Program-made: the position numbers and the translations under genes
DNA from: Dudresnaya verticillata
Lineage: Eukaryota
Length of the DNA stretch: 64,000 nucleotides
Direction of reading: 5' to 3'
Assembly: GCA_977862235.1 (NCBI GenBank)
Contig: OZ374559.1
Location: 2,046,001 to 2,110,000, forward strand
Notes under the pieces: generated by a model
Databases searched by the model: none
The model's input: the letters and a program-made list of their open reading frames with translations, nothing else
Told to the model about the DNA's origin: nothing
In this document: piece after piece, positions 1 to 64,000 of the stretch
How positions within the stretch are numbered: the stretch's first letter is position 1
Layout of the letters: each line of letters starts with the position of its first letter

Positions 1-517
1 CAGTTTCCAGTGTAGAACGTCTGTTTTCACTTCACCTTATTGTCCAAAATATTTTACAGACTTGCATTGGTCTTGGGACGTCAATGCGTGCACAGTACTC
101 GAAGAATTTTTCACGTTTCTGCAGTTCATTTGTCCTTCTGGACATGGCACTTTCAGTCTAGAAATTTCGTTGAAGTAAATGAGAGTCGATGGCAAACCCA
201 CAAAATGTTCATCAGGCATGAACGATGTGAAAGGTTCCTCCTCTTCGCTTAGAATCTGATTCAAATTCGTCCATCATCAGTTACTACATCTGTACTGGAA
301 AGAATAGAAAGCTGAGTGGCACGTGTTATACACGGTAAGGAGGGGCCGCGGCTAGTGCATGGCTCTAAAACCAGCTCTAAAATATCATTGACATATAGTT
401 GAATGCCTTTCCCACTAATTGCATTTCTAATAACTCAGGTTTCGTCTCGAGTTGAATGACCTAGCTATCAGAGTGCTGGTGCAAGGCCGAACCCGTCCGG
501 AATCTCTGCAAACCTTG

Positions 518-624
518 AAGGCATCTCAAAAATATTACACTCTATCTATGTCTTCTGACAATGAGAGGTCTGGCCTGAGAACAGTTATTAAAAAACGCAT
601 TGGCTACCTAATGCATTCATTGTT
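518..624 (+). repeat. Diverged direct repeat of about 105 bp, paired with 4303-4407 within each array-1 unit
   Basis: Both sites share AAGGCATCTCAAAA...TATGTCTTCTG...AATGAGAGGTCT...AGTTATT...TACCTAATGCA.TCATTGTT. Confidence 0.85.
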
Positions 625-3131
625 ATGATATGCCGATAATGTTATATTATGTTAATGGGTTTCAGCATATACGGCTGCAAAATTCCTCTGCGTTCCATTG
701 CTTTATTATATGCGACAGTTCTGGTCCGCTCTAAACAACCACTTTCGATACTAATATCATGCAAAAAACAAATGAGCAACACTGGAGACTCCTGTTGCTA
801 TGTATGAGATAGCAACCTCTATTTATGTACCTTACCAAAAAATAATGATACAATGATACATTGTATACTAAATAAGAAGATTACCAGCATCGGTGCCCAC
901 TTCTGACAGAAAATAAACGTAGCCAAAATAAGGCAAAGTCAACTCAATCTATGAACGAGACCGGGAATGATAGGGACATAGCAACGAACTTCAGATTGAA
1001 GGGCACAGTATGTTATACTACCTTGTTTTGTTATCACTGAATCTCTATAAGGGTTTCAGTCTTGCAAATGGTTGAGAGCATTATGTTCGGAGTCAGTACG
1101 GTAAGAACCATTTTCTTGAGAGTACACACAAAGAGGAATTAAAGAACTATTGCCACAAATTCACAAATTGGGGTTGGGCCTTTGCGCCACCTCTAATCCT
1201 TTTGTGCTTCATATATCTCAGCGTTCTTATCGTACGAAAATAGTTCTATTCACAGGAATTGACTGAGACAACGCATTTAGTCTATGTTGTTGTCTCGGAC
1301 ACTAGCGATGAGAATACACGTTCACTCCAAGTGCCTTACAATGCAATACGTCTACTGGGAATTCTAGAGCCCGCGGTAAACTCTTTCCGCAGCGTGCAAC
1401 AGCAACAAGCATCGAACTGAGGTGCCAGCCGTGTGAAGAGCCGTTGACAGGAAGACGGTCCGACTCGCAAGGTAGCTTTCAGCACGGAGGCGAAACGTTG
1501 CGAGTCGGGCGGAAGAGGAGGGGGGTTTCTGCCAGCATGGAGATGCGCTCGGTACGAGTGGGATCGATGGAACAATGGCGAACATGTCGATGAGGCTGAC
1601 CACTCGTTCTGGGAGGATGCCCTGAAGCTGTTGGTTACGGAGAACCTATTTTTTGCAAAAATGGCGTCAGAGAAAATGGGCGCATATGCAACCGCGGAAG
1701 AGCCCCCTGTTCTGCCTACACAACATCCGTCAGATCCTTCCTACGTCAACATCTGAATTGAAAGATACCCTCGAAGGCCCTCGAAGGTACGACATCATCG
1801 GATAAACCATTGGCTGCTGTACCATGTTGCTACCGAAGAGAGCATTGCATTGCCTTCATACACCATATCGCCCAGCTAGGTCTGTGGACAGGAAGTTTAA
1901 TTTGCGCCGTCAACGATAGTTGCTTTGTAGAAAGTTTTGGATAACGCTACGTATGTTTCAAAGTAGAAAACCCGATTTGTCGCAAACTGAAAGGCGGATA
2001 ATCATGGAAAAAAGATTCGGTACAATGTGACTTTCGCAACACAACTCCGCGTTAGATGGTATGGCCATTCTGCCAGGCTCAATACGCCTTGAGTCGACCT
2101 CGAAATTCAGTAAGTACTCCCGGCCAGAAACATCTTCTGCCAACAAACATTAGCCCTAATTCTATGAATACTGCATCTTCTACTATTCTCGGAAGAGAGG
2201 AGACTCAGAAAATCTTCTGAGACATGCTGAGTCAGGAGAAAGGGAATGATGTAGGCAATTGTAGAAGATTTCTGATCTTGACGGGTTCAATCACCACCCA
2301 TTCGCTCGTTGCAATTTTTCATGTGATGACACATGTTCTCATAGGTTTGTTATAAACCCGATCGACTCTGTCTTGTGTTCTATTTTCATCACTCTCTTCC
2401 CTGTTTGTAATAAAAACAAGTCACTTTCCTTACAACTTGCAACGTGTAGAGCCAGTAACGTTACTGCTTCAGCTGTAGACCCACATATTCAGCTCAGTGA
2501 GTATGTGCTGCAAAGCGTTTTGCTTCTATTGCCAACCCTACACGCGTAACTTGACACTCCAAACAAAGGGGCTCGCGGCTCACACTTGCGCTTTCGTTTC
2601 TCAGCCGAGGAAACGACAAGTCTCCCTAACAATCCATCCATTAAGCTCTAGAGTCTGTTTGATATAAAATTGCATCTCCTCCATTGGCCCCCTCCAAGTC
2701 CATCCGCGGAGAGAGCGTCGATCGCAATGGGGAACGATACAGTCTACGAATGAAGTTTCAACGGAATCAGAGAGTACCAGATCCATGAGAGTTGAGCATA
2801 TGCAAATTGTACTGGCCAGCATATTCTGGACCATCTGGGCTTGCAAAGTAGCAGAACGTGCAGGGTGGGTGTTTCCCTTTTCCGGGTTCCAAGAATAGAA
2901 TTGCAAACATACCAACAGAAACAATGGAGGAATAGAGGATGCCATCCAGAACGGTTTCTTCCTTTTGCAGATCGACTGAATTCACATACAGAGACGCAGT
3001 CCTGATCTTCAACTTCACTGCTTGTAGTTCGGAGGAAGCAAGACAGAAAACGATACTTAAGAAGGTGGGTGACTGCGTTCTCGCTATTGCATTGCGTTCG
3101 CAAGCCACTACTCCTCAGCCTGCCTTCCGAA

Positions 3132-3938
3132 ATGAACACGCGGTTTGTATCTATCCCGATTTTACTGCTTCTCGCAGCGGCGGTTCTGCAACCGGCGGAG
3201 TCGTACAGGAGAAAGCATGAACGTTCAGCAGTCAGGAAGAATAGGGATGACTACCTCAAATCTACCGACGAAAAGATACTTGTGCCGGCTTGTGTAGTTA
3301 TAGGAGCGATTGGTGGTGCAGTTGCGCTGCGCAATCGGGCGTTCAGGTTGGCGTCTATCAGGGCCGCTTCCGAGCTAGAGAACGCCAGTTGGCCGGTTAA
3401 GTTGGCTATTGCGGCACTGGACACGGAAGTGGTCAAGTCGGCACTGGCATGCTTCTGCCAAACGACAAACACTGTGTGCCGCGAGAATCGAAAGAAAGAG
3501 GCGTGCCTTATATGTGCCGGGGTTTGTGGTTTCGCCGAGATGCTTCCGCCGCAGGGCAGGTCGGACATCGCAGACGAGCTGAGCGCGATGGGGAGGCAAT
3601 GCGCATCCGTGCAGACTGGCAGGCAGGTTGTTGTCGGAGGATCACAAGATGCGGTATACGGATCGGTGCGGGATATTGATGACGCCAACTTTTACCGGAA
3701 CAAGGTGAACAACTACATGAAGGATCTGGCGACGAGATGCCCGCAGACCGGTGGAGATTACAGCCCGGATTGTCAGCAGTACTACTCCGGCGTGGAGGCG
3801 CGGAACAAACTGCGACAGAAAGAGTTTGAATATTGGATTCTGAACGACTATAGGGAGGTGATGAAGTCCTATTCGTGTGGGGGCGACTGTCAAGGGATGG
3901 GTGTTCCTGGCGATGGGGGAGAGAAGCCGACCGGTTAG
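3132..3938 (+). CDS. Secreted or membrane-associated 12-Cys protein A (268 aa), unknown family, copy 1
   Basis: ATG at 3132 opens a typical signal peptide (MNTRFVSIPILLLLAAAVLQPAES). The protein aligns end to end with the 259-aa minus-strand paralog, with all 12 Cys conserved. The ORF-track start at 3069 is a non-ATG codon. Confidence 0.88.
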   Translation: MNTRFVSIPILLLLAAAVLQPAESYRRKHERSAVRKNRDDYLKSTDEKILVPACVVIGAIGGAVALRNRAFRLASIRAASELENASWPVKLAIAALDTEVVKSALACFCQTTNTVCRENRKKEACLICAGVCGFAEMLPPQGRSDIADELSAMGRQCASVQTGRQVVVGGSQDAVYGSVRDIDDANFYRNKVNNYMKDLATRCPQTGGDYSPDCQQYYSGVEARNKLRQKEFEYWILNDYREVMKSYSCGGDCQGMGVPGDGGEKPTG

Positions 3939-4164
3939 TCGAGCAACTGTGATCCTCGGCGGAGCCCATTCCTTGAGTACACAATGGGCCTGCGTTATAC
4001 GGAGAGGGGCTACTCTCACGGGGAGCATGGAAACTCCTATGGGAAGTACGTGCAGCATCCAGCATAGGATTGCCACCGGGACGGGAGTAGCCCGCTCTGA
4101 GCTTTAGTAAATTGTTGCGTGCGTTTGCCAAGAATGCTTCTTCCGTGACACCGCAGCCCCCGCT

Positions 4165-4299
4165 ACAACGGGCTACATCTCTGCGAGAGTACACGCGAGA
4201 CGGCGACGCGTATATTGTAGATGGCGGTGCTGCGCTTCCTTCTCGAACGAAATCGCATCGAACGTCTTCACCAGACACACCGTGGTATTGCGTCTCGCA
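4165..4299 (+). repeat. Dispersed repeat of about 135 bp shared with single-copy region 29622-29759
   Basis: ACAACGGGCTACATCTCTGCGAGAGTAC.CGCGAGACGGCGACGCGTATATTGTAGATGGCGGTGCT.CGCTTCCTTCTCGAACGAAA.CGCATCGAACGTCT occurs at both sites with few mismatches. Confidence 0.92.
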
Positions 4300-5084
4300 A
4301 GCAAGGCATCTCAAAAGGACTCCAACGTATGTCTTCTGCAAAATGAGAGGTCTAGCCAGAGAATAGTTATTCAAGTAACGTGTTAGTTACCTAATGCAGT
4401 CATTGTTGGCAATGGCGGTGTCGACCGTGATGAGTTTTCACGGACCCCTAGCTGGTTTCAGGATTTCGGGATGATATCATACAATGGCCTGTTTTAAGCG
4501 TCACTTCTCCCGGACGCTACCAGAGTCCAGTAGCACCGACATACACCCAATACAATACTGGGCTTCTAAACCCATGCTCCGCTAACCCCGAGTTTCAAAA
4601 TCACAATCCCATTTCCACCAGACTTGTGAGACCTCCATCCAATTTAGACATCACTGTAGAAAACAATGATGATGGAGACCTTTATGCATAGGAAAGTCCA
4701 AAGTAGTGAAGGCCCAGTATAAAACAAAAACGTATGGCCTCAGTTGTGAATCAGTACGGGAAAGGGGGTAGCCCGTAATGTTAACCTGAAGAAGGCATGC
4801 AAAAGAAAATCAGTATCACTGAAACAAGACCATCAAGAGTAAACATTCTGTCCGTGTATTTCAACATGTTCCATATAATGGAATAAGCGTTCTCTTTTTC
4901 TTGTTGCAGAGAATTGGTAGATCAAATGTATGATGCTAAACTTTGTTGTTTACGATTGCAACAGGAATAGAATCCGCCAGCATTGGCAATGGGTGGCCTA
5001 GAGCCACTGCCTTGTTCATCAAGGTATATTCTTATTATTCTTATACTGTATGCCTTGCATACGCCCTAGTTGTGTCAAGTTGCC

Positions 5085-5864
5085 CTACTGGCATTGGGAA
5101 TTGCACTTGTAGTGCTTTAGTAGAGCATTCATATCCGCCTTCATCAGTGACAAATACTTTGCGACGCGCACTTTATCGCGATCCTCTGACAGCTTCCCGC
5201 AAAGATCCACACTGTATGCCCCACCACTCTCGTTACACTTTTGGTTCAAGTGATAGATGAAATGTTCCACCCTTGCCGTGTACCACTCAACGCTACCTTG
5301 ACTGTTGACTACGCGAACAGTCGCAGCGCTCTCCACAATCACGTTGCTAGCGGCCGTAGGGCCTTGAAGAATTTGCTTGCCGTTTGTGCGGATTCCTGTG
5401 CATTCGTCCGCTCGATCGATCATCGCAAGGCTCTCCATCATATTCCCGTTCACAGGGTAAGAAGAAGCCACGGAACATGCGGTTGTGCACACGTGGCAAA
5501 CAGTAGCAGTTCGGGTTGCTCCGCATTCTGCGTACGACGCGTTACAGAAGCACCGGAGCAACCTCCGGCCTGGGTCAGTGTTGAGAGCGGCAAATGCCAA
5601 CCGTACCAGACGATTCTGGGCTGCGGCAGCTGCCACCAAGCGTAGCCCCCGAATTCGGAAAGCGAACAGTCCTCCGACGGCCACAGCCACTAAGCACACG
5701 GCTACGGCGTTCTTTTCCTGAGGGGTCTTGAGGTAGTCTGGCTTCTGCTCTACGGCAACGCTATCGTGCCTGGTCTTTGCGGATGCGATGGGTTGAATCA
5801 GCACCGCCACGAACAACATGAGCAGCGGAACAGTGGAAAGGGTTTTGGACATCATGACAGCCAT
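5085..5864 (-). CDS. Secreted or membrane-associated 12-Cys protein B (259 aa), paralog of A, copy 1
   Basis: Signal peptide (MAVMMSKTLSTVPLLMLFVAVLIQPIASA). Shares the DYLK(S/T)xxEK, LAxAALxT, CFC, CxxCxxxC, CxxxGGxYSxD and YxCxxxCQ motifs with protein A. The start could be any of the first three Met codons. Confidence 0.88.
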   Translation of the reverse strand: MAVMMSKTLSTVPLLMLFVAVLIQPIASAKTRHDSVAVEQKPDYLKTPQEKNAVAVCLVAVAVGGLFAFRIRGLRLVAAAAAQNRLVRLAFAALNTDPGRRLLRCFCNASYAECGATRTATVCHVCTTACSVASSYPVNGNMMESLAMIDRADECTGIRTNGKQILQGPTAASNVIVESAATVRVVNSQGSVEWYTARVEHFIYHLNQKCNESGGAYSVDLCGKLSEDRDKVRVAKYLSLMKADMNALLKHYKCNSQCQ

Positions 5865-5868
5865 TGCA

Positions 5869-5917
5869 GTGTGTGTTTGTGTGTGTGTGTGTGTGTGTAT
5901 GTGTGTGTGTGTGTGTG
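5869..5917. repeat. Interrupted (GT)n microsatellite directly upstream of gene B (one per unit)
   Basis: Directly visible. Copy 2 (near 12916-12966) has one extra GT, making that unit 7049 bp. Confidence 0.95.
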
Positions 5918-8900
5918 GGAGGGGGTCAAAATCGTATTACCAGTGCTCACGATGTAGTGGAGCAAGTTGCTTGGTAGCTTTCTGGGCGGACTGTTGATGT
6001 GATGGATCGTGATATTCATAGCCGCAAGTTGTTGCTTTACAATATATACCACTAGGAAGAGCAAGTGCAGGAAGCGGTATGGTGGTATGGTGTTCAACCA
6101 GGAGAACTACCACGTTGTAGTGTAGAAAACGGGGCCCGCTTTGTGGTCTACTCAGTTTAGGATCAGTTCTTTGAAAAGGGGAAGATACGCCTATGGCGTA
6201 GGGGTGAAGTGAGGGCTATGGCATTTGCCGATGAAGGAGTCTTTTCCGGAAGAGTTGTGGGAATGTTTGTATGGGTTTGATTGGTTGAAGGGCGCAAAGT
6301 ATTATTTAGATGAACATTTGTGTTTTTTGTTGCCATCGCAATCGGCTCCTCCTGTGCGAAGGGCGGAGCTCCGACACGTCGCCGATTCACTCCCAACCTC
6401 CCAATTTTCAAAGAGCCCCTTTATCCTCGACAAGACACTCCGCACAGCTCTTCGCCTACGCCAAATGTTGCGCAGTGCATTGAGCACTGCTGCATCCCGC
6501 GAATCTGTGTCCTTCTGTCCTTGGTAGGCCCATATTTGTTGGCTGCAAAGCTCCCATGCATTGTGTGTTCAAAGCGTAAAGCTTCGTAGTGACTGCAGCG
6601 CAGTTATAGCTTTTCGACATAATCCATGTCCTTCAAACACACTGATTCCCGTAATAGATTTCCGCCCTTCTCCTAGCAACATCACCTTAGGATGATGATC
6701 ACAAACTGGGCTACACATGTGGAGACACATAGAGGTGAGCTCTCTCACCTGAGAGATACTATTTTTTCTGTGGGATCCTCGGAAACGTTTTCTGCCTCAT
6801 ACACAGTAATTCAGTGGAAATCTGGATGTCACCGTACCAGTTCTGGCAATCTTTCTCGGCTGCTTAGATTCTTGACGCATATTAAGGCGATACTCCTAGA
6901 TTCTTTTGCATAGGCGTTTAGAGATGCGAAGCGCTAGATTTTACAGAGGAGTGCCTCCTCCTTGGTTATTGCTTCGGGGGAATCATGTATGTATAAATAG
7001 AGGCTGTCTGCAACCACATAGCTAACTTCAAAGTTTCCAAGCGTTAACAGTTTCCAGTGTAGAACGTCTGTTTTCACTTCACCTTATTGTCCAAAATATT
7101 TTACAGACTTGCATTGGTCTTGGGACGTCAATGCGTGCACAGTACTCGAAGAATTTTTCACGTTTCTGCAGTTCATTTGTCCTTCTGGACATGGCACTTT
7201 CAGTCTAGAAATTTCGTTGAAGTAAATGAGAGTCGATGGCAAACCCACAAAATGTTCATCAGGCATGAACGATGTGAAAGGTTCCTCCTCTTCGCTTAGA
7301 ATCTGATTCAAATTCGTCCATCATCAGTTACTACATCTGTACTGGAAAGAATAGAAAGCTGAGTGGCACGTGTTATACACGGTAAGGAGGGGCCGCGGCT
7401 AGTGCATGGCTCTAAAACCAGCTCTAAAATATCATTGACATATAGTTGAATGCCTTTCCCACTAATTGCATTTCTAATAACTCAGGTTTCGTCTCGAGTT
7501 GAATGACCTAGCTATCAGAGTGCTGGTGCAAGGCCGAACCCGTCCGGAATCTCTGCAAACCTTGAAGGCATCTCAAAAATATTACACTCTATCTATGTCT
7601 TCTGACAATGAGAGGTCTGGCCTGAGAACAGTTATTAAAAAACGCATTGGCTACCTAATGCATTCATTGTTATGATATGCCGATAATGTTATATTATGTT
7701 AATGGGTTTCAGCATATACGGCTGCAAAATTCCTCTGCGTTCCATTGCTTTATTATATGCGACAGTTCTGGTCCGCTCTAAACAACCACTTTCGATACTA
7801 ATATCATGCAAAAAACAAATGAGCAACACTGGAGACTCCTGTTGCTATGTATGAGATAGCAACCTCTATTTATGTACCTTACCAAAAAATAATGATACAA
7901 TGATACATTGTATACTAAATAAGAAGATTACCAGCATCGGTGCCCACTTCTGACAGAAAATAAACGTAGCCAAAATAAGGCAAAGTCAACTCAATCTATG
8001 AACGAGACCGGGAATGATAGGGACATAGCAACGAACTTCAGATTGAAGGGCACAGTATGTTATACTACCTTGTTTTGTTATCACTGAATCTCTATAAGGG
8101 TTTCAGTCTTGCAAATGGTTGAGAGCATTATGTTCGGAGTCAGTACGGTAAGAACCATTTTCTTGAGAGTACACACAAAGAGGAATTAAAGAACTATTGC
8201 CACAAATTCACAAATTGGGGTTGGGCCTTTGCGCCACCTCTAATCCTTTTGTGCTTCATATATCTCAGCGTTCTTATCGTACGAAAATAGTTCTATTCAC
8301 AGGAATTGACTGAGACAACGCATTTAGTCTATGTTGTTGTCTCGGACACTAGCGATGAGAATACACGTTCACTCCAAGTGCCTTACAATGCAATACGTCT
8401 ACTGGGAATTCTAGAGCCCGCGGTAAACTCTTTCCGCAGCGTGCAACAGCAACAAGCATCGAACTGAGGTGCCAGCCGTGTGAAGAGCCGTTGACAGGAA
8501 GACGGTCCGACTCGCAAGGTAGCTTTCAGCACGGAGGCGAAACGTTGCGAGTCGGGCGGAAGAGGAGGGGGGTTTCTGCCAGCATGGAGATGCGCTCGGT
8601 ACGAGTGGGATCGATGGAACAATGGCGAACATGTCGATGAGGCTGACCACTCGTTCTGGGAGGATGCCCTGAAGCTGTTGGTTACGGAGAACCTATTTTT
8701 TGCAAAAATGGCGTCAGAGAAAATGGGCGCATATGCAACCGCGGAAGAGCCCCCTGTTCTGCCTACACAACATCCGTCAGATCCTTCCTACGTCAACATC
8801 TGAATTGAAAGATACCCTCGAAGGCCCTCGAAGGTACGACATCATCGGATAAACCATTGGCTGCTGTACCATGTTGCTACCGAAGAGAGCATTGCATTGC

Positions 8901-10178
8901 CTTCATACACCATATCGCCCAGCTAGGTCTGTGGACAGGAAGTTTAATTTGCGCCGTCAACGATAGTTGCTTTGTAGAAAGTTTTGGATAACGCTACGTA
9001 TGTTTCAAAGTAGAAAACCCGATTTGTCGCAAACTGAAAGGCGGATAATCATGGAAAAAAGATTCGGTACAATGTGACTTTCGCAACACAACTCCGCGTT
9101 AGATGGTATGGCCATTCTGCCAGGCTCAATACGCCTTGAGTCGACCTCGAAATTCAGTAAGTACTCCCGGCCAGAAACATCTTCTGCCAACAAACATTAG
9201 CCCTAATTCTATGAATACTGCATCTTCTACTATTCTCGGAAGAGAGGAGACTCAGAAAATCTTCTGAGACATGCTGAGTCAGGAGAAAGGGAATGATGTA
9301 GGCAATTGTAGAAGATTTCTGATCTTGACGGGTTCAATCACCACCCATTCGCTCGTTGCAATTTTTCATGTGATGACACATGTTCTCATAGGTTTGTTAT
9401 AAACCCGATCGACTCTGTCTTGTGTTCTATTTTCATCACTCTCTTCCCTGTTTGTAATAAAAACAAGTCACTTTCCTTACAACTTGCAACGTGTAGAGCC
9501 AGTAACGTTACTGCTTCAGCTGTAGACCCACATATTCAGCTCAGTGAGTATGTGCTGCAAAGCGTTTTGCTTCTATTGCCAACCCTACACGCGTAACTTG
9601 ACACTCCAAACAAAGGGGCTCGCGGCTCACACTTGCGCTTTCGTTTCTCAGCCGAGGAAACGACAAGTCTCCCTAACAATCCATCCATTAAGCTCTAGAG
9701 TCTGTTTGATATAAAATTGCATCTCCTCCATTGGCCCCCTCCAAGTCCATCCGCGGAGAGAGCGTCGATCGCAATGGGGAACGATACAGTCTACGAATGA
9801 AGTTTCAACGGAATCAGAGAGTACCAGATCCATGAGAGTTGAGCATATGCAAATTGTACTGGCCAGCATATTCTGGACCATCTGGGCTTGCAAAGTAGCA
9901 GAACGTGCAGGGTGGGTGTTTCCCTTTTCCGGGTTCCAAGAATAGAATTGCAAACATACCAACAGAAACAATGGAGGAATAGAGGATGCCATCCAGAACG
10001 GTTTCTTCCTTTTGCAGATCGACTGAATTCACATACAGAGACGCAGTCCTGATCTTCAACTTCACTGCTTGTAGTTCGGAGGAAGCAAGACAGAAAACGA
10101 TACTTAAGAAGGTGGGTGACTGCGTTCTCGCTATTGCATTGCGTTCGCAAGCCACTACTCCTCAGCCTGCCTTCCGAA

Positions 10179-10985
10179 ATGAACACGCGGTTTGTATCTA
10201 TCCCGATTTTACTGCTTCTCGCAGCGGCGGTTCTGCAACCGGCGGAGTCGTACAGGAGAAAGCATGAACGTTCAGCAGTCAGGAAGAATAGGGATGACTA
10301 CCTCAAATCTACCGACGAAAAGATACTTGTGCCGGCTTGTGTAGTTATAGGAGCGATTGGTGGTGCAGTTGCGCTGCGCAATCGGGCGTTCAGGTTGGCG
10401 TCTATCAGGGCCGCTTCCGAGCTAGAGAACGCCAGTTGGCCGGTTAAGTTGGCTATTGCGGCACTGGACACGGAAGTGGTCAAGTCGGCACTGGCATGCT
10501 TCTGCCAAACGACAAACACTGTGTGCCGCGAGAATCGAAAGAAAGAGGCGTGCCTTATATGTGCCGGGGTTTGTGGTTTCGCCGAGATGCTTCCGCCGCA
10601 GGGCAGGTCGGACATCGCAGACGAGCTGAGCGCGATGGGGAGGCAATGCGCATCCGTGCAGACTGGCAGGCAGGTTGTTGTCGGAGGATCACAAGATGCG
10701 GTATACGGATCGGTGCGGGATATTGATGACGCCAACTTTTACCGGAACAAGGTGAACAACTACATGAAGGATCTGGCGACGAGATGCCCGCAGACCGGTG
10801 GAGATTACAGCCCGGATTGTCAGCAGTACTACTCCGGCGTGGAGGCGCGGAACAAACTGCGACAGAAAGAGTTTGAATATTGGATTCTGAACGACTATAG
10901 GGAGGTGATGAAGTCCTATTCGTGTGGGGGCGACTGTCAAGGGATGGGTGTTCCTGGCGATGGGGGAGAGAAGCCGACCGGTTAG
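10179..10985 (+). CDS. 12-Cys protein A, copy 2
   Basis: Translation identical to copy 1. Confidence 0.88.
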   Translation: MNTRFVSIPILLLLAAAVLQPAESYRRKHERSAVRKNRDDYLKSTDEKILVPACVVIGAIGGAVALRNRAFRLASIRAASELENASWPVKLAIAALDTEVVKSALACFCQTTNTVCRENRKKEACLICAGVCGFAEMLPPQGRSDIADELSAMGRQCASVQTGRQVVVGGSQDAVYGSVRDIDDANFYRNKVNNYMKDLATRCPQTGGDYSPDCQQYYSGVEARNKLRQKEFEYWILNDYREVMKSYSCGGDCQGMGVPGDGGEKPTG

Positions 10986-12131
10986 TCGAGCAACTGTGAT
11001 CCTCGGCGGAGCCCATTCCTTGAGTACACAATGGGCCTGCGTTATACGGAGAGGGGCTACTCTCACGGGGAGCATGGAAACTCCTATGGGAAGTACGTGC
11101 AGCATCCAGCATAGGATTGCCACCGGGACGGGAGTAGCCCGCTCTGAGCTTTAGTAAATTGTTGCGTGCGTTTGCCAAGAATGCTTCTTCCGTGACACCG
11201 CAGCCCCCGCTACAACGGGCTACATCTCTGCGAGAGTACACGCGAGACGGCGACGCGTATATTGTAGATGGCGGTGCTGCGCTTCCTTCTCGAACGAAAT
11301 CGCATCGAACGTCTTCACCAGACACACCGTGGTATTGCGTCTCGCAAGCAAGGCATCTCAAAAGGACTCCAACGTATGTCTTCTGCAAAATGAGAGGTCT
11401 AGCCAGAGAATAGTTATTCAAGTAACGTGTTAGTTACCTAATGCAGTCATTGTTGGCAATGGCGGTGTCGACCGTGATGAGTTTTCACGGACCCCTAGCT
11501 GGTTTCAGGATTTCGGGATGATATCATACAATGGCCTGTTTTAAGCGTCACTTCTCCCGGACGCTACCAGAGTCCAGTAGCACCGACATACACCCAATAC
11601 AATACTGGGCTTCTAAACCCATGCTCCGCTAACCCCGAGTTTCAAAATCACAATCCCATTTCCACCAGACTTGTGAGACCTCCATCCAATTTAGACATCA
11701 CTGTAGAAAACAATGATGATGGAGACCTTTATGCATAGGAAAGTCCAAAGTAGTGAAGGCCCAGTATAAAACAAAAACGTATGGCCTCAGTTGTGAATCA
11801 GTACGGGAAAGGGGGTAGCCCGTAATGTTAACCTGAAGAAGGCATGCAAAAGAAAATCAGTATCACTGAAACAAGACCATCAAGAGTAAACATTCTGTCC
11901 GTGTATTTCAACATGTTCCATATAATGGAATAAGCGTTCTCTTTTTCTTGTTGCAGAGAATTGGTAGATCAAATGTATGATGCTAAACTTTGTTGTTTAC
12001 GATTGCAACAGGAATAGAATCCGCCAGCATTGGCAATGGGTGGCCTAGAGCCACTGCCTTGTTCATCAAGGTATATTCTTATTATTCTTATACTGTATGC
12101 CTTGCATACGCCCTAGTTGTGTCAAGTTGCC

Positions 12132-12911
12132 CTACTGGCATTGGGAATTGCACTTGTAGTGCTTTAGTAGAGCATTCATATCCGCCTTCATCAGTGACAA
12201 ATACTTTGCGACGCGCACTTTATCGCGATCCTCTGACAGCTTCCCGCAAAGATCCACACTGTATGCCCCACCACTCTCGTTACACTTTTGGTTCAAGTGA
12301 TAGATGAAATGTTCCACCCTTGCCGTGTACCACTCAACGCTACCTTGACTGTTGACTACGCGAACAGTCGCAGCGCTCTCCACAATCACGTTGCTAGCGG
12401 CCGTAGGGCCTTGAAGAATTTGCTTGCCGTTTGTGCGGATTCCTGTGCATTCGTCCGCTCGATCGATCATCGCAAGGCTCTCCATCATATTCCCGTTCAC
12501 AGGGTAAGAAGAAGCCACGGAACATGCGGTTGTGCACACGTGGCAAACAGTAGCAGTTCGGGTTGCTCCGCATTCTGCGTACGACGCGTTACAGAAGCAC
12601 CGGAGCAACCTCCGGCCTGGGTCAGTGTTGAGAGCGGCAAATGCCAACCGTACCAGACGATTCTGGGCTGCGGCAGCTGCCACCAAGCGTAGCCCCCGAA
12701 TTCGGAAAGCGAACAGTCCTCCGACGGCCACAGCCACTAAGCACACGGCTACGGCGTTCTTTTCCTGAGGGGTCTTGAGGTAGTCTGGCTTCTGCTCTAC
12801 GGCAACGCTATCGTGCCTGGTCTTTGCGGATGCGATGGGTTGAATCAGCACCGCCACGAACAACATGAGCAGCGGAACAGTGGAAAGGGTTTTGGACATC
12901 ATGACAGCCAT
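12132..12911 (-). CDS. 12-Cys protein B, copy 2
   Basis: Translation identical to copy 1. Confidence 0.88.
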   Translation of the reverse strand: MAVMMSKTLSTVPLLMLFVAVLIQPIASAKTRHDSVAVEQKPDYLKTPQEKNAVAVCLVAVAVGGLFAFRIRGLRLVAAAAAQNRLVRLAFAALNTDPGRRLLRCFCNASYAECGATRTATVCHVCTTACSVASSYPVNGNMMESLAMIDRADECTGIRTNGKQILQGPTAASNVIVESAATVRVVNSQGSVEWYTARVEHFIYHLNQKCNESGGAYSVDLCGKLSEDRDKVRVAKYLSLMKADMNALLKHYKCNSQCQ

Positions 12912-15900
12912 TGCAGTGTGTGTTTGTGTGTGTGTGTGTGTGTGTATGTGTGTGTGTGTGTGTGTGGGAGGGGGTCAAAATCGTATTACCAGTGCTCACG
13001 ATGTAGTGGAGCAAGTTGCTTGGTAGCTTTCTGGGCGGACTGTTGATGTGATGGATCGTGATATTCATAGCCGCAAGTTGTTGCTTTACAATATATACCA
13101 CTAGGAAGAGCAAGTGCAGGAAGCGGTATGGTGGTATGGTGTTCAACCAGGAGAACTACCACGTTGTAGTGTAGAAAACGGGGCCCGCTTTGTGGTCTAC
13201 TCAGTTTAGGATCAGTTCTTTGAAAAGGGGAAGATACGCCTATGGCGTAGGGGTGAAGTGAGGGCTATGGCATTTGCCGATGAAGGAGTCTTTTCCGGAA
13301 GAGTTGTGGGAATGTTTGTATGGGTTTGATTGGTTGAAGGGCGCAAAGTATTATTTAGATGAACATTTGTGTTTTTTGTTGCCATCGCAATCGGCTCCTC
13401 CTGTGCGAAGGGCGGAGCTCCGACACGTCGCCGATTCACTCCCAACCTCCCAATTTTCAAAGAGCCCCTTTATCCTCGACAAGACACTCCGCACAGCTCT
13501 TCGCCTACGCCAAATGTTGCGCAGTGCATTGAGCACTGCTGCATCCCGCGAATCTGTGTCCTTCTGTCCTTGGTAGGCCCATATTTGTTGGCTGCAAAGC
13601 TCCCATGCATTGTGTGTTCAAAGCGTAAAGCTTCGTAGTGACTGCAGCGCAGTTATAGCTTTTCGACATAATCCATGTCCTTCAAACACACTGATTCCCG
13701 TAATAGATTTCCGCCCTTCTCCTAGCAACATCACCTTAGGATGATGATCACAAACTGGGCTACACATGTGGAGACACATAGAGGTGAGCTCTCTCACCTG
13801 AGAGATACTATTTTTTCTGTGGGATCCTCGGAAACGTTTTCTGCCTCATACACAGTAATTCAGTGGAAATCTGGATGTCACCGTACCAGTTCTGGCAATC
13901 TTTCTCGGCTGCTTAGATTCTTGACGCATATTAAGGCGATACTCCTAGATTCTTTTGCATAGGCGTTTAGAGATGCGAAGCGCTAGATTTTACAGAGGAG
14001 TGCCTCCTCCTTGGTTATTGCTTCGGGGGAATCATGTATGTATAAATAGAGGCTGTCTGCAACCACATAGCTAACTTCAAAGTTTCCAAGCGTTAACAGT
14101 TTCCAGTGTAGAACGTCTGTTTTCACTTCACCTTATTGTCCAAAATATTTTACAGACTTGCATTGGTCTTGGGACGTCAATGCGTGCACAGTACTCGAAG
14201 AATTTTTCACGTTTCTGCAGTTCATTTGTCCTTCTGGACATGGCACTTTCAGTCTAGAAATTTCGTTGAAGTAAATGAGAGTCGATGGCAAACCCACAAA
14301 ATGTTCATCAGGCATGAACGATGTGAAAGGTTCCTCCTCTTCGCTTAGAATCTGATTCAAATTCGTCCATCATCAGTTACTACATCTGTACTGGAAAGAA
14401 TAGAAAGCTGAGTGGCACGTGTTATACACGGTAAGGAGGGGCCGCGGCTAGTGCATGGCTCTAAAACCAGCTCTAAAATATCATTGACATATAGTTGAAT
14501 GCCTTTCCCACTAATTGCATTTCTAATAACTCAGGTTTCGTCTCGAGTTGAATGACCTAGCTATCAGAGTGCTGGTGCAAGGCCGAACCCGTCCGGAATC
14601 TCTGCAAACCTTGAAGGCATCTCAAAAATATTACACTCTATCTATGTCTTCTGACAATGAGAGGTCTGGCCTGAGAACAGTTATTAAAAAACGCATTGGC
14701 TACCTAATGCATTCATTGTTATGATATGCCGATAATGTTATATTATGTTAATGGGTTTCAGCATATACGGCTGCAAAATTCCTCTGCGTTCCATTGCTTT
14801 ATTATATGCGACAGTTCTGGTCCGCTCTAAACAACCACTTTCGATACTAATATCATGCAAAAAACAAATGAGCAACACTGGAGACTCCTGTTGCTATGTA
14901 TGAGATAGCAACCTCTATTTATGTACCTTACCAAAAAATAATGATACAATGATACATTGTATACTAAATAAGAAGATTACCAGCATCGGTGCCCACTTCT
15001 GACAGAAAATAAACGTAGCCAAAATAAGGCAAAGTCAACTCAATCTATGAACGAGACCGGGAATGATAGGGACATAGCAACGAACTTCAGATTGAAGGGC
15101 ACAGTATGTTATACTACCTTGTTTTGTTATCACTGAATCTCTATAAGGGTTTCAGTCTTGCAAATGGTTGAGAGCATTATGTTCGGAGTCAGTACGGTAA
15201 GAACCATTTTCTTGAGAGTACACACAAAGAGGAATTAAAGAACTATTGCCACAAATTCACAAATTGGGGTTGGGCCTTTGCGCCACCTCTAATCCTTTTG
15301 TGCTTCATATATCTCAGCGTTCTTATCGTACGAAAATAGTTCTATTCACAGGAATTGACTGAGACAACGCATTTAGTCTATGTTGTTGTCTCGGACACTA
15401 GCGATGAGAATACACGTTCACTCCAAGTGCCTTACAATGCAATACGTCTACTGGGAATTCTAGAGCCCGCGGTAAACTCTTTCCGCAGCGTGCAACAGCA
15501 ACAAGCATCGAACTGAGGTGCCAGCCGTGTGAAGAGCCGTTGACAGGAAGACGGTCCGACTCGCAAGGTAGCTTTCAGCACGGAGGCGAAACGTTGCGAG
15601 TCGGGCGGAAGAGGAGGGGGATTTCTGCCAGCATGGAGATGCGCTCGGTACGAGTGGGATCGATGGAACAATGGCGAACATGTCGATGAGGCTGACCACT
15701 CGTTCTGGGAGGATGCCCTGAAGCTGTTGGTTACGGAGAACCTATTTTTTGCAAAAATGGCGTCAGAGAAAATGGGCGCATATGCAACCGCGGAAGAGCC
15801 CCCTGTTCTGCCTACACAACATCCGTCAGATCCTTCCTACGTCAACATCTGAATTGAAAGATACCCTCGAAGGCCCTCGAAGGTACGACATCATCGGATA

Positions 15901-17227
15901 AACCATTGGCTGCTGTACCATGTTGCTACCGAAGAGAGCATTGCATTGCCTTCATACACCATATCGCCCAGCTAGGTCTGTGGACAGGAAGTTTAATTTG
16001 CGCCGTCAACGATAGTTGCTTTGTAGAAAGTTTTGGATAACGCTACGTATGTTTCAAAGTAGAAAACCCGATTTGTCGCAAACTGAAAGGCGGATAATCA
16101 TGGAAAAAAGATTCGGTACAATGTGACTTTCGCAACACAACTCCGCGTTAGATGGTATGGCCATTCTGCCAGGCTCAATACGCCTTGAGTCGACCTCGAA
16201 ATTCAGTAAGTACTCCCGGCCAGAAACATCTTCTGCCAACAAACATTAGCCCTAATTCTATGAATACTGCATCTTCTACTATTCTCGGAAGAGAGGAGAC
16301 TCAGAAAATCTTCTGAGACATGCTGAGTCAGGAGAAAGGGAATGATGTAGGCAATTGTAGAAGATTTCTGATCTTGACGGGTTCAATCACCACCCATTCG
16401 CTCGTTGCAATTTTTCATGTGATGACACATGTTCTCATAGGTTTGTTATAAACCCGATCGACTCTGTCTTGTGTTCTATTTTCATCACTCTCTTCCCTGT
16501 TTGTAATAAAAACAAGTCACTTTCCTTACAACTTGCAACGTGTAGAGCCAGTAACGTTACTGCTTCAGCTGTAGACCCACATATTCAGCTCAGTGAGTAT
16601 GTGCTGCAAAGCGTTTTGCTTCTATTGCCAACCCTACACGCGTAACTTGACACTCCAAACAAAGGGGCTCGCGGCTCACACTTGCGCTTTCGTTTCTCAG
16701 CCGAGGAAACGACAAGTCTCCCTAACAATCCATCCATTAAGCTCTAGAGTCTGTTTGATATAAAATTGCATCTCCTCCATTGGCCCCCTCCAAGTCCATC
16801 CGCGGAGAGAGCGTCGATCGCAATGGGGAACGATACAGTCTACGAATGAAGTTTCAACGGAATCAGAGAGTACCAGATCCATGAGAGTTGAGCATATGCA
16901 AATTGTACTGGCCAGCATATTCTGGACCATCTGGGCTTGCAAAGTAGCAGAACGTGCAGGGTGGGTGTTTCCCTTTTCCGGGTTCCAAGAATAGAATTGC
17001 AAACATACCAACAGAAACAATGGAGGAATAGAGGATGCCATCCAGAACGGTTTCTTCCTTTTGCAGATCGACTGAATTCACATACAGAGACGCAGTCCTG
17101 ATCTTCAACTTCACTGCTTGTAGTTCGGAGGAAGCAAGACAGAAAACGATACTTAAGAAGGTGGGTGACTGCGTTCTCGCTATTGCATTGCGTTCGCAAG
17201 CCACTACTCCTCAGCCTGCCTTCCGAA

Positions 17228-18034
17228 ATGAACACGCGGTTTGTATCTATCCCGATTTTACTGCTTCTCGCAGCGGCGGTTCTGCAACCGGCGGAGTCGT
17301 ACAGGAGAAAGCATGAACGTTCAGCAGTCAGGAAGAATAGGGATGACTACCTCAAATCTACCGACGAAAAGATACTTGTGCCGGCTTGTGTAGTTATAGG
17401 AGCGATTGGTGGTGCAGTTGCGCTGCGCAATCGGGCGTTCAGGTTGGCGTCTATCAGGGCCGCTTCCGAGCTAGAGAACGCCAGTTGGCCGGTTAAGTTG
17501 GCTATTGCGGCACTGGACACGGAAGTGGTCAAGTCGGCACTGGCATGCTTCTGCCAAACGACAAACACTGTGTGCCGCGAGAATCGAAAGAAAGAGGCGT
17601 GCCTTATATGTGCCGGGGTTTGTGGTTTCGCCGAGATGCTTCCGCCGCAGGGCAGGTCGGACATCGCAGACGAGCTGAGCGCGATGGGGAGGCAATGCGC
17701 ATCCGTGCAGACTGGCAGGCAGGTTGTTGTCGGAGGATCACAAGATGCGGTATACGGATCGGTGCGGGATATTGATGACGCCAACTTTTACCGGAACAAG
17801 GTGAACAACTACATGAAGGATCTGGCGACGAGATGCCCGCAGACCGGTGGAGATTACAGCCCGGATTGTCAGCAGTACTACTCCGGCGTGGAGGCGCGGA
17901 ACAAACTGCGACAGAAAGAGTTTGAATATTGGATTCTGAACGACTATAGGGAGGTGATGAAGTCCTATTCGTGTGGGGGCGACTGTCAAGGGATGGGTGT
18001 TCCTGGCGATGGGGGAGAGAAGCCGACCGGTTAG
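17228..18034 (+). CDS. 12-Cys protein A, copy 3
   Basis: Translation identical to copy 1. Confidence 0.88.
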   Translation: MNTRFVSIPILLLLAAAVLQPAESYRRKHERSAVRKNRDDYLKSTDEKILVPACVVIGAIGGAVALRNRAFRLASIRAASELENASWPVKLAIAALDTEVVKSALACFCQTTNTVCRENRKKEACLICAGVCGFAEMLPPQGRSDIADELSAMGRQCASVQTGRQVVVGGSQDAVYGSVRDIDDANFYRNKVNNYMKDLATRCPQTGGDYSPDCQQYYSGVEARNKLRQKEFEYWILNDYREVMKSYSCGGDCQGMGVPGDGGEKPTG

Positions 18035-19180
18035 TCGAGCAACTGTGATCCTCGGCGGAGCCCATTCCTTGAGTACACAATGGGCCTGCGTTATACGGAG
18101 AGGGGCTACTCTCACGGGGAGCATGGAAACTCCTATGGGAAGTACGTGCAGCATCCAGCATAGGATTGCCACCGGGACGGGAGTAGCCCGCTCTGAGCTT
18201 TAGTAAATTGTTGCGTGCGTTTGCCAAGAATGCTTCTTCCGTGACACCGCAGCCCCCGCTACAACGGGCTACATCTCTGCGAGAGTACACGCGAGACGGC
18301 GACGCGTATATTGTAGATGGCGGTGCTGCGCTTCCTTCTCGAACGAAATCGCATCGAACGTCTTCACCAGACACACCGTGGTATTGCGTCTCGCAAGCAA
18401 GGCATCTCAAAAGGACTCCAACGTATGTCTTCTGCAAAATGAGAGGTCTAGCCAGAGAATAGTTATTCAAGTAACGTGTTAGTTACCTAATGCAGTCATT
18501 GTTGGCAATGGCGGTGTCGACCGTGATGAGTTTTCACGGACCCCTAGCTGGTTTCAGGATTTCGGGATGATATCATACAATGGCCTGTTTTAAGCGTCAC
18601 TTCTCCCGGACGCTACCAGAGTCCAGTAGCACCGACATACACCCAATACAATACTGGGCTTCTAAACCCATGCTCCGCTAACCCCGAGTTTCAAAATCAC
18701 AATCCCATTTCCACCAGACTTGTGAGACCTCCATCCAATTTAGACATCACTGTAGAAAACAATGATGATGGAGACCTTTATGCATAGGAAAGTCCAAAGT
18801 AGTGAAGGCCCAGTATAAAACAAAAACGTATGGCCTCAGTTGTGAATCAGTACGGGAAAGGGGGTAGCCCGTAATGTTAACCTGAAGAAGGCATGCAAAA
18901 GAAAATCAGTATCACTGAAACAAGACCATCAAGAGTAAACATTCTGTCCGTGTATTTCAACATGTTCCATATAATGGAATAAGCGTTCTCTTTTTCTTGT
19001 TGCAGAGAATTGGTAGATCAAATGTATGATGCTAAACTTTGTTGTTTACGATTGCAACAGGAATAGAATCCGCCAGCATTGGCAATGGGTGGCCTAGAGC
19101 CACTGCCTTGTTCATCAAGGTATATTCTTATTATTCTTATACTGTATGCCTTGCATACGCCCTAGTTGTGTCAAGTTGCC

Positions 19181-19960
19181 CTACTGGCATTGGGAATTGC
19201 ACTTGTAGTGCTTTAGTAGAGCATTCATATCCGCCTTCATCAGTGACAAATACTTTGCGACGCGCACTTTATCGCGATCCTCTGACAGCTTCCCGCAAAG
19301 ATCCACACTGTATGCCCCACCACTCTCGTTACACTTTTGGTTCAAGTGATAGATGAAATGTTCCACCCTTGCCGTGTACCACTCAACGCTACCTTGACTG
19401 TTGACTACGCGAACAGTCGCAGCGCTCTCCACAATCACGTTGCTAGCGGCCGTAGGGCCTTGAAGAATTTGCTTGCCGTTTGTGCGGATTCCTGTGCATT
19501 CGTCCGCTCGATCGATCATCGCAAGGCTCTCCATCATATTCCCGTTCACAGGGTAAGAAGAAGCCACGGAACATGCGGTTGTGCACACGTGGCAAACAGT
19601 AGCAGTTCGGGTTGCTCCGCATTCTGCGTACGACGCGTTACAGAAGCACCGGAGCAACCTCCGGCCTGGGTCAGTGTTGAGAGCGGCAAATGCCAACCGT
19701 ACCAGACGATTCTGGGCTGCGGCAGCTGCCACCAAGCGTAGCCCCCGAATTCGGAAAGCGAACAGTCCTCCGACGGCCACAGCCACTAAGCACACGGCTA
19801 CGGCGTTCTTTTCCTGAGGGGTCTTGAGGTAGTCTGGCTTCTGCTCTACGGCAACGCTATCGTGCCTGGTCTTTGCGGATGCGATGGGTTGAATCAGCAC
19901 CGCCACGAACAACATGAGCAGCGGAACAGTGGAAAGGGTTTTGGACATCATGACAGCCAT
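19181..19960 (-). CDS. 12-Cys protein B, copy 3
   Basis: Translation identical to copy 1. Confidence 0.88.
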   Translation of the reverse strand: MAVMMSKTLSTVPLLMLFVAVLIQPIASAKTRHDSVAVEQKPDYLKTPQEKNAVAVCLVAVAVGGLFAFRIRGLRLVAAAAAQNRLVRLAFAALNTDPGRRLLRCFCNASYAECGATRTATVCHVCTTACSVASSYPVNGNMMESLAMIDRADECTGIRTNGKQILQGPTAASNVIVESAATVRVVNSQGSVEWYTARVEHFIYHLNQKCNESGGAYSVDLCGKLSEDRDKVRVAKYLSLMKADMNALLKHYKCNSQCQ

Positions 19961-22900
19961 TGCAGTGTGTGTTTGTGTGTGTGTGTGTGTGTGTATGTGT
20001 GTGTGTGTGTGTGGGAGGGGGTCAAAATCGTATTACCAGTGCTCACGATGTAGTGGAGCAAGTTGCTTGGTAGCTTTCTGGGCGGACTGTTGATGTGATG
20101 GATCGTGATATTCATAGCCGCAAGTTGTTGCTTTACAATATATACCACTAGGAAGAGCAAGTGCAGGAAGCGGTATGGTGGTATGGTGTTCAACCAGGAG
20201 AACTACCACGTTGTAGTGTAGAAAACGGGGCCCGCTTTGTGGTCTACTCAGTTTAGGATCAGTTCTTTGAAAAGGGGAAGATACGCCTATGGCGTAGGGG
20301 TGAAGTGAGGGCTATGGCATTTGCCGATGAAGGAGTCTTTTCCGGAAGAGTTGTGGGAATGTTTGTATGGGTTTGATTGGTTGAAGGGCGCAAAGTATTA
20401 TTTAGATGAACATTTGTGTTTTTTGTTGCCATCGCAATCGGCTCCTCCTGTGCGAAGGGCGGAGCTCCGACACGTCGCCGATTCACTCCCAACCTCCCAA
20501 TTTTCAAAGAGCCCCTTTATCCTCGACAAGACACTCCGCACAGCTCTTCGCCTACGCCAAATGTTGCGCAGTGCATTGAGCACTGCTGCATCCCGCGAAT
20601 CTGTGTCCTTCTGTCCTTGGTAGGCCCATATTTGTTGGCTGCAAAGCTCCCATGCATTGTGTGTTCAAAGCGTAAAGCTTCGTAGTGACTGCAGCGCAGT
20701 TATAGCTTTTCGACATAATCCATGTCCTTCAAACACACTGATTCCCGTAATAGATTTCCGCCCTTCTCCTAGCAACATCACCTTAGGATGATGATCACAA
20801 ACTGGGCTACACATGTGGAGACACATAGAGGTGAGCTCTCTCACCTGAGAGATACTATTTTTTCTGTGGGATCCTCGGAAACGTTTTCTGCCTCATACAC
20901 AGTAATTCAGTGGAAATCTGGATGTCACCGTACCAGTTCTGGCAATCTTTCTCGGCTGCTTAGATTCTTGACGCATATTAAGGCGATACTCCTAGATTCT
21001 TTTGCATAGGCGTTTAGAGATGCGAAGCGCTAGATTTTACAGAGGAGTGCCTCCTCCTTGGTTATTGCTTCGGGGGAATCATGTATGTATAAATAGAGGC
21101 TGTCTGCAACCACATAGCTAACTTCAAAGTTTCCAAGCGTTAACAGTTTCCAGTGTAGAACGTCTGTTTTCACTTCACCTTATTGTCCAAAATATTTTAC
21201 AGACTTGCATTGGTCTTGGGACGTCAATGCGTGCACAGTACTCGAAGAATTTTTCACGTTTCTGCAGTTCATTTGTCCTTCTGGACATGGCACTTTCAGT
21301 CTAGAAATTTCGTTGAAGTAAATGAGAGTCGATGGCAAACCCACAAAATGTTCATCAGGCATGAACGATGTGAAAGGTTCCTCCTCTTCGCTTAGAATCT
21401 GATTCAAATTCGTCCATCATCAGTTACTACATCTGTACTGGAAAGAATAGAAAGCTGAGTGGCACGTGTTATACACGGTAAGGAGGGGCCGCGGCTAGTG
21501 CATGGCTCTAAAACCAGCTCTAAAATATCATTGACATATAGTTGAATGCCTTTCCCACTAATTGCATTTCTAATAACTCAGGTTTCGTCTCGAGTTGAAT
21601 GACCTAGCTATCAGAGTGCTGGTGCAAGGCCGAACCCGTCCGGAATCTCTGCAAACCTTGAAGGCATCTCAAAAATATTACACTCTATCTATGTCTTCTG
21701 ACAATGAGAGGTCTGGCCTGAGAACAGTTATTAAAAAACGCATTGGCTACCTAATGCATTCATTGTTATGATATGCCGATAATGTTATATTATGTTAATG
21801 GGTTTCAGCATATACGGCTGCAAAATTCCTCTGCGTTCCATTGCTTTATTATATGCGACAGTTCTGGTCCGCTCTAAACAACCACTTTCGATACTAATAT
21901 CATGCAAAAAACAAATGAGCAACACTGGAGACTCCTGTTGCTATGTATGAGATAGCAACCTCTATTTATGTACCTTACCAAAAAATAATGATACAATGAT
22001 ACATTGTATACTAAATAAGAAGATTACCAGCATCGGTGCCCACTTCTGACAGAAAATAAACGTAGCCAAAATAAGGCAAAGTCAACTCAATCTATGAACG
22101 AGACCGGGAATGATAGGGACATAGCAACGAACTTCAGATTGAAGGGCACAGTATGTTATACTACCTTGTTTTGTTATCACTGAATCTCTATAAGGGTTTC
22201 AGTCTTGCAAATGGTTGAGAGCATTATGTTCGGAGTCAGTACGGTAAGAACCATTTTCTTGAGAGTACACACAAAGAGGAATTAAAGAACTATTGCCACA
22301 AATTCACAAATTGGGGTTGGGCCTTTGCGCCACCTCTAATCCTTTTGTGCTTCATATATCTCAGCGTTCTTATCGTACGAAAATAGTTCTATTCACAGGA
22401 ATTGACTGAGACAACGCATTTAGTCTATGTTGTTGTCTCGGACACTAGCGATGAGAATACACGTTCACTCCAAGTGCCTTACAATGCAATACGTCTACTG
22501 GGAATTCTAGAGCCCGCGGTAAACTCTTTCCGCAGCGTGCAACAGCAACAAGCATCGAACTGAGGTGCCAGCCGTGTGAAGAGCCGTTGACAGGAAGACG
22601 GTCCGACTCGCAAGGTAGCTTTCAGCACGGAGGCGAAACGTTGCGAGTCGCGCGGAAGAGGAGGGGGATTTCTGCCAGCATGGAGATGCGCTCGGTACGA
22701 GTGGGATCGATGGAACAATGGCGAACATGTCGATGAGGCTGACCACTCGTTCTGGGAGGATGCCCTGAAGCTGTTGGTTACGGAGAACCTATTTTTTGCA
22801 AAAATGGCGTCAGAGAAAATGGGCGCATATGCAACCGCGGAAGAGCCCCCTGTTCTGCCTACACAACATCCGTCAGATCCTTCCTACGTCAACATCTGAA

Positions 22901-24274
22901 TTGAAAGATACCCTCGAAGGCCCTCGAAGGTACGACATCATCGGATAAACCATTGGCTGCTGTACCATGTTGCTACCGAAGAGAGCATTGCATTGCCTTC
23001 ATACACCATATCGCCCAGCTAGGTCTGTGGACAGGAAGTTTAATTTGCGCCGTCAACGATAGTTGCTTTGTAGAAAGTTTTGGATAACGCTACGTATGTT
23101 TCAAAGTAGAAAACCCGATTTGTCGCAAACTGAAAGGCGGATAATCATGGAAAAAAGATTCGGTACAATGTGACTTTCGCAACACAACTCCGCGTTAGAT
23201 GGTATGGCCATTCTGCCAGGCTCAATACGCCTTGAGTCGACCTCGAAATTCAGTAAGTACTCCCGGCCAGAAACATCTTCTGCCAACAAACATTAGCCCT
23301 AATTCTATGAATACTGCATCTTCTACTATTCTCGGAAGAGAGGAGACTCAGAAAATCTTCTGAGACATGCTGAGTCAGGAGAAAGGGAATGATGTAGGCA
23401 ATTGTAGAAGATTTCTGATCTTGACGGGTTCAATCACCACCCATTCGCTCGTTGCAATTTTTCATGTGATGACACATGTTCTCATAGGTTTGTTATAAAC
23501 CCGATCGACTCTGTCTTGTGTTCTATTTTCATCACTCTCTTCCCTGTTTGTAATAAAAACAAGTCACTTTCCTTACAACTTGCAACGTGTAGAGCCAGTA
23601 ACGTTACTGCTTCAGCTGTAGACCCACATATTCAGCTCAGTGAGTATGTGCTGCAAAGCGTTTTGCTTCTATTGCCAACCCTACACGCGTAACTTGACAC
23701 TCCAAACAAAGGGGCTCGCGGCTCACACTTGCGCTTTCGTTTCTCAGCCGAGGAAACGACAAGTCTCCCTAACAATCCATCCATTAAGCTCTAGAGTCTG
23801 TTTGATATAAAATTGCATCTCCTCCATTGGCCCCCTCCAAGTCCATCCGCGGAGAGAGCGTCGATCGCAATGGGGAACGATACAGTCTACGAATGAAGTT
23901 TCAACGGAATCAGAGAGTACCAGATCCATGAGAGTTGAGCATATGCAAATTGTACTGGCCAGCATATTCTGGACCATCTGGGCTTGCAAAGTAGCAGAAC
24001 GTGCAGGGTGGGTGTTTCCCTTTTCCGGGTTCCAAGAATAGAATTGCAAACATACCAACAGAAACAATGGAGGAATAGAGGATGCCATCCAGAACGGTTT
24101 CTTCCTTTTGCAGATCGACTGAATTCACATACAGAGACGCAGTCCTGATCTTCAACTTCACTGCTTGTAGTTCGGAGGAAGCAAGACAGAAAACGATACT
24201 TAAGAAGGTGGGTGACTGCGTTCTCGCTATTGCATTGCGTTCGCAAGCCACTACTCCTCAGCCTGCCTTCCGAA

Positions 24275-25081
24275 ATGAACACGCGGTTTGTATCTATCCC
24301 GATTTTACTGCTTCTCGCAGCGGCGGTTCTGCAACCGGCGGAGTCGTACAGGAGAAAGCATGAACGTTCAGCAGTCAGGAAGAATAGGGATGACTACCTC
24401 AAATCTACCGACGAAAAGATACTTGTGCCGGCTTGTGTAGTTATAGGAGCGATTGGTGGTGCAGTTGCGCTGCGCAATCGGGCGTTCAGGTTGGCGTCTA
24501 TCAGGGCCGCTTCCGAGCTAGAGAACGCCAGTTGGCCGGTTAAGTTGGCTATTGCGGCACTGGACACGGAAGTGGTCAAGTCGGCACTGGCATGCTTCTG
24601 CCAAACGACAAACACTGTGTGCCGCGAGAATCGAAAGAAAGAGGCGTGCCTTATATGTGCCGGGGTTTGTGGTTTCGCCGAGATGCTTCCGCCGCAGGGC
24701 AGGTCGGACATCGCAGACGAGCTGAGCGCGATGGGGAGGCAATGCGCATCCGTGCAGACTGGCAGGCAGGTTGTTGTCGGAGGATCACAAGATGCGGTAT
24801 ACGGATCGGTGCGGGATATTGATGACGCCAACTTTTACCGGAACAAGGTGAACAACTACATGAAGGATCTGGCGACGAGATGCCCGCAGACCGGTGGAGA
24901 TTACAGCCCGGATTGTCAGCAGTACTACTCCGGCGTGGAGGCGCGGAACAAACTGCGACAGAAAGAGTTTGAATATTGGATTCTGAACGACTATAGGGAG
25001 GTGATGAAGTCCTATTCGTGTGGGGGCGACTGTCAAGGGATGGGTGTTCCTGGCGATGGGGGAGAGAAGCCGACCGGTTAG
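24275..25081 (+). CDS. 12-Cys protein A, copy 4
   Basis: Translation identical to copy 1. Confidence 0.88.
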   Translation: MNTRFVSIPILLLLAAAVLQPAESYRRKHERSAVRKNRDDYLKSTDEKILVPACVVIGAIGGAVALRNRAFRLASIRAASELENASWPVKLAIAALDTEVVKSALACFCQTTNTVCRENRKKEACLICAGVCGFAEMLPPQGRSDIADELSAMGRQCASVQTGRQVVVGGSQDAVYGSVRDIDDANFYRNKVNNYMKDLATRCPQTGGDYSPDCQQYYSGVEARNKLRQKEFEYWILNDYREVMKSYSCGGDCQGMGVPGDGGEKPTG

Positions 25082-26227
25082 TCGAGCAACTGTGATCCTC
25101 GGCGGAGCCCATTCCTTGAGTACACAATGGGCCTGCGTTATACGGAGAGGGGCTACTCTCACGGGGAGCATGGAAACTCCTATGGGAAGTACGTGCAGCA
25201 TCCAGCATAGGATTGCCACCGGGACGGGAGTAGCCCGCTCTGAGCTTTAGTAAATTGTTGCGTGCGTTTGCCAAGAATGCTTCTTCCGTGACACCGCAGC
25301 CCCCGCTACAACGGGCTACATCTCTGCGAGAGTACACGCGAGACGGCGACGCGTATATTGTAGATGGCGGTGCTGCGCTTCCTTCTCGAACGAAATCGCA
25401 TCGAACGTCTTCACCAGACACACCGTGGTATTGCGTCTCGCAAGCAAGGCATCTCAAAAGGACTCCAACGTATGTCTTCTGCAAAATGAGAGGTCTAGCC
25501 AGAGAATAGTTATTCAAGTAACGTGTTAGTTACCTAATGCAGTCATTGTTGGCAATGGCGGTGTCGACCGTGATGAGTTTTCACGGACCCCTAGCTGGTT
25601 TCAGGATTTCGGGATGATATCATACAATGGCCTGTTTTAAGCGTCACTTCTCCCGGACGCTACCAGAGTCCAGTAGCACCGACATACACCCAATACAATA
25701 CTGGGCTTCTAAACCCATGCTCCGCTAACCCCGAGTTTCAAAATCACAATCCCATTTCCACCAGACTTGTGAGACCTCCATCCAATTTAGACATCACTGT
25801 AGAAAACAATGATGATGGAGACCTTTATGCATAGGAAAGTCCAAAGTAGTGAAGGCCCAGTATAAAACAAAAACGTATGGCCTCAGTTGTGAATCAGTAC
25901 GGGAAAGGGGGTAGCCCGTAATGTTAACCTGAAGAAGGCATGCAAAAGAAAATCAGTATCACTGAAACAAGACCATCAAGAGTAAACATTCTGTCCGTGT
26001 ATTTCAACATGTTCCATATAATGGAATAAGCGTTCTCTTTTTCTTGTTGCAGAGAATTGGTAGATCAAATGTATGATGCTAAACTTTGTTGTTTACGATT
26101 GCAACAGGAATAGAATCCGCCAGCATTGGCAATGGGTGGCCTAGAGCCACTGCCTTGTTCATCAAGGTATATTCTTATTATTCTTATACTGTATGCCTTG
26201 CATACGCCCTAGTTGTGTCAAGTTGCC

Positions 26228-27007
26228 CTACTGGCATTGGGAATTGCACTTGTAGTGCTTTAGTAGAGCATTCATATCCGCCTTCATCAGTGACAAATAC
26301 TTTGCGACGCGCACTTTATCGCGATCCTCTGACAGCTTCCCGCAAAGATCCACACTGTATGCCCCACCACTCTCGTTACACTTTTGGTTCAAGTGATAGA
26401 TGAAATGTTCCACCCTTGCCGTGTACCACTCAACGCTACCTTGACTGTTGACTACGCGAACAGTCGCAGCGCTCTCCACAATCACGTTGCTAGCGGCCGT
26501 AGGGCCTTGAAGAATTTGCTTGCCGTTTGTGCGGATTCCTGTGCATTCGTCCGCTCGATCGATCATCGCAAGGCTCTCCATCATATTCCCGTTCACAGGG
26601 TAAGAAGAAGCCACGGAACATGCGGTTGTGCACACGTGGCAAACAGTAGCAGTTCGGGTTGCTCCGCATTCTGCGTACGACGCGTTACAGAAGCACCGGA
26701 GCAACCTCCGGCCTGGGTCAGTGTTGAGAGCGGCAAATGCCAACCGTACCAGACGATTCTGGGCTGCGGCAGCTGCCACCAAGCGTAGCCCCCGAATTCG
26801 GAAAGCGAACAGTCCTCCGACGGCCACAGCCACTAAGCACACGGCTACGGCGTTCTTTTCCTGAGGGGTCTTGAGGTAGTCTGGCTTCTGCTCTACGGCA
26901 ACGCTATCGTGCCTGGTCTTTGCGGATGCGATGGGTTGAATCAGCACCGCCACGAACAACATGAGCAGCGGAACAGTGGAAAGGGTTTTGGACATCATGA
27001 CAGCCAT
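26228..27007 (-). CDS. 12-Cys protein B, copy 4
   Basis: Translation identical to copy 1. Confidence 0.88.
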   Translation of the reverse strand: MAVMMSKTLSTVPLLMLFVAVLIQPIASAKTRHDSVAVEQKPDYLKTPQEKNAVAVCLVAVAVGGLFAFRIRGLRLVAAAAAQNRLVRLAFAALNTDPGRRLLRCFCNASYAECGATRTATVCHVCTTACSVASSYPVNGNMMESLAMIDRADECTGIRTNGKQILQGPTAASNVIVESAATVRVVNSQGSVEWYTARVEHFIYHLNQKCNESGGAYSVDLCGKLSEDRDKVRVAKYLSLMKADMNALLKHYKCNSQCQ

Positions 27008-28402
27008 TGCAGTGTGTGTTTGTGTGTGTGTGTGTGTGTGTATGTGTGTGTGTGTGTGTGGGAGGGGGTCAAAATCGTATTACCAGTGCTCACGATGTAG
27101 TGGAGCAAGTTGCTTGGTAGCTTTCTGGGCGGACTGTTGATGTGATGGATCGTGATATTCATAGCCGCAAGTTGTTGCTTTACAATATATACCACTAGGA
27201 AGAGCAAGTGCAGGAAGCGGTATGGTGGTATGGTGTTCAACCAGGAGAACTACCACGTTGTAGTGTAGAAAACGGGGCCCGCTTTGTGGTCTACTCAGTT
27301 TAGGATCAGTTCTTTGAAAAGGGGAAGATACGCCTATGGCGTAGGGGTGAAGTGAGGGCTATGGCATTTGCCGATGAAGGAGTCTTTTCCGGAAGAGTTG
27401 TGGGAATGTTTGTATGGGTTTGATTGGTTGAAGGGCGCAAAGTATTATTTAGATGAACATTTGTGTTTTTTGTTGCCATCGCAATCGGCTCCTCCTGTGC
27501 GAAGGGCGGAGCTCCGACACGTCGCCGATTCACTCCCAACCTCCCAATTTTCAAAGAGCCCCTTTATCCTCGACAAGACACTCCGCACAGCTCTTCGCCT
27601 ACGCCAAATGTTGCGCAGTGCATTGAGCACTGCTGCATCCCGCGAATCTGTGTCCTTCTGTCCTTGGTAGGCCCATATTTGTTGCCTGACCACTCATTCC
27701 TATCTAAGGACGTATCATACCTGTATTGTACAGTATTAGCTAAGTATTAGCCATAGAGCTCTAACTGAGCGAGCAGCACCTTTTCGGCTCTCGCCGTATT
27801 TATGGGGCCCCTGAGTAGCAGGGGCCCAGCACTAAACCGGCAGCGGTCTGTGCCTTGGGTTTTCCCCTTTTTGGACGCTTACGGTGCTACCGCTACAACT
27901 TCCCTTTGGGCGTCTACAAGCCCTGTCGTCTAGGACGAATTGCTCTATTCAGCGGGGTTCGCATTTCCCTTTTTCCTTTGTTAGGGCTTTAAGCCCTTTC
28001 AAGTCTCTACCACCCTTTCACCGAGCTACCAACCACGCAAGTGGGATCGCTCTTTGAGGACAGCTGTTGTGCCGTGTCGCCGTCTCTGTTGGCTTCAAAG
28101 CCATTCTTCTACAATGAACAATTGAATTGGTTTTGTTTTATTCTAGTTCAAAGTGTTTCGTAAATCGTTGGTTCAGCTCTGGTAGGTTTTTGATGGAATT
28201 TGTGGTGCAAGGGGAGGCGAGCACTTTTTCACTGAAAGCGGGCAGACTAAATACGTCGACCGACGGAGAAACCGCCACCGGCGCTCACCACCGCCGTTGG
28301 CGCGCGAACACGTCATCGACGGCTTGCTGAGGCGCGCGCGCGCACTTCGCGCCGCGCGCCACTCGGGCACCGTACAGTGTCGGGCCGACCTGGCGCCCGG
28401 GG

Positions 28403-28579
28403 CACTGTAGCACGGATCCGGATGCGATCTTGATCCGGCATCCAGATTAGCTATCTGGTTCGCGTAAGCTGTAAGGTATGCGCCCATAAGGCTGCGGGTA
28501 TTAGCATTGCTGGCCCGATCCGGATGGGATCAGGACCGGACAAGTATCAGATTAGATCTAAGGCGCACGCTCTACAGTG
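28403..28579. mobile_element. Possible non-autonomous CACTG-ended (EnSpm/CACTA-like) miniature element
   Basis: Terminal inverted repeats CACTGTAG...CTACAGTG enclose several GATCCGG(AT)-like subterminal motifs. No target-site duplication is evident. Confidence 0.35.
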
Positions 28580-29621
28580 CGCGCGCACGTGCGGCTGTAA
28601 GACACACATGTCCACGTGTACGTGTAAGCACCCACACAGGGGTTAGTGCGGCGGTCTATCAGACGCGCGGCTGCACGCGACGCGTGATCTGTCAGACGCG
28701 CCTCGGAACGACACGTGTCCCGCGTTCCCGCGCTACACCCACGCCGCCGCGTCGCCGTACTATACTTAGGTAAGCCGTCCCAGACGTCACAGTAAACGCC
28801 CGGGCAAGCCGGCCTTGGTCCAGACTTCCCCGTTCCGCACGCGCGCATTCTACCGCTGCCTACGGCTAATCGTCTACCTCCCGTGCTTCCACGTCTACCA
28901 TCGTCCTTGACGTGTTCCATTTCTCTTTCCCTTTCCCTTCCTTTCCGCCTCGGGCGTTTACAGTCCGCCCAAGGCGTGCCCCTTTTGCTCTACCACCAAG
29001 TCGCCCACAGCGGGACTACCTACCGCCGAGGGCGCAGCTACCCACCGAGACCCGAACTGCTCGGCGGTCTATCGTCGCTGGACGTTTTGCACCACAGAAT
29101 TGGTTGTTATCTCCAACTGCTTCCATGAATTCAGAAAGAGTGTATGGTTAAATTGTTGTCGTTAATAGCTTTTTGTATGTACATAGCCCAGCGAGGACCC
29201 AGCGAGGAAAGGTAGGCTATGGTTGACGCATGGTTAGGTGCGAGCCGCGGAGCGTATTGAACGCGATAGGGGGCGGGATGAGGGAAGGGACGGGGGGCAG
29301 AGAGCCAGCAGGGTGGAGGGAACGGGGAGGGCGCGGGGGAAGCGAGGGGGCGGAGGAGCGGGGGGCGGGGGAGCGGGGGGGGGGGCGGGGGGCGGTACCA
29401 CAGGCGGGTGGACTGATGATGCCCACAGGGAGGCTGGGCTTGCGCCAAATGAACTGTGTTGATACGTTCAAATAGGTACCGGAATCACAAGATGAGGAAG
29501 TAGCCAATAGCGACACGTACGAAATGCTCATAGATAGACGGCGTTGGGGTCGTCACTCGCTTAACATTTGAGAAGGGTGTACAATTGTACCTATACAACG
29601 ACGCTACCATTGCCCTTATCC

Positions 29622-29759
29622 ACAACGGGCTACATCTCTGCGAGAGTACTCGCGAGACGGCGACGCGTATATTGTAGATGGCGGTGCTACGCTTCCTTCT
29701 CGAACGAAACCGCATCGAACGTCTGCACCAGACGCACCGCCGTCGTATTGCGTCGCGCA
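29622..29759 (+). repeat. Single-copy-region instance of the repeat at 4165-4299
   Basis: Direct sequence match to the array-1 unit. Confidence 0.92.
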
Positions 29760-30077
29760 TCCGCGCATCTCGACCGCCGCGAGCTCCACTCCTTCGCTGC
29801 TGCCCACCATCACACGGTCTCAACTTGTGTCTTGGTGTCCGCCTATAAGCCGTCGGCCGTCACTCCTCCGGCCCCTCCCCCGATCTCCGCGTCTAAAAAG
29901 CAGCAACGCCCACCCACCTTCCACTCCTACATGACCCGACAGTCCTTGCCGCCCTCCCCGCCCGCGTTCGCCCCGCCGCTTCCTCTCACCGCTACCCGCC
30001 CCGCCACTACCGCCGCCTCTTGCCCTCCCAGCCCGTCGCAGCACCGCACGCCGCCGCCGCCAAAGCCACGCGCCACC

Positions 30078-31426
30078 ATGGGGCTAGACCGTACCACGCT
30101 CACCCCGTCCACTCCGGTCGATCCGGCCGCGCTGCGCGAGAAGGCGGGCCAGTCGGCGTCGGCGTCGCTGGCGTCGCAGGTCGACGAGGTCACCAGCATA
30201 ACCTTCCAGCAGGCCATTAACTGCTGCGGCCTCACGTCCGTCGCGTACGCCCTCACCGCGCTGGGCTGCCCCACCACGGTTGACGAGCTGTTCCTCTCCG
30301 TGGGCGTCGGCGTCGAGAGCGCCGTCGGCGACGGAATGACCCTGGCGGAGATCTACGACGCCTCCACGCGCTTCATTGCCAACGAGAGCCTCCCGCTCTT
30401 TGCCGAGTGCTACCACTTTGACGCCTTCTCCACCTCGGTGGACGACTTTCGTGACGCCTGCAAGGACGAGGCCTCCGCCGGGCTCGACGATCTTCTCATC
30501 CTCAACTTTCACTCTGGCATCGCGCACGGCTGGGAGACCGGTGGCGGCGGCCACTTCTCGCTGCTGACCGCCTGGTCGCCCGACAATGACCACATCGTCA
30601 TGGCCGACGTCCACGCCATCAAGTACGGCGCGTACTGGTCGACGCCGACGTCGCAGATGCATGCTGAATGGCCGACAAGGACTCGTGCGGGCGCTCGCGC
30701 GGAGCCATCCGGTACGGGCGCCTCGACAAGGCGCTCGAGCGGCCGCTGGGCCATCTGACTCCGTCGCTGATCGACTGGACCGCGCCACCGGCGCCGTATA
30801 CGCGCGACAGCCTGGAGAGGTATATCCCCGGGGTGTGGGACACGGTGCTGGGCGTGCGCAACATGGAGGGGGTGTCCGCGCTGACGGCCGCGCTGCGGCT
30901 GCTGGAGGGGGACGACTCGGCTGTCTCGCGGCTGGACCAGATCATGCGGGCGCTGCAGGAGAGCTACACGTACCACCTGGACAACTTTGCAACGGGGCGG
31001 AAGCTGGCGGACATGGCGACGCGGCTCGGCGAGAAGGGGCTGACCAAGGCGAGGACGAGCGTCAAGAAGCTGAAGACGTTCTCCGGGGCGGCGCTGCGCT
31101 CAGCGCTGGAGGAGGTGGGGTGCGGCGAGAAGGGCGTGGCGGTGATGGCGGCGTACGATATCAACGCGGCGGTCGGGGCCGAGCTGCTGCCGCCCGAGAA
31201 GGGCGAGGCGGGGGCGCTGACGCATGGGACCAAGAGCTGGTCGCTGCTGGCGGGGCTGGACTCGCAGGCCGAGGTGGACGACGCGAACGGGCTGACTGTG
31301 GCGGCCGCGCACAACGTGATTCTGACCGGGCGGCTGTGGGCGACGTCGCTGGACCGCATGGCGCTCGGGATGAAGAAGCTTGGCGGCGGGCAGTGCTGCC
31401 TGATCGTGCTTGACCGCAGGGGGTGA
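30078..31426 (+). CDS. Phytochelatin synthase-like (papain-fold) protein, about 449 aa, interrupted by an apparent 1-nt deletion near 30666 (sequencing error or pseudogene)
   Basis: ATG in gccaccATGg context. Motifs FQQAINCCGLTS (catalytic Cys), LILNF, GGGHFSLL (His) and MADVHAIKYGAYW (Asp) are present. The conserved MxxxDxxxxxRG motif (MADKDSCGRSRG) continues in another frame from 30668 to the stop at 31426. Confidence 0.85.
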
Positions 31427-31999
31427 TTCTGATGATGGCGCAGGAAGCGGGGGGCGTGGGCGGCGTTGAGAGCCGTCCGACGGCAATGCGTGCGGTACGT
31501 ACGTCGGTATGGTACAGACTCGGTATGGTACAGACGAAGAGTGGGTAGCCGCGAGATACGGTGTCGTCGCAAGCTTCGACGTCGATCGCGCCCGTCGCGG
31601 CGCGCGCGTTGGCGGTGGTGAGCACGTTCTGCAGAGCACGTGTCGAGTGGCGGAAGCAAGAGCAGTGGGAGCTTGAAGCGGCCAGTATGTAGCATGAACT
31701 GTTAAACCGCTGGGAGCATTCGGTTGTGTCGGAAGGCGGAGCACCGAGCGGCGCGGCGGCGCGCGCAGCAGCAAGCGGTGGCTTTGCGGCGCAAAGCGTC
31801 ATTGGGGCGGGCGGCGGGCGGTGTGTGTGTTTGACCGCGCGCCCGGCGGCGGCGCTTCTCCGACGGCGCTCGGGACATGCACCGCGCTTTGAGCGCCCAA
31901 ATCTTTGCGTTTTCCTTTCCGCCGGCAGATTGCACGTGCGCCGCGCATCAGCATCCGCCCGCCGCCGCCATCTTCCGCGCCGCGCGCTGCACGCGCCCG

Positions 32000-32081
32000 A
32001 TGCCGCCGCCGCGCGCAACGCTCGACTCGCTGCGGAGCACGCGCACGCGCGTGGCGAAGCCGTCGCCGCGCGCGCGCGCCT

Positions 32082-32130
<49 letters not shown>

Positions 32131-32851
32131 GCGCGCGCAAGCGCAACATGCATCCGCGTCGCGCGACTGGCTGACGGACGCGGGCGCGCGGCACCCGCTG
32201 CGCGTGCTGTTCGTCGGGCACAACCCGTCGACGGCCAGCTGGGCGCGCGCGGCGCCGTACGCGCACGGCACCAACCTGTTCTACCGGCTGCTGCGCGAGA
32301 GCGGGCTGGCGCCGCGCGCGGTGGCGGTCGCGCGGCGCTTCCGCGAGCTGGCGCCGCGGCTCGGCTTTGCGTTCGCAGACCTGTTCGTGGTGGCGGGCAG
32401 CGACGCGTCCACGGTCGAGCGCGACGCGGCGCGGCGAGACGCGTGGCGCGACGCGTTCGTCGCGCGCGTGGTGCGCGCGACGCGCGGGCGGCCGCCCGTG
32501 GTGCTCGCGTGCGTGTCCAAGGTGGTTGCGCGCAAGCTGCTGCGCACGGGGCGCGGCGGCGCGTTTGGCTGCGTGGGGTGCGCGCGCGACTACGGGCTCG
32601 ACGGGCTGGGCGGCGTCGAGGTGTGGGTGCTGCCGTCGTCCAGCGGCCGCGCCGGCATGGCGTGGCGGGAGCGCGTCGAGCCTTACGAGCGGCTGCGGGA
32701 CCGCGTGGCGAGGATGCCGCCGTGGGAGGTTGCGGGCGGGGACGCGGGCGGGGACGCGGACGGGGACGCGGACGCGGACGCAGGCGGGGACGCGGACGAC
32801 GCGGACGCAGAAGACGCGGACGCAGAAGACGCGGACGCAGAAGACCGCTAA
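32000..32851 (+). CDS. Uracil-DNA glycosylase superfamily, family 2 (MUG/TDG-like) protein
   Basis: LRVLFVGHNPS...PYAHGTNLFYRLL and VWVLPSSSGRAG match the two MUG/TDG motifs. There is an N-terminal poly-Ala (GCC run) and a C-terminal acidic DADAE repeat. An alternative upstream ATG lies at 31877. Confidence 0.85.
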
Positions 32852-32994
32852 CGGGTCGCGCAGAGCGACCGACTTGTCGACGGCGCCAATTACACTCCGA
32901 CCGCCGTCACCCGTCACGATCGCGGCGCGGCACACACCGCGGCGCGCGCCGCGCGGCACGTCCCGCGGGCTGCGAGCAACGCGCGCGCCAACGT

Positions 32995-33036
<42 letters not shown>
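32995..33036. repeat. (CCG)n microsatellite upstream of the Cys-rich gene; similar runs near 32083-32130 and 35791-35819
   Basis: Directly visible. Confidence 0.9.
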
Positions 33037-33037
<1 letters not shown>

Positions 33038-33103
33038 GCATAAAACCCCGCGGCGGCCGCGCCCGCCTCGCCGCCCGCCCCGCCGCCGCCCGCCCCCGAC
33101 AAA

Positions 33104-33529
33104 ATGCCCGCCGCGCGCCGCTCCCCCATCGCGCGCGCGCTCGCGCTGCTCCTGCCCGCGCTGCTGGCCGCGGCGCTGCTGTCCGCCGCGTCGGCCGCGC
33201 CGCGCGCGTCGCCGACGCTGAACAAGCCGCTGTGCGCGTCGTGCTTCCGCGGGTGGCAGTGCGCGTCGCGCGTGTGCGCGGGGCGCAAGTGCGTGGCGGC
33301 GCGGTCCGCGCCGGGCGTGCGCGCGTGCAACGCAAAGCTGTGCGCCGCGTGCGCGTCGGCGCGCACGTGCCGCTCCAACCGGTGCTGGCGCGGGCGGTGC
33401 GTGCGCCGCGGCCGCGTGTCCGGCCCGCCGTCGCGGCGCCGCTGCTTCCCCGAGCTCTTCCGCACGCCCGAGCCCGACCACTCGCCCGAGCCCGACCACT
33501 CGCCCGAGCCGCGCGGAGCCGCCGCGTAG
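33104..33529 (+). CDS. Secreted cationic cysteine-rich protein D (141 aa) with two six-Cys repeats
   Basis: Signal peptide (ALALLLPALLAAALLSAASA), then two repeats of C-x2-C-x5-C-x4-C-x4-C-x11/14-C and an acidic PEPDHS x2 tail. A CATAAAA TATA-like motif lies at 33039-33045. Confidence 0.85.
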   Translation: MPAARRSPIARALALLLPALLAAALLSAASAAPRASPTLNKPLCASCFRGWQCASRVCAGRKCVAARSAPGVRACNAKLCAACASARTCRSNRCWRGRCVRRGRVSGPPSRRRCFPELFRTPEPDHSPEPDHSPEPRGAAA

Positions 33530-33781
33530 CACCGCCGCCGTCGCGCGCGTCAAGAGCTGCTCTGTACACGCTTCTCGCTTGCGAGTTGCTTTGCAACGCG
33601 TCTATCTACACGACTCTATCCACAGCTAATAAACCTATTCACTGCACACCGAAACCCGACTTGCTCGCGCCCCACTCACTCGTCCCGTCCCGTCCCGTCC
33701 CGTCCAACCTCACCTCCGCCTCGCCTCGCTCCCAAACACCTTTCACTCACTTGTGCAGCATGTGGCATACCTCTCCCGCCC

Positions 33782-35768
33782 TCATTTCGCGCCCTCCTTC
33801 CACCCCATCCACGGTCCGATCGCGTACCCCATCCGCTCAAGCGCCACCCGCACTGTTTTGACCGCCTCGGCGACGTCCACCCACACATCGACGTGCTTCA
33901 CCCCCGGGCACGGAGCAAACATGTGCGGCGTTCGATTCCCGCACTTCTCCTGGTAGAATTCTCGCGTCTTGTCTAACCATCCCCGCCATTGCAGATCGCA
34001 AAACCAAGCAACCACGCATCAGTCACCGTTACGTCAGTATGCCCCCGCGCATGTCTCTACTCTCTCTCACCGCGTCAACCATCTACTTGTTTGCAACAAC
34101 TTACTTGGGTGTAGCAGGCTCTGCTGCTCGTAGTACCAGATCTTGCACGTCTCCGCCAGGATGTTAAAGTTGTAGTCCGTGTACCCCACCGGCATAACCT
34201 CGATCAAAGAGCTAGTAGCAACAAACACACCAAAACCATCGTTCGTCAGTAAACACAAAAGCAATGCACCTCGAACAATCGCCAAGAGCGCTCGCAACTC
34301 TGCGTCATGCAACCTACCTGTGTCGCGGCATCCATATCTGCCCCATGCTCTGACCTCCGTGCGAGGTGAACAGCACCCCGGCGCGGGCAAACACCCGCAC
34401 CTGCTGCTCGGCCGTTTGCATGTCCGCCGTGGATCGCATCTCCACCTCGACACCATGCTGCTCGAACGCTGCGCGAAACGCCTGCTCCACCTCCTTGACG
34501 TTCCCAATCCGCCGGGTGCGGTGTCTCTGCAGCACCACGATCCGCTTTGGTGGCTGCGGGAACAGCACGCGCCCGAGGCGCACCTTGCGTGGCTCTACAA
34601 TCCCAAACACTCGATGCGCGCGCTGCCGCATCGACCGGCACACGCGCTCCTCCGCCAGGTTGCCGATCTTCGCACCGGATGTGAGCCGCGGCGCGCACAC
34701 CAGCTCCGTGCCCTTGTCGCTTATGAGGTCCCTGTGAAACAGCAGATGCGTGCCATCGCCGAGATGCGGGTATGCATGCCTCAGTGGGGCCGTCCTTCTC
34801 GGCTGGGCCGATTCCACGCGCAACTGCTCCTTTGTGTGCTGCGGGTACAGATAGGCCGGGTCGAGGCGCAGCACAAGCGCGTACAAGAAGCGGTTGATGT
34901 CCACAGAGGTCTGCGACTCAAAGTCGGCGCTGGTCTGCGGCAGGTACACATGGCGCAGGTGATCGGCGAACAACGCGCCCTCCGGCGCCGAACTGTGCAG
35001 CGAGAGCGATTCGTGCCACAGAGAAACATCTAGCAGCCACGCGATGTCCTTGAGCAAGTGGTTGTTGTGCGTGTTGCGCACATAGTCCAGATCGACCAGC
35101 GACAAGCTATCGACCCATCGCATCCGCGCCTTTGGCAGGTACACATCAAAGCTGCTCCCGACCTCGCGCACGGCAGCGTCGGTGTCCGGTCTACCGGCGA
35201 GCAGCGAGTGGCCGGTGCGGTAGACAGCGTCGAGGCACGAGCGCTGCGGCGCAAAGGTGTTGTTGAGAATGGGCCAGTGCCGCGACGAAAAGTAGCGCGG
35301 GTCGGCCGACTGGTCGCGCATGGAGCACCACTTGTCCGACGCGACGCGCGAGCCGTCCGCGCGCGTGTCGTCAACAAAGTAGACCAGCGGGCGCGTGGCC
35401 GCAGCGGTGGTGTTGACGCACACCAGCCCCGCGTACACGCAGCTCTGCGCGCCGGCGTCGTACTCGCGGCAGCCCAGCCGCGCGGTGCGGGCCGCGGCGG
35501 CGGGCGCGGCGGCGCGCAGCGCGCGGAGGTGCTCGAACGGGGTGCGCGCGGCCGCGGCGGTCGCGGCGGAAGCGGCGGAAGCGGCGGAAGCCGGCGACGG
35601 CGGCGCGCGCACCGGCGCGCGCGGCGGCCGCGGCGGCGGCGCGGGCAGCGACAGCTGCGGCAGGCGCGTGGTCCACAGCAGGTGCAGGCCGAGCAGCACC
35701 GAGAACGAGAGCACGACGAGCAGCAGCGGGCGCGACGCGGCGGTACGCAGCTTGGGCGGGTCGGGCAT
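33782..35768 (-). CDS. Type II membrane glycosyltransferase, GT61-like, 582 aa, 3 exons (35768-34318, 34211-34105, 33972-33782)
   Basis: N-terminal TM anchor and Pro/Ala stem. Motifs include HNNHLLKD, IVVLQRHRTRRIGN, EQQVRVFARAGVLFTSHGGQSMGQIWMP and SLIEVMP. Introns 34317-34212 (GTAGGT...TAG) and 34104-33973 (GTAAGT...TAG) each have a TACTGAC branch motif. Splicing them gives one open frame of 1749 nt. Confidence 0.85.
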
Positions 35769-36269
35769 GGCGCGGGCGGGCGGGCGGGCGGGCGGCGGCG
35801 GCGGCGGCGGCGGCGGCGGTCTCAGTCCGCGCGCGGGCGCGCGCGCGAGAGAGAGAGAGAGAGAGATGGCTCCGCGCGGACGCGCGCGGCAGCGCGTGCG
35901 AACGTGTCCGCGGCGGAGGCGCAGTTGAAAGGCGGCGCGTGGGCGAAAGCCATTGGCGGCGCTCCGGTTGCGCGCGGGCGGTTTCGCAACGTCCAAACTG
36001 ATTTAGCCGCCGCACGCAGCGCAGATGGCGACGACCTTTACGGTGCGCTGCGAAGGGCGCTACGTCGCCCCGTCTACTCAACCACCTACATACCTTCGGA
36101 AGGAACCGGAAGGGCTCGACCACGGCCATTGATCGCCAGCGCTTGAAAGCGGGCAAACCTTGCGGTGAGATATAATGCCAATCGTGAGTGCTTGCGTTTG
36201 CCCGAATGACGAGCCCCAGTCAATACCGACACCATAACAGCCATGTTGCGTCCGTCAGGGGACGCTGGA

Positions 36270-36530
36270 TGAGGTTAAGTGCGGCGGGGTAGTTCGAAGC
36301 AGGTAGGATAGCTTTGGTACACCCGCTCAGAAGCGTAGAAGGTGAAACACAAGTTGAGGGTCAGTGAGAGAAAGTAAACGATCGCAGAGTAAAGCCACGG
36401 GCTGTAGTTTCTTCGTCAAGATAGCCTTACAGGCATTGTCAGCCCCAATAGGGGAACCTCGAACCTCAATGGCAGCACTTCGCTTAACTTCTATTGATGC
36501 CGTATGCCGTGCTTTTGCCTCTGTCACCCC
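36270..36530 (-). mobile_element. Degraded non-LTR retrotransposon fragment (post-RT region, CRE/NeSL-like)
   Basis: The minus strand translates as IEVRGSPIG...KKLQPVALLCDRLLSLTDPQLVFHLLRF*AGVPKLSYLLRTTPP. This matches the LGxPIG...LLRxC...PKLxYLLRxxPP pattern that follows the RT domain in these elements. It has an in-frame stop. Confidence 0.65.
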
Positions 36531-39500
36531 ATCATCCCAATCTAGTGACGACCTGCTCTGTCGACCCTGAAGTTTGGATATCGATGATCCAGCTACGACT
36601 TGGACTTCCCATCTTCAGTGGAGATGACCCATGCCCCCGTTGTGTTGATGGTACATGCTGAAGACCGTACATATTAAAACCACAGTCATGACCGTCCTAG
36701 TATAGATCTTTAATTGAATGACCCTGCGGTGACACCATCTCGTAAGCATTGAAAGTCTCTGTGGTCAGCCCGCACAGTCCTTCTACCATTTCAAGTATGC
36801 GCCGCTCTCAACATCACGCTATTCATCACTGCGAGCAATCGAAAATCCTCCATTATCGTCGATTGTGTTCAAACAACCGGACCTCCTACCGATGGCGACG
36901 TACATTTATGTGCAAGCATCCCTTTATTCTCAAAGTGGAGAGTAAGCCCCTTAAAGGGAATTAATATGCACTGTTGCTAACAGTATGCGTGAGGGGTGAC
37001 GACCGAGACATCAAATGCTTGGAGGGTGGGGGGCGAAGCTACTGTCATCTATGAAAATGTCCATAGAAGCTGATCACGGCGAAGCTCAGGTGAGTCGTTG
37101 GTGCATTTATGTGAGCCATTAGTTGTGTGAGCCATTGGCTCCAGAATCGCTCGTGGCGTTCAGGCTCAGCGGTTCAGCGAGCTCCGATTTTCTTGGAAAC
37201 TCTAAAGATACTTGGTCGACGACTGAGAAGCTCTCTCGTCTCTCGCTGAACTCCCACACGTCTGCCGTGCTTCAATTCACCGCAGTGGCTTTTAGTCACC
37301 GCAAGTTTGCGGGCAAACCCTCTAACCGTCGCTTCTCATGTTCGAAAACACGACTCCACACGTATAATTAACACTTTGTGCGTGACAATTGAGTTGCAAA
37401 GTTGCTCGACCACGATTACAAACCATTTCGTACTTCTTCCTTTCTTCCGGCAACGTTGACCTTCCGTGCTTCTTCGAGCGAGTTCTCCTTAATACTACAT
37501 TACGCACCAGCTCACAGATTAGTTTACCACGACTTTTTCGAAACGAGAGTAGTATCACTCTGTGACTCCTCAAGAAGCACTGCTACCAAGCAAGCATCCC
37601 TTTAATCGCAACATTCAGAGAACCAATGTCGGCTTCTGAGCGCCACTCGTTCAACTATATTCCAATGACTCCACATTCATTCAGACTCATTCTTTCCTGC
37701 GGCGGATGCACAACGACCACACATCTTAGATAGTCTGATCGGTGTTGACAGCAGCTGTCTTACCGCGCCGCTACTTCGCTGCCCTCGTTGCCTTCCCACA
37801 ACCAACAACGTCTTCCGTCACATGCCTTTCGCAATATGCTCAGCTTACTCACTTATTGAACAATTGTACAATCCACTGGCGTTGACGCCTCCGAATAGGC
37901 AACGTTTCAGTGCGTTTAACAGTAGTTTGCGTTTAACAACTTGACCCGTTGGGATGAAGACAACCACTACTGCAGAAGTCGAGAGACCGGGAGCCCCAAC
38001 AAAACTTTCTACTTCCAACGATGTTTACATGTTGCCGCCTCGCCCCACTTAACAATGAGATTGAACCTTAACTTTTCCTGCACTGTCTCCCATGCTCACA
38101 AGAGTCGCTGCGGAGATGGAATTGTTTTACAATGCCATGGAAGGGTAGTTGCTTCTTTCGGTGTCCAGCTTTGTTGTATTGTCTTCGTATGGTGTCAGCC
38201 CTCCTCCTGCTCTTGTGCCACAACAGTTCTTTTGCTGCCACTCATTTGAGTTTGGGTACAAATTTGCGTGGTCGGAATGGCATCTTTCTCAACTCTCAGA
38301 AGAGCTCTCTGCCCTATGCTCCGTATTGCGCAGATCGCATCTGCGGCAAAAGGGCGGGTTCAGGAATTACCACACCACCACTCGACTATACGTGGCCGCG
38401 TTGCAGAAATCAAGTTCCGCACCATAGGCTCAGGTCCACCGGACAATATGGATGGTGGTTATGATCATAGCGGTAGGCAGGTGAACGCCAAGCGGTAGAA
38501 TAATGAGGGGTCCCGTGACCGCCCTTACTTGACCAAATGCAGTCTAAAGCTCAGTAGTAACCGTCACCCCCCTCTACGCAGCTGAGTATCGGGGAAGCAA
38601 CCCAGCAGATGCAACTCTTGCGCTGGCTATGACTGGCAGCACGGTTTATTTCAGACTTGCCTCGCTATCATTCGTTAGCAATTAATCGTCGTCCAGTTGC
38701 AATCTCTGTTGTCCCTCTAGACTCTGGAGCGTCCTAGCGCCGCTATCTCTCTTCTGAATAATCTTCCCCCTTCTCTCTTTCTCTCAGAACAGTGAACTCG
38801 AGATCGTTACAAAACTCGAACAGACTCTGGCAGACTTCGTAGATACGTACCTGCCGTGTATCTAAAACGTTTGTTTATGCCGCAGCTTCGCTTGCTCCAT
38901 GCCCACCTCTTAACCTCACATCCGCCATATGCTGCGAAGCAGTAGCAATATAGCCCCTTCCAGAAGCTATTCTTCATCATATGTCATGGTCTTCCTTTTT
39001 ATCCCACTTCTTCGTAGGATCCTTCATCCCTTTTCTCTCTGAACACTCTCACCAGATATCAAAGCCCGTTACAGCCAAGTTGTACATATTTGAATGTTTT
39101 CTTACTATGGTCCTAAGCGGACGAACTGGGCATATCTTCTTCTGCACCCACACTCCGGTTACAGTTGTCGCAAGTTGTGTAGAAGAGTTTTGAAACCTCT
39201 GGGAGCCCTGTCCAGGATACTCGCACAGAGCTGCCCCCGTCACGCATAGTGCAGCACAGCCGAAAAAACTTTATCGAACTGTAGCGTGTGGCTGTGAAAG
39301 ACCCGATGTCCTATTTTGAGACGCGTTTTGCTGCATTCGCGCCCTCTCATGCATTTCTGTGGCTGTGCAGAAGCGTAGAGCGAGAGAGGAGTAACGCTGG
39401 AATAGTCCACACGAGGGAAGTGTAGTGAATACTGCGATCCTTCCTTCGTTTAATCGCTGAGCGTTGCACCTCAAGACTTTCAAAATGGAACAAAGGCCCG

Positions 39501-40549
39501 TGGTCTGCACGTGTCAATGGATAGGCTATAGTAGCGTATCCCTCCATATTGGGATAGCCGTGGTACTTTATCGCGAGGTATTGGAGCGAGCACGGGTCCG
39601 CGTTCAAACGAAGCCTCAATACAAAGACGTTGAATGAAAGTCAAGTCGGGCCCTCCCATTGCAAAGTGCTTTCCGGGTTCATTCCACAGTTGCAGCTGTG
39701 AGACCAACAAATGGCAACGCAAGTAAGCGCGTTGCAATGAGCCACAAGTTGATTGGGAAGATTGAGACTCCGTGAGATTCTCGAGGTTTTCCATTACGGG
39801 ATTCACAGCTGTGAGACAGCAGTACATAATACAAACTCCTGTTGTTACATTCTTTGAGCTAGAATCGTTTCCTATTCCGTGACTCTAGTGCTGCGTGTGA
39901 TACACTGCAGTATGGTTTCTTAAACAGCGAGTCGCGGCAATGCCCGCGCTCATGAGTAAACGTTTCTCATGACAATGCTCACGAGTTTTCGCGTTGCCAG
40001 ACACGAGTCTTGGATGTTTTGCATGCTGCAATGCATGGAGTCCTACACCCTTTGCATGTTGCCTCTCGAGGGCATGCGCACACTCTGTGGCCACACTTCT
40101 CTCTCATGCTCTCTGTAGATGGTCGAAAATCCCAAACCGCATAAACACGAAACGAATCGTCTGGCCACGCGCAATGGTAAGTGGTACATCTTACGGTAAG
40201 AAGATGTGATGTGCGGTCGGAAATGGAACGATTTAGGTAGTACCTTGGGATACTTTCCCCTGCCACCCAGTCGAAGCACTGCCGAAAGGGCAGCTCTGCG
40301 CGCAGAGTGTACGGTAGAAGCCAGAGGATATGGATGGCAACCACACAAGAAGCTCAGAAGGTTGGTTCTGAAGAACCTGTGTAATAATTGATGGTGATGG
40401 TGATCCAAGCGTTCAAAAAAGAAACAATGCTCTGGGTTTTGTCATACAAGCTGTTTGCACGCTTCCAAAATGCTCTATTCTCTTGGTGATACGTTGAAAG
40501 TCCCCTGCTGCATCTTCTTGCCTTGTTGAGAACTTTTAGCCAAAGGGTT

Positions 40550-40559
40550 GGTATTTAAA
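40550..40559 (+). promoter_or_regulatory. Candidate TATA-like element (GTATTTAAA) about 110 bp upstream of gene C; AATAAA at 41209-41214 downstream
   Basis: Motif and position only. Confidence 0.35.
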
Positions 40560-40661
40560 CGCCGTACTCACAACAGATTTAAGAAACGAAACGATGGCAC
40601 AATCCAACCCAAGAGCAGACCTGAAACAACGGATCACAACCTCGACCAGCAACACTTCATC

Positions 40662-41006
40662 ATGATCGGGAGGGCCATTTCTCTCTTCGTGCTTCTTCTT
40701 CTGGTGAACTTCGCTGCCGCCAATATATGCACAGTTTCACGACTTCGTGGACTCTGCGTCCCAATTGCAACCTGCCGATCGCAAAGACGCGTGCCACGTT
40801 TTAGTAGGAGTTGTGCAAGGGGATTGGGATGCTGTATAGGGTATCGTTTGAGAAAATGTACGGTGATAGTTCGCCGATCAACAGGCGCAAGGCTTGCAGT
40901 AGGTGTTTGCTTACCAAGCTTTGCCTGCAAAAGAGGATTTCAAACTTTACCGACCAGGAGCTGCGGTGGAAGCAGCCTCATCAAGTGTTGTTTCAATCCT
41001 CGCTAG
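40662..41006 (+). CDS. Secreted cationic double-domain defensin-like peptide C (114 aa), copy 1
   Basis: ATG at 40662 opens the signal peptide MIGRAISLFVLLLLVNFAAA. The 94-aa mature region has two six-Cys units: C-x8-C-x5-C-x12-C-x5-CC and C-x16-C-x5-C-x11-C-x7-CC, each with GxC at the second Cys. It contains 16 Arg, 3 Lys and no Asp/Glu. Confidence 0.88.
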   Translation: MIGRAISLFVLLLLVNFAAANICTVSRLRGLCVPIATCRSQRRVPRFSRSCARGLGCCIGYRLRKCTVIVRRSTGARLAVGVCLPSFACKRGFQTLPTRSCGGSSLIKCCFNPR

Positions 41007-44000
41007 TAGAGACCAAGAACATAGTTGCAAAGCCCACAAGGATCAGTTCAGTGTTTTCGTGAAGAAAGCGCTCGACATTGGTCTGTCATCATGAGCACAA
41101 ACATACGGCTACAGCAGCAGAAGAATGTATTTTGTTTGCTGCAGTTTAGCAACAGCCGCTACATTTATGGGAACAAGTGTTGCTGGTCGCTTAGAACTCT
41201 TGTTCTTTAATAAAGGTCTCTCTCTCTCTCTTAGAACGAATGGATTAAATGTGGAATTGTCTGTATGTACATCTCGCGCCACAATATGTCAGTGTAGTCA
41301 GTGCAGCATTTCTCGCCACGATATCCTTCGCAATCAGCTTGTGACCTTTCTCCGCAGCATTGCTCTCCACCGTGGTATTAGTACTCAGCAGAAGCGCAAC
41401 TTGTCCTACTTCGAGGAGGCCTTGGATCCCCACATCGTTGCCCACGTAAGATCACCTTAAAGAAAAAGTAAACGTTTACCATCACGTCGTGGCCGTTGTC
41501 CTTTTGTGGATTCCTCTGCACTCAACGCGTCTGAACGGTGCCGCGATGCCTGTCAGTTGCAGCATGCTGAAGACCGTACATATTAAAACCACAGTCATGA
41601 CCGTCCTAGTATAGATCTTTAATTGAATGACCCTGCGGTGACACCATCTCGTAAGCATTGAAAGTCTCTGTGGTCAGCCCGCACAGTCCTTCTACCATTT
41701 CAAGTATGCGCCGCTCTCAACATCACGCTATTCATCACTGCGAGCAATCGAAAATCCTCCATTATCGTCGATTGTGTTCAAACAACCGGACCTCCTACCG
41801 ATGGCGACGTACATTTATGTGCAAGCATCCCTTTATTCTCAAAGTGGAGAGTAAGCCCCTTAAAGGGAATTAATATGCACTGTTGCTAACAGTATGCGTG
41901 AGGGGTGACGACCGAGACATCAAATGCTTGGAGGGTGGGGGGCGAAGCTACTGTCATCTATGAAAATGTCCATAGAAGCTGATCACGGCGAAGCTCAGGT
42001 GAGTCGTTGGTGCATTTATGTGAGCCATTAGTTGTGTGAGCCATTGGCTCCAGAATCGCTCGTGGCGTTCAGGCTCAGCGGTTCAGCGAGCTCCGATTTT
42101 CTTGGAAACTCTAAAGATACTTGGTCGACGACTGAGAAGCTCTCTCGTCTCTCGCTGAACTCCCACACGTCTGCCGTGCTTCAATTCACCGCAGTGGCTT
42201 TTAGTCACCGCAAGTTTGCGGGCAAACCCTCTAACCGTCGCTTCTCATGTTCGAAAACACGACTCCACACGTATAATTAACACTTTGTGCGTGACAATTG
42301 AGTTGCAAAGTTGCTCGACCACGATTACAAACCATTTCGTACTTCTTCCTTTCTTCCGGCAACGTTGACCTTCCGTGCTTCTTCGAGCGAGTTCTCCTTA
42401 ATACTACATTACGCACCAGCTCACAGATTAGTTTACCACGACTTTTTCGAAACGAGAGTAGTATCACTCTGTGACTCCTCAAGAAGCACTGCTACCAAGC
42501 AAGCATCCCTTTAATCGCAACATTCAGAGAACCAATGTCGGCTTCTGAGCGCCACTCGTTCAACTATATTCCAATGACTCCACATTCATTCAGACTCATT
42601 CTTTCCTGCGGCGGATGCACAACGACCACACATCTTAGATAGTCTGATCGGTGTTGACAGCAGCTGTCTTACCGCGCCGCTACTTCGCTGCCCTCGTTGC
42701 CTTCCCACAACCAACAACGTCTTCCGTCACATGCCTTTCGCAATATGCTCAGCTTACTCACTTATTGAACAATTGTACAATCCACTGGCGTTGACGCCTC
42801 CGAATAGGCAACGTTTCAGTGCGTTTAACAGTAGTTTGCGTTTAACAACTTGACCCGTTGGGATGAAGACAACCACTACTGCAGAAGTCGAGAGACCGGG
42901 AGCCCCAACAAAACTTTCTACTTCCAACGATGTTTACATGTTGCCGCCTCGCCCCACTTAACAATGAGATTGAACCTTAACTTTTCCTGCACTGTCTCCC
43001 ATGCTCACAAGAGTCGCTGCGGAGATGGAATTGTTTTACAATGCCATGGAAGGGTAGTTGCTTCTTTCGGTGTCCAGCTTTGTTGTATTGTCTTCGTATG
43101 GTGTCAGCCCTCCTCCTGCTCTTGTGCCACAACAGTTCTTTTGCTGCCACTCATTTGAGTTTGGGTACAAATTTGCGTGGTCGGAATGGCATCTTTCTCA
43201 ACTCTCAGAAGAGCTCTCTGCCCTATGCTCCGTATTGCGCAGATCGCATCTGCGGCAAAAGGGCGGGTTCAGGAATTACCACACCACCACTCGACTATAC
43301 GTGGCCGCGTTGCAGAAATCAAGTTCCGCACCATAGGCTCAGGTCCACCGGACAATATGGATGGTGGTTATGATCATAGCGGTAGGCAGGTGAACGCCAA
43401 GCGGTAGAATAATGAGGGGTCCCGTGACCGCCCTTACTTGACCAAATGCAGTCTAAAGCTCAGTAGTAACCGTCACCCCCCTCTACGCAGCTGAGTATCG
43501 GGGAAGCAACCCAGCAGATGCAACTCTTGCGCTGGCTATGACTGGCAGCACGGTTTATTTCAGACTTGCCTCGCTATCATTCGTTAGCAATTAATCGTCG
43601 TCCAGTTGCAATCTCTGTTGTCCCTCTAGACTCTGGAGCGTCCTAGCGCCGCTATCTCTCTTCTGAATAATCTTCCCCCTTCTCTCTTTCTCTCAGAACA
43701 GTGAACTCGAGATCGTTACAAAACTCGAACAGACTCTGGCAGACTTCGTAGATACGTACCTGCCGTGTATCTAAAACGTTTGTTTATGCCGCAGCTTCGC
43801 TTGCTCCATGCCCACCTCTTAACCTCACATCCGCCATATGCTGCGAAGCAGTAGCAATATAGCCCCTTCCAGAAGCTATTCTTCATCATATGTCATGGTC
43901 TTCCTTTTTATCCCACTTCTTCGTAGGATCCTTCATCCCTTTTCTCTCTGAACACTCTCACCAGATATCAAAGCCCGTTACAGCCAAGTTGTACATATTT

Positions 44001-45570
44001 GAATGTTTTCTTACTATGGTCCTAAGCGGACGAACTGGGCATATCTTCTTCTGCACCCACACTCCGGTTACAGTTGTCGCAAGTTGTGTAGAAGAGTTTT
44101 GAAACCTCTGGGAGCCCTGTCCAGGATACTCGCACAGAGCTGCCCCCGTCACGCATAGTGCAGCACAGCCGAAAAAACTTTATCGAACTGTAGCGTGTGG
44201 CTGTGAAAGACCCGATGTCCTATTTTGAGACGCGTTTTGCTGCATTCGCGCCCTCTCATGCATTTCTGTGGCTGTGCAGAAGCGTAGAGCGAGAGAGGAG
44301 TAACGCTGGAATAGTCCACACGAGGGAAGTGTAGTGAATACTGCGATCCTTCCTTCGTTTAATCGCTGAGCGTTGCACCTCAAGACTTTCAAAATGGAAC
44401 AAAGGCCCGTGGTCTGCACGTGTCAATGGATAGGCTATAGTAGCGTATCCCTCCATATTGGGATAGCCGTGGTACTTTATCGCGAGGTATTGGAGCGAGC
44501 ACGGGTCCGCGTTCAAACGAAGCCTCAATACAAAGACGTTGAATGAAAGTCAAGTCGGGCCCTCCCATTGCAAAGTGCTTTCCGGGTTCATTCCACAGTT
44601 GCAGCTGTGAGACCAACAAATGGCAACGCAAGTAAGCGCGTTGCAATGAGCCACAAGTTGATTGGGAAGATTGAGACTCCGTGAGATTCTCGAGGTTTTC
44701 CATTACGGGATTCACAGCTGTGAGACAGCAGTACATAATACAAACTCCTGTTGTTACATTCTTTGAGCTAGAATCGTTTCCTATTCCGTGACTCTAGTGC
44801 TGCGTGTGATACACTGCAGTATGGTTTCTTAAACAGCGAGTCGCGGCAATGCCCGCGCTCATGAGTAAACGTTTCTCATGACAATGCTCACGAGTTTTCG
44901 CGTTGCCAGACACGAGTCTTGGATGTTTTGCATGCTGCAATGCATGGAGTCCTACACCCTTTGCATGTTGCCTCTCGAGGGCATGCGCACACTCTGTGGC
45001 CACACTTCTCTCTCATGCTCTCTGTAGATGGTCGAAAATCCCAAACCGCATAAACACGAAACGAATCGTCTGGCCACGCGCAATGGTAAGTGGTACATCT
45101 TACGGTAAGAAGATGTGATGTGCGGTCGGAAATGGAACGATTTAGGTAGTACCTTGGGATACTTTCCCCTGCCACCCAGTCGAAGCACTGCCGAAAGGGC
45201 AGCTCTGCGCGCAGAGTGTACGGTAGAAGCCAGAGGATATGGATGGCAACCACACAAGAAGCTCAGAAGGTTGGTTCTGAAGAACCTGTGTAATAATTGA
45301 TGGTGATGGTGATCCAAGCGTTCAAAAAAGAAACAATGCTCTGGGTTTTGTCATACAAGCTGTTTGCACGCTTCCAAAATGCTCTATTCTCTTGGTGATA
45401 CGTTGAAAGTCCCCTGCTGCATCTTCTTGCCTTGTTGAGAACTTTTAGCCAAAGGGTTGGTATTTAAACGCCGTACTCACAACAGATTTAAGAAACGAAA
45501 CGATGGCACAATCCAACCCAAGAGCAGACCTGAAACAACGGATCACAACCTCGACCAGCAACACTTCATC

Positions 45571-45915
45571 ATGATCGGGAGGGCCATTTCTCTCTTCGTG
45601 CTTCTTCTTCTGGTGAACTTCGCTGCCGCCAATATATGCACAGTTTCACGACTTCGTGGACTCTGCGTCCCAATTGCAACCTGCCGATCGCAAAGACGCG
45701 TGCCACGTTTTAGTAGGAGTTGTGCAAGGGGATTGGGATGCTGTATAGGGTATCGTTTGAGAAAATGTACGGTGATAGTTCGCCGATCAACAGGCGCAAG
45801 GCTTGCAGTAGGTGTTTGCTTACCAAGCTTTGCCTGCAAAAGAGGATTTCAAACTTTACCGACCAGGAGCTGCGGTGGAAGCAGCCTCATCAAGTGTTGT
45901 TTCAATCCTCGCTAG
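45571..45915 (+). CDS. Double-domain defensin-like peptide C, copy 2
   Basis: Identical translation. Confidence 0.88.
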   Translation: MIGRAISLFVLLLLVNFAAANICTVSRLRGLCVPIATCRSQRRVPRFSRSCARGLGCCIGYRLRKCTVIVRRSTGARLAVGVCLPSFACKRGFQTLPTRSCGGSSLIKCCFNPR

Positions 45916-48900
45916 TAGAGACCAAGAACATAGTTGCAAAGCCCACAAGGATCAGTTCAGTGTTTTCGTGAAGAAAGCGCTCGACATTGGTCTGTCATCA
46001 TGAGCACAAACATACGGCTACAGCAGCAGAAGAATGTATTTTGTTTGCTGCAGTTTAGCAACAGCCGCTACATTTATGGGAACAAGTGTTGCTGGTCGCT
46101 TAGAACTCTTGTTCTTTAATAAAGGTCTCTCTCTCTCTCTTAGAACGAATGGATTAAATGTGGAATTGTCTGTATGTACATCTCGCGCCACAATATGTCA
46201 GTGTAGTCAGTGCAGCATTTCTCGCCACGATATCCTTCGCAATCAGCTTGTGACCTTTCTCCGCAGCATTGCTCTCCACCGTGGTATTAGTACTCAGCAG
46301 AAGCGCAACTTGTCCTACTTCGAGGAGGCCTTGGATCCCCACATCGTTGCCCACGTAAGATCACCTTAAAGAAAAAGTAAACGTTTACCATCACGTCGTG
46401 GCCGTTGTCCTTTTGTGGATTCCTCTGCACTCAACGCGTCTGAACGGTGCCGCGATGCCTGTCAGTTGCAGCATGCTGAAGACCGTACATATTAAAACCA
46501 CAGTCATGACCGTCCTAGTATAGATCTTTAATTGAATGACCCTGCGGTGACACCATCTCGTAAGCATTGAAAGTCTCTGTGGTCAGCCCGCACAGTCCTT
46601 CTACCATTTCAAGTATGCGCCGCTCTCAACATCACGCTATTCATCACTGCGAGCAATCGAAAATCCTCCATTATCGTCGATTGTGTTCAAACAACCGGAC
46701 CTCCTACCGATGGCGACGTACATTTATGTGCAAGCATCCCTTTATTCTCAAAGTGGAGAGTAAGCCCCTTAAAGGGAATTAATATGCACTGTTGCTAACA
46801 GTATGCGTGAGGGGTGACGACCGAGACATCAAATGCTTGGAGGGTGGGGGGCGAAGCTACTGTCATCTATGAAAATGTCCATAGAAGCTGATCACGGCGA
46901 AGCTCAGGTGAGTCGTTGGTGCATTTATGTGAGCCATTAGTTGTGTGAGCCATTGGCTCCAGAATCGCTCGTGGCGTTCAGGCTCAGCGGTTCAGCGAGC
47001 TCCGATTTTCTTGGAAACTCTAAAGATACTTGGTCGACGACTGAGAAGCTCTCTCGTCTCTCGCTGAACTCCCACACGTCTGCCGTGCTTCAATTCACCG
47101 CAGTGGCTTTTAGTCACCGCAAGTTTGCGGGCAAACCCTCTAACCGTCGCTTCTCATGTTCGAAAACACGACTCCACACGTATAATTAACACTTTGTGCG
47201 TGACAATTGAGTTGCAAAGTTGCTCGACCACGATTACAAACCATTTCGTACTTCTTCCTTTCTTCCGGCAACGTTGACCTTCCGTGCTTCTTCGAGCGAG
47301 TTCTCCTTAATACTACATTACGCACCAGCTCACAGATTAGTTTACCACGACTTTTTCGAAACGAGAGTAGTATCACTCTGTGACTCCTCAAGAAGCACTG
47401 CTACCAAGCAAGCATCCCTTTAATCGCAACATTCAGAGAACCAATGTCGGCTTCTGAGCGCCACTCGTTCAACTATATTCCAATGACTCCACATTCATTC
47501 AGACTCATTCTTTCCTGCGGCGGATGCACAACGACCACACATCTTAGATAGTCTGATCGGTGTTGACAGCAGCTGTCTTACCGCGCCGCTACTTCGCTGC
47601 CCTCGTTGCCTTCCCACAACCAACAACGTCTTCCGTCACATGCCTTTCGCAATATGCTCAGCTTACTCACTTATTGAACAATTGTACAATCCACTGGCGT
47701 TGACGCCTCCGAATAGGCAACGTTTCAGTGCGTTTAACAGTAGTTTGCGTTTAACAACTTGACCCGTTGGGATGAAGACAACCACTACTGCAGAAGTCGA
47801 GAGACCGGGAGCCCCAACAAAACTTTCTACTTCCAACGATGTTTACATGTTGCCGCCTCGCCCCACTTAACAATGAGATTGAACCTTAACTTTTCCTGCA
47901 CTGTCTCCCATGCTCACAAGAGTCGCTGCGGAGATGGAATTGTTTTACAATGCCATGGAAGGGTAGTTGCTTCTTTCGGTGTCCAGCTTTGTTGTATTGT
48001 CTTCGTATGGTGTCAGCCCTCCTCCTGCTCTTGTGCCACAACAGTTCTTTTGCTGCCACTCATTTGAGTTTGGGTACAAATTTGCGTGGTCGGAATGGCA
48101 TCTTTCTCAACTCTCAGAAGAGCTCTCTGCCCTATGCTCCGTATTGCGCAGATCGCATCTGCGGCAAAAGGGCGGGTTCAGGAATTACCACACCACCACT
48201 CGACTATACGTGGCCGCGTTGCAGAAATCAAGTTCCGCACCATAGGCTCAGGTCCACCGGACAATATGGATGGTGGTTATGATCATAGCGGTAGGCAGGT
48301 GAACGCCAAGCGGTAGAATAATGAGGGGTCCCGTGACCGCCCTTACTTGACCAAATGCAGTCTAAAGCTCAGTAGTAACCGTCACCCCCCTCTACGCAGC
48401 TGAGTATCGGGGAAGCAACCCAGCAGATGCAACTCTTGCGCTGGCTATGACTGGCAGCACGGTTTATTTCAGACTTGCCTCGCTATCATTCGTTAGCAAT
48501 TAATCGTCGTCCAGTTGCAATCTCTGTTGTCCCTCTAGACTCTGGAGCGTCCTAGCGCCGCTATCTCTCTTCTGAATAATCTTCCCCCTTCTCTCTTTCT
48601 CTCAGAACAGTGAACTCGAGATCGTTACAAAACTCGAACAGACTCTGGCAGACTTCGTAGATACGTACCTGCCGTGTATCTAAAACGTTTGTTTATGCCG
48701 CAGCTTCGCTTGCTCCATGCCCACCTCTTAACCTCACATCCGCCATATGCTGCGAAGCAGTAGCAATATAGCCCCTTCCAGAAGCTATTCTTCATCATAT
48801 GTCATGGTCTTCCTTTTTATCCCACTTCTTCGTAGGATCCTTCATCCCTTTTCTCTCTGAACACTCTCACCAGATATCAAAGCCCGTTACAGCCAAGTTG

Positions 48901-50479
48901 TACATATTTGAATGTTTTCTTACTATGGTCCTAAGCGGACGAACTGGGCATATCTTCTTCTGCACCCACACTCCGGTTACAGTTGTCGCAAGTTGTGTAG
49001 AAGAGTTTTGAAACCTCTGGGAGCCCTGTCCAGGATACTCGCACAGAGCTGCCCCCGTCACGCATAGTGCAGCACAGCCGAAAAAACTTTATCGAACTGT
49101 AGCGTGTGGCTGTGAAAGACCCGATGTCCTATTTTGAGACGCGTTTTGCTGCATTCGCGCCCTCTCATGCATTTCTGTGGCTGTGCAGAAGCGTAGAGCG
49201 AGAGAGGAGTAACGCTGGAATAGTCCACACGAGGGAAGTGTAGTGAATACTGCGATCCTTCCTTCGTTTAATCGCTGAGCGTTGCACCTCAAGACTTTCA
49301 AAATGGAACAAAGGCCCGTGGTCTGCACGTGTCAATGGATAGGCTATAGTAGCGTATCCCTCCATATTGGGATAGCCGTGGTACTTTATCGCGAGGTATT
49401 GGAGCGAGCACGGGTCCGCGTTCAAACGAAGCCTCAATACAAAGACGTTGAATGAAAGTCAAGTCGGGCCCTCCCATTGCAAAGTGCTTTCCGGGTTCAT
49501 TCCACAGTTGCAGCTGTGAGACCAACAAATGGCAACGCAAGTAAGCGCGTTGCAATGAGCCACAAGTTGATTGGGAAGATTGAGACTCCGTGAGATTCTC
49601 GAGGTTTTCCATTACGGGATTCACAGCTGTGAGACAGCAGTACATAATACAAACTCCTGTTGTTACATTCTTTGAGCTAGAATCGTTTCCTATTCCGTGA
49701 CTCTAGTGCTGCGTGTGATACACTGCAGTATGGTTTCTTAAACAGCGAGTCGCGGCAATGCCCGCGCTCATGAGTAAACGTTTCTCATGACAATGCTCAC
49801 GAGTTTTCGCGTTGCCAGACACGAGTCTTGGATGTTTTGCATGCTGCAATGCATGGAGTCCTACACCCTTTGCATGTTGCCTCTCGAGGGCATGCGCACA
49901 CTCTGTGGCCACACTTCTCTCTCATGCTCTCTGTAGATGGTCGAAAATCCCAAACCGCATAAACACGAAACGAATCGTCTGGCCACGCGCAATGGTAAGT
50001 GGTACATCTTACGGTAAGAAGATGTGATGTGCGGTCGGAAATGGAACGATTTAGGTAGTACCTTGGGATACTTTCCCCTGCCACCCAGTCGAAGCACTGC
50101 CGAAAGGGCAGCTCTGCGCGCAGAGTGTACGGTAGAAGCCAGAGGATATGGATGGCAACCACACAAGAAGCTCAGAAGGTTGGTTCTGAAGAACCTGTGT
50201 AATAATTGATGGTGATGGTGATCCAAGCGTTCAAAAAAGAAACAATGCTCTGGGTTTTGTCATACAAGCTGTTTGCACGCTTCCAAAATGCTCTATTCTC
50301 TTGGTGATACGTTGAAAGTCCCCTGCTGCATCTTCTTGCCTTGTTGAGAACTTTTAGCCAAAGGGTTGGTATTTAAACGCCGTACTCACAACAGATTTAA
50401 GAAACGAAACGATGGCACAATCCAACCCAAGAGCAGACCTGAAACAACGGATCACAACCTCGACCAGCAACACTTCATC

Positions 50480-50824
50480 ATGATCGGGAGGGCCATTTCT
50501 CTCTTCGTGCTTCTTCTTCTGGTGAACTTCGCTGCCGCCAATATATGCACAGTTTCACGACTTCGTGGACTCTGCGTCCCAATTGCAACCTGCCGATCGC
50601 AAAGACGCGTGCCACGTTTTAGTAGGAGTTGTGCAAGGGGATTGGGATGCTGTATAGGGTATCGTTTGAGAAAATGTACGGTGATAGTTCGCCGATCAAC
50701 AGGCGCAAGGCTTGCAGTAGGTGTTTGCTTACCAAGCTTTGCCTGCAAAAGAGGATTTCAAACTTTACCGACCAGGAGCTGCGGTGGAAGCAGCCTCATC
50801 AAGTGTTGTTTCAATCCTCGCTAG
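50480..50824 (+). CDS. Double-domain defensin-like peptide C, copy 3
   Basis: Identical translation. Confidence 0.88.
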   Translation: MIGRAISLFVLLLLVNFAAANICTVSRLRGLCVPIATCRSQRRVPRFSRSCARGLGCCIGYRLRKCTVIVRRSTGARLAVGVCLPSFACKRGFQTLPTRSCGGSSLIKCCFNPR

Positions 50825-53800
50825 TAGAGACCAAGAACATAGTTGCAAAGCCCACAAGGATCAGTTCAGTGTTTTCGTGAAGAAAGCGCTCGACATTGGT
50901 CTGTCATCATGAGCACAAACATACGGCTACAGCAGCAGAAGAATGTATTTTGTTTGCTGCAGTTTAGCAACAGCCGCTACATTTATGGGAACAAGTGTTG
51001 CTGGTCGCTTAGAACTCTTGTTCTTTAATAAAGGTCTCTCTCTCTCTCTTAGAACGAATGGATTAAATGTGGAATTGTCTGTATGTACATCTCGCGCCAC
51101 AATATGTCAGTGTAGTCAGTGCAGCATTTCTCGCCACGATATCCTTCGCAATCAGCTTGTGACCTTTCTCCGCAGCATTGCTCTCCACCGTGGTATTAGT
51201 ACTCAGCAGAAGCGCAACTTGTCCTACTTCGAGGAGGCCTTGGATCCCCACATCGTTGCCCACGTAAGATCACCTTAAAGAAAAAGTAAACGTTTACCAT
51301 CACGTCGTGGCCGTTGTCCTTTTGTGGATTCCTCTGCACTCAACGCGTCTGAACGGTGCCGCGATGCCTGTCAGTTGCAGCATGCTGAAGACCGTACATA
51401 TTAAAACCACAGTCATGACCGTCCTAGTATAGATCTTTAATTGAATGACCCTGCGGTGACACCATCTCGTAAGCATTGAAAGTCTCTGTGGTCAGCCCGC
51501 ACAGTCCTTCTACCATTTCAAGTATGCGCCGCTCTCAACATCACGCTATTCATCACTGCGAGCAATCGAAAATCCTCCATTATCGTCGATTGTGTTCAAA
51601 CAACCGGACCTCCTACCGATGGCGACGTACATTTATGTGCAAGCATCCCTTTATTCTCAAAGTGGAGAGTAAGCCCCTTAAAGGGAATTAATATGCACTG
51701 TTGCTAACAGTATGCGTGAGGGGTGACGACCGAGACATCAAATGCTTGGAGGGTGGGGGGCGAAGCTACTGTCATCTATGAAAATGTCCATAGAAGCTGA
51801 TCACGGCGAAGCTCAGGTGAGTCGTTGGTGCATTTATGTGAGCCATTAGTTGTGTGAGCCATTGGCTCCAGAATCGCTCGTGGCGTTCAGGCTCAGCGGT
51901 TCAGCGAGCTCCGATTTTCTTGGAAACTCTAAAGATACTTGGTCGACGACTGAGAAGCTCTCTCGTCTCTCGCTGAACTCCCACACGTCTGCCGTGCTTC
52001 AATTCACCGCAGTGGCTTTTAGTCACCGCAAGTTTGCGGGCAAACCCTCTAACCGTCGCTTCTCATGTTCGAAAACACGACTCCACACGTATAATTAACA
52101 CTTTGTGCGTGACAATTGAGTTGCAAAGTTGCTCGACCACGATTACAAACCATTTCGTACTTCTTCCTTTCTTCCGGCAACGTTGACCTTCCGTGCTTCT
52201 TCGAGCGAGTTCTCCTTAATACTACATTACGCACCAGCTCACAGATTAGTTTACCACGACTTTTTCGAAACGAGAGTAGTATCACTCTGTGACTCCTCAA
52301 GAAGCACTGCTACCAAGCAAGCATCCCTTTAATCGCAACATTCAGAGAACCAATGTCGGCTTCTGAGCGCCACTCGTTCAACTATATTCCAATGACTCCA
52401 CATTCATTCAGACTCATTCTTTCCTGCGGCGGATGCACAACGACCACACATCTTAGATAGTCTGATCGGTGTTGACAGCAGCTGTCTTACCGCGCCGCTA
52501 CTTCGCTGCCCTCGTTGCCTTCCCACAACCAACAACGTCTTCCGTCACATGCCTTTCGCAATATGCTCAGCTTACTCACTTATTGAACAATTGTACAATC
52601 CACTGGCGTTGACGCCTCCGAATAGGCAACGTTTCAGTGCGTTTAACAGTAGTTTGCGTTTAACAACTTGACCCGTTGGGATGAAGACAACCACTACTGC
52701 AGAAGTCGAGAGACCGGGAGCCCCAACAAAACTTTCTACTTCCAACGATGTTTACATGTTGCCGCCTCGCCCCACTTAACAATGAGATTGAACCTTAACT
52801 TTTCCTGCACTGTCTCCCATGCTCACAAGAGTCGCTGCGGAGATGGAATTGTTTTACAATGCCATGGAAGGGTAGTTGCTTCTTTCGGTGTCCAGCTTTG
52901 TTGTATTGTCTTCGTATGGTGTCAGCCCTCCTCCTGCTCTTGTGCCACAACAGTTCTTTTGCTGCCACTCATTTGAGTTTGGGTACAAATTTGCGTGGTC
53001 GGAATGGCATCTTTCTCAACTCTCAGAAGAGCTCTCTGCCCTATGCTCCGTATTGCGCAGATCGCATCTGCGGCAAAAGGGCGGGTTCAGGAATTACCAC
53101 ACCACCACTCGACTATACGTGGCCGCGTTGCAGAAATCAAGTTCCGCACCATAGGCTCAGGTCCACCGGACAATATGGATGGTGGTTATGATCATAGCGG
53201 TAGGCAGGTGAACGCCAAGCGGTAGAATAATGAGGGGTCCCGTGACCGCCCTTACTTGACCAAATGCAGTCTAAAGCTCAGTAGTAACCGTCACCCCCCT
53301 CTACGCAGCTGAGTATCGGGGAAGCAACCCAGCAGATGCAACTCTTGCGCTGGCTATGACTGGCAGCACGGTTTATTTCAGACTTGCCTCGCTATCATTC
53401 GTTAGCAATTAATCGTCGTCCAGTTGCAATCTCTGTTGTCCCTCTAGACTCTGGAGCGTCCTAGCGCCGCTATCTCTCTTCTGAATAATCTTCCCCCTTC
53501 TCTCTTTCTCTCAGAACAGTGAACTCGAGATCGTTACAAAACTCGAACAGACTCTGGCAGACTTCGTAGATACGTACCTGCCGTGTATCTAAAACGTTTG
53601 TTTATGCCGCAGCTTCGCTTGCTCCATGCCCACCTCTTAACCTCACATCCGCCATATGCTGCGAAGCAGTAGCAATATAGCCCCTTCCAGAAGCTATTCT
53701 TCATCATATGTCATGGTCTTCCTTTTTATCCCACTTCTTCGTAGGATCCTTCATCCCTTTTCTCTCTGAACACTCTCACCAGATATCAAAGCCCGTTACA

Positions 53801-55388
53801 GCCAAGTTGTACATATTTGAATGTTTTCTTACTATGGTCCTAAGCGGACGAACTGGGCATATCTTCTTCTGCACCCACACTCCGGTTACAGTTGTCGCAA
53901 GTTGTGTAGAAGAGTTTTGAAACCTCTGGGAGCCCTGTCCAGGATACTCGCACAGAGCTGCCCCCGTCACGCATAGTGCAGCACAGCCGAAAAAACTTTA
54001 TCGAACTGTAGCGTGTGGCTGTGAAAGACCCGATGTCCTATTTTGAGACGCGTTTTGCTGCATTCGCGCCCTCTCATGCATTTCTGTGGCTGTGCAGAAG
54101 CGTAGAGCGAGAGAGGAGTAACGCTGGAATAGTCCACACGAGGGAAGTGTAGTGAATACTGCGATCCTTCCTTCGTTTAATCGCTGAGCGTTGCACCTCA
54201 AGACTTTCAAAATGGAACAAAGGCCCGTGGTCTGCACGTGTCAATGGATAGGCTATAGTAGCGTATCCCTCCATATTGGGATAGCCGTGGTACTTTATCG
54301 CGAGGTATTGGAGCGAGCACGGGTCCGCGTTCAAACGAAGCCTCAATACAAAGACGTTGAATGAAAGTCAAGTCGGGCCCTCCCATTGCAAAGTGCTTTC
54401 CGGGTTCATTCCACAGTTGCAGCTGTGAGACCAACAAATGGCAACGCAAGTAAGCGCGTTGCAATGAGCCACAAGTTGATTGGGAAGATTGAGACTCCGT
54501 GAGATTCTCGAGGTTTTCCATTACGGGATTCACAGCTGTGAGACAGCAGTACATAATACAAACTCCTGTTGTTACATTCTTTGAGCTAGAATCGTTTCCT
54601 ATTCCGTGACTCTAGTGCTGCGTGTGATACACTGCAGTATGGTTTCTTAAACAGCGAGTCGCGGCAATGCCCGCGCTCATGAGTAAACGTTTCTCATGAC
54701 AATGCTCACGAGTTTTCGCGTTGCCAGACACGAGTCTTGGATGTTTTGCATGCTGCAATGCATGGAGTCCTACACCCTTTGCATGTTGCCTCTCGAGGGC
54801 ATGCGCACACTCTGTGGCCACACTTCTCTCTCATGCTCTCTGTAGATGGTCGAAAATCCCAAACCGCATAAACACGAAACGAATCGTCTGGCCACGCGCA
54901 ATGGTAAGTGGTACATCTTACGGTAAGAAGATGTGATGTGCGGTCGGAAATGGAACGATTTAGGTAGTACCTTGGGATACTTTCCCCTGCCACCCAGTCG
55001 AAGCACTGCCGAAAGGGCAGCTCTGCGCGCAGAGTGTACGGTAGAAGCCAGAGGATATGGATGGCAACCACACAAGAAGCTCAGAAGGTTGGTTCTGAAG
55101 AACCTGTGTAATAATTGATGGTGATGGTGATCCAAGCGTTCAAAAAAGAAACAATGCTCTGGGTTTTGTCATACAAGCTGTTTGCACGCTTCCAAAATGC
55201 TCTATTCTCTTGGTGATACGTTGAAAGTCCCCTGCTGCATCTTCTTGCCTTGTTGAGAACTTTTAGCCAAAGGGTTGGTATTTAAACGCCGTACTCACAA
55301 CAGATTTAAGAAACGAAACGATGGCACAATCCAACCCAAGAGCAGACCTGAAACAACGGATCACAACCTCGACCAGCAACACTTCATC

Positions 55389-55733
55389 ATGATCGGGAGG
55401 GCCATTTCTCTCTTCGTGCTTCTTCTTCTGGTGAACTTCGCTGCCGCCAATATATGCACAGTTTCACGACTTCGTGGACTCTGCGTCCCAATTGCAACCT
55501 GCCGATCGCAAAGACGCGTGCCACGTTTTAGTAGGAGTTGTGCAAGGGGATTGGGATGCTGTATAGGGTATCGTTTGAGAAAATGTACGGTGATAGTTCG
55601 CCGATCAACAGGCGCAAGGCTTGCAGTAGGTGTTTGCTTACCAAGCTTTGCCTGCAAAAGAGGATTTCAAACTTTACCGACCAGGAGCTGCGGTGGAAGC
55701 AGCCTCATCAAGTGTTGTTTCAATCCTCGCTAG
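55389..55733 (+). CDS. Double-domain defensin-like peptide C, copy 4
   Basis: Identical translation. Confidence 0.88.
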   Translation: MIGRAISLFVLLLLVNFAAANICTVSRLRGLCVPIATCRSQRRVPRFSRSCARGLGCCIGYRLRKCTVIVRRSTGARLAVGVCLPSFACKRGFQTLPTRSCGGSSLIKCCFNPR

Positions 55734-58700
55734 TAGAGACCAAGAACATAGTTGCAAAGCCCACAAGGATCAGTTCAGTGTTTTCGTGAAGAAAGCGCTC
55801 GACATTGGTCTGTCATCATGAGCACAAACATACGGCTACAGCAGCAGAAGAATGTATTTTGTTTGCTGCAGTTTAGCAACAGCCGCTACATTTATGGGAA
55901 CAAGTGTTGCTGGTCGCTTAGAACTCTTGTTCTTTAATAAAGGTCTCTCTCTCTCTCTTAGAACGAATGGATTAAATGTGGAATTGTCTGTATGTACATC
56001 TCGCGCCACAATATGTCAGTGTAGTCAGTGCAGCATTTCTCGCCACGATATCCTTCGCAATCAGCTTGTGACCTTTCTCCGCAGCATTGCTCTCCACCGT
56101 GGTATTAGTACTCAGCAGAAGCGCAACTTGTCCTACTTCGAGGAGGCCTTGGATCCCCACATCGTTGCCCACGTAAGATCACCTTAAAGAAAAAGTAAAC
56201 GTTTACCATCACGTCGTGGCCGTTGTCCTTTTGTGGATTCCTCTGCACTCAACGCGTCTGAACGGTGCCGCGATGCCTGTCAGTTGCAGCATGCTGAAGA
56301 CCGTACATATTAAAACCACAGTCATGACCGTCCTAGTATAGATCTTTAATTGAATGACCCTGCGGTGACACCATCTCGTAAGCATTGAAAGTCTCTGTGG
56401 TCAGCCCGCACAGTCCTTCTACCATTTCAAGTATGCGCCGCTCTCAACATCACGCTATTCATCACTGCGAGCAATCGAAAATCCTCCATTATCGTCGATT
56501 GTGTTCAAACAACCGGACCTCCTACCGATGGCGACGTACATTTATGTGCAAGCATCCCTTTATTCTCAAAGTGGAGAGTAAGCCCCTTAAAGGGAATTAA
56601 TATGCACTGTTGCTAACAGTATGCGTGAGGGGTGACGACCGAGACATCAAATGCTTGGAGGGTGGGGGGCGAAGCTACTGTCATCTATGAAAATGTCCAT
56701 AGAAGCTGATCACGGCGAAGCTCAGGTGAGTCGTTGGTGCATTTATGTGAGCCATTAGTTGTGTGAGCCATTGGCTCCAGAATCGCTCGTGGCGTTCAGG
56801 CTCAGCGGTTCAGCGAGCTCCGATTTTCTTGGAAACTCTAAAGATACTTGGTCGACGACTGAGAAGCTCTCTCGTCTCTCGCTGAACTCCCACACGTCTG
56901 CCGTGCTTCAATTCACCGCAGTGGCTTTTAGTCACCGCAAGTTTGCGGGCAAACCCTCTAACCGTCGCTTCTCATGTTCGAAAACACGACTCCACACGTA
57001 TAATTAACACTTTGTGCGTGACAATTGAGTTGCAAAGTTGCTCGACCACGATTACAAACCATTTCGTACTTCTTCCTTTCTTCCGGCAACGTTGACCTTC
57101 CGTGCTTCTTCGAGCGAGTTCTCCTTAATACTACATTACGCACCAGCTCACAGATTAGTTTACCACGACTTTTTCGAAACGAGAGTAGTATCACTCTGTG
57201 ACTCCTCAAGAAGCACTGCTACCAAGCAAGCATCCCTTTAATCGCAACATTCAGAGAACCAATGTCGGCTTCTGAGCGCCACTCGTTCAACTATATTCCA
57301 ATGACTCCACATTCATTCAGACTCATTCTTTCCTGCGGCGGATGCACAACGACCACACATCTTAGATAGTCTGATCGGTGTTGACAGCAGCTGTCTTACC
57401 GCGCCGCTACTTCGCTGCCCTCGTTGCCTTCCCACAACCAACAACGTCTTCCGTCACATGCCTTTCGCAATATGCTCAGCTTACTCACTTATTGAACAAT
57501 TGTACAATCCACTGGCGTTGACGCCTCCGAATAGGCAACGTTTCAGTGCGTTTAACAGTAGTTTGCGTTTAACAACTTGACCCGTTGGGATGAAGACAAC
57601 CACTACTGCAGAAGTCGAGAGACCGGGAGCCCCAACAAAACTTTCTACTTCCAACGATGTTTACATGTTGCCGCCTCGCCCCACTTAACAATGAGATTGA
57701 ACCTTAACTTTTCCTGCACTGTCTCCCATGCTCACAAGAGTCGCTGCGGAGATGGAATTGTTTTACAATGCCATGGAAGGGTAGTTGCTTCTTTCGGTGT
57801 CCAGCTTTGTTGTATTGTCTTCGTATGGTGTCAGCCCTCCTCCTGCTCTTGTGCCACAACAGTTCTTTTGCTGCCACTCATTTGAGTTTGGGTACAAATT
57901 TGCGTGGTCGGAATGGCATCTTTCTCAACTCTCAGAAGAGCTCTCTGCCCTATGCTCCGTATTGCGCAGATCGCATCTGCGGCAAAAGGGCGGGTTCAGG
58001 AATTACCACACCACCACTCGACTATACGTGGCCGCGTTGCAGAAATCAAGTTCCGCACCATAGGCTCAGGTCCACCGGACAATATGGATGGTGGTTATGA
58101 TCATAGCGGTAGGCAGGTGAACGCCAAGCGGTAGAATAATGAGGGGTCCCGTGACCGCCCTTACTTGACCAAATGCAGTCTAAAGCTCAGTAGTAACCGT
58201 CACCCCCCTCTACGCAGCTGAGTATCGGGGAAGCAACCCAGCAGATGCAACTCTTGCGCTGGCTATGACTGGCAGCACGGTTTATTTCAGACTTGCCTCG
58301 CTATCATTCGTTAGCAATTAATCGTCGTCCAGTTGCAATCTCTGTTGTCCCTCTAGACTCTGGAGCGTCCTAGCGCCGCTATCTCTCTTCTGAATAATCT
58401 TCCCCCTTCTCTCTTTCTCTCAGAACAGTGAACTCGAGATCGTTACAAAACTCGAACAGACTCTGGCAGACTTCGTAGATACGTACCTGCCGTGTATCTA
58501 AAACGTTTGTTTATGCCGCAGCTTCGCTTGCTCCATGCCCACCTCTTAACCTCACATCCGCCATATGCTGCGAAGCAGTAGCAATATAGCCCCTTCCAGA
58601 AGCTATTCTTCATCATATGTCATGGTCTTCCTTTTTATCCCACTTCTTCGTAGGATCCTTCATCCCTTTTCTCTCTGAACACTCTCACCAGATATCAAAG

Positions 58701-60297
58701 CCCGTTACAGCCAAGTTGTACATATTTGAATGTTTTCTTACTATGGTCCTAAGCGGACGAACTGGGCATATCTTCTTCTGCACCCACACTCCGGTTACAG
58801 TTGTCGCAAGTTGTGTAGAAGAGTTTTGAAACCTCTGGGAGCCCTGTCCAGGATACTCGCACAGAGCTGCCCCCGTCACGCATAGTGCAGCACAGCCGAA
58901 AAAACTTTATCGAACTGTAGCGTGTGGCTGTGAAAGACCCGATGTCCTATTTTGAGACGCGTTTTGCTGCATTCGCGCCCTCTCATGCATTTCTGTGGCT
59001 GTGCAGAAGCGTAGAGCGAGAGAGGAGTAACGCTGGAATAGTCCACACGAGGGAAGTGTAGTGAATACTGCGATCCTTCCTTCGTTTAATCGCTGAGCGT
59101 TGCACCTCAAGACTTTCAAAATGGAACAAAGGCCCGTGGTCTGCACGTGTCAATGGATAGGCTATAGTAGCGTATCCCTCCATATTGGGATAGCCGTGGT
59201 ACTTTATCGCGAGGTATTGGAGCGAGCACGGGTCCGCGTTCAAACGAAGCCTCAATACAAAGACGTTGAATGAAAGTCAAGTCGGGCCCTCCCATTGCAA
59301 AGTGCTTTCCGGGTTCATTCCACAGTTGCAGCTGTGAGACCAACAAATGGCAACGCAAGTAAGCGCGTTGCAATGAGCCACAAGTTGATTGGGAAGATTG
59401 AGACTCCGTGAGATTCTCGAGGTTTTCCATTACGGGATTCACAGCTGTGAGACAGCAGTACATAATACAAACTCCTGTTGTTACATTCTTTGAGCTAGAA
59501 TCGTTTCCTATTCCGTGACTCTAGTGCTGCGTGTGATACACTGCAGTATGGTTTCTTAAACAGCGAGTCGCGGCAATGCCCGCGCTCATGAGTAAACGTT
59601 TCTCATGACAATGCTCACGAGTTTTCGCGTTGCCAGACACGAGTCTTGGATGTTTTGCATGCTGCAATGCATGGAGTCCTACACCCTTTGCATGTTGCCT
59701 CTCGAGGGCATGCGCACACTCTGTGGCCACACTTCTCTCTCATGCTCTCTGTAGATGGTCGAAAATCCCAAACCGCATAAACACGAAACGAATCGTCTGG
59801 CCACGCGCAATGGTAAGTGGTACATCTTACGGTAAGAAGATGTGATGTGCGGTCGGAAATGGAACGATTTAGGTAGTACCTTGGGATACTTTCCCCTGCC
59901 ACCCAGTCGAAGCACTGCCGAAAGGGCAGCTCTGCGCGCAGAGTGTACGGTAGAAGCCAGAGGATATGGATGGCAACCACACAAGAAGCTCAGAAGGTTG
60001 GTTCTGAAGAACCTGTGTAATAATTGATGGTGATGGTGATCCAAGCGTTCAAAAAAGAAACAATGCTCTGGGTTTTGTCATACAAGCTGTTTGCACGCTT
60101 CCAAAATGCTCTATTCTCTTGGTGATACGTTGAAAGTCCCCTGCTGCATCTTCTTGCCTTGTTGAGAACTTTTAGCCAAAGGGTTGGTATTTAAACGCCG
60201 TACTCACAACAGATTTAAGAAACGAAACGATGGCACAATCCAACCCAAGAGCAGACCTGAAACAACGGATCACAACCTCGACCAGCAACACTTCATC

Positions 60298-60642
60298 ATG
60301 ATCGGGAGGGCCATTTCTCTCTTCGTGCTTCTTCTTCTGGTGAACTTCGCTGCCGCCAATATATGCACAGTTTCACGACTTCGTGGACTCTGCGTCCCAA
60401 TTGCAACCTGCCGATCGCAAAGACGCGTGCCACGTTTTAGTAGGAGTTGTGCAAGGGGATTGGGATGCTGTATAGGGTATCGTTTGAGAAAATGTACGGT
60501 GATAGTTCGCCGATCAACAGGCGCAAGGCTTGCAGTAGGTGTTTGCTTACCAAGCTTTGCCTGCAAAAGAGGATTTCAAACTTTACCGACCAGGAGCTGC
60601 GGTGGAAGCAGCCTCATCAAGTGTTGTTTCAATCCTCGCTAG
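60298..60642 (+). CDS. Double-domain defensin-like peptide C, copy 5
   Basis: Identical translation. Confidence 0.88.
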   Translation: MIGRAISLFVLLLLVNFAAANICTVSRLRGLCVPIATCRSQRRVPRFSRSCARGLGCCIGYRLRKCTVIVRRSTGARLAVGVCLPSFACKRGFQTLPTRSCGGSSLIKCCFNPR

Positions 60643-63600
60643 TAGAGACCAAGAACATAGTTGCAAAGCCCACAAGGATCAGTTCAGTGTTTTCGTGAAG
60701 AAAGCGCTCGACATTGGTCTGTCATCATGAGCACAAACATACGGCTACAGCAGCAGAAGAATGTATTTTGTTTGCTGCAGTTTAGCAACAGCCGCTACAT
60801 TTATGGGAACAAGTGTTGCTGGTCGCTTAGAACTCTTGTTCTTTAATAAAGGTCTCTCTCTCTCTCTTAGAACGAATGGATTAAATGTGGAATTGTCTGT
60901 ATGTACATCTCGCGCCACAATATGTCAGTGTAGTCAGTGCAGCATTTCTCGCCACGATATCCTTCGCAATCAGCTTGTGACCTTTCTCCGCAGCATTGCT
61001 CTCCACCGTGGTATTAGTACTCAGCAGAAGCGCAACTTGTCCTACTTCGAGGAGGCCTTGGATCCCCACATCGTTGCCCACGTAAGATCACCTTAAAGAA
61101 AAAGTAAACGTTTACCATCACGTCGTGGCCGTTGTCCTTTTGTGGATTCCTCTGCACTCAACGCGTCTGAACGGTGCCGCGATGCCTGTCAGTTGCAGCA
61201 TGCTGAAGACCGTACATATTAAAACCACAGTCATGACCGTCCTAGTATAGATCTTTAATTGAATGACCCTGCGGTGACACCATCTCGTAAGCATTGAAAG
61301 TCTCTGTGGTCAGCCCGCACAGTCCTTCTACCATTTCAAGTATGCGCCGCTCTCAACATCACGCTATTCATCACTGCGAGCAATCGAAAATCCTCCATTA
61401 TCGTCGATTGTGTTCAAACAACCGGACCTCCTACCGATGGCGACGTACATTTATGTGCAAGCATCCCTTTATTCTCAAAGTGGAGAGTAAGCCCCTTAAA
61501 GGGAATTAATATGCACTGTTGCTAACAGTATGCGTGAGGGGTGACGACCGAGACATCAAATGCTTGGAGGGTGGGGGGCGAAGCTACTGTCATCTATGAA
61601 AATGTCCATAGAAGCTGATCACGGCGAAGCTCAGGTGAGTCGTTGGTGCATTTATGTGAGCCATTAGTTGTGTGAGCCATTGGCTCCAGAATCGCTCGTG
61701 GCGTTCAGGCTCAGCGGTTCAGCGAGCTCCGATTTTCTTGGAAACTCTAAAGATACTTGGTCGACGACTGAGAAGCTCTCTCGTCTCTCGCTGAACTCCC
61801 ACACGTCTGCCGTGCTTCAATTCACCGCAGTGGCTTTTAGTCACCGCAAGTTTGCGGGCAAACCCTCTAACCGTCGCTTCTCATGTTCGAAAACACGACT
61901 CCACACGTATAATTAACACTTTGTGCGTGACAATTGAGTTGCAAAGTTGCTCGACCACGATTACAAACCATTTCGTACTTCTTCCTTTCTTCCGGCAACG
62001 TTGACCTTCCGTGCTTCTTCGAGCGAGTTCTCCTTAATACTACATTACGCACCAGCTCACAGATTAGTTTACCACGACTTTTTCGAAACGAGAGTAGTAT
62101 CACTCTGTGACTCCTCAAGAAGCACTGCTACCAAGCAAGCATCCCTTTAATCGCAACATTCAGAGAACCAATGTCGGCTTCTGAGCGCCACTCGTTCAAC
62201 TATATTCCAATGACTCCACATTCATTCAGACTCATTCTTTCCTGCGGCGGATGCACAACGACCACACATCTTAGATAGTCTGATCGGTGTTGACAGCAGC
62301 TGTCTTACCGCGCCGCTACTTCGCTGCCCTCGTTGCCTTCCCACAACCAACAACGTCTTCCGTCACATGCCTTTCGCAATATGCTCAGCTTACTCACTTA
62401 TTGAACAATTGTACAATCCACTGGCGTTGACGCCTCCGAATAGGCAACGTTTCAGTGCGTTTAAAAGTAGTTTGCGTTTAACAACTTGACCCGTTGGGAT
62501 GAAGACAACCACTACTGCAGAAGTCGAGAGACCGGGAGCCCCAACAAAACTTTCTACTTCCAACGATGTTTACATGTTGCCGCCTCGCCCCACTTAACAA
62601 TGAGATTGAACCTTAACTTTTCCTGCACTGTCTCCCATGCTCACAAGAGTCGCTGCGGAGATGGAATTGTTTTACAATGCCATGGAAGGGTAGTTGCTTC
62701 TTTCGGTGTCCAGCTTTGTTGTATTGTCTTCGTATGGTGTCAGCCCTCCTCCTGCTCTTGTGCCACAACAGTTCTTTTGCTGCCACTCATTTGAGTTTGG
62801 GTACAAATTTGCGTGGTCGGAATGGCATCTTTCTCAACTCTCAGAAGAGCTCTCTGCCCTATGCTCCGTATTGCGCAGATCGCATCTGCGGCAAAAGGGC
62901 GGGTTCAGGAATTACCACACCACCACTCGACTATACGTGGCCGCGTTGCAGAAATCAAGTTCCGCACCATAGGCTCAGGTCCACCGGACAATATGGATGG
63001 TGGTTATGATCATAGCGGTAGGCAGGTGAACGCCAAGCGGTAGAATAATGAGGGGTCCCGTGACCGCCCTTACTTGACCAAATGCAGTCTAAAGCTCAGT
63101 AGTAACCGTCACCCCCCTCTACGCAGCTGAGTATCGGGGAAGCAACCCAGCAGATGCAACTCTTGCGCTGGCTATGACTGGCAGCACGGTTTATTTCAGA
63201 CTTGCCTCGCTATCATTCGTTAGCAATTAATCGTCGTCCAGTTGCAATCTCTGTTGTCCCTCTAGACTCTGGAGCGTCCTAGCGCCGCTATCTCTCTTCT
63301 GAATAATCTTCCCCCTTCTCTCTTTCTCTCAGAACAGTGAACTCGAGATCGTTACAAAACTCGAACAGACTCTGGCAGACTTCGTAGATACGTACCTGCC
63401 GTGTATCTAAAACGTTTGTTTATGCCGCAGCTTCGCTTGCTCCATGCCCACCTCTTAACCTCACATCCGCCATATGCTGCGAAGCAGTAGCAATATAGCC
63501 CCTTCCAGAAGCTATTCTTCATCATATGTCATGGTCTTCCTTTTTATCCCACTTCTTCGTAGGATCCTTCATCCCTTTTCTCTCTGAACACTCTCACCAG

Positions 63601-64000
63601 ATATCAAAGCCCGTTACAGCCAAGTTGTACATATTTGAATGTTTTCTTACTATGGTCCTAAGCGGACGAACTGGGCATATCTTCTTCTGCACCCACACTC
63701 CGGTTACAGTTGTCGCAAGTTGTGTAGAAGAGTTTTGAAACCTCTGGGAGCCCTGTCCAGGATACTCGCACAGAGCTGCCCCCGTCACGCATAGTGCAGC
63801 ACAGCCGAAAAAACTTTATCGAACTGTAGCGTGTGGCTGTGAAAGACCCGATGTCCTATTTTGAGACGCGTTTTGCTGCATTCGCGCCCTCTCATGCATT
63901 TCTGTGGCTGTGCAGAAGCGTAGAGCGAGAGAGGAGTAACGCTGGAATAGTCCACACGAGGGAAGTGTAGTGAATACTGCGATCCTTCCTTCGTTTAATC

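What the first reader, a model, noticed from the sequence alone, without database searches (positions are those of the whole stretch)
1..64000. Two unrelated, very young gene-amplification arrays flank a 9-kb core; three unrelated secreted Cys-rich families lie within about 17 kb
Seen: the 7047-bp and 4909-bp units show no similarity to each other that I can see. Each is almost perfectly homogeneous and carries only secreted-type Cys-rich genes. A third Cys-rich secreted family (33104-33529) sits between them. The array DNA is much less GC-rich than the core genes. Inference: a copy-number-variable defence or effector island (gene accordion), with independent recent selection for dosage on both sides.
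Basis: partly seen in the sequence, partly recalled or inferred. Interest (0 to 1): 0.75.

Follow-up and report, generated by a model that had tools for sequence, protein, structure and literature searches.

The report
Amplified defensin-like genes, red alga
In what is likely a red seaweed genome, two unrelated DNA blocks are each repeated head to tail in almost identical copies, at least four and five times, on either side of four single-copy genes; one block carries a gene predicted to encode a secreted defensin-like protein and the other two genes of an unknown family predicted to be secreted, so this is likely a recent boost in the dose of surface-defence genes, though no reads were available to confirm the copy number.

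Summary
The anatomy is confirmed. The left array (1-27684; 7047-bp unit, 3.9 units in the window) and the right array (36654-64000; 4909-bp unit, 5.6 units) share no sequence, are over 99.9% homogeneous and flank a 9-kb GC-rich core. The host is likely a red alga (a core-gene relative clusters with Porphyra umbilicalis). The left unit holds two old paralogues (29% identical, 12 Cys, signal-peptide-like start) with no relatives in any library searched. The right unit holds one cationic gene with two six-Cys repeats; its second repeat is predicted to have the beta-defensin fold (10 of 12 structural hits, best Z 4.9). The third Cys-rich gene is single-copy and GC-rich like the core, so it is not part of the amplification. 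One variant shared by adjacent left units argues for real copies, but read depth, copy-number variation, expression and selection could not be tested, and the right array's copy number could be inflated by assembly. Canonical Helitron ends are absent. Verdict: a new example of a known kind (tandem amplification of secreted-protein genes); the interesting part is a possible double beta-defensin in a red alga. 'Island under independent dosage selection' remains a hypothesis.

The parts
1..27684 (.). Left tandem array, unit 7047 bp (one unit 7049), at least 3.9 units, runs off the window
24275..25081 (+). Gene A1, 268 aa, signal-peptide-like start, second hydrophobic segment, 12 Cys; identical copies at 3132-3938, 10179-10985, 17228-18034
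   Evidence: no homologue
26228..27007 (-). Gene A2, 259 aa, paralogue of A1 (29% identity, E 5e-32), tail to tail with A1; identical copies at 5085-5864, 12132-12911, 19181-19960
25308..25442 (+). Element E1 in each left unit, 93% identical to 29622-29759 upstream of the core PCS-like gene
25446..25550 (+). Element E2, directly after E1, 79% identical to 21661-21767 in the same unit
27685..36653 (.). Single-copy GC-rich core (about 9.0 kb, 65.9% GC)
29931..31426 (+). Phytochelatin-synthase-like gene (PF05023, E 2.9e-10); one-base frameshift near 30665 relative to two relatives; start uncertain
32000..32851 (+). Uracil-DNA glycosylase superfamily gene (PF03167, E 5.4e-05, just under the curated cut-off); start uncertain
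33104..33529 (+). Gene C, 141 aa, signal-peptide-like start, two C-x2-C-x5-C-x4-C-x4-C repeats, single copy, GC3 0.99
   Evidence: no homologue
33782..35768 (-). Glycosyltransferase family 61 gene (PF04577, E 2.9e-12) with two apparent spliceosomal introns; the exons after the first were read by eye
36654..64000 (.). Right tandem array, unit 4909 bp, at least 5.6 units, runs off the window
40662..41006 (+). Gene B, 114 aa, signal-peptide-like start, two six-Cys repeats ending in CC, cationic, second repeat predicted beta-defensin-like; identical copies at 45571, 50480, 55389, 60298

Best explanation
The two near-identical arrays are likely real, recent tandem amplifications of predicted secreted-protein genes in a probable red alga, likely grown by unequal crossing-over, and they would raise the dose of surface-defence proteins, the right-hand one a predicted double beta-defensin. 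Shown: the array anatomy, the homogeneity, the A1/A2 paralogy with coding-type divergence, and the lack of sequence relation between the three families. Predicted: secretion of all four proteins and the fold of B's second repeat. Inferred: that the copies are real, that each array began as a local segmental duplication, and the lineage. Untested: expression, antimicrobial or enzyme-inhibitor activity, copy-number variation and selection. My split: arrays exist in the genome about 0.8; B acts in defence about 0.5; copy number was selected for dose about 0.35.
For: Left-array variant at 1525/8572/15621/22668 reads G,G,A,A: shared by neighbours, as stepwise duplication gives and random error does not. 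The units next to the core show no decay up to the boundary, which fits recent growth better than an old homogenised array (inference). GC falls gradually inside the unique flanks, with no step at either boundary, and the left unit shares a 93% element with the core, which argues against a chimeric join. A1/A2 codon-position identity is 0.50/0.57/0.34 and 22 of 27 four-fold sites differ, so these are old, constrained genes. B: 19 Lys+Arg and no Asp/Glu after residue 22; model pLDDT about 78 over the second repeat; helianthamide is the top hit in both Foldseek (E 1.7) and VIA-align (Z 4.9, rmsd 1.8 A, 40 of 44 residues), and by title and my recall 10 of the 12 hits with Z of 2 or more among 48,161 chains are beta-defensin-fold proteins. 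Precedents with the same unit scale: Avr1a 4 x 5.2 kb and ToxB 3-5 x 5.8-11.4 kb.
Against: The right array has five identical units over 24.5 kb; an assembler cannot easily count these, and the single variant could be an error. The core has a one-base frameshift in a gene that is open at that point in two relatives, so the consensus may hold errors. Structural scores for B are low (best Z 4.9, Foldseek E 1.7, single-sequence model, pTM 0.51), the first repeat is poorly modelled, the two repeats are only weakly alike (171 of 5000 shuffles), and the beta-defensin fold also covers enzyme inhibitors and channel toxins. A1/A2 give no functional clue (pLDDT 44.6; no fold match). 77-93% of each unit is non-coding, and nothing here separates selection from drift. 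Homogeneity alone does not prove youth, since concerted evolution gives it too.
Confidence: 0.5

Rival explanations
1. The arrays are real but neutral: gene-poor, low-GC DNA around a GC-rich gene cluster duplicates easily, and lineage-specific secreted genes simply live in that DNA. The proteins might be wall, mucilage or signalling proteins and not defence proteins.
For: Coding share is only 22.5% and 7.0%; the non-coding DNA of the two units has similar dinucleotide profiles (distance 55 against 122-140 to the core flanks) with mild CpG depletion, so both belong to one compartment. Small duplicated pieces E1 and E2 show older local reshuffling. Tandem gene clusters of extracellular vWA proteins are reported in the red alga Bostrychia (passages).
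Against: Both units centre on intact genes with signal-peptide-like starts, rare in simulated DNA (0 of 300 each), and no transposon remnant was found in them. The simulation shows the genes are real, not that amplification favoured them.
Confidence: 0.27
2. The assembler over-expanded one or both arrays (most plausibly the right one) from a single copy, a short array or a circular concatemer.
For: Five identical right units; both arrays are longer than typical accurate long reads (own knowledge); a frameshift in the core hints at consensus errors.
Against: Shared and private variants among left units; clean, consistent head-to-tail junctions that differ from the flank; assemblers more often collapse than expand such repeats (own knowledge).
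Confidence: 0.15
3. The units are non-autonomous rolling-circle (Helitron-like) elements with captured genes, as proposed for ToxB-HLE, or both arrays arose by one site-directed event.
For: Head-to-tail perfect units without target duplications; a 7-bp-stem hairpin about 50 nt before the left unit's end (3 of 200 shuffles fold as well, but I chose the stretch to start at the hairpin); both internal junctions carry the same 7-mer pointing at the core (154 of 20000 random pairs).
Against: No 5' TC start and no CTRR end at either internal junction on either strand, no terminal inverted repeats, no RepHel or transposase domain in 70 frames scanned, no notable hairpin at the other three unit ends. 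The 7-mer was noticed after the fact.
Confidence: 0.08

Closest known systems
Phytophthora sojae Avr1a locus (four near-identical 5.2-kb units) and Avr3a (10.8-kb unit, one or four copies); PMC2661136, abstract read
   Same: Near-identical multi-kb tandem units around small secreted-protein genes; same unit scale and copy number.
   Different: There, copy-number variation and phenotype are shown and the host is an oomycete pathogen; here neither is shown, the host is probably an alga, and two unrelated arrays sit 9 kb apart.
ToxB tandem units of Pyrenophora tritici-repentis (5.8-11.4 kb, 3-5 copies, Helitron-like); 10.1101/2025.11.13.688278, abstract and sections 12 and 16 read
   Same: Perfect head-to-tail repeats with sharp edges carrying a small secreted-protein gene and much non-coding DNA.
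   Different: No Helitron-type ends, transposon or RT fragments found here; no read validation here.
Double beta-defensin-fold proteins: tick carboxypeptidase inhibitor and the rusticalin N-terminal domain (PMC6339383, passages read); avian AvBD11 and helianthamide (hits)
   Same: Signal peptide plus two six-Cys repeats ending in CC; predicted fold of B's second repeat.
   Different: Cys spacing differs (B: x8-x5-x12-x5-CC and x16-x5-x11-x7-CC; rusticalin: x6-x6/7-x8-x7-CC); no sequence match to Pfam or PDB; B has no peptidase domain; disulphides not determined.
Human alpha- and beta-defensin copy-number clusters, yeast CUP1, poxvirus gene accordions (recalled, from no call)
   Same: Dose of a small defence gene changed by tandem copy number.
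   Different: An accordion needs shown expansion and contraction under selection; not testable here.

Membership tests
Gene accordion / adaptive tandem amplification | Head-to-tail near-identical units containing intact genes | tested here: met
Gene accordion / adaptive tandem amplification | Copies confirmed by read depth or spanning reads | not testable with these tools
   no run was listed; no genome held
Gene accordion / adaptive tandem amplification | Copy number varies between individuals and follows selection | not testable with these tools
   one sequence only
Beta-defensin-fold peptides (gene B) | Secreted, six Cys per domain ending in CC | tested here: met
   hydrophobic N-terminus and Cys spacing; no signal-peptide predictor was run
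Beta-defensin-fold peptides (gene B) | Beta-defensin-like fold | tested here: inconclusive
   second repeat: best Z 4.9, rmsd 1.8 A over 40 residues, hits consistent but scores low; Foldseek E 1.7; first repeat poorly modelled
Beta-defensin-fold peptides (gene B) | Sequence match to a defensin family profile | tested here: not met
   no Pfam family for the whole protein or either repeat; no defensin in PDB sequences
Beta-defensin-fold peptides (gene B) | C1-C5, C2-C4, C3-C6 disulphides (recalled) and antimicrobial or inhibitor activity | not testable with these tools
Canonical Helitron | 5' TC start and 3' CTRR end (10.1101/2025.11.13.688278, section 16) | tested here: not met
   internal junction sequences; a CTGA lies just beyond the left boundary but not at the internal junctions
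Canonical Helitron | Hairpin shortly before the 3' end | tested here: inconclusive
   one 7-bp stem about 50 nt before the left unit end, none notable at the other three ends
Canonical Helitron | RepHel gene (autonomous copies only) | tested here: not met
   does not exclude a non-autonomous element
Dickkopf N-terminal Cys-rich domain (gene C) | Pfam PF04706 or structural match | tested here: inconclusive
   no Pfam match; Atlas row at 0.77 with 24% of members carrying the family, below the tool's 0.9 line; no fold was predicted for C

The most novel reading that the evidence does not exclude
Red seaweeds have a beta-defensin-fold immune peptide family, and this locus is a two-sided, copy-number-variable defence island in which a double defensin and a new two-gene secreted family (possibly membrane-active, given the Gly-rich hydrophobic segment after the pro-region) were amplified recently under microbial pressure, perhaps by one shared recombination trigger at both junctions.
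Probability: 0.22. Interest if true: 0.72.

Novelty: new member of a known kind. Interest (0 to 1): 0.42.

Why it matters
Red algal defence is mostly described as chemical (own knowledge). A secreted double beta-defensin-like gene present in at least five identical copies would give a concrete, easily expressed candidate for protein-based immunity in this lineage and would widen the range of the fold. A copy-number-variable locus would be a ready marker for disease resistance in seaweeds. The A1/A2 pair is an old, constrained family with no match among 1.84 billion representative proteins. The amplification mechanism itself is ordinary.

Tried and rejected
No whole genome is held, so array extent, dispersed copies and genome-wide enrichment were not examined. 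No sequencing run was listed for 24200-34199: no RNA holder listed; depth and expression stay open. Homologue searches were empty for A1, B, C, the A1/A2 profile against 1.84 billion representatives, exact look-up of 8 window proteins (0 of 8), C in metagenome contigs, A and B in viral contigs and A in prokaryote genomes; eukaryote coverage of these libraries is unknown, so this does not prove the families are orphans. Atlas scores for B (0.78) and C (0.78) are under the 0.9 line. PDB sequence searches gave only chance hits. The A1 model was poor and Foldseek found nothing; the VIA search on it was not run, and C was not folded. Tick carboxypeptidase inhibitor is not among the 12 VIA rows for B, which does not exclude it. 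Hidden genes: 70 of the 117 stop-to-stop frames listed were scanned and none reached a Pfam cut-off (most of the 47 left out overlap called genes, about a dozen do not); no Rfam match in 20642-41562; one-intron frames in the non-coding parts are no longer than simulated ones. A viral or bacterial origin of the units found no support. Synteny: the two relatives' contigs (1.8 and 4.4 kb) are too short; no other window gene matched them. Earlier findings by place and sequence were empty; the word searches gave unrelated loci. No complex was predicted, as I claim no binding.

Full report
Observation. Self-comparison of the window shows two arrays of direct repeats. The left one has unit ends at 6545, 13594, 20641 and 27688 (periods 7049, 7047, 7047); exact agreement with the internal junction stops at 27684. 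The right one starts at 36654 with period 4909. The window holds 3.93 and 5.57 units and both arrays leave it, so these are minimums. Left units differ by a G/A site (G,G,A,A in order), a site private to unit 4, a two-base microsatellite gain in unit 2 and one base at the boundary. Right units 1-5 are identical; the partial sixth has one substitution. Mean pairwise difference is about 2.5e-4 and 8e-5 per site. The two units share nothing beyond a 19-nt match at E 0.35 and no tblastx match.

Host. No genome is held. The core has a phytochelatin-synthase-like gene, a uracil-DNA glycosylase, gene C and a GT61 gene; the last has two apparent spliceosomal introns with branch-point-like motifs (read by eye). 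A scan of metagenome contigs with the PCS-like protein gave 2 relatives among 487 pattern matches, at 65% and 56% identity; the second clusters with Porphyra umbilicalis OSX74965.1, the first carries no name. A red alga is therefore likely (about 0.85); the species is not determined.

Genes in the arrays. The left unit holds A1 (24275-25081, +) and A2 (27007-26228, -), tail to tail. They are paralogues (29% identity, E 5e-32), each with 12 Cys in similar spacing, a hydrophobic N-terminus and a second, Gly-containing hydrophobic segment near residues 47-66. Codon-position identity of 0.50/0.57/0.34 and differences at 22 of 27 four-fold sites show old genes under constraint. No relative was found; the single-sequence model is poor but helical (pLDDT 44.6) and matched nothing. 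The right unit holds B (40662-41006, +): 114 aa, hydrophobic N-terminus, two six-Cys repeats ending in CC, 19 Lys+Arg and no acidic residue after position 22. It has no sequence relatives. Its model has pLDDT about 78 over the second repeat and 48-63 over the first. Foldseek ranks helianthamide first but weakly (E 1.7). VIA-align against 48,161 chains gave 12 hits with Z of 2 or more; the best is helianthamide (Z 4.9, rmsd 1.8 A, 40 of 44 residues), and 10 of the 12 are beta-defensins, the big-defensin C-terminal domain or anemone peptides that I recall share that fold; the other two are NFAP2 and a clip domain. The tool warns that Z under 8 may mean only a common arrangement; the target domains are only about 40 residues long and the hits agree with each other, so I rate the fold as probable, not shown. 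Two such repeats behind a signal peptide recall tick carboxypeptidase inhibitor and rusticalin (PMC6339383, passages), with different Cys spacing. The fold allows antimicrobial, enzyme-inhibitor or signalling roles; the charge favours the first.

Is there anything else in the units? None of 70 other frames (of 117 listed) reached a Pfam cut-off, Rfam found nothing, and one-intron frames in the non-coding parts are no longer than simulated ones. Coding DNA is 22.5% of the left unit and 7.0% of the right.

The third family. Gene C (33104-33529) has two C-x2-C-x5-C-x4-C-x4-C repeats (53 of 5000 shuffles) and no relatives; the Atlas offers only a weak Dickkopf-like lead. It is unrelated to A and B (189-386 of 1000 and 2371 of 5000 shuffles). 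It is single-copy with GC3 0.99, like the other core genes (0.86-0.93) and unlike A1, A2 and B (0.63, 0.61, 0.44). It looks like a long-standing member of the core and not part of an amplified island.

Composition. The arrays are 47.6% and 48.4% GC against 65.9% for the core, and the contrast holds for non-coding DNA. GC declines inside the unique flanks, with no step at either boundary, and the two units resemble each other in dinucleotide profile. A 138-bp element in each left unit is 93% identical to DNA upstream of the core PCS-like gene and abuts a 105-bp piece repeated elsewhere in the unit. This ties the left unit to the same genome as the core. The right unit has no such link.

Real or artefact? 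No run was listed, so depth could not be tested. For reality: the G,G,A,A pattern, consistent junctions and the compositional continuity. Against: five identical right units, which an assembler cannot count reliably, and a one-base frameshift in the core PCS-like gene where both relatives read through, which is an assembly error or a pseudogene. I put the existence of both arrays at about 0.8, with exact copy numbers uncertain.

Mechanism. The simplest path is a local segmental duplication on each side followed by unequal crossing-over (inference). The boundary units show no decay, which fits recent growth, though concerted evolution cannot be excluded. Canonical Helitron ends, terminal inverted repeats and transposase domains are absent; one hairpin near the left unit's end is weak evidence. 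Both internal junctions carry the same 7-mer oriented towards the core (154 of 20000 random pairs) and the right junction lies in a 10-bp palindrome (63 of 4909 positions). These were noticed after the fact, but they leave the independence of the two events open. Selection for dose is plausible for a cationic secreted peptide and has precedents, but nothing here separates it from drift.

Comparison with print. Arrays of this scale around secreted-protein genes are known: Avr1a and Avr3a (PMC2661136, abstract) and ToxB (10.1101/2025.11.13.688278, abstract and sections 12 and 16). Defensin copy-number clusters, CUP1 and poxvirus accordions are recalled, from no call. In red algae, tandem vWA gene clusters are reported in Bostrychia (10.1101/2025.02.11.637652, passages); the Porphyra dioica/linearis preprint mentions only satellite and 5S arrays in the passages seen (10.64898/2026.05.14.725108). 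Searches listed no paper on near-identical multi-kb arrays of secreted genes or on beta-defensin-fold genes in red algae; I saw listings only (20 of 373, 4 of 5, 0, 15 of 22, 0, 0 and 9 of 10), the library lacks most subscription journals, and supplements of the bioRxiv genome papers, which could list such genes, were not seen.

Verdict. Observation confirmed; interpretation partly supported. A new member of a known kind, with one feature worth following: a probable double beta-defensin gene, amplified, in a probable red alga. Interest 0.42; the bold reading has probability about 0.22 and would deserve about 0.72.

Noticed in passing
window 30640-30690: The phytochelatin-synthase-like core gene has a one-base frameshift where both relatives (L001, L002) read through: assembly error or recent pseudogene.
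   Followed up: partly
window 20638-20644 (+) and 41563-41557 (-): Both arrays' internal junctions carry GCTGCAA pointing towards the core (154 of 20000 random pairs share 7 nt); the right junction sits in a 10-bp palindrome.
   Followed up: partly
window 28403-28579: 177-bp stretch bounded by an 8-bp inverted repeat (CACTGTAG...CTACAGTG) with internal palindromes, possibly a miniature DNA transposon; the first 148 nt fold no better than shuffles.
   Followed up: partly
window 25308-25550: The DNA after gene A1 is a mosaic of a piece shared with the PCS-like gene's upstream region and a piece shared with 21661-21767.
   Followed up: partly
window 21088-21250: A TATA-like box (TATAAATA) followed by UTR-like sequence with no gene behind it in the left unit; possibly a lost gene or element promoter. 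Seen by eye.
   Followed up: no
window 22591-22899: A 102-aa frame with protein-like composition and no Pfam match; two of the left array's substitutions (22651, 22668) fall in it, 17 nt apart.
   Followed up: partly
L002:1783-3411 and window 29931-31426: The PCS-like protein has an N-terminal phytochelatin-synthase domain plus a conserved C-terminal half of about 250 aa without a Pfam family above cut-off (51% identical to the Porphyra-like relative).
   Followed up: no

What the first reader, a model, noticed from the sequence alone, without database searches (positions are those of the whole stretch)
3132..5864. Convergent pair of anciently diverged 12-Cys paralogs co-amplified as one cassette (possible two-component effector or toxin)
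Seen: A (+) and B (-) face each other about 1.15 kb apart. They have diverged strongly but keep all 12 Cys and the motifs DYLKxxxEK, GG, LAxAALxT, CFC, CxxCxxxC, GGxYSxD and YxCxxxCQ. Both have the layout signal peptide, short charged segment, hydrophobic Gly/Ala segment (ILVPACVVIGAIGGAVAL / AVAVCLVAVAVGGLFAF), Arg-rich helix, Cys-rich body. They are amplified 1:1 at least 4 times. I recognise no family. Inference: the layout resembles prepro membrane-active proteins, and linked divergent paralogs may act as a heterodimer. A single-pass membrane protein or a gamete/self-recognition pair is an alternative.
Basis: partly seen in the sequence, partly recalled or inferred. Interest (0 to 1): 0.8.

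Follow-up and report, generated by a model that had tools for sequence, protein, structure and literature searches.

The report
Amplified orphan 12-cysteine membrane-protein gene pair
Two old, strongly diverged sister genes for cysteine-rich proteins that are predicted to be anchored in a membrane sit tail to tail in a 7-kb block repeated four times almost letter for letter, in what is likely a red-alga genome; they match no known protein family and what they do is untested.

Summary
A (3132-3938 +, 268 aa) and B (5085-5864 -, 259 aa) are convergent, 1,146 bp apart and 29% identical (E 6e-32). Eleven of 12 Cys are in register and every listed motif is present. The pair lies in a 7,047-bp unit present four times in the window, and the units differ by 2 SNPs and one TG-microsatellite indel. 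Nucleotide identity by codon position (0.50/0.57/0.34; dS saturated) shows long protein-level constraint followed by very recent amplification. No relative turned up in Pfam, PDB sequences, 1.84 billion protein representatives, a 5.8-billion-protein set, the ESM Atlas, or viral, metagenome and prokaryote contigs, so the family is an orphan. Both proteins have a canonical cleavable signal peptide, a 22-24 aa stub with DYLK..EK, a strongly hydrophobic Gly/Ala/Cys segment (the best-conserved region, 42%) and a ~190-200 aa Cys-rich body predicted to be helical. By standard rules that is a type I single-pass membrane protein, not a soluble toxin. The cassette is compositionally foreign: GC3 is 0.61-0.63, against 0.85-0.93 in the adjacent GC-rich, red-alga-like host genes. 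A second low-GC array follows. Moderately interesting.

The parts
3132..3938 (+). Gene A, copy 1 (268 aa). Signal peptide residues 1-24 (3132-3203); charged stub with DYLKSTDEK, residues 25-47; hydrophobic Gly/Ala/Cys segment, residues 48-66 (3273-3329); Cys-rich body, residues 67-268.
5085..5864 (-). Gene B, copy 1 (259 aa). Signal peptide residues 1-29; stub with DYLKTPQEK, residues 30-51; hydrophobic segment about residues 52-70 (5655-5711); Cys-rich body (5088-5654).
3939..5084 (.). 1,146-bp spacer between the two convergent stop codons (GC 47.1%). It holds one copy of a ~109-nt repeated element.
10179..10985 (+). Gene A, copy 2 (protein identical to copy 1)
12132..12911 (-). Gene B, copy 2 (protein identical to copy 1)
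17228..18034 (+). Gene A, copy 3 (protein identical to copy 1)
19181..19960 (-). Gene B, copy 3 (protein identical to copy 1)
24275..25081 (+). Gene A, copy 4 (protein identical to copy 1)
26228..27007 (-). Gene B, copy 4 (protein identical to copy 1)
1..27686 (.). Tandem array 1: 7,047-bp unit, 3 full units plus a fourth cut at unit position ~6,543. Open at the left edge of the window. GC 47.6%.
5869..5917 (.). Imperfect (TG)n microsatellite directly upstream of B's ATG. It is the only length-variable site between units.
4303..4407 (+). ~109-nt element, repeated at 7565-7671 within the B-to-A intergenic region (79% identity, E 6.5e-19, same orientation).
28200..36150 (.). GC-rich host island (67% GC) with GT61, phytochelatin-synthase-like and UDG-like genes (GC3 0.85-0.93). 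It gives the compositional contrast and the red-alga-like identity.

Best explanation
A and B are two intact, anciently diverged paralogous genes (29% identical, all 12 cysteines kept) lying tail to tail in a 7,047-bp unit repeated four times almost identically, and each is predicted to encode a signal-peptide-bearing single-pass membrane protein whose conserved Gly/Ala/Cys membrane segment would let the two pair up in the membrane.

Shown:
- The genes, their homology and the Cys register.
- Protein-level constraint since the duplication.
- The near-identity of the four units.
- The absence of any detectable relative or known domain.
- The compositional gap to the neighbouring host genes.

Inferred from general cell-biology rules, not tested:
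- The N-terminal segment is a cleaved signal peptide (..AES|Y in A, ..ASA|K in B).
- The second hydrophobic segment is a stop-transfer anchor. This leaves a 22-24-residue stub with the DYLK..EK motif on the outside or in the lumen, and puts the ~190-200-residue Cys-rich body on the cytosolic side.
- Because the membrane segment is the best-conserved region (42% identity, including one Cys and GG), it likely mediates specific helix-helix contact. That contact could be homo- or heteromeric.

Inferred about origin: the pair evolved for a long time in a compartment or genome of moderate GC. It was then amplified very recently, or is kept uniform by gene conversion, as a macrosatellite-like array beside GC-rich genes of a red-alga-like host. 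What the proteins do biochemically is not known.
For: Real genes under constraint:
- Both ORFs are intact in all 4 copies.
- A against B gives E 6e-32 and a score 48 sd above shuffles.
- Over 244 aligned codons, nucleotide identity by codon position is 0.50/0.57/0.34, with dN 0.74 and dS 2.89 (saturated).
- 11 of 12 Cys are in register.

Membrane layout:
- Hydropathy peaks lie at residues 1-24 and 48-66 in A, and 1-29 and 52-70 in B.
- Small residues occupy positions -3 and -1 of the putative cleavage sites, and basic residues follow the second segment directly (net +3 over 15 residues in both).
- Identity by region is highest in the hydrophobic segment (8 of 19).

Orphan status:
- No Pfam family at E <= 1, or <= 10 for the bodies alone.
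- 0 hits for A and for the A+B profile among the 5.8 billion proteins.
- Exhaustive phmmer of B against 1,835,955,588 representatives gave 2 hits at E <= 1e-3. Both are summed weak matches to long repetitive bacterial proteins with no Cys aligned.
- Nothing in PDB sequences, the ESM Atlas, viral, metagenome or prokaryote contigs.

Recent amplification: 2 SNPs plus one 2-bp indel among four units.

Compositional contrast:
- GC3 is 0.63 (A) and 0.61 (B), against 0.85-0.93 in four neighbouring ORFs.
- The unit is 47.6% GC and the host island 67.1%.

Host identity:
- For the GT61 gene, 19 proteins scored E <= 1e-5. Only 2 of the 19 carry an organism name, and both are red algae (Agarophyton chilense, Gracilariopsis chorda).
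- Bangiales genomes are 64-68% GC and other red algae 37-57% (PMC7423979, section 10, passages read).
Against: - The topology rests on hand rules only. No SignalP or DeepTMHMM was available.
- A type I topology puts 11 invariant Cys in the reducing cytosol. Their spacing (mostly single, widely spaced Cys, one CxxC, two Cx3C, no conserved His) looks more like disulfides of a lumenal or extracellular helical domain than like zinc sites. So either the topology call or the role assigned to the Cys may be wrong.
- No expression data exist for either gene, and there is no test of A-B contact.
- Both AF2 models are low-confidence, so even 'helical' is weak.
- With no reads, the joins between the low-GC arrays and the GC-rich island are unverified.
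- No named Bangiales protein appeared among the GT61 hits, so the host assignment is only 'red-alga-like'.
Confidence: 0.45

Rival explanations
1. The 7-kb unit is a head-to-tail concatemer of a foreign or selfish DNA (plasmid-like or virus-derived) integrated in the nuclear genome, or co-assembled with it. On this reading A and B are the element's own membrane proteins rather than host genes. This concerns origin and is compatible with the membrane-protein reading.
For: - GC3 of A and B is 0.61-0.63, against 0.85-0.93 in adjacent host genes, despite ancient divergence of A from B.
- The units are near-identical, as expected for a recent concatemer.
- A second, unrelated low-GC array of 4,909-bp units lies on the other side of the island.
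- Red algae are reported to carry small plasmids with transcribed ORFs of unknown function, some with ORFs duplicated within one plasmid. Plasmid names in that paper (e.g. Gch7220, Gro4970, Pp6859) suggest sizes of about 3.4-7.2 kb (PMC4814812, passages read).
Against: - No replicase, polymerase, integrase, transposase or capsid domain was found: 0 of 85 stop-to-stop ORFs (>= 60 aa) from the rest of both units and the left junction hit Pfam at E <= 0.01.
- A and B have no relative among public proteins, a set that should include the deposited red-algal plasmid ORFs.
- No hit in viral contigs.
- About 450-500 bp of unique low-GC sequence lies between each array and the island, so the low-GC compartment is not purely the repeat.
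Confidence: 0.25
2. A and B are secreted prepro proteins whose hydrophobic Gly/Ala segment is a membrane-inserting element. They act together as a two-component membrane-active toxin or effector.
For: - Signal peptides are present.
- The Cys pattern suits a disulfide-stapled helical domain.
- Each body has an odd number of Cys (11), which would allow an inter-chain disulfide.
- The neighbouring array encodes a small, basic ORF with a signal peptide and two 6-Cys modules. Amplified secretory Cys-rich genes therefore cluster here.
Against: - There is no similarity to any toxin, pore-former or saposin-like family.
- A dibasic processing site before the hydrophobic segment is seen in A but is not conserved in B.
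- The hydrophobic segment scores well above the usual membrane-span level and is followed by basic residues, as in a stop-transfer anchor.
- No activity, expression or interface data exist.
Confidence: 0.1
3. The arrays do not belong to the red-alga-like genome. The contig is an assembly chimera joining repeats of another organism (an epibiont, endophyte or contaminant) to an 8-kb algal fragment.
For: - GC steps sharply at about 28.2 kb and 36.2 kb.
- Codon usage differs.
- Neither the proteins nor the DNA are found in any public set searched.
Against: - Two independent chimeric joins around one 8-kb piece are unlikely.
- The arrays keep SNPs and a microsatellite variant, as real long-read-resolved copies do.
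- Non-coding stretches inside the island also drop to 51-54% GC.
Confidence: 0.1
4. A and B are a cell-surface recognition pair (gamete or self/non-self), kept linked so that matching alleles are inherited together.
For: Only the linkage of two diverged paralogs that enter the secretory pathway.
Against: - The exposed part under the favoured topology is only 22-24 residues.
- Four identical copies show none of the diversity expected at recognition loci.
- There is no match to known gamete-recognition domains in Pfam.
Confidence: 0.05

Closest known systems
Short-ectodomain type I membrane subunits (FXYD/phospholemman-type regulators; CD3-zeta/DAP12-type adaptors). Recalled from general knowledge, not from a call.
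   Same: The layout is shared: a cleaved signal peptide, a very short conserved outer stub, a membrane helix with conserved small residues (and a Cys near its outer end in A and B), and basic residues just inside. Such proteins work by pairing in the membrane.
   Different: No sequence or Pfam relation was found. A and B carry a large ~190-200-residue body with 11 Cys, which these families lack. The topology of A and B is not tested.
Linked, diverged paralog pairs that form heterodimers (e.g. trypanosome ESAG6/ESAG7 transferrin receptor). Recalled.
   Same: Two diverged paralogs with conserved Cys are kept adjacent and copied together.
   Different: There is no homology. ESAG6/7 are same-strand genes in expression sites, whereas A and B are convergent. 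Heterodimer formation is not tested for A and B.
Small plasmids of red algae (Pp6859, Pp6427, Gch7220, Gro4970 and others; PMC4814812, passages read).
   Same: The size class is comparable (7.0 and 4.9 kb units here). They carry ORFs of unknown function that are specific to red algae, and duplicated ORFs occur within one element. The host appears to be a red alga.
   Different: No shared protein was found and no replicase or polymerase-like ORF. The units here sit as tandem arrays joined to chromosomal genes. Circular forms were not tested.
Gene-bearing macrosatellite arrays (e.g. human D4Z4/DUX4 and RS447/USP17 arrays). Recalled.
   Same: Kilobase-scale units, each with intact ORFs, are repeated head to tail at very high identity.
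   Different: The unit here holds a convergent pair of old paralogs for secretory-pathway proteins. The organism and the proteins are unrelated.

Membership tests
Any curated protein family (Pfam-A) | Profile match at or near the gathering score | tested here: not met
   A had 0 families at E <= 1. B's only match was SRP68 at E 0.13 (11.6 bits, cut-off 26.1). The bodies alone, scanned at E <= 10, gave nothing more.
Saposin-like / other membrane-active prepro proteins | SapB-type six-Cys helical domain recognisable by profile or by fold | tested here: not met
   There was no SapB or other profile match and no PDB sequence match (best E 1). A fold comparison was not possible because the models had pLDDT 44.8 and 35.3.
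Saposin-like / other membrane-active prepro proteins | Conserved propeptide processing site ahead of the active part | tested here: not met
   The basic cluster (RKNR) before the hydrophobic segment in A aligns with VEQ-K in B.
Red-algal plasmid | Homology to known plasmid ORFs or a replication protein | tested here: not met
   0 of 85 ORFs from the rest of the units hit Pfam. A, B and their profile found no public relatives.
Red-algal plasmid | Extrachromosomal circular molecule | not testable with these tools
   No reads were available: no run was listed and no genome is held for this window.
Type I single-pass membrane protein (topology class, not a homology family) | Cleavable N-terminal signal peptide | tested here: inconclusive
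   There is a hydrophobic core of ~15-20 residues, and small residues lie at -3 and -1 (AES|Y in A, ASA|K in B). This is rule-based only; no trained predictor was available.
Type I single-pass membrane protein (topology class, not a homology family) | One stop-transfer hydrophobic span followed by a positive cytosolic flank | tested here: inconclusive
   The 19-residue hydropathy mean reaches 2.15 (A) and 2.36 (B). Net charge over the next 15 residues is +3 in both. The stub before the span is also net positive (+3 in A, +1 in B).
Heterodimeric two-component system | Predicted or measured A-B interface better than controls | not testable with these tools

The most novel reading that the evidence does not exclude
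The two arrays are nuclear-integrated concatemers of previously unseen extrachromosomal elements of a GC-rich red alga. On this reading A and B are the two subunits of a new, disulfide-stapled helical membrane-inserting complex that the element uses, for example to kill, exclude or mark cells. That would make it a two-component membrane-active system with no relative in any database.
Probability: 0.08. Interest if true: 0.8.

Novelty: new variant of a known kind. Interest (0 to 1): 0.4.

Why it matters
If A and B are expressed, they define a protein family with no detectable relative among about 15 billion public proteins. The family has an unusual build: a signal peptide, a tiny conserved stub, a conserved membrane helix and a body with 11 Cys. 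The two genes stayed paired through very long divergence and were then amplified as one block.

The clash between the predicted cytosolic position of the body and its disulfide-like Cys pattern is a concrete, testable puzzle.

The compositional gap to the neighbouring host genes makes the locus a candidate case of foreign or extrachromosomal DNA settling in a red-algal nucleus. The plasmid paper read here states that nuclear data were insufficient to judge this (PMC4814812, conclusions passage).

Without expression or activity data it remains an uncharacterised lineage-specific gene pair, which is a common class of finding.

Tried and rejected
Homology searches
- Pfam on A, B, the bodies and four neighbouring ORFs.
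- The 5.8-billion-protein word search with A and with the A+B profile: none.
- Exhaustive phmmer of B: 2 hits. I rejected both after inspection. P0002 is a 2,216-aa Big_13 repeat protein in which 14 weak stretches are summed. P0001 is a 5,610-aa protein matched in three repeated stretches. Neither aligns a Cys.
- ESM Atlas for A and B: no usable hit.
- PDB sequences with the profile: best E 1.
- Viral contigs, metagenome contigs and prokaryote genome contigs: pattern matches only, and none was confirmed.

Structure
- AF2 of full-length A with a 2-row alignment gave pLDDT 44.8 and pTM 0.29.
- AF2 of the B body gave pLDDT 35.3 and pTM 0.24.
- No fold search was run, because such models give meaningless matches.

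Complex

Expression and occurrence
- The look-up of sequencing runs: none was listed and no RNA holder was listed.
- No whole genome is held for this window.

Other checks
- No internal duplication within A or B: half against half scores fall below the shuffle means.
- No DNA similarity between the 7,047-bp and 4,909-bp units.
- The border segments next to the arrays are unique.
- Rfam gathering scan of the window: 0 matches.
- Tandem Repeats Finder found nothing, because its longest period is 500 bp. The arrays were found with the repeat finder instead.
- The bacterial promoter/terminator scan gave counts no higher than shuffles and does not apply to a eukaryote.
- The antisense 288-aa ORF 3508..4374 has no counterpart opposite B, so I take it as spurious.

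Earlier findings
- Nothing for this genome or for these sequences. One unrelated Cyanidioschyzon note came up.

Literature
- Three searches found nothing relevant: red alga + macrosatellite (0 papers); Bangiales + endogenous viral elements + giant virus (0 papers); tandemly duplicated Cys-rich families in Rhodophyta or Neopyropia (listings only).
- On that basis I found no printed description of this family or of such arrays. Subscription journals were not searched.
Full report
**What is there**

The window opens inside a tandem array of 7,047-bp units, with starts at 1, 7048, 14097 and 21144. Aligning the four units shows only three differences across the first ~6,543 positions. These are two SNPs (unit positions 1508 and 1525, both intergenic) and a 2-bp length change in a TG microsatellite. 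After that the fourth unit leaves the repeat, at about window 27,687.

Each unit holds gene A on the + strand (first ATG 3132, stop 3938; 268 aa) and gene B on the - strand (5864 down to 5085; 259 aa). The two are convergent, with 1,146 bp between the stop codons. tblastn finds exactly four A and four B copies, all identical in protein sequence. It finds no other diverged copy in the 64 kb.

**Are A and B really related, and are they real genes?**

- BLASTP gives 78 of 265 identities (29%), E 6e-32.
- The local alignment score is 300, against 33.7 +/- 5.5 for shuffles.
- Each protein has 12 Cys. Eleven fall in the same alignment column, and one is displaced by a single column.
- Over 244 aligned codons, nucleotide identity is 0.50, 0.57 and 0.34 at codon positions 1, 2 and 3. 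Nei-Gojobori dN is 0.74 and dS is 2.89, which is saturated.

Third positions are therefore essentially randomised while first and second positions are held. This is the signature of long purifying selection on both proteins since a very old duplication. It contrasts with the near-identity of the four units, which points to very recent amplification or continuing homogenisation. There is no internal duplication within either protein.

**Protein layout**

Both proteins begin with a hydrophobic core that has small residues at -3 and -1 of a plausible cleavage site (..AES|Y in A..ASA|K in B). Next comes a 22-24-residue charged stub ending in DYLK..EK. Then comes a 19-residue Gly/Ala/Val segment with one conserved Cys and GG, with mean hydropathy up to 2.15 in A and 2.36 in B. 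Basic residues follow (net +3 over 15 residues in both), and then a body of ~190-200 residues with the remaining 11 Cys.

Identity is spread evenly at 23-35% and is highest, 8 of 19, in the hydrophobic segment.

By the standard rules (a cleaved signal peptide followed by a stop-transfer span with a positive flank) this is a type I single-pass membrane protein. It would have a tiny outer stub and a cytosolic body. That is an inference; no trained predictor was available.

The inference sits uneasily with the Cys pattern. The pattern is CxC, C, CxxCxxxC, three lone Cys, then CxxxC, with no conserved His. To me this looks more like disulfides in an oxidising compartment than like metal sites. I regard the topology as the key open question.

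The 'prepro' reading needs a processing site. The basic cluster that A has ahead of the hydrophobic segment is not conserved in B.

**Is it a known family?**

No.

- Pfam gives nothing for A. For B it gives only a sub-threshold SRP68 match (E 0.13, 11.6 bits against a cut-off of 26.1), and the bodies alone give nothing more.
- The word-indexed search of 5.8 billion proteins finds nothing for A or for the A+B profile.
- An exhaustive phmmer of B against 1,835,955,588 cluster representatives returns two proteins at E <= 1e-3. One is a 5,610-aa protein matched in three repeated stretches. The other is a 2,216-aa Big_13 repeat protein matched in 14 stretches. In neither is a Cys aligned, and I treat both as summed chance matches.
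- PDB sequences, the ESM Atlas, viral contigs, metagenome contigs and prokaryote genome contigs give nothing.
- The proteins themselves are also absent from these sets, so the source genome's proteins are evidently not in them.
- AF2 with the two-row alignment gave pLDDT 44.8 for A and 35.3 for the B body. The models are all-helical but unusable, so no fold search was made.

**Context**

Array 1 is 47.6% GC. From about 28.2 to 36.15 kb lies a 67% GC island. It carries a GT61 glycosyltransferase gene, a phytochelatin-synthase-like ORF and a UDG-like ORF.

The GT61 protein has 19 relatives at E <= 1e-5, the best at 61% identity. Only 2 of the 19 carry an organism name, and both are red algae of the Gracilariales.

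The island's ORFs have GC3 of 0.85-0.93, against 0.63 and 0.61 for A and B. According to PMC7423979 (section 10, passages read), Bangiales genomes are 64-68% GC (71% in coding regions) and other red algae are 37-57%. A recent Porphyra assembly paper used 55-75% GC as its nuclear filter (bioRxiv 10.64898/2026.05.14.725108, passages read). The host is thus red-alga-like with Bangiales-like composition, though no named Bangiales hit was seen.

A and B diverged long ago and still have moderate GC3. I infer that they spent most of their history outside the host's GC-driving regime. That means either another genome or element, or a non-recombining compartment.

From 36,654 to the window end lies a second, unrelated array of 4,909-bp units: 5.6 copies with one SNP. 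It has its own small Cys-rich ORF with a signal peptide.

Scanning 85 stop-to-stop ORFs of >= 60 aa, taken from the rest of both units and the left junction, gave 0 Pfam hits at E <= 0.01. There is therefore no replicase, integrase, transposase or capsid remnant to tie the arrays to a known mobile element.

Red-algal plasmids of comparable size, with transcribed ORFs of unknown function, are described (PMC4814812, passages read). Nothing here is homologous to public proteins, so that link rests only on size, host and composition.

**What could not be done**

- No sequencing run was listed for the cassette, so expression and the assembly joins are untested.
- No whole genome is held, so I could not ask whether further copies or single genes occur elsewhere.

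**Verdict**

The best-supported reading is an orphan pair of ancient paralogs for predicted signal-peptide-bearing, single-pass membrane proteins with a Cys-rich body. They are carried on a compositionally foreign 7-kb unit that was amplified very recently beside red-alga-like host genes. Pairing through the conserved membrane segment is plausible but inferred.

The toxin or effector reading is not excluded but has no positive support. A foreign-element origin is a serious possibility. An assembly chimera cannot be ruled out.

The finding is moderately interesting. It is a truly unmatched family with a concrete topological puzzle and an odd genomic setting, but no functional evidence is obtainable here.

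Noticed in passing
window 36654-64000; ORF 40659-41006 (+) and its copies at +4909 steps: A second tandem array has 4,909-bp units, 5.6 copies in the window, only 1 SNP, and runs off the right edge. Each unit carries a 115-aa ORF with a signal-peptide-like start. The ORF then has two tandem six-Cys modules, each ending in CC, and is very rich in Arg and Lys. By recall only, the framework is defensin-like. There is no Pfam or PDB match. GC by codon position is 0.46/0.60/0.45, which is not a typical coding signature.
   Followed up: partly
window 4303-4407 and 7565-7671 (and the same places in the other units): A ~109-nt element is present twice per 7-kb unit in the same orientation (79% identity, E 6.5e-19). 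One copy lies ~365 nt past A's stop codon and the other in the long B-to-A intergenic region. It could be a shared 3'-end or regulatory element, or a relic of an older duplication. No A- or B-like coding remnant lies next to the second copy.
   Followed up: partly
window 29568-31426 (+): The phytochelatin-synthase/C39-like ORF (29568-30758) overlaps, in another frame, a GC3-0.93 ORF (30668-31426). This suggests one host gene interrupted by a small intron, a frameshift or an assembly error.
   Followed up: no
window 31700-33600: This is an extremely GC-rich stretch (to 84% in 250-bp windows) with long open frames on both strands. It also has homopolymeric Arg, Ala, Pro and Gly runs around the UDG-like ORF (31877-32851). 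Most of these frames are probably by-products of composition.
   Followed up: no
window 27687-28200 and 36150-36653: About 450-500 bp of unique, low-GC sequence lies between each array and the GC-rich island. It has no similarity elsewhere in the window, so the low-GC compartments are slightly larger than the repeats themselves.
   Followed up: partly
window 3508-4374 (-): A 288-aa Ser/Pro/Arg-rich ORF lies antisense to the 3' half of A and runs into the spacer. It has no counterpart opposite B and is probably spurious.
   Followed up: partly

Follow-up and report, generated by a model that had tools for sequence, protein, structure and literature searches.

Current accounts of defensin evolution recognise two superfamilies and restrict the trans type to animals, and passages of a 2020 review state that trans-defensins arise and evolve exclusively there (PMC7203481). 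The type is defined, in the passages concerned, by a vicinal cysteine pair in the final strand whose two disulfides point in opposite ways (PMC7203481, PMC9138766). The avian peptide AvBD11 is described as a protein of 82 residues with 12 cysteines in two divergent domains, which are encoded on separate exons (PMC9138766). Helianthamide and groups of anemone toxins are assigned to the beta-defensin fold in a source whose relevant passages also describe helianthamide as an acidic (pI 5.3) inhibitor of alpha-amylase, and its close homologue magnificamide as lacking antimicrobial activity (PMC6835510).

Here we describe a short gene that recurs in a multi-kilobase tandem array within a 64,000-nucleotide stretch of DNA, analysed as a whole and referred to below as the window. 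Copy-number-variable defensin clusters and gene-bearing macrosatellites are known from animals; to our knowledge hardly any gene-encoded antimicrobial peptides of red algae have been found, and red seaweeds are farmed and are hit by microbial disease. We tentatively read the array gene, whose product we term P0001, as encoding a two-domain, beta-defensin-like, cationic antimicrobial peptide that is predicted to be secreted by a probable red alga, a reading to which we give slightly less than even weight. No defensin-like peptide from a red alga was found described in the literature at the level of listings and abstracts. One article mentions both beta-defensin-like and red alga, in passages unrelated to each other (PMC2866484).

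P0001 shares with the beta- and big defensins six cysteines per domain, a terminal vicinal CC, a GxC at the second cysteine, a cationic composition and a predicted signal peptide, but its source is a probable red alga rather than an animal and its loops are longer than those of beta-defensins (x12-15, and x16 in domain 2). Beta-defensins pair their cysteines C1-C5, C2-C4 and C3-C6, and solved trans-defensins are built on a three-stranded antiparallel sheet. Classical beta-defensins carry an N-terminal helix, whereas in our model of P0001 Cys1 sits in a strand that pairs with the Cys2 strand as a hairpin, and Cys3 in a short helix. With the serine-protease-associated clip domains of arthropods P0001 has in common six cysteines and a final CC, and the end of domain 2 ([ST]-C-G-G-x5-CC) resembles the clip consensus; clip proteins, however, continue into a serine-protease or protease-like domain, and P0001 stops four residues past its CC without one. 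The tick carboxypeptidase inhibitor (MEROPS I68) is likewise a small, secreted protein of two tandem defensin-like domains. The spacing in domain 1 (8, 5, 12, 5) is close to the pattern given for monodomain avian defensins, Cx4-7Cx3-4Cx9-10Cx5-6CC (PMC9138766).

In its mode of action P0001 would come closest to the double beta-defensins, for example AvBD11, with which it shares a predicted signal peptide and 12 cysteines in two divergent six-cysteine domains. It differs in that the mature part has 94 residues encoded in one exon, both domains are strongly basic and its relatives have three domains; sequence homology between P0001 and AvBD11 is undetectable. Helianthamide and magnificamide resemble the P0001 model in their strands and short helix, with three disulfides in the anemone peptides, but these are single-domain, acidic (pI 5.3-5.8) cnidarian proteins (PMC6835510), whereas P0001 has two domains, a pI of 11.2 and no histidine.

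The array gene and its relatives

The first copy of the gene and the signal-like motifs around it are as follows (window positions; + denotes the forward strand).

40552..40559, +: TATTTAAA, TATA-box-like, 110 bp upstream of the P0001 ATG; a motif match only, with a putative function
40594..40665, +: 23-codon upstream ORF, the TGA of which overlaps the main ATG (ATGA)
40662..41006 including the stop, +: gene copy 1, a single exon encoding the 114-aa precursor P0001 (ORF translation; homologues P0022 and P0023)
40662..40721, +: predicted signal peptide, residues 1-20 (hydrophobic N-terminus; equivalents in P0022 and P0023; AlphaFold2 helix at 3-19)
40728..40835, +: domain 1, residues 23-58, C-x8-C-x5-C-x12-C-x5-CC (pattern; leave-out HMM i-E 0.0033; AlphaFold2 pLDDT 81-86)
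40857..40991, +: domain 2, residues 66-110, C-x16-C-x5-C-x11-C-x7-CC (pattern; leave-out HMM i-E 9.6e-7)
41209..41214, +: AATAAA, polyadenylation-signal-like, 203 bp past the P0001 stop; a motif match only, with a putative function

The ORF runs for 114 residues to a TAG stop and starts at the first in-frame ATG, no further in-frame ATG lying upstream within the open frame; the 23-codon upstream ORF would matter only if transcription began upstream of it. The N-terminus consists of MIGR, 13 hydrophobic residues and AAA, which is signal-peptide-like by our own rule, with cleavage presumably after AAA, and P0001 is likely to be secreted. The mature part, N21-R114, contains 16 arginines, 3 lysines, 12 cysteines and a single tyrosine, with no aspartate, glutamate or histidine, for a charge of +19 and a pI of 11.2. 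Both domains fit the pattern C..GxC-x5-C..C..CC, in which a glycine stands two residues before the second cysteine. The initial annotation, which had proposed a predicted signal peptide followed by two such domains and a charge of about +19 over 94 residues without acidic ones, is borne out on each of these points by the translation and the fit to the pattern. The similarity of the two domains to each other is modest, 22 of 2,000 shuffles reaching the same score, and is absent at the DNA level. The stop falls four residues past the last CC, and no third domain or pseudo-exon was found 3' of it.

When 1.84 billion cluster representatives were searched exhaustively with phmmer, P0001 had exactly two matches, P0022 (163 aa, E 4.6e-6) and P0023 (222 aa, E 7.5e-5), both of them singletons from Logan assemblies. 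Each has a hydrophobic N-terminus, read as a signal peptide, followed by three domains of the P0001 type; the probable start of P0023 is M48, the extension before it being likely mis-called. The three proteins align collinearly, with all 12 cysteines of P0001 invariant together with G30, P34, P45, G60, R62, G81, G102, G103 and P113. In local alignments P0001 scores 151 with P0022 and 130 with P0023, where composition-preserving shuffles of P0001 average 37 and 41 (z of 16.8 and 11.4) and none of 3,000 reaches the observed value; three other cysteine-rich chance frames of the repeat unit score at background level against the same two proteins (25-35). An HMM built from the six domains of P0022 and P0023, and thus leaving P0001 out, recovers only the five copies of the P0001 ORF when run over the 2,101 peptides of a six-frame translation of the window (E 1.2e-9 for P0001; 2.7 for the next best peptide).

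The two homologues, the shuffle z values and the leave-out HMM make P0001 a member of a small protein family, and at the level of sequence P0001, P0022 and P0023 define a new one, in which a signal peptide precedes two or three domains joined by a CC-x-G-[YF]-R linker. All eight domains have the GxC at Cys2 and the spacing C-x8-16-C-x5-C-x11-15-C-x5-7-CC, the first loop of P0001 domain 2 being 7-8 residues longer than in the seven others. On this evidence P0001 is almost certainly a real gene. P0022 and P0023 have net charges of +5 and +12, and their first or second domain is acidic; since these proteins are so much less basic, cationicity is not a trait of the family, and the high charge of P0001 is derived, which is what recruitment to an antimicrobial role would lead one to expect.

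Searches further afield were without additional yield. A word-based homologue search with P0001 alone found none, and a profile search with the three-sequence alignment found nothing beyond P0022 and P0023. Alignment-based scans gave 115 pattern matches in the JGI metagenomes, 73 in IMG/VR and 30 in prokaryote genomes, of which none was confirmed. In all, the searches for relatives produced the two family members and no others in metagenome, virus or prokaryote scans. Membership of a known defensin or clip family was not upheld at the sequence level: hmmscan of Pfam-A with P0001, P0022 and P0023 gave no family at E<=0.1 or at E<=10, a range in which the HMMER filters drop most weak matches, so that a very distant relation may escape, and all three proteins left unmatched Defensin_beta (PF00711), Defensin_beta_2 (PF13841), the big defensin profile, CLIP (PF12032) and Inhibitor_I68 (PF10468). 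Sequence and profile searches of the PDB gave unrelated chance rows only (Rv2887, E 0.15; biotin synthase, E 6.7). The ESM Atlas offered, all below 0.9 and therefore as leads only, a cluster in which Defensin_beta makes up 17% and Inhibitor_I68 12% (0.86) and GLL11 (0.81); the nearest clusters are arthropod and chordate, the arthropod ones without a family.

Predicted fold and proposed function

AlphaFold2 gave a pLDDT of 53 for P0001 as a single sequence, and a mean of 75 (75-86 in the domains) when supplied with the three-row alignment. In the three-row model each domain contains a hairpin whose two strands carry Cys1 and Cys2. Cys3 falls in a short helix, Cys4 in a loop and the CC in the last strand; DSSP places C57-C58 and C109-C110 in strands 55-59 and 107-111. 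Because the vicinal cysteines lie in the final strand, two disulfides would leave that strand on opposite faces, and on the predicted model P0001 has the geometry by which trans-defensins are defined.

The three-row model was compared by VIA-align with 48,161 representative PDB chains at a threshold of Z>=2, on a scale where Z below 8 may reflect a common arrangement only. Nineteen chains reached the threshold, every one at Z below 5 and all on residues ~60-114, leaving domain 1 uncovered; by title they comprise 11 defensins, six sea-anemone peptides, one clip domain and one unrelated chain (Nop56/58). The best is helianthamide, which superposes on domain 2 with Z 4.8 and an rmsd of 1.8 A over 40 of 44 residues at 22% identity, and a second VIA look at PDB structures returned helianthamide alone. 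The defensins are the C-domain of oyster big defensin 1 (Z 3.4), HBD4 (3.1), HBD2 (2.5), gallin (2.5), AvBD11 (6qeu, 2.5), the crocodile CpoBD13 (2.4), AvBD2, a consensus beta-defensin and three alpha-defensins; the five further anemone peptides are neurotoxin I, ATX Ia, APETx1, Hact-SCRiP1 and Hact-4. The PDB entry of the tick carboxypeptidase inhibitor is not among the 19 chains. As far as the model holds, such a list would hardly be chance, although Z values below 8 may mean no more than a common arrangement.

Foldseek was less forthcoming: with the three-row model it found nothing in the PDB at E<=0.001, the best defensin row, AvBD11[1-40] (6qes), standing at rank 41 with E 6.5, and no match among the BFVD viral structures (best E 0.74). 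VIA-align with the single-sequence model found no chain at Z>=2, and the fold assignment therefore rests on one model from a three-row alignment. The comparison by AlphaFold and Foldseek that had been suggested at the outset is accordingly divided in its outcome, with a VIA-align list that is almost all defensin-type (Z below 5) on the one side, and nothing significant from Foldseek and nothing from the single-sequence model on the other. Of the animal-type fold that the initial annotation had put forward, the trans-defensin part finds support, at low Z, in the neighbours of the model, and the clip part fares worse: PAP2 clip-2 (2ike) matches at Z 2.2 with an rmsd of 3.1 over 36 aligned residues, below the defensin-type values, and there is no protease domain, so that on the model the clip-domain reading is weaker than the defensin one. 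Overall, a beta-defensin-like fold is somewhat more probable than not for P0001.

Each 4,909-bp unit carries one intact single-exon P0001 gene. If the gene acts as we propose, its product would be exported, oxidatively folded with six disulfides and bound to anionic microbial envelopes or walls through its 19 arginine and lysine residues, unopposed by any acidic residue; recent amplification of the unit by unequal crossing-over would have raised the dose. The antimicrobial role may well apply, although we would place it just short of an even chance.

The same secreted two-domain protein, with the same fold, could instead be a tight-binding inhibitor of an enzyme (an alpha-amylase, carboxypeptidase or protease) or a toxin against grazers. 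The best structural match, with 40 of 44 residues superposed, is an alpha-amylase inhibitor; five more of the chains found by VIA-align belong to channel toxins of sea anemones or to peptides related to these; and one of the ESM cluster leads contains 12% Inhibitor_I68. P0022 and P0023, moreover, are not strongly cationic, and the ancestral role of the family therefore need not be antimicrobial. With a top match that is an acidic inhibitor, and with magnificamide lacking antimicrobial activity, an inhibitory or anti-grazer role is a serious rival. Against it, P0001 has no Pfam I68 match, and its pI of 11.2 stands far from the 5.3 reported for helianthamide (PMC6835510). Mature P0001, with no histidine and one tyrosine, cannot form an enzyme-contact motif of the helianthamide kind. 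That motif is rich in tyrosine and histidine. Extreme arginine-rich charge without acidic residues is more typical of peptides directed at membranes or cell walls. We regard the inhibitor or toxin alternative as unlikely, and prefer the antimicrobial reading.

The array and its surroundings

Self-BLAST of the window detected two tandem arrays, one on each side of a GC-rich island.

1..27688, no strand: array of 7,047-bp units, 3.9 copies, four variant sites (self-BLAST)
~28.2-36 kb, no strand: GC-rich island, 60-80% GC, between both arrays (composition)
36654..64000, no strand: tandem array with a period of 4,909 bp, 5 full units and a partial sixth (self-BLAST; unit-by-unit comparison)

The 4,909-bp units lie head to tail from a sharp left edge at 36654 and continue past the end of the window. 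The five full units show no differences, and the partial sixth shows one (37920, C vs A). The first 48 nt of the P0001 ORF occur five times in the window, each occurrence exactly 4,909 bp from the next, and the five complete ORF copies have identical translations. The copies that follow the first were located by this spacing and by translation.

45571..45915, +: gene copy 2, identical to P0001
50480..50824, +: gene copy 3, identical to P0001
55389..55733, +: gene copy 4, identical to P0001
60298..60642, +: gene copy 5, identical to P0001

Non-coding sequence makes up about 93% of each unit, and no other gene is recognisable in it. The count of at least five identical copies in a 4.9-kb unit was thus correct, as was the view of P0001 as the only convincing gene in it, six other frames having no Pfam match. 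We class the array as a gene-bearing macrosatellite. It resembles animal defensin clusters and macrosatellites in carrying a short defence-type gene in near-identical multi-kilobase units, and differs from them in its exact 4,909-bp period, the absence of any difference among five units and the probably algal host. That the gene is amplified is borne out by the nearly perfect array, but 'dosage' itself is an interpretation of copy number. A transposable-element or plasmid origin of the unit was considered and rejected, for the unit lacks inverted repeats, terminal ones included (one short direct repeat is present), its six other frames match nothing in Pfam, no frame resembles a replicase or transposase, and the PLSDB plasmid set gave no match. 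In the window as a whole, TRF at periods <=500 and Rfam gave nothing.

Amplification could also have been passive, with a real gene carried along in a macrosatellite or in the integrated multimer of a mobile element, its copies perhaps silent or weak and without any function in dosage. The largely non-coding unit, without a second recognisable gene, is in keeping with this, as is the presence, 9 kb away, of the array of 7,047-bp units, which is unrelated to this one; small plasmids with transcribed ORFs are also described from red algae in parts of one report (PMC4814812). The codon composition of P0001 points the same way. Its GC3 of 0.44 compares with 0.86-0.99 in three neighbouring GC-rich genes, so that P0001 is unlike a typical highly expressed host gene, and the composition of the ORF matches that of the surrounding non-coding DNA (~48% GC). 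All five ORFs are nevertheless intact, with TATA-like and AATAAA motifs at plausible distances; the replicase- or transposase-like frames, terminal inverted repeats and plasmid matches expected of a mobile element are missing; and the fixed unique boundaries and rare variants are unlike a concatenated circle. The 7,047-bp array also codes for real, diverged secreted paralogues (GC3 0.61-0.63), which makes gene-bearing arrays a feature of the locus. Purely passive amplification appears quite unlikely to us, and we retain amplification with a raised dose of the peptide as the working interpretation.

The GC-rich island encodes a phytochelatin-synthase-like ORF, a UDG-superfamily ORF and a GT61 glycosyltransferase. 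All 20 of the GT61 matches have E<=4e-88 at 39-61% identity, and two species only are named among them, Gracilariopsis chorda and Agarophyton chilense, both red algae. On this single gene the source is probably a red alga with no close relative among the sequenced ones, and not an animal, in agreement with the earlier opinion that the genome is apparently algal. The low-GC arrays might still be foreign to it, derived from an animal epibiont or some other organism through mis-assembly or recent horizontal transfer. The composition breaks sharply between the arrays (~48% GC) and the island, which reaches 75%, and the GC3 values differ with it; the nearest ESM clusters are those of arthropods and chordates, although all fall below 0.9 and are leads only; and trans-defensins are reported from animals only (PMC7203481). 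However, the island is flanked by arrays on both sides in one contiguous sequence, and it is separated from each of them by ~0.6 kb of unique DNA of ~50% GC; as such DNA borders the island on both sides, low GC looks to be the intergenic state of the genome rather than the mark of a mis-join. No relative from an animal turned up when phmmer was run over 1.84 billion proteins, and the gene has no intron. A foreign source of the arrays is improbable.

With P0001 taken as a gene of the alga, a more far-reaching proposal, which we consider doubtful, is that domains of the trans-defensin type are not an animal invention: they would form a multi-domain red-algal family, either anciently shared or independently evolved, of which one hyper-cationic member is kept as a macrosatellite that delivers high doses of a defence peptide. 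Should the fold prove true in a red alga, either the trans-defensin superfamily extends far outside the Metazoa or this is a clean case of fold convergence. A native, highly cationic peptide such as P0001 could be a practical lead for farmed seaweeds, and the 4.9-kb array beside the 7-kb array of secreted-protein genes could be a model for the amplification of defence-type genes in algae.

Chance expectation for the reading frame

The most sceptical interpretation is that P0001 is a chance ORF in a satellite whose composition yields cysteine- and arginine-rich translations, and chance expectation was estimated from 4,000 sequences simulated for the 4,909-bp unit under a second-order Markov model. 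An ATG ORF of at least 100 aa occurs in 3,691 of these, and ORFs of such length being common, that of P0001 is not evidence. The unit itself has eleven stop-to-stop frames of at least 90 codons, other chance frames among them being also rich in cysteine and arginine (several have 10-11 cysteines per 107-130 aa), and P0001 has no coding-type GC3 signal. A signal-peptide-like start is found in 12 of the 4,000 simulated units and one match to the cysteine pattern in seven, but two matches, or any combination of these features, in none. The criteria of the simulation were chosen after the P0001 ORF had been seen, and the homologues are therefore the decisive test. With two independent homologues that keep 12 of 12 cysteines at z of 11-17, a leave-out HMM that matches this frame alone, and the outcome of the shuffles, the chance-ORF interpretation is effectively refuted and has next to no probability.

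A second tandem array and its paired genes

The left part of the window is occupied by a second, near-perfect tandem array, whose 3.9 copies differ at only four variant sites: two substitutions at unit position ~1508-1525, a 2 bp indel at ~5899 and a single substitution at 6542. Its right edge, at 27688, is sharp. Each unit carries one copy of each of two paralogous genes in convergent orientation.

1..27688, tandem array, period 7,047 bp
10179..10982, + strand, gene for a ~260-aa protein
26228..27007, - strand, paralogous gene for a ~260-aa protein

The two proteins share 29% identity (E 5e-32), each with 12 cysteines and a signal-peptide-like N-terminus, and their genes have GC3 values of 0.61-0.63; a Pfam search with both matched no family. 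Thus in both arrays that flank the central island, this one and the 4,909 bp array that carries the defensin-like precursor P0001, the amplified genes encode proteins that contain cysteines and are predicted to be secreted.

The GC-rich island

Between the arrays lies an island (~28200..36000) of 60-80% GC, in which gene GC3 ranges from 0.86 to 0.99, while the arrays on either side are ~48% GC, a striking contrast within 64 kb.

29931..30758, + strand, phytochelatin-synthase-like ORF
30668..31426, + strand, long ORF in another frame, overlapping the preceding one
31877..32851, UDG-superfamily ORF
33104..33529, + strand, 141-aa ORF, GC3 0.99
34314..35768, - strand, GT61 glycosyltransferase, best matches red-algal

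The overlapping ORFs in 29931..31426 may represent either a single gene with a frameshift or short intron, or chance overlapping frames in GC-rich DNA. The 141-aa ORF has a signal-peptide-like N-terminus and a cysteine-rich part that differs in pattern from P0001, with C-x2-3-C spacings recurring many times, and then ends in a short tail of repeats (PEPDHS); it had no match in a Pfam search.

Additional features of the P0001 gene

A short upstream ORF, located after the TATA-like motif and before the main P0001 start, recurs in each 4,909 bp unit, and its TGA overlaps the P0001 ATG (ATGA), an arrangement that could link termination to reinitiation if this ORF falls within the 5' UTR.

40594..40665, + strand, 23-codon upstream ORF
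40857..40910, P0001 residues 66-83, first-loop region of domain 2, with an Arg-rich insertion of 7-8 residues

The first loop of domain 2 is 16 residues long, as compared with 8-9 in the seven other domains of the family, and the predicted model shows the insertion as an extended hairpin made up of strands 65-72 and 75-85.
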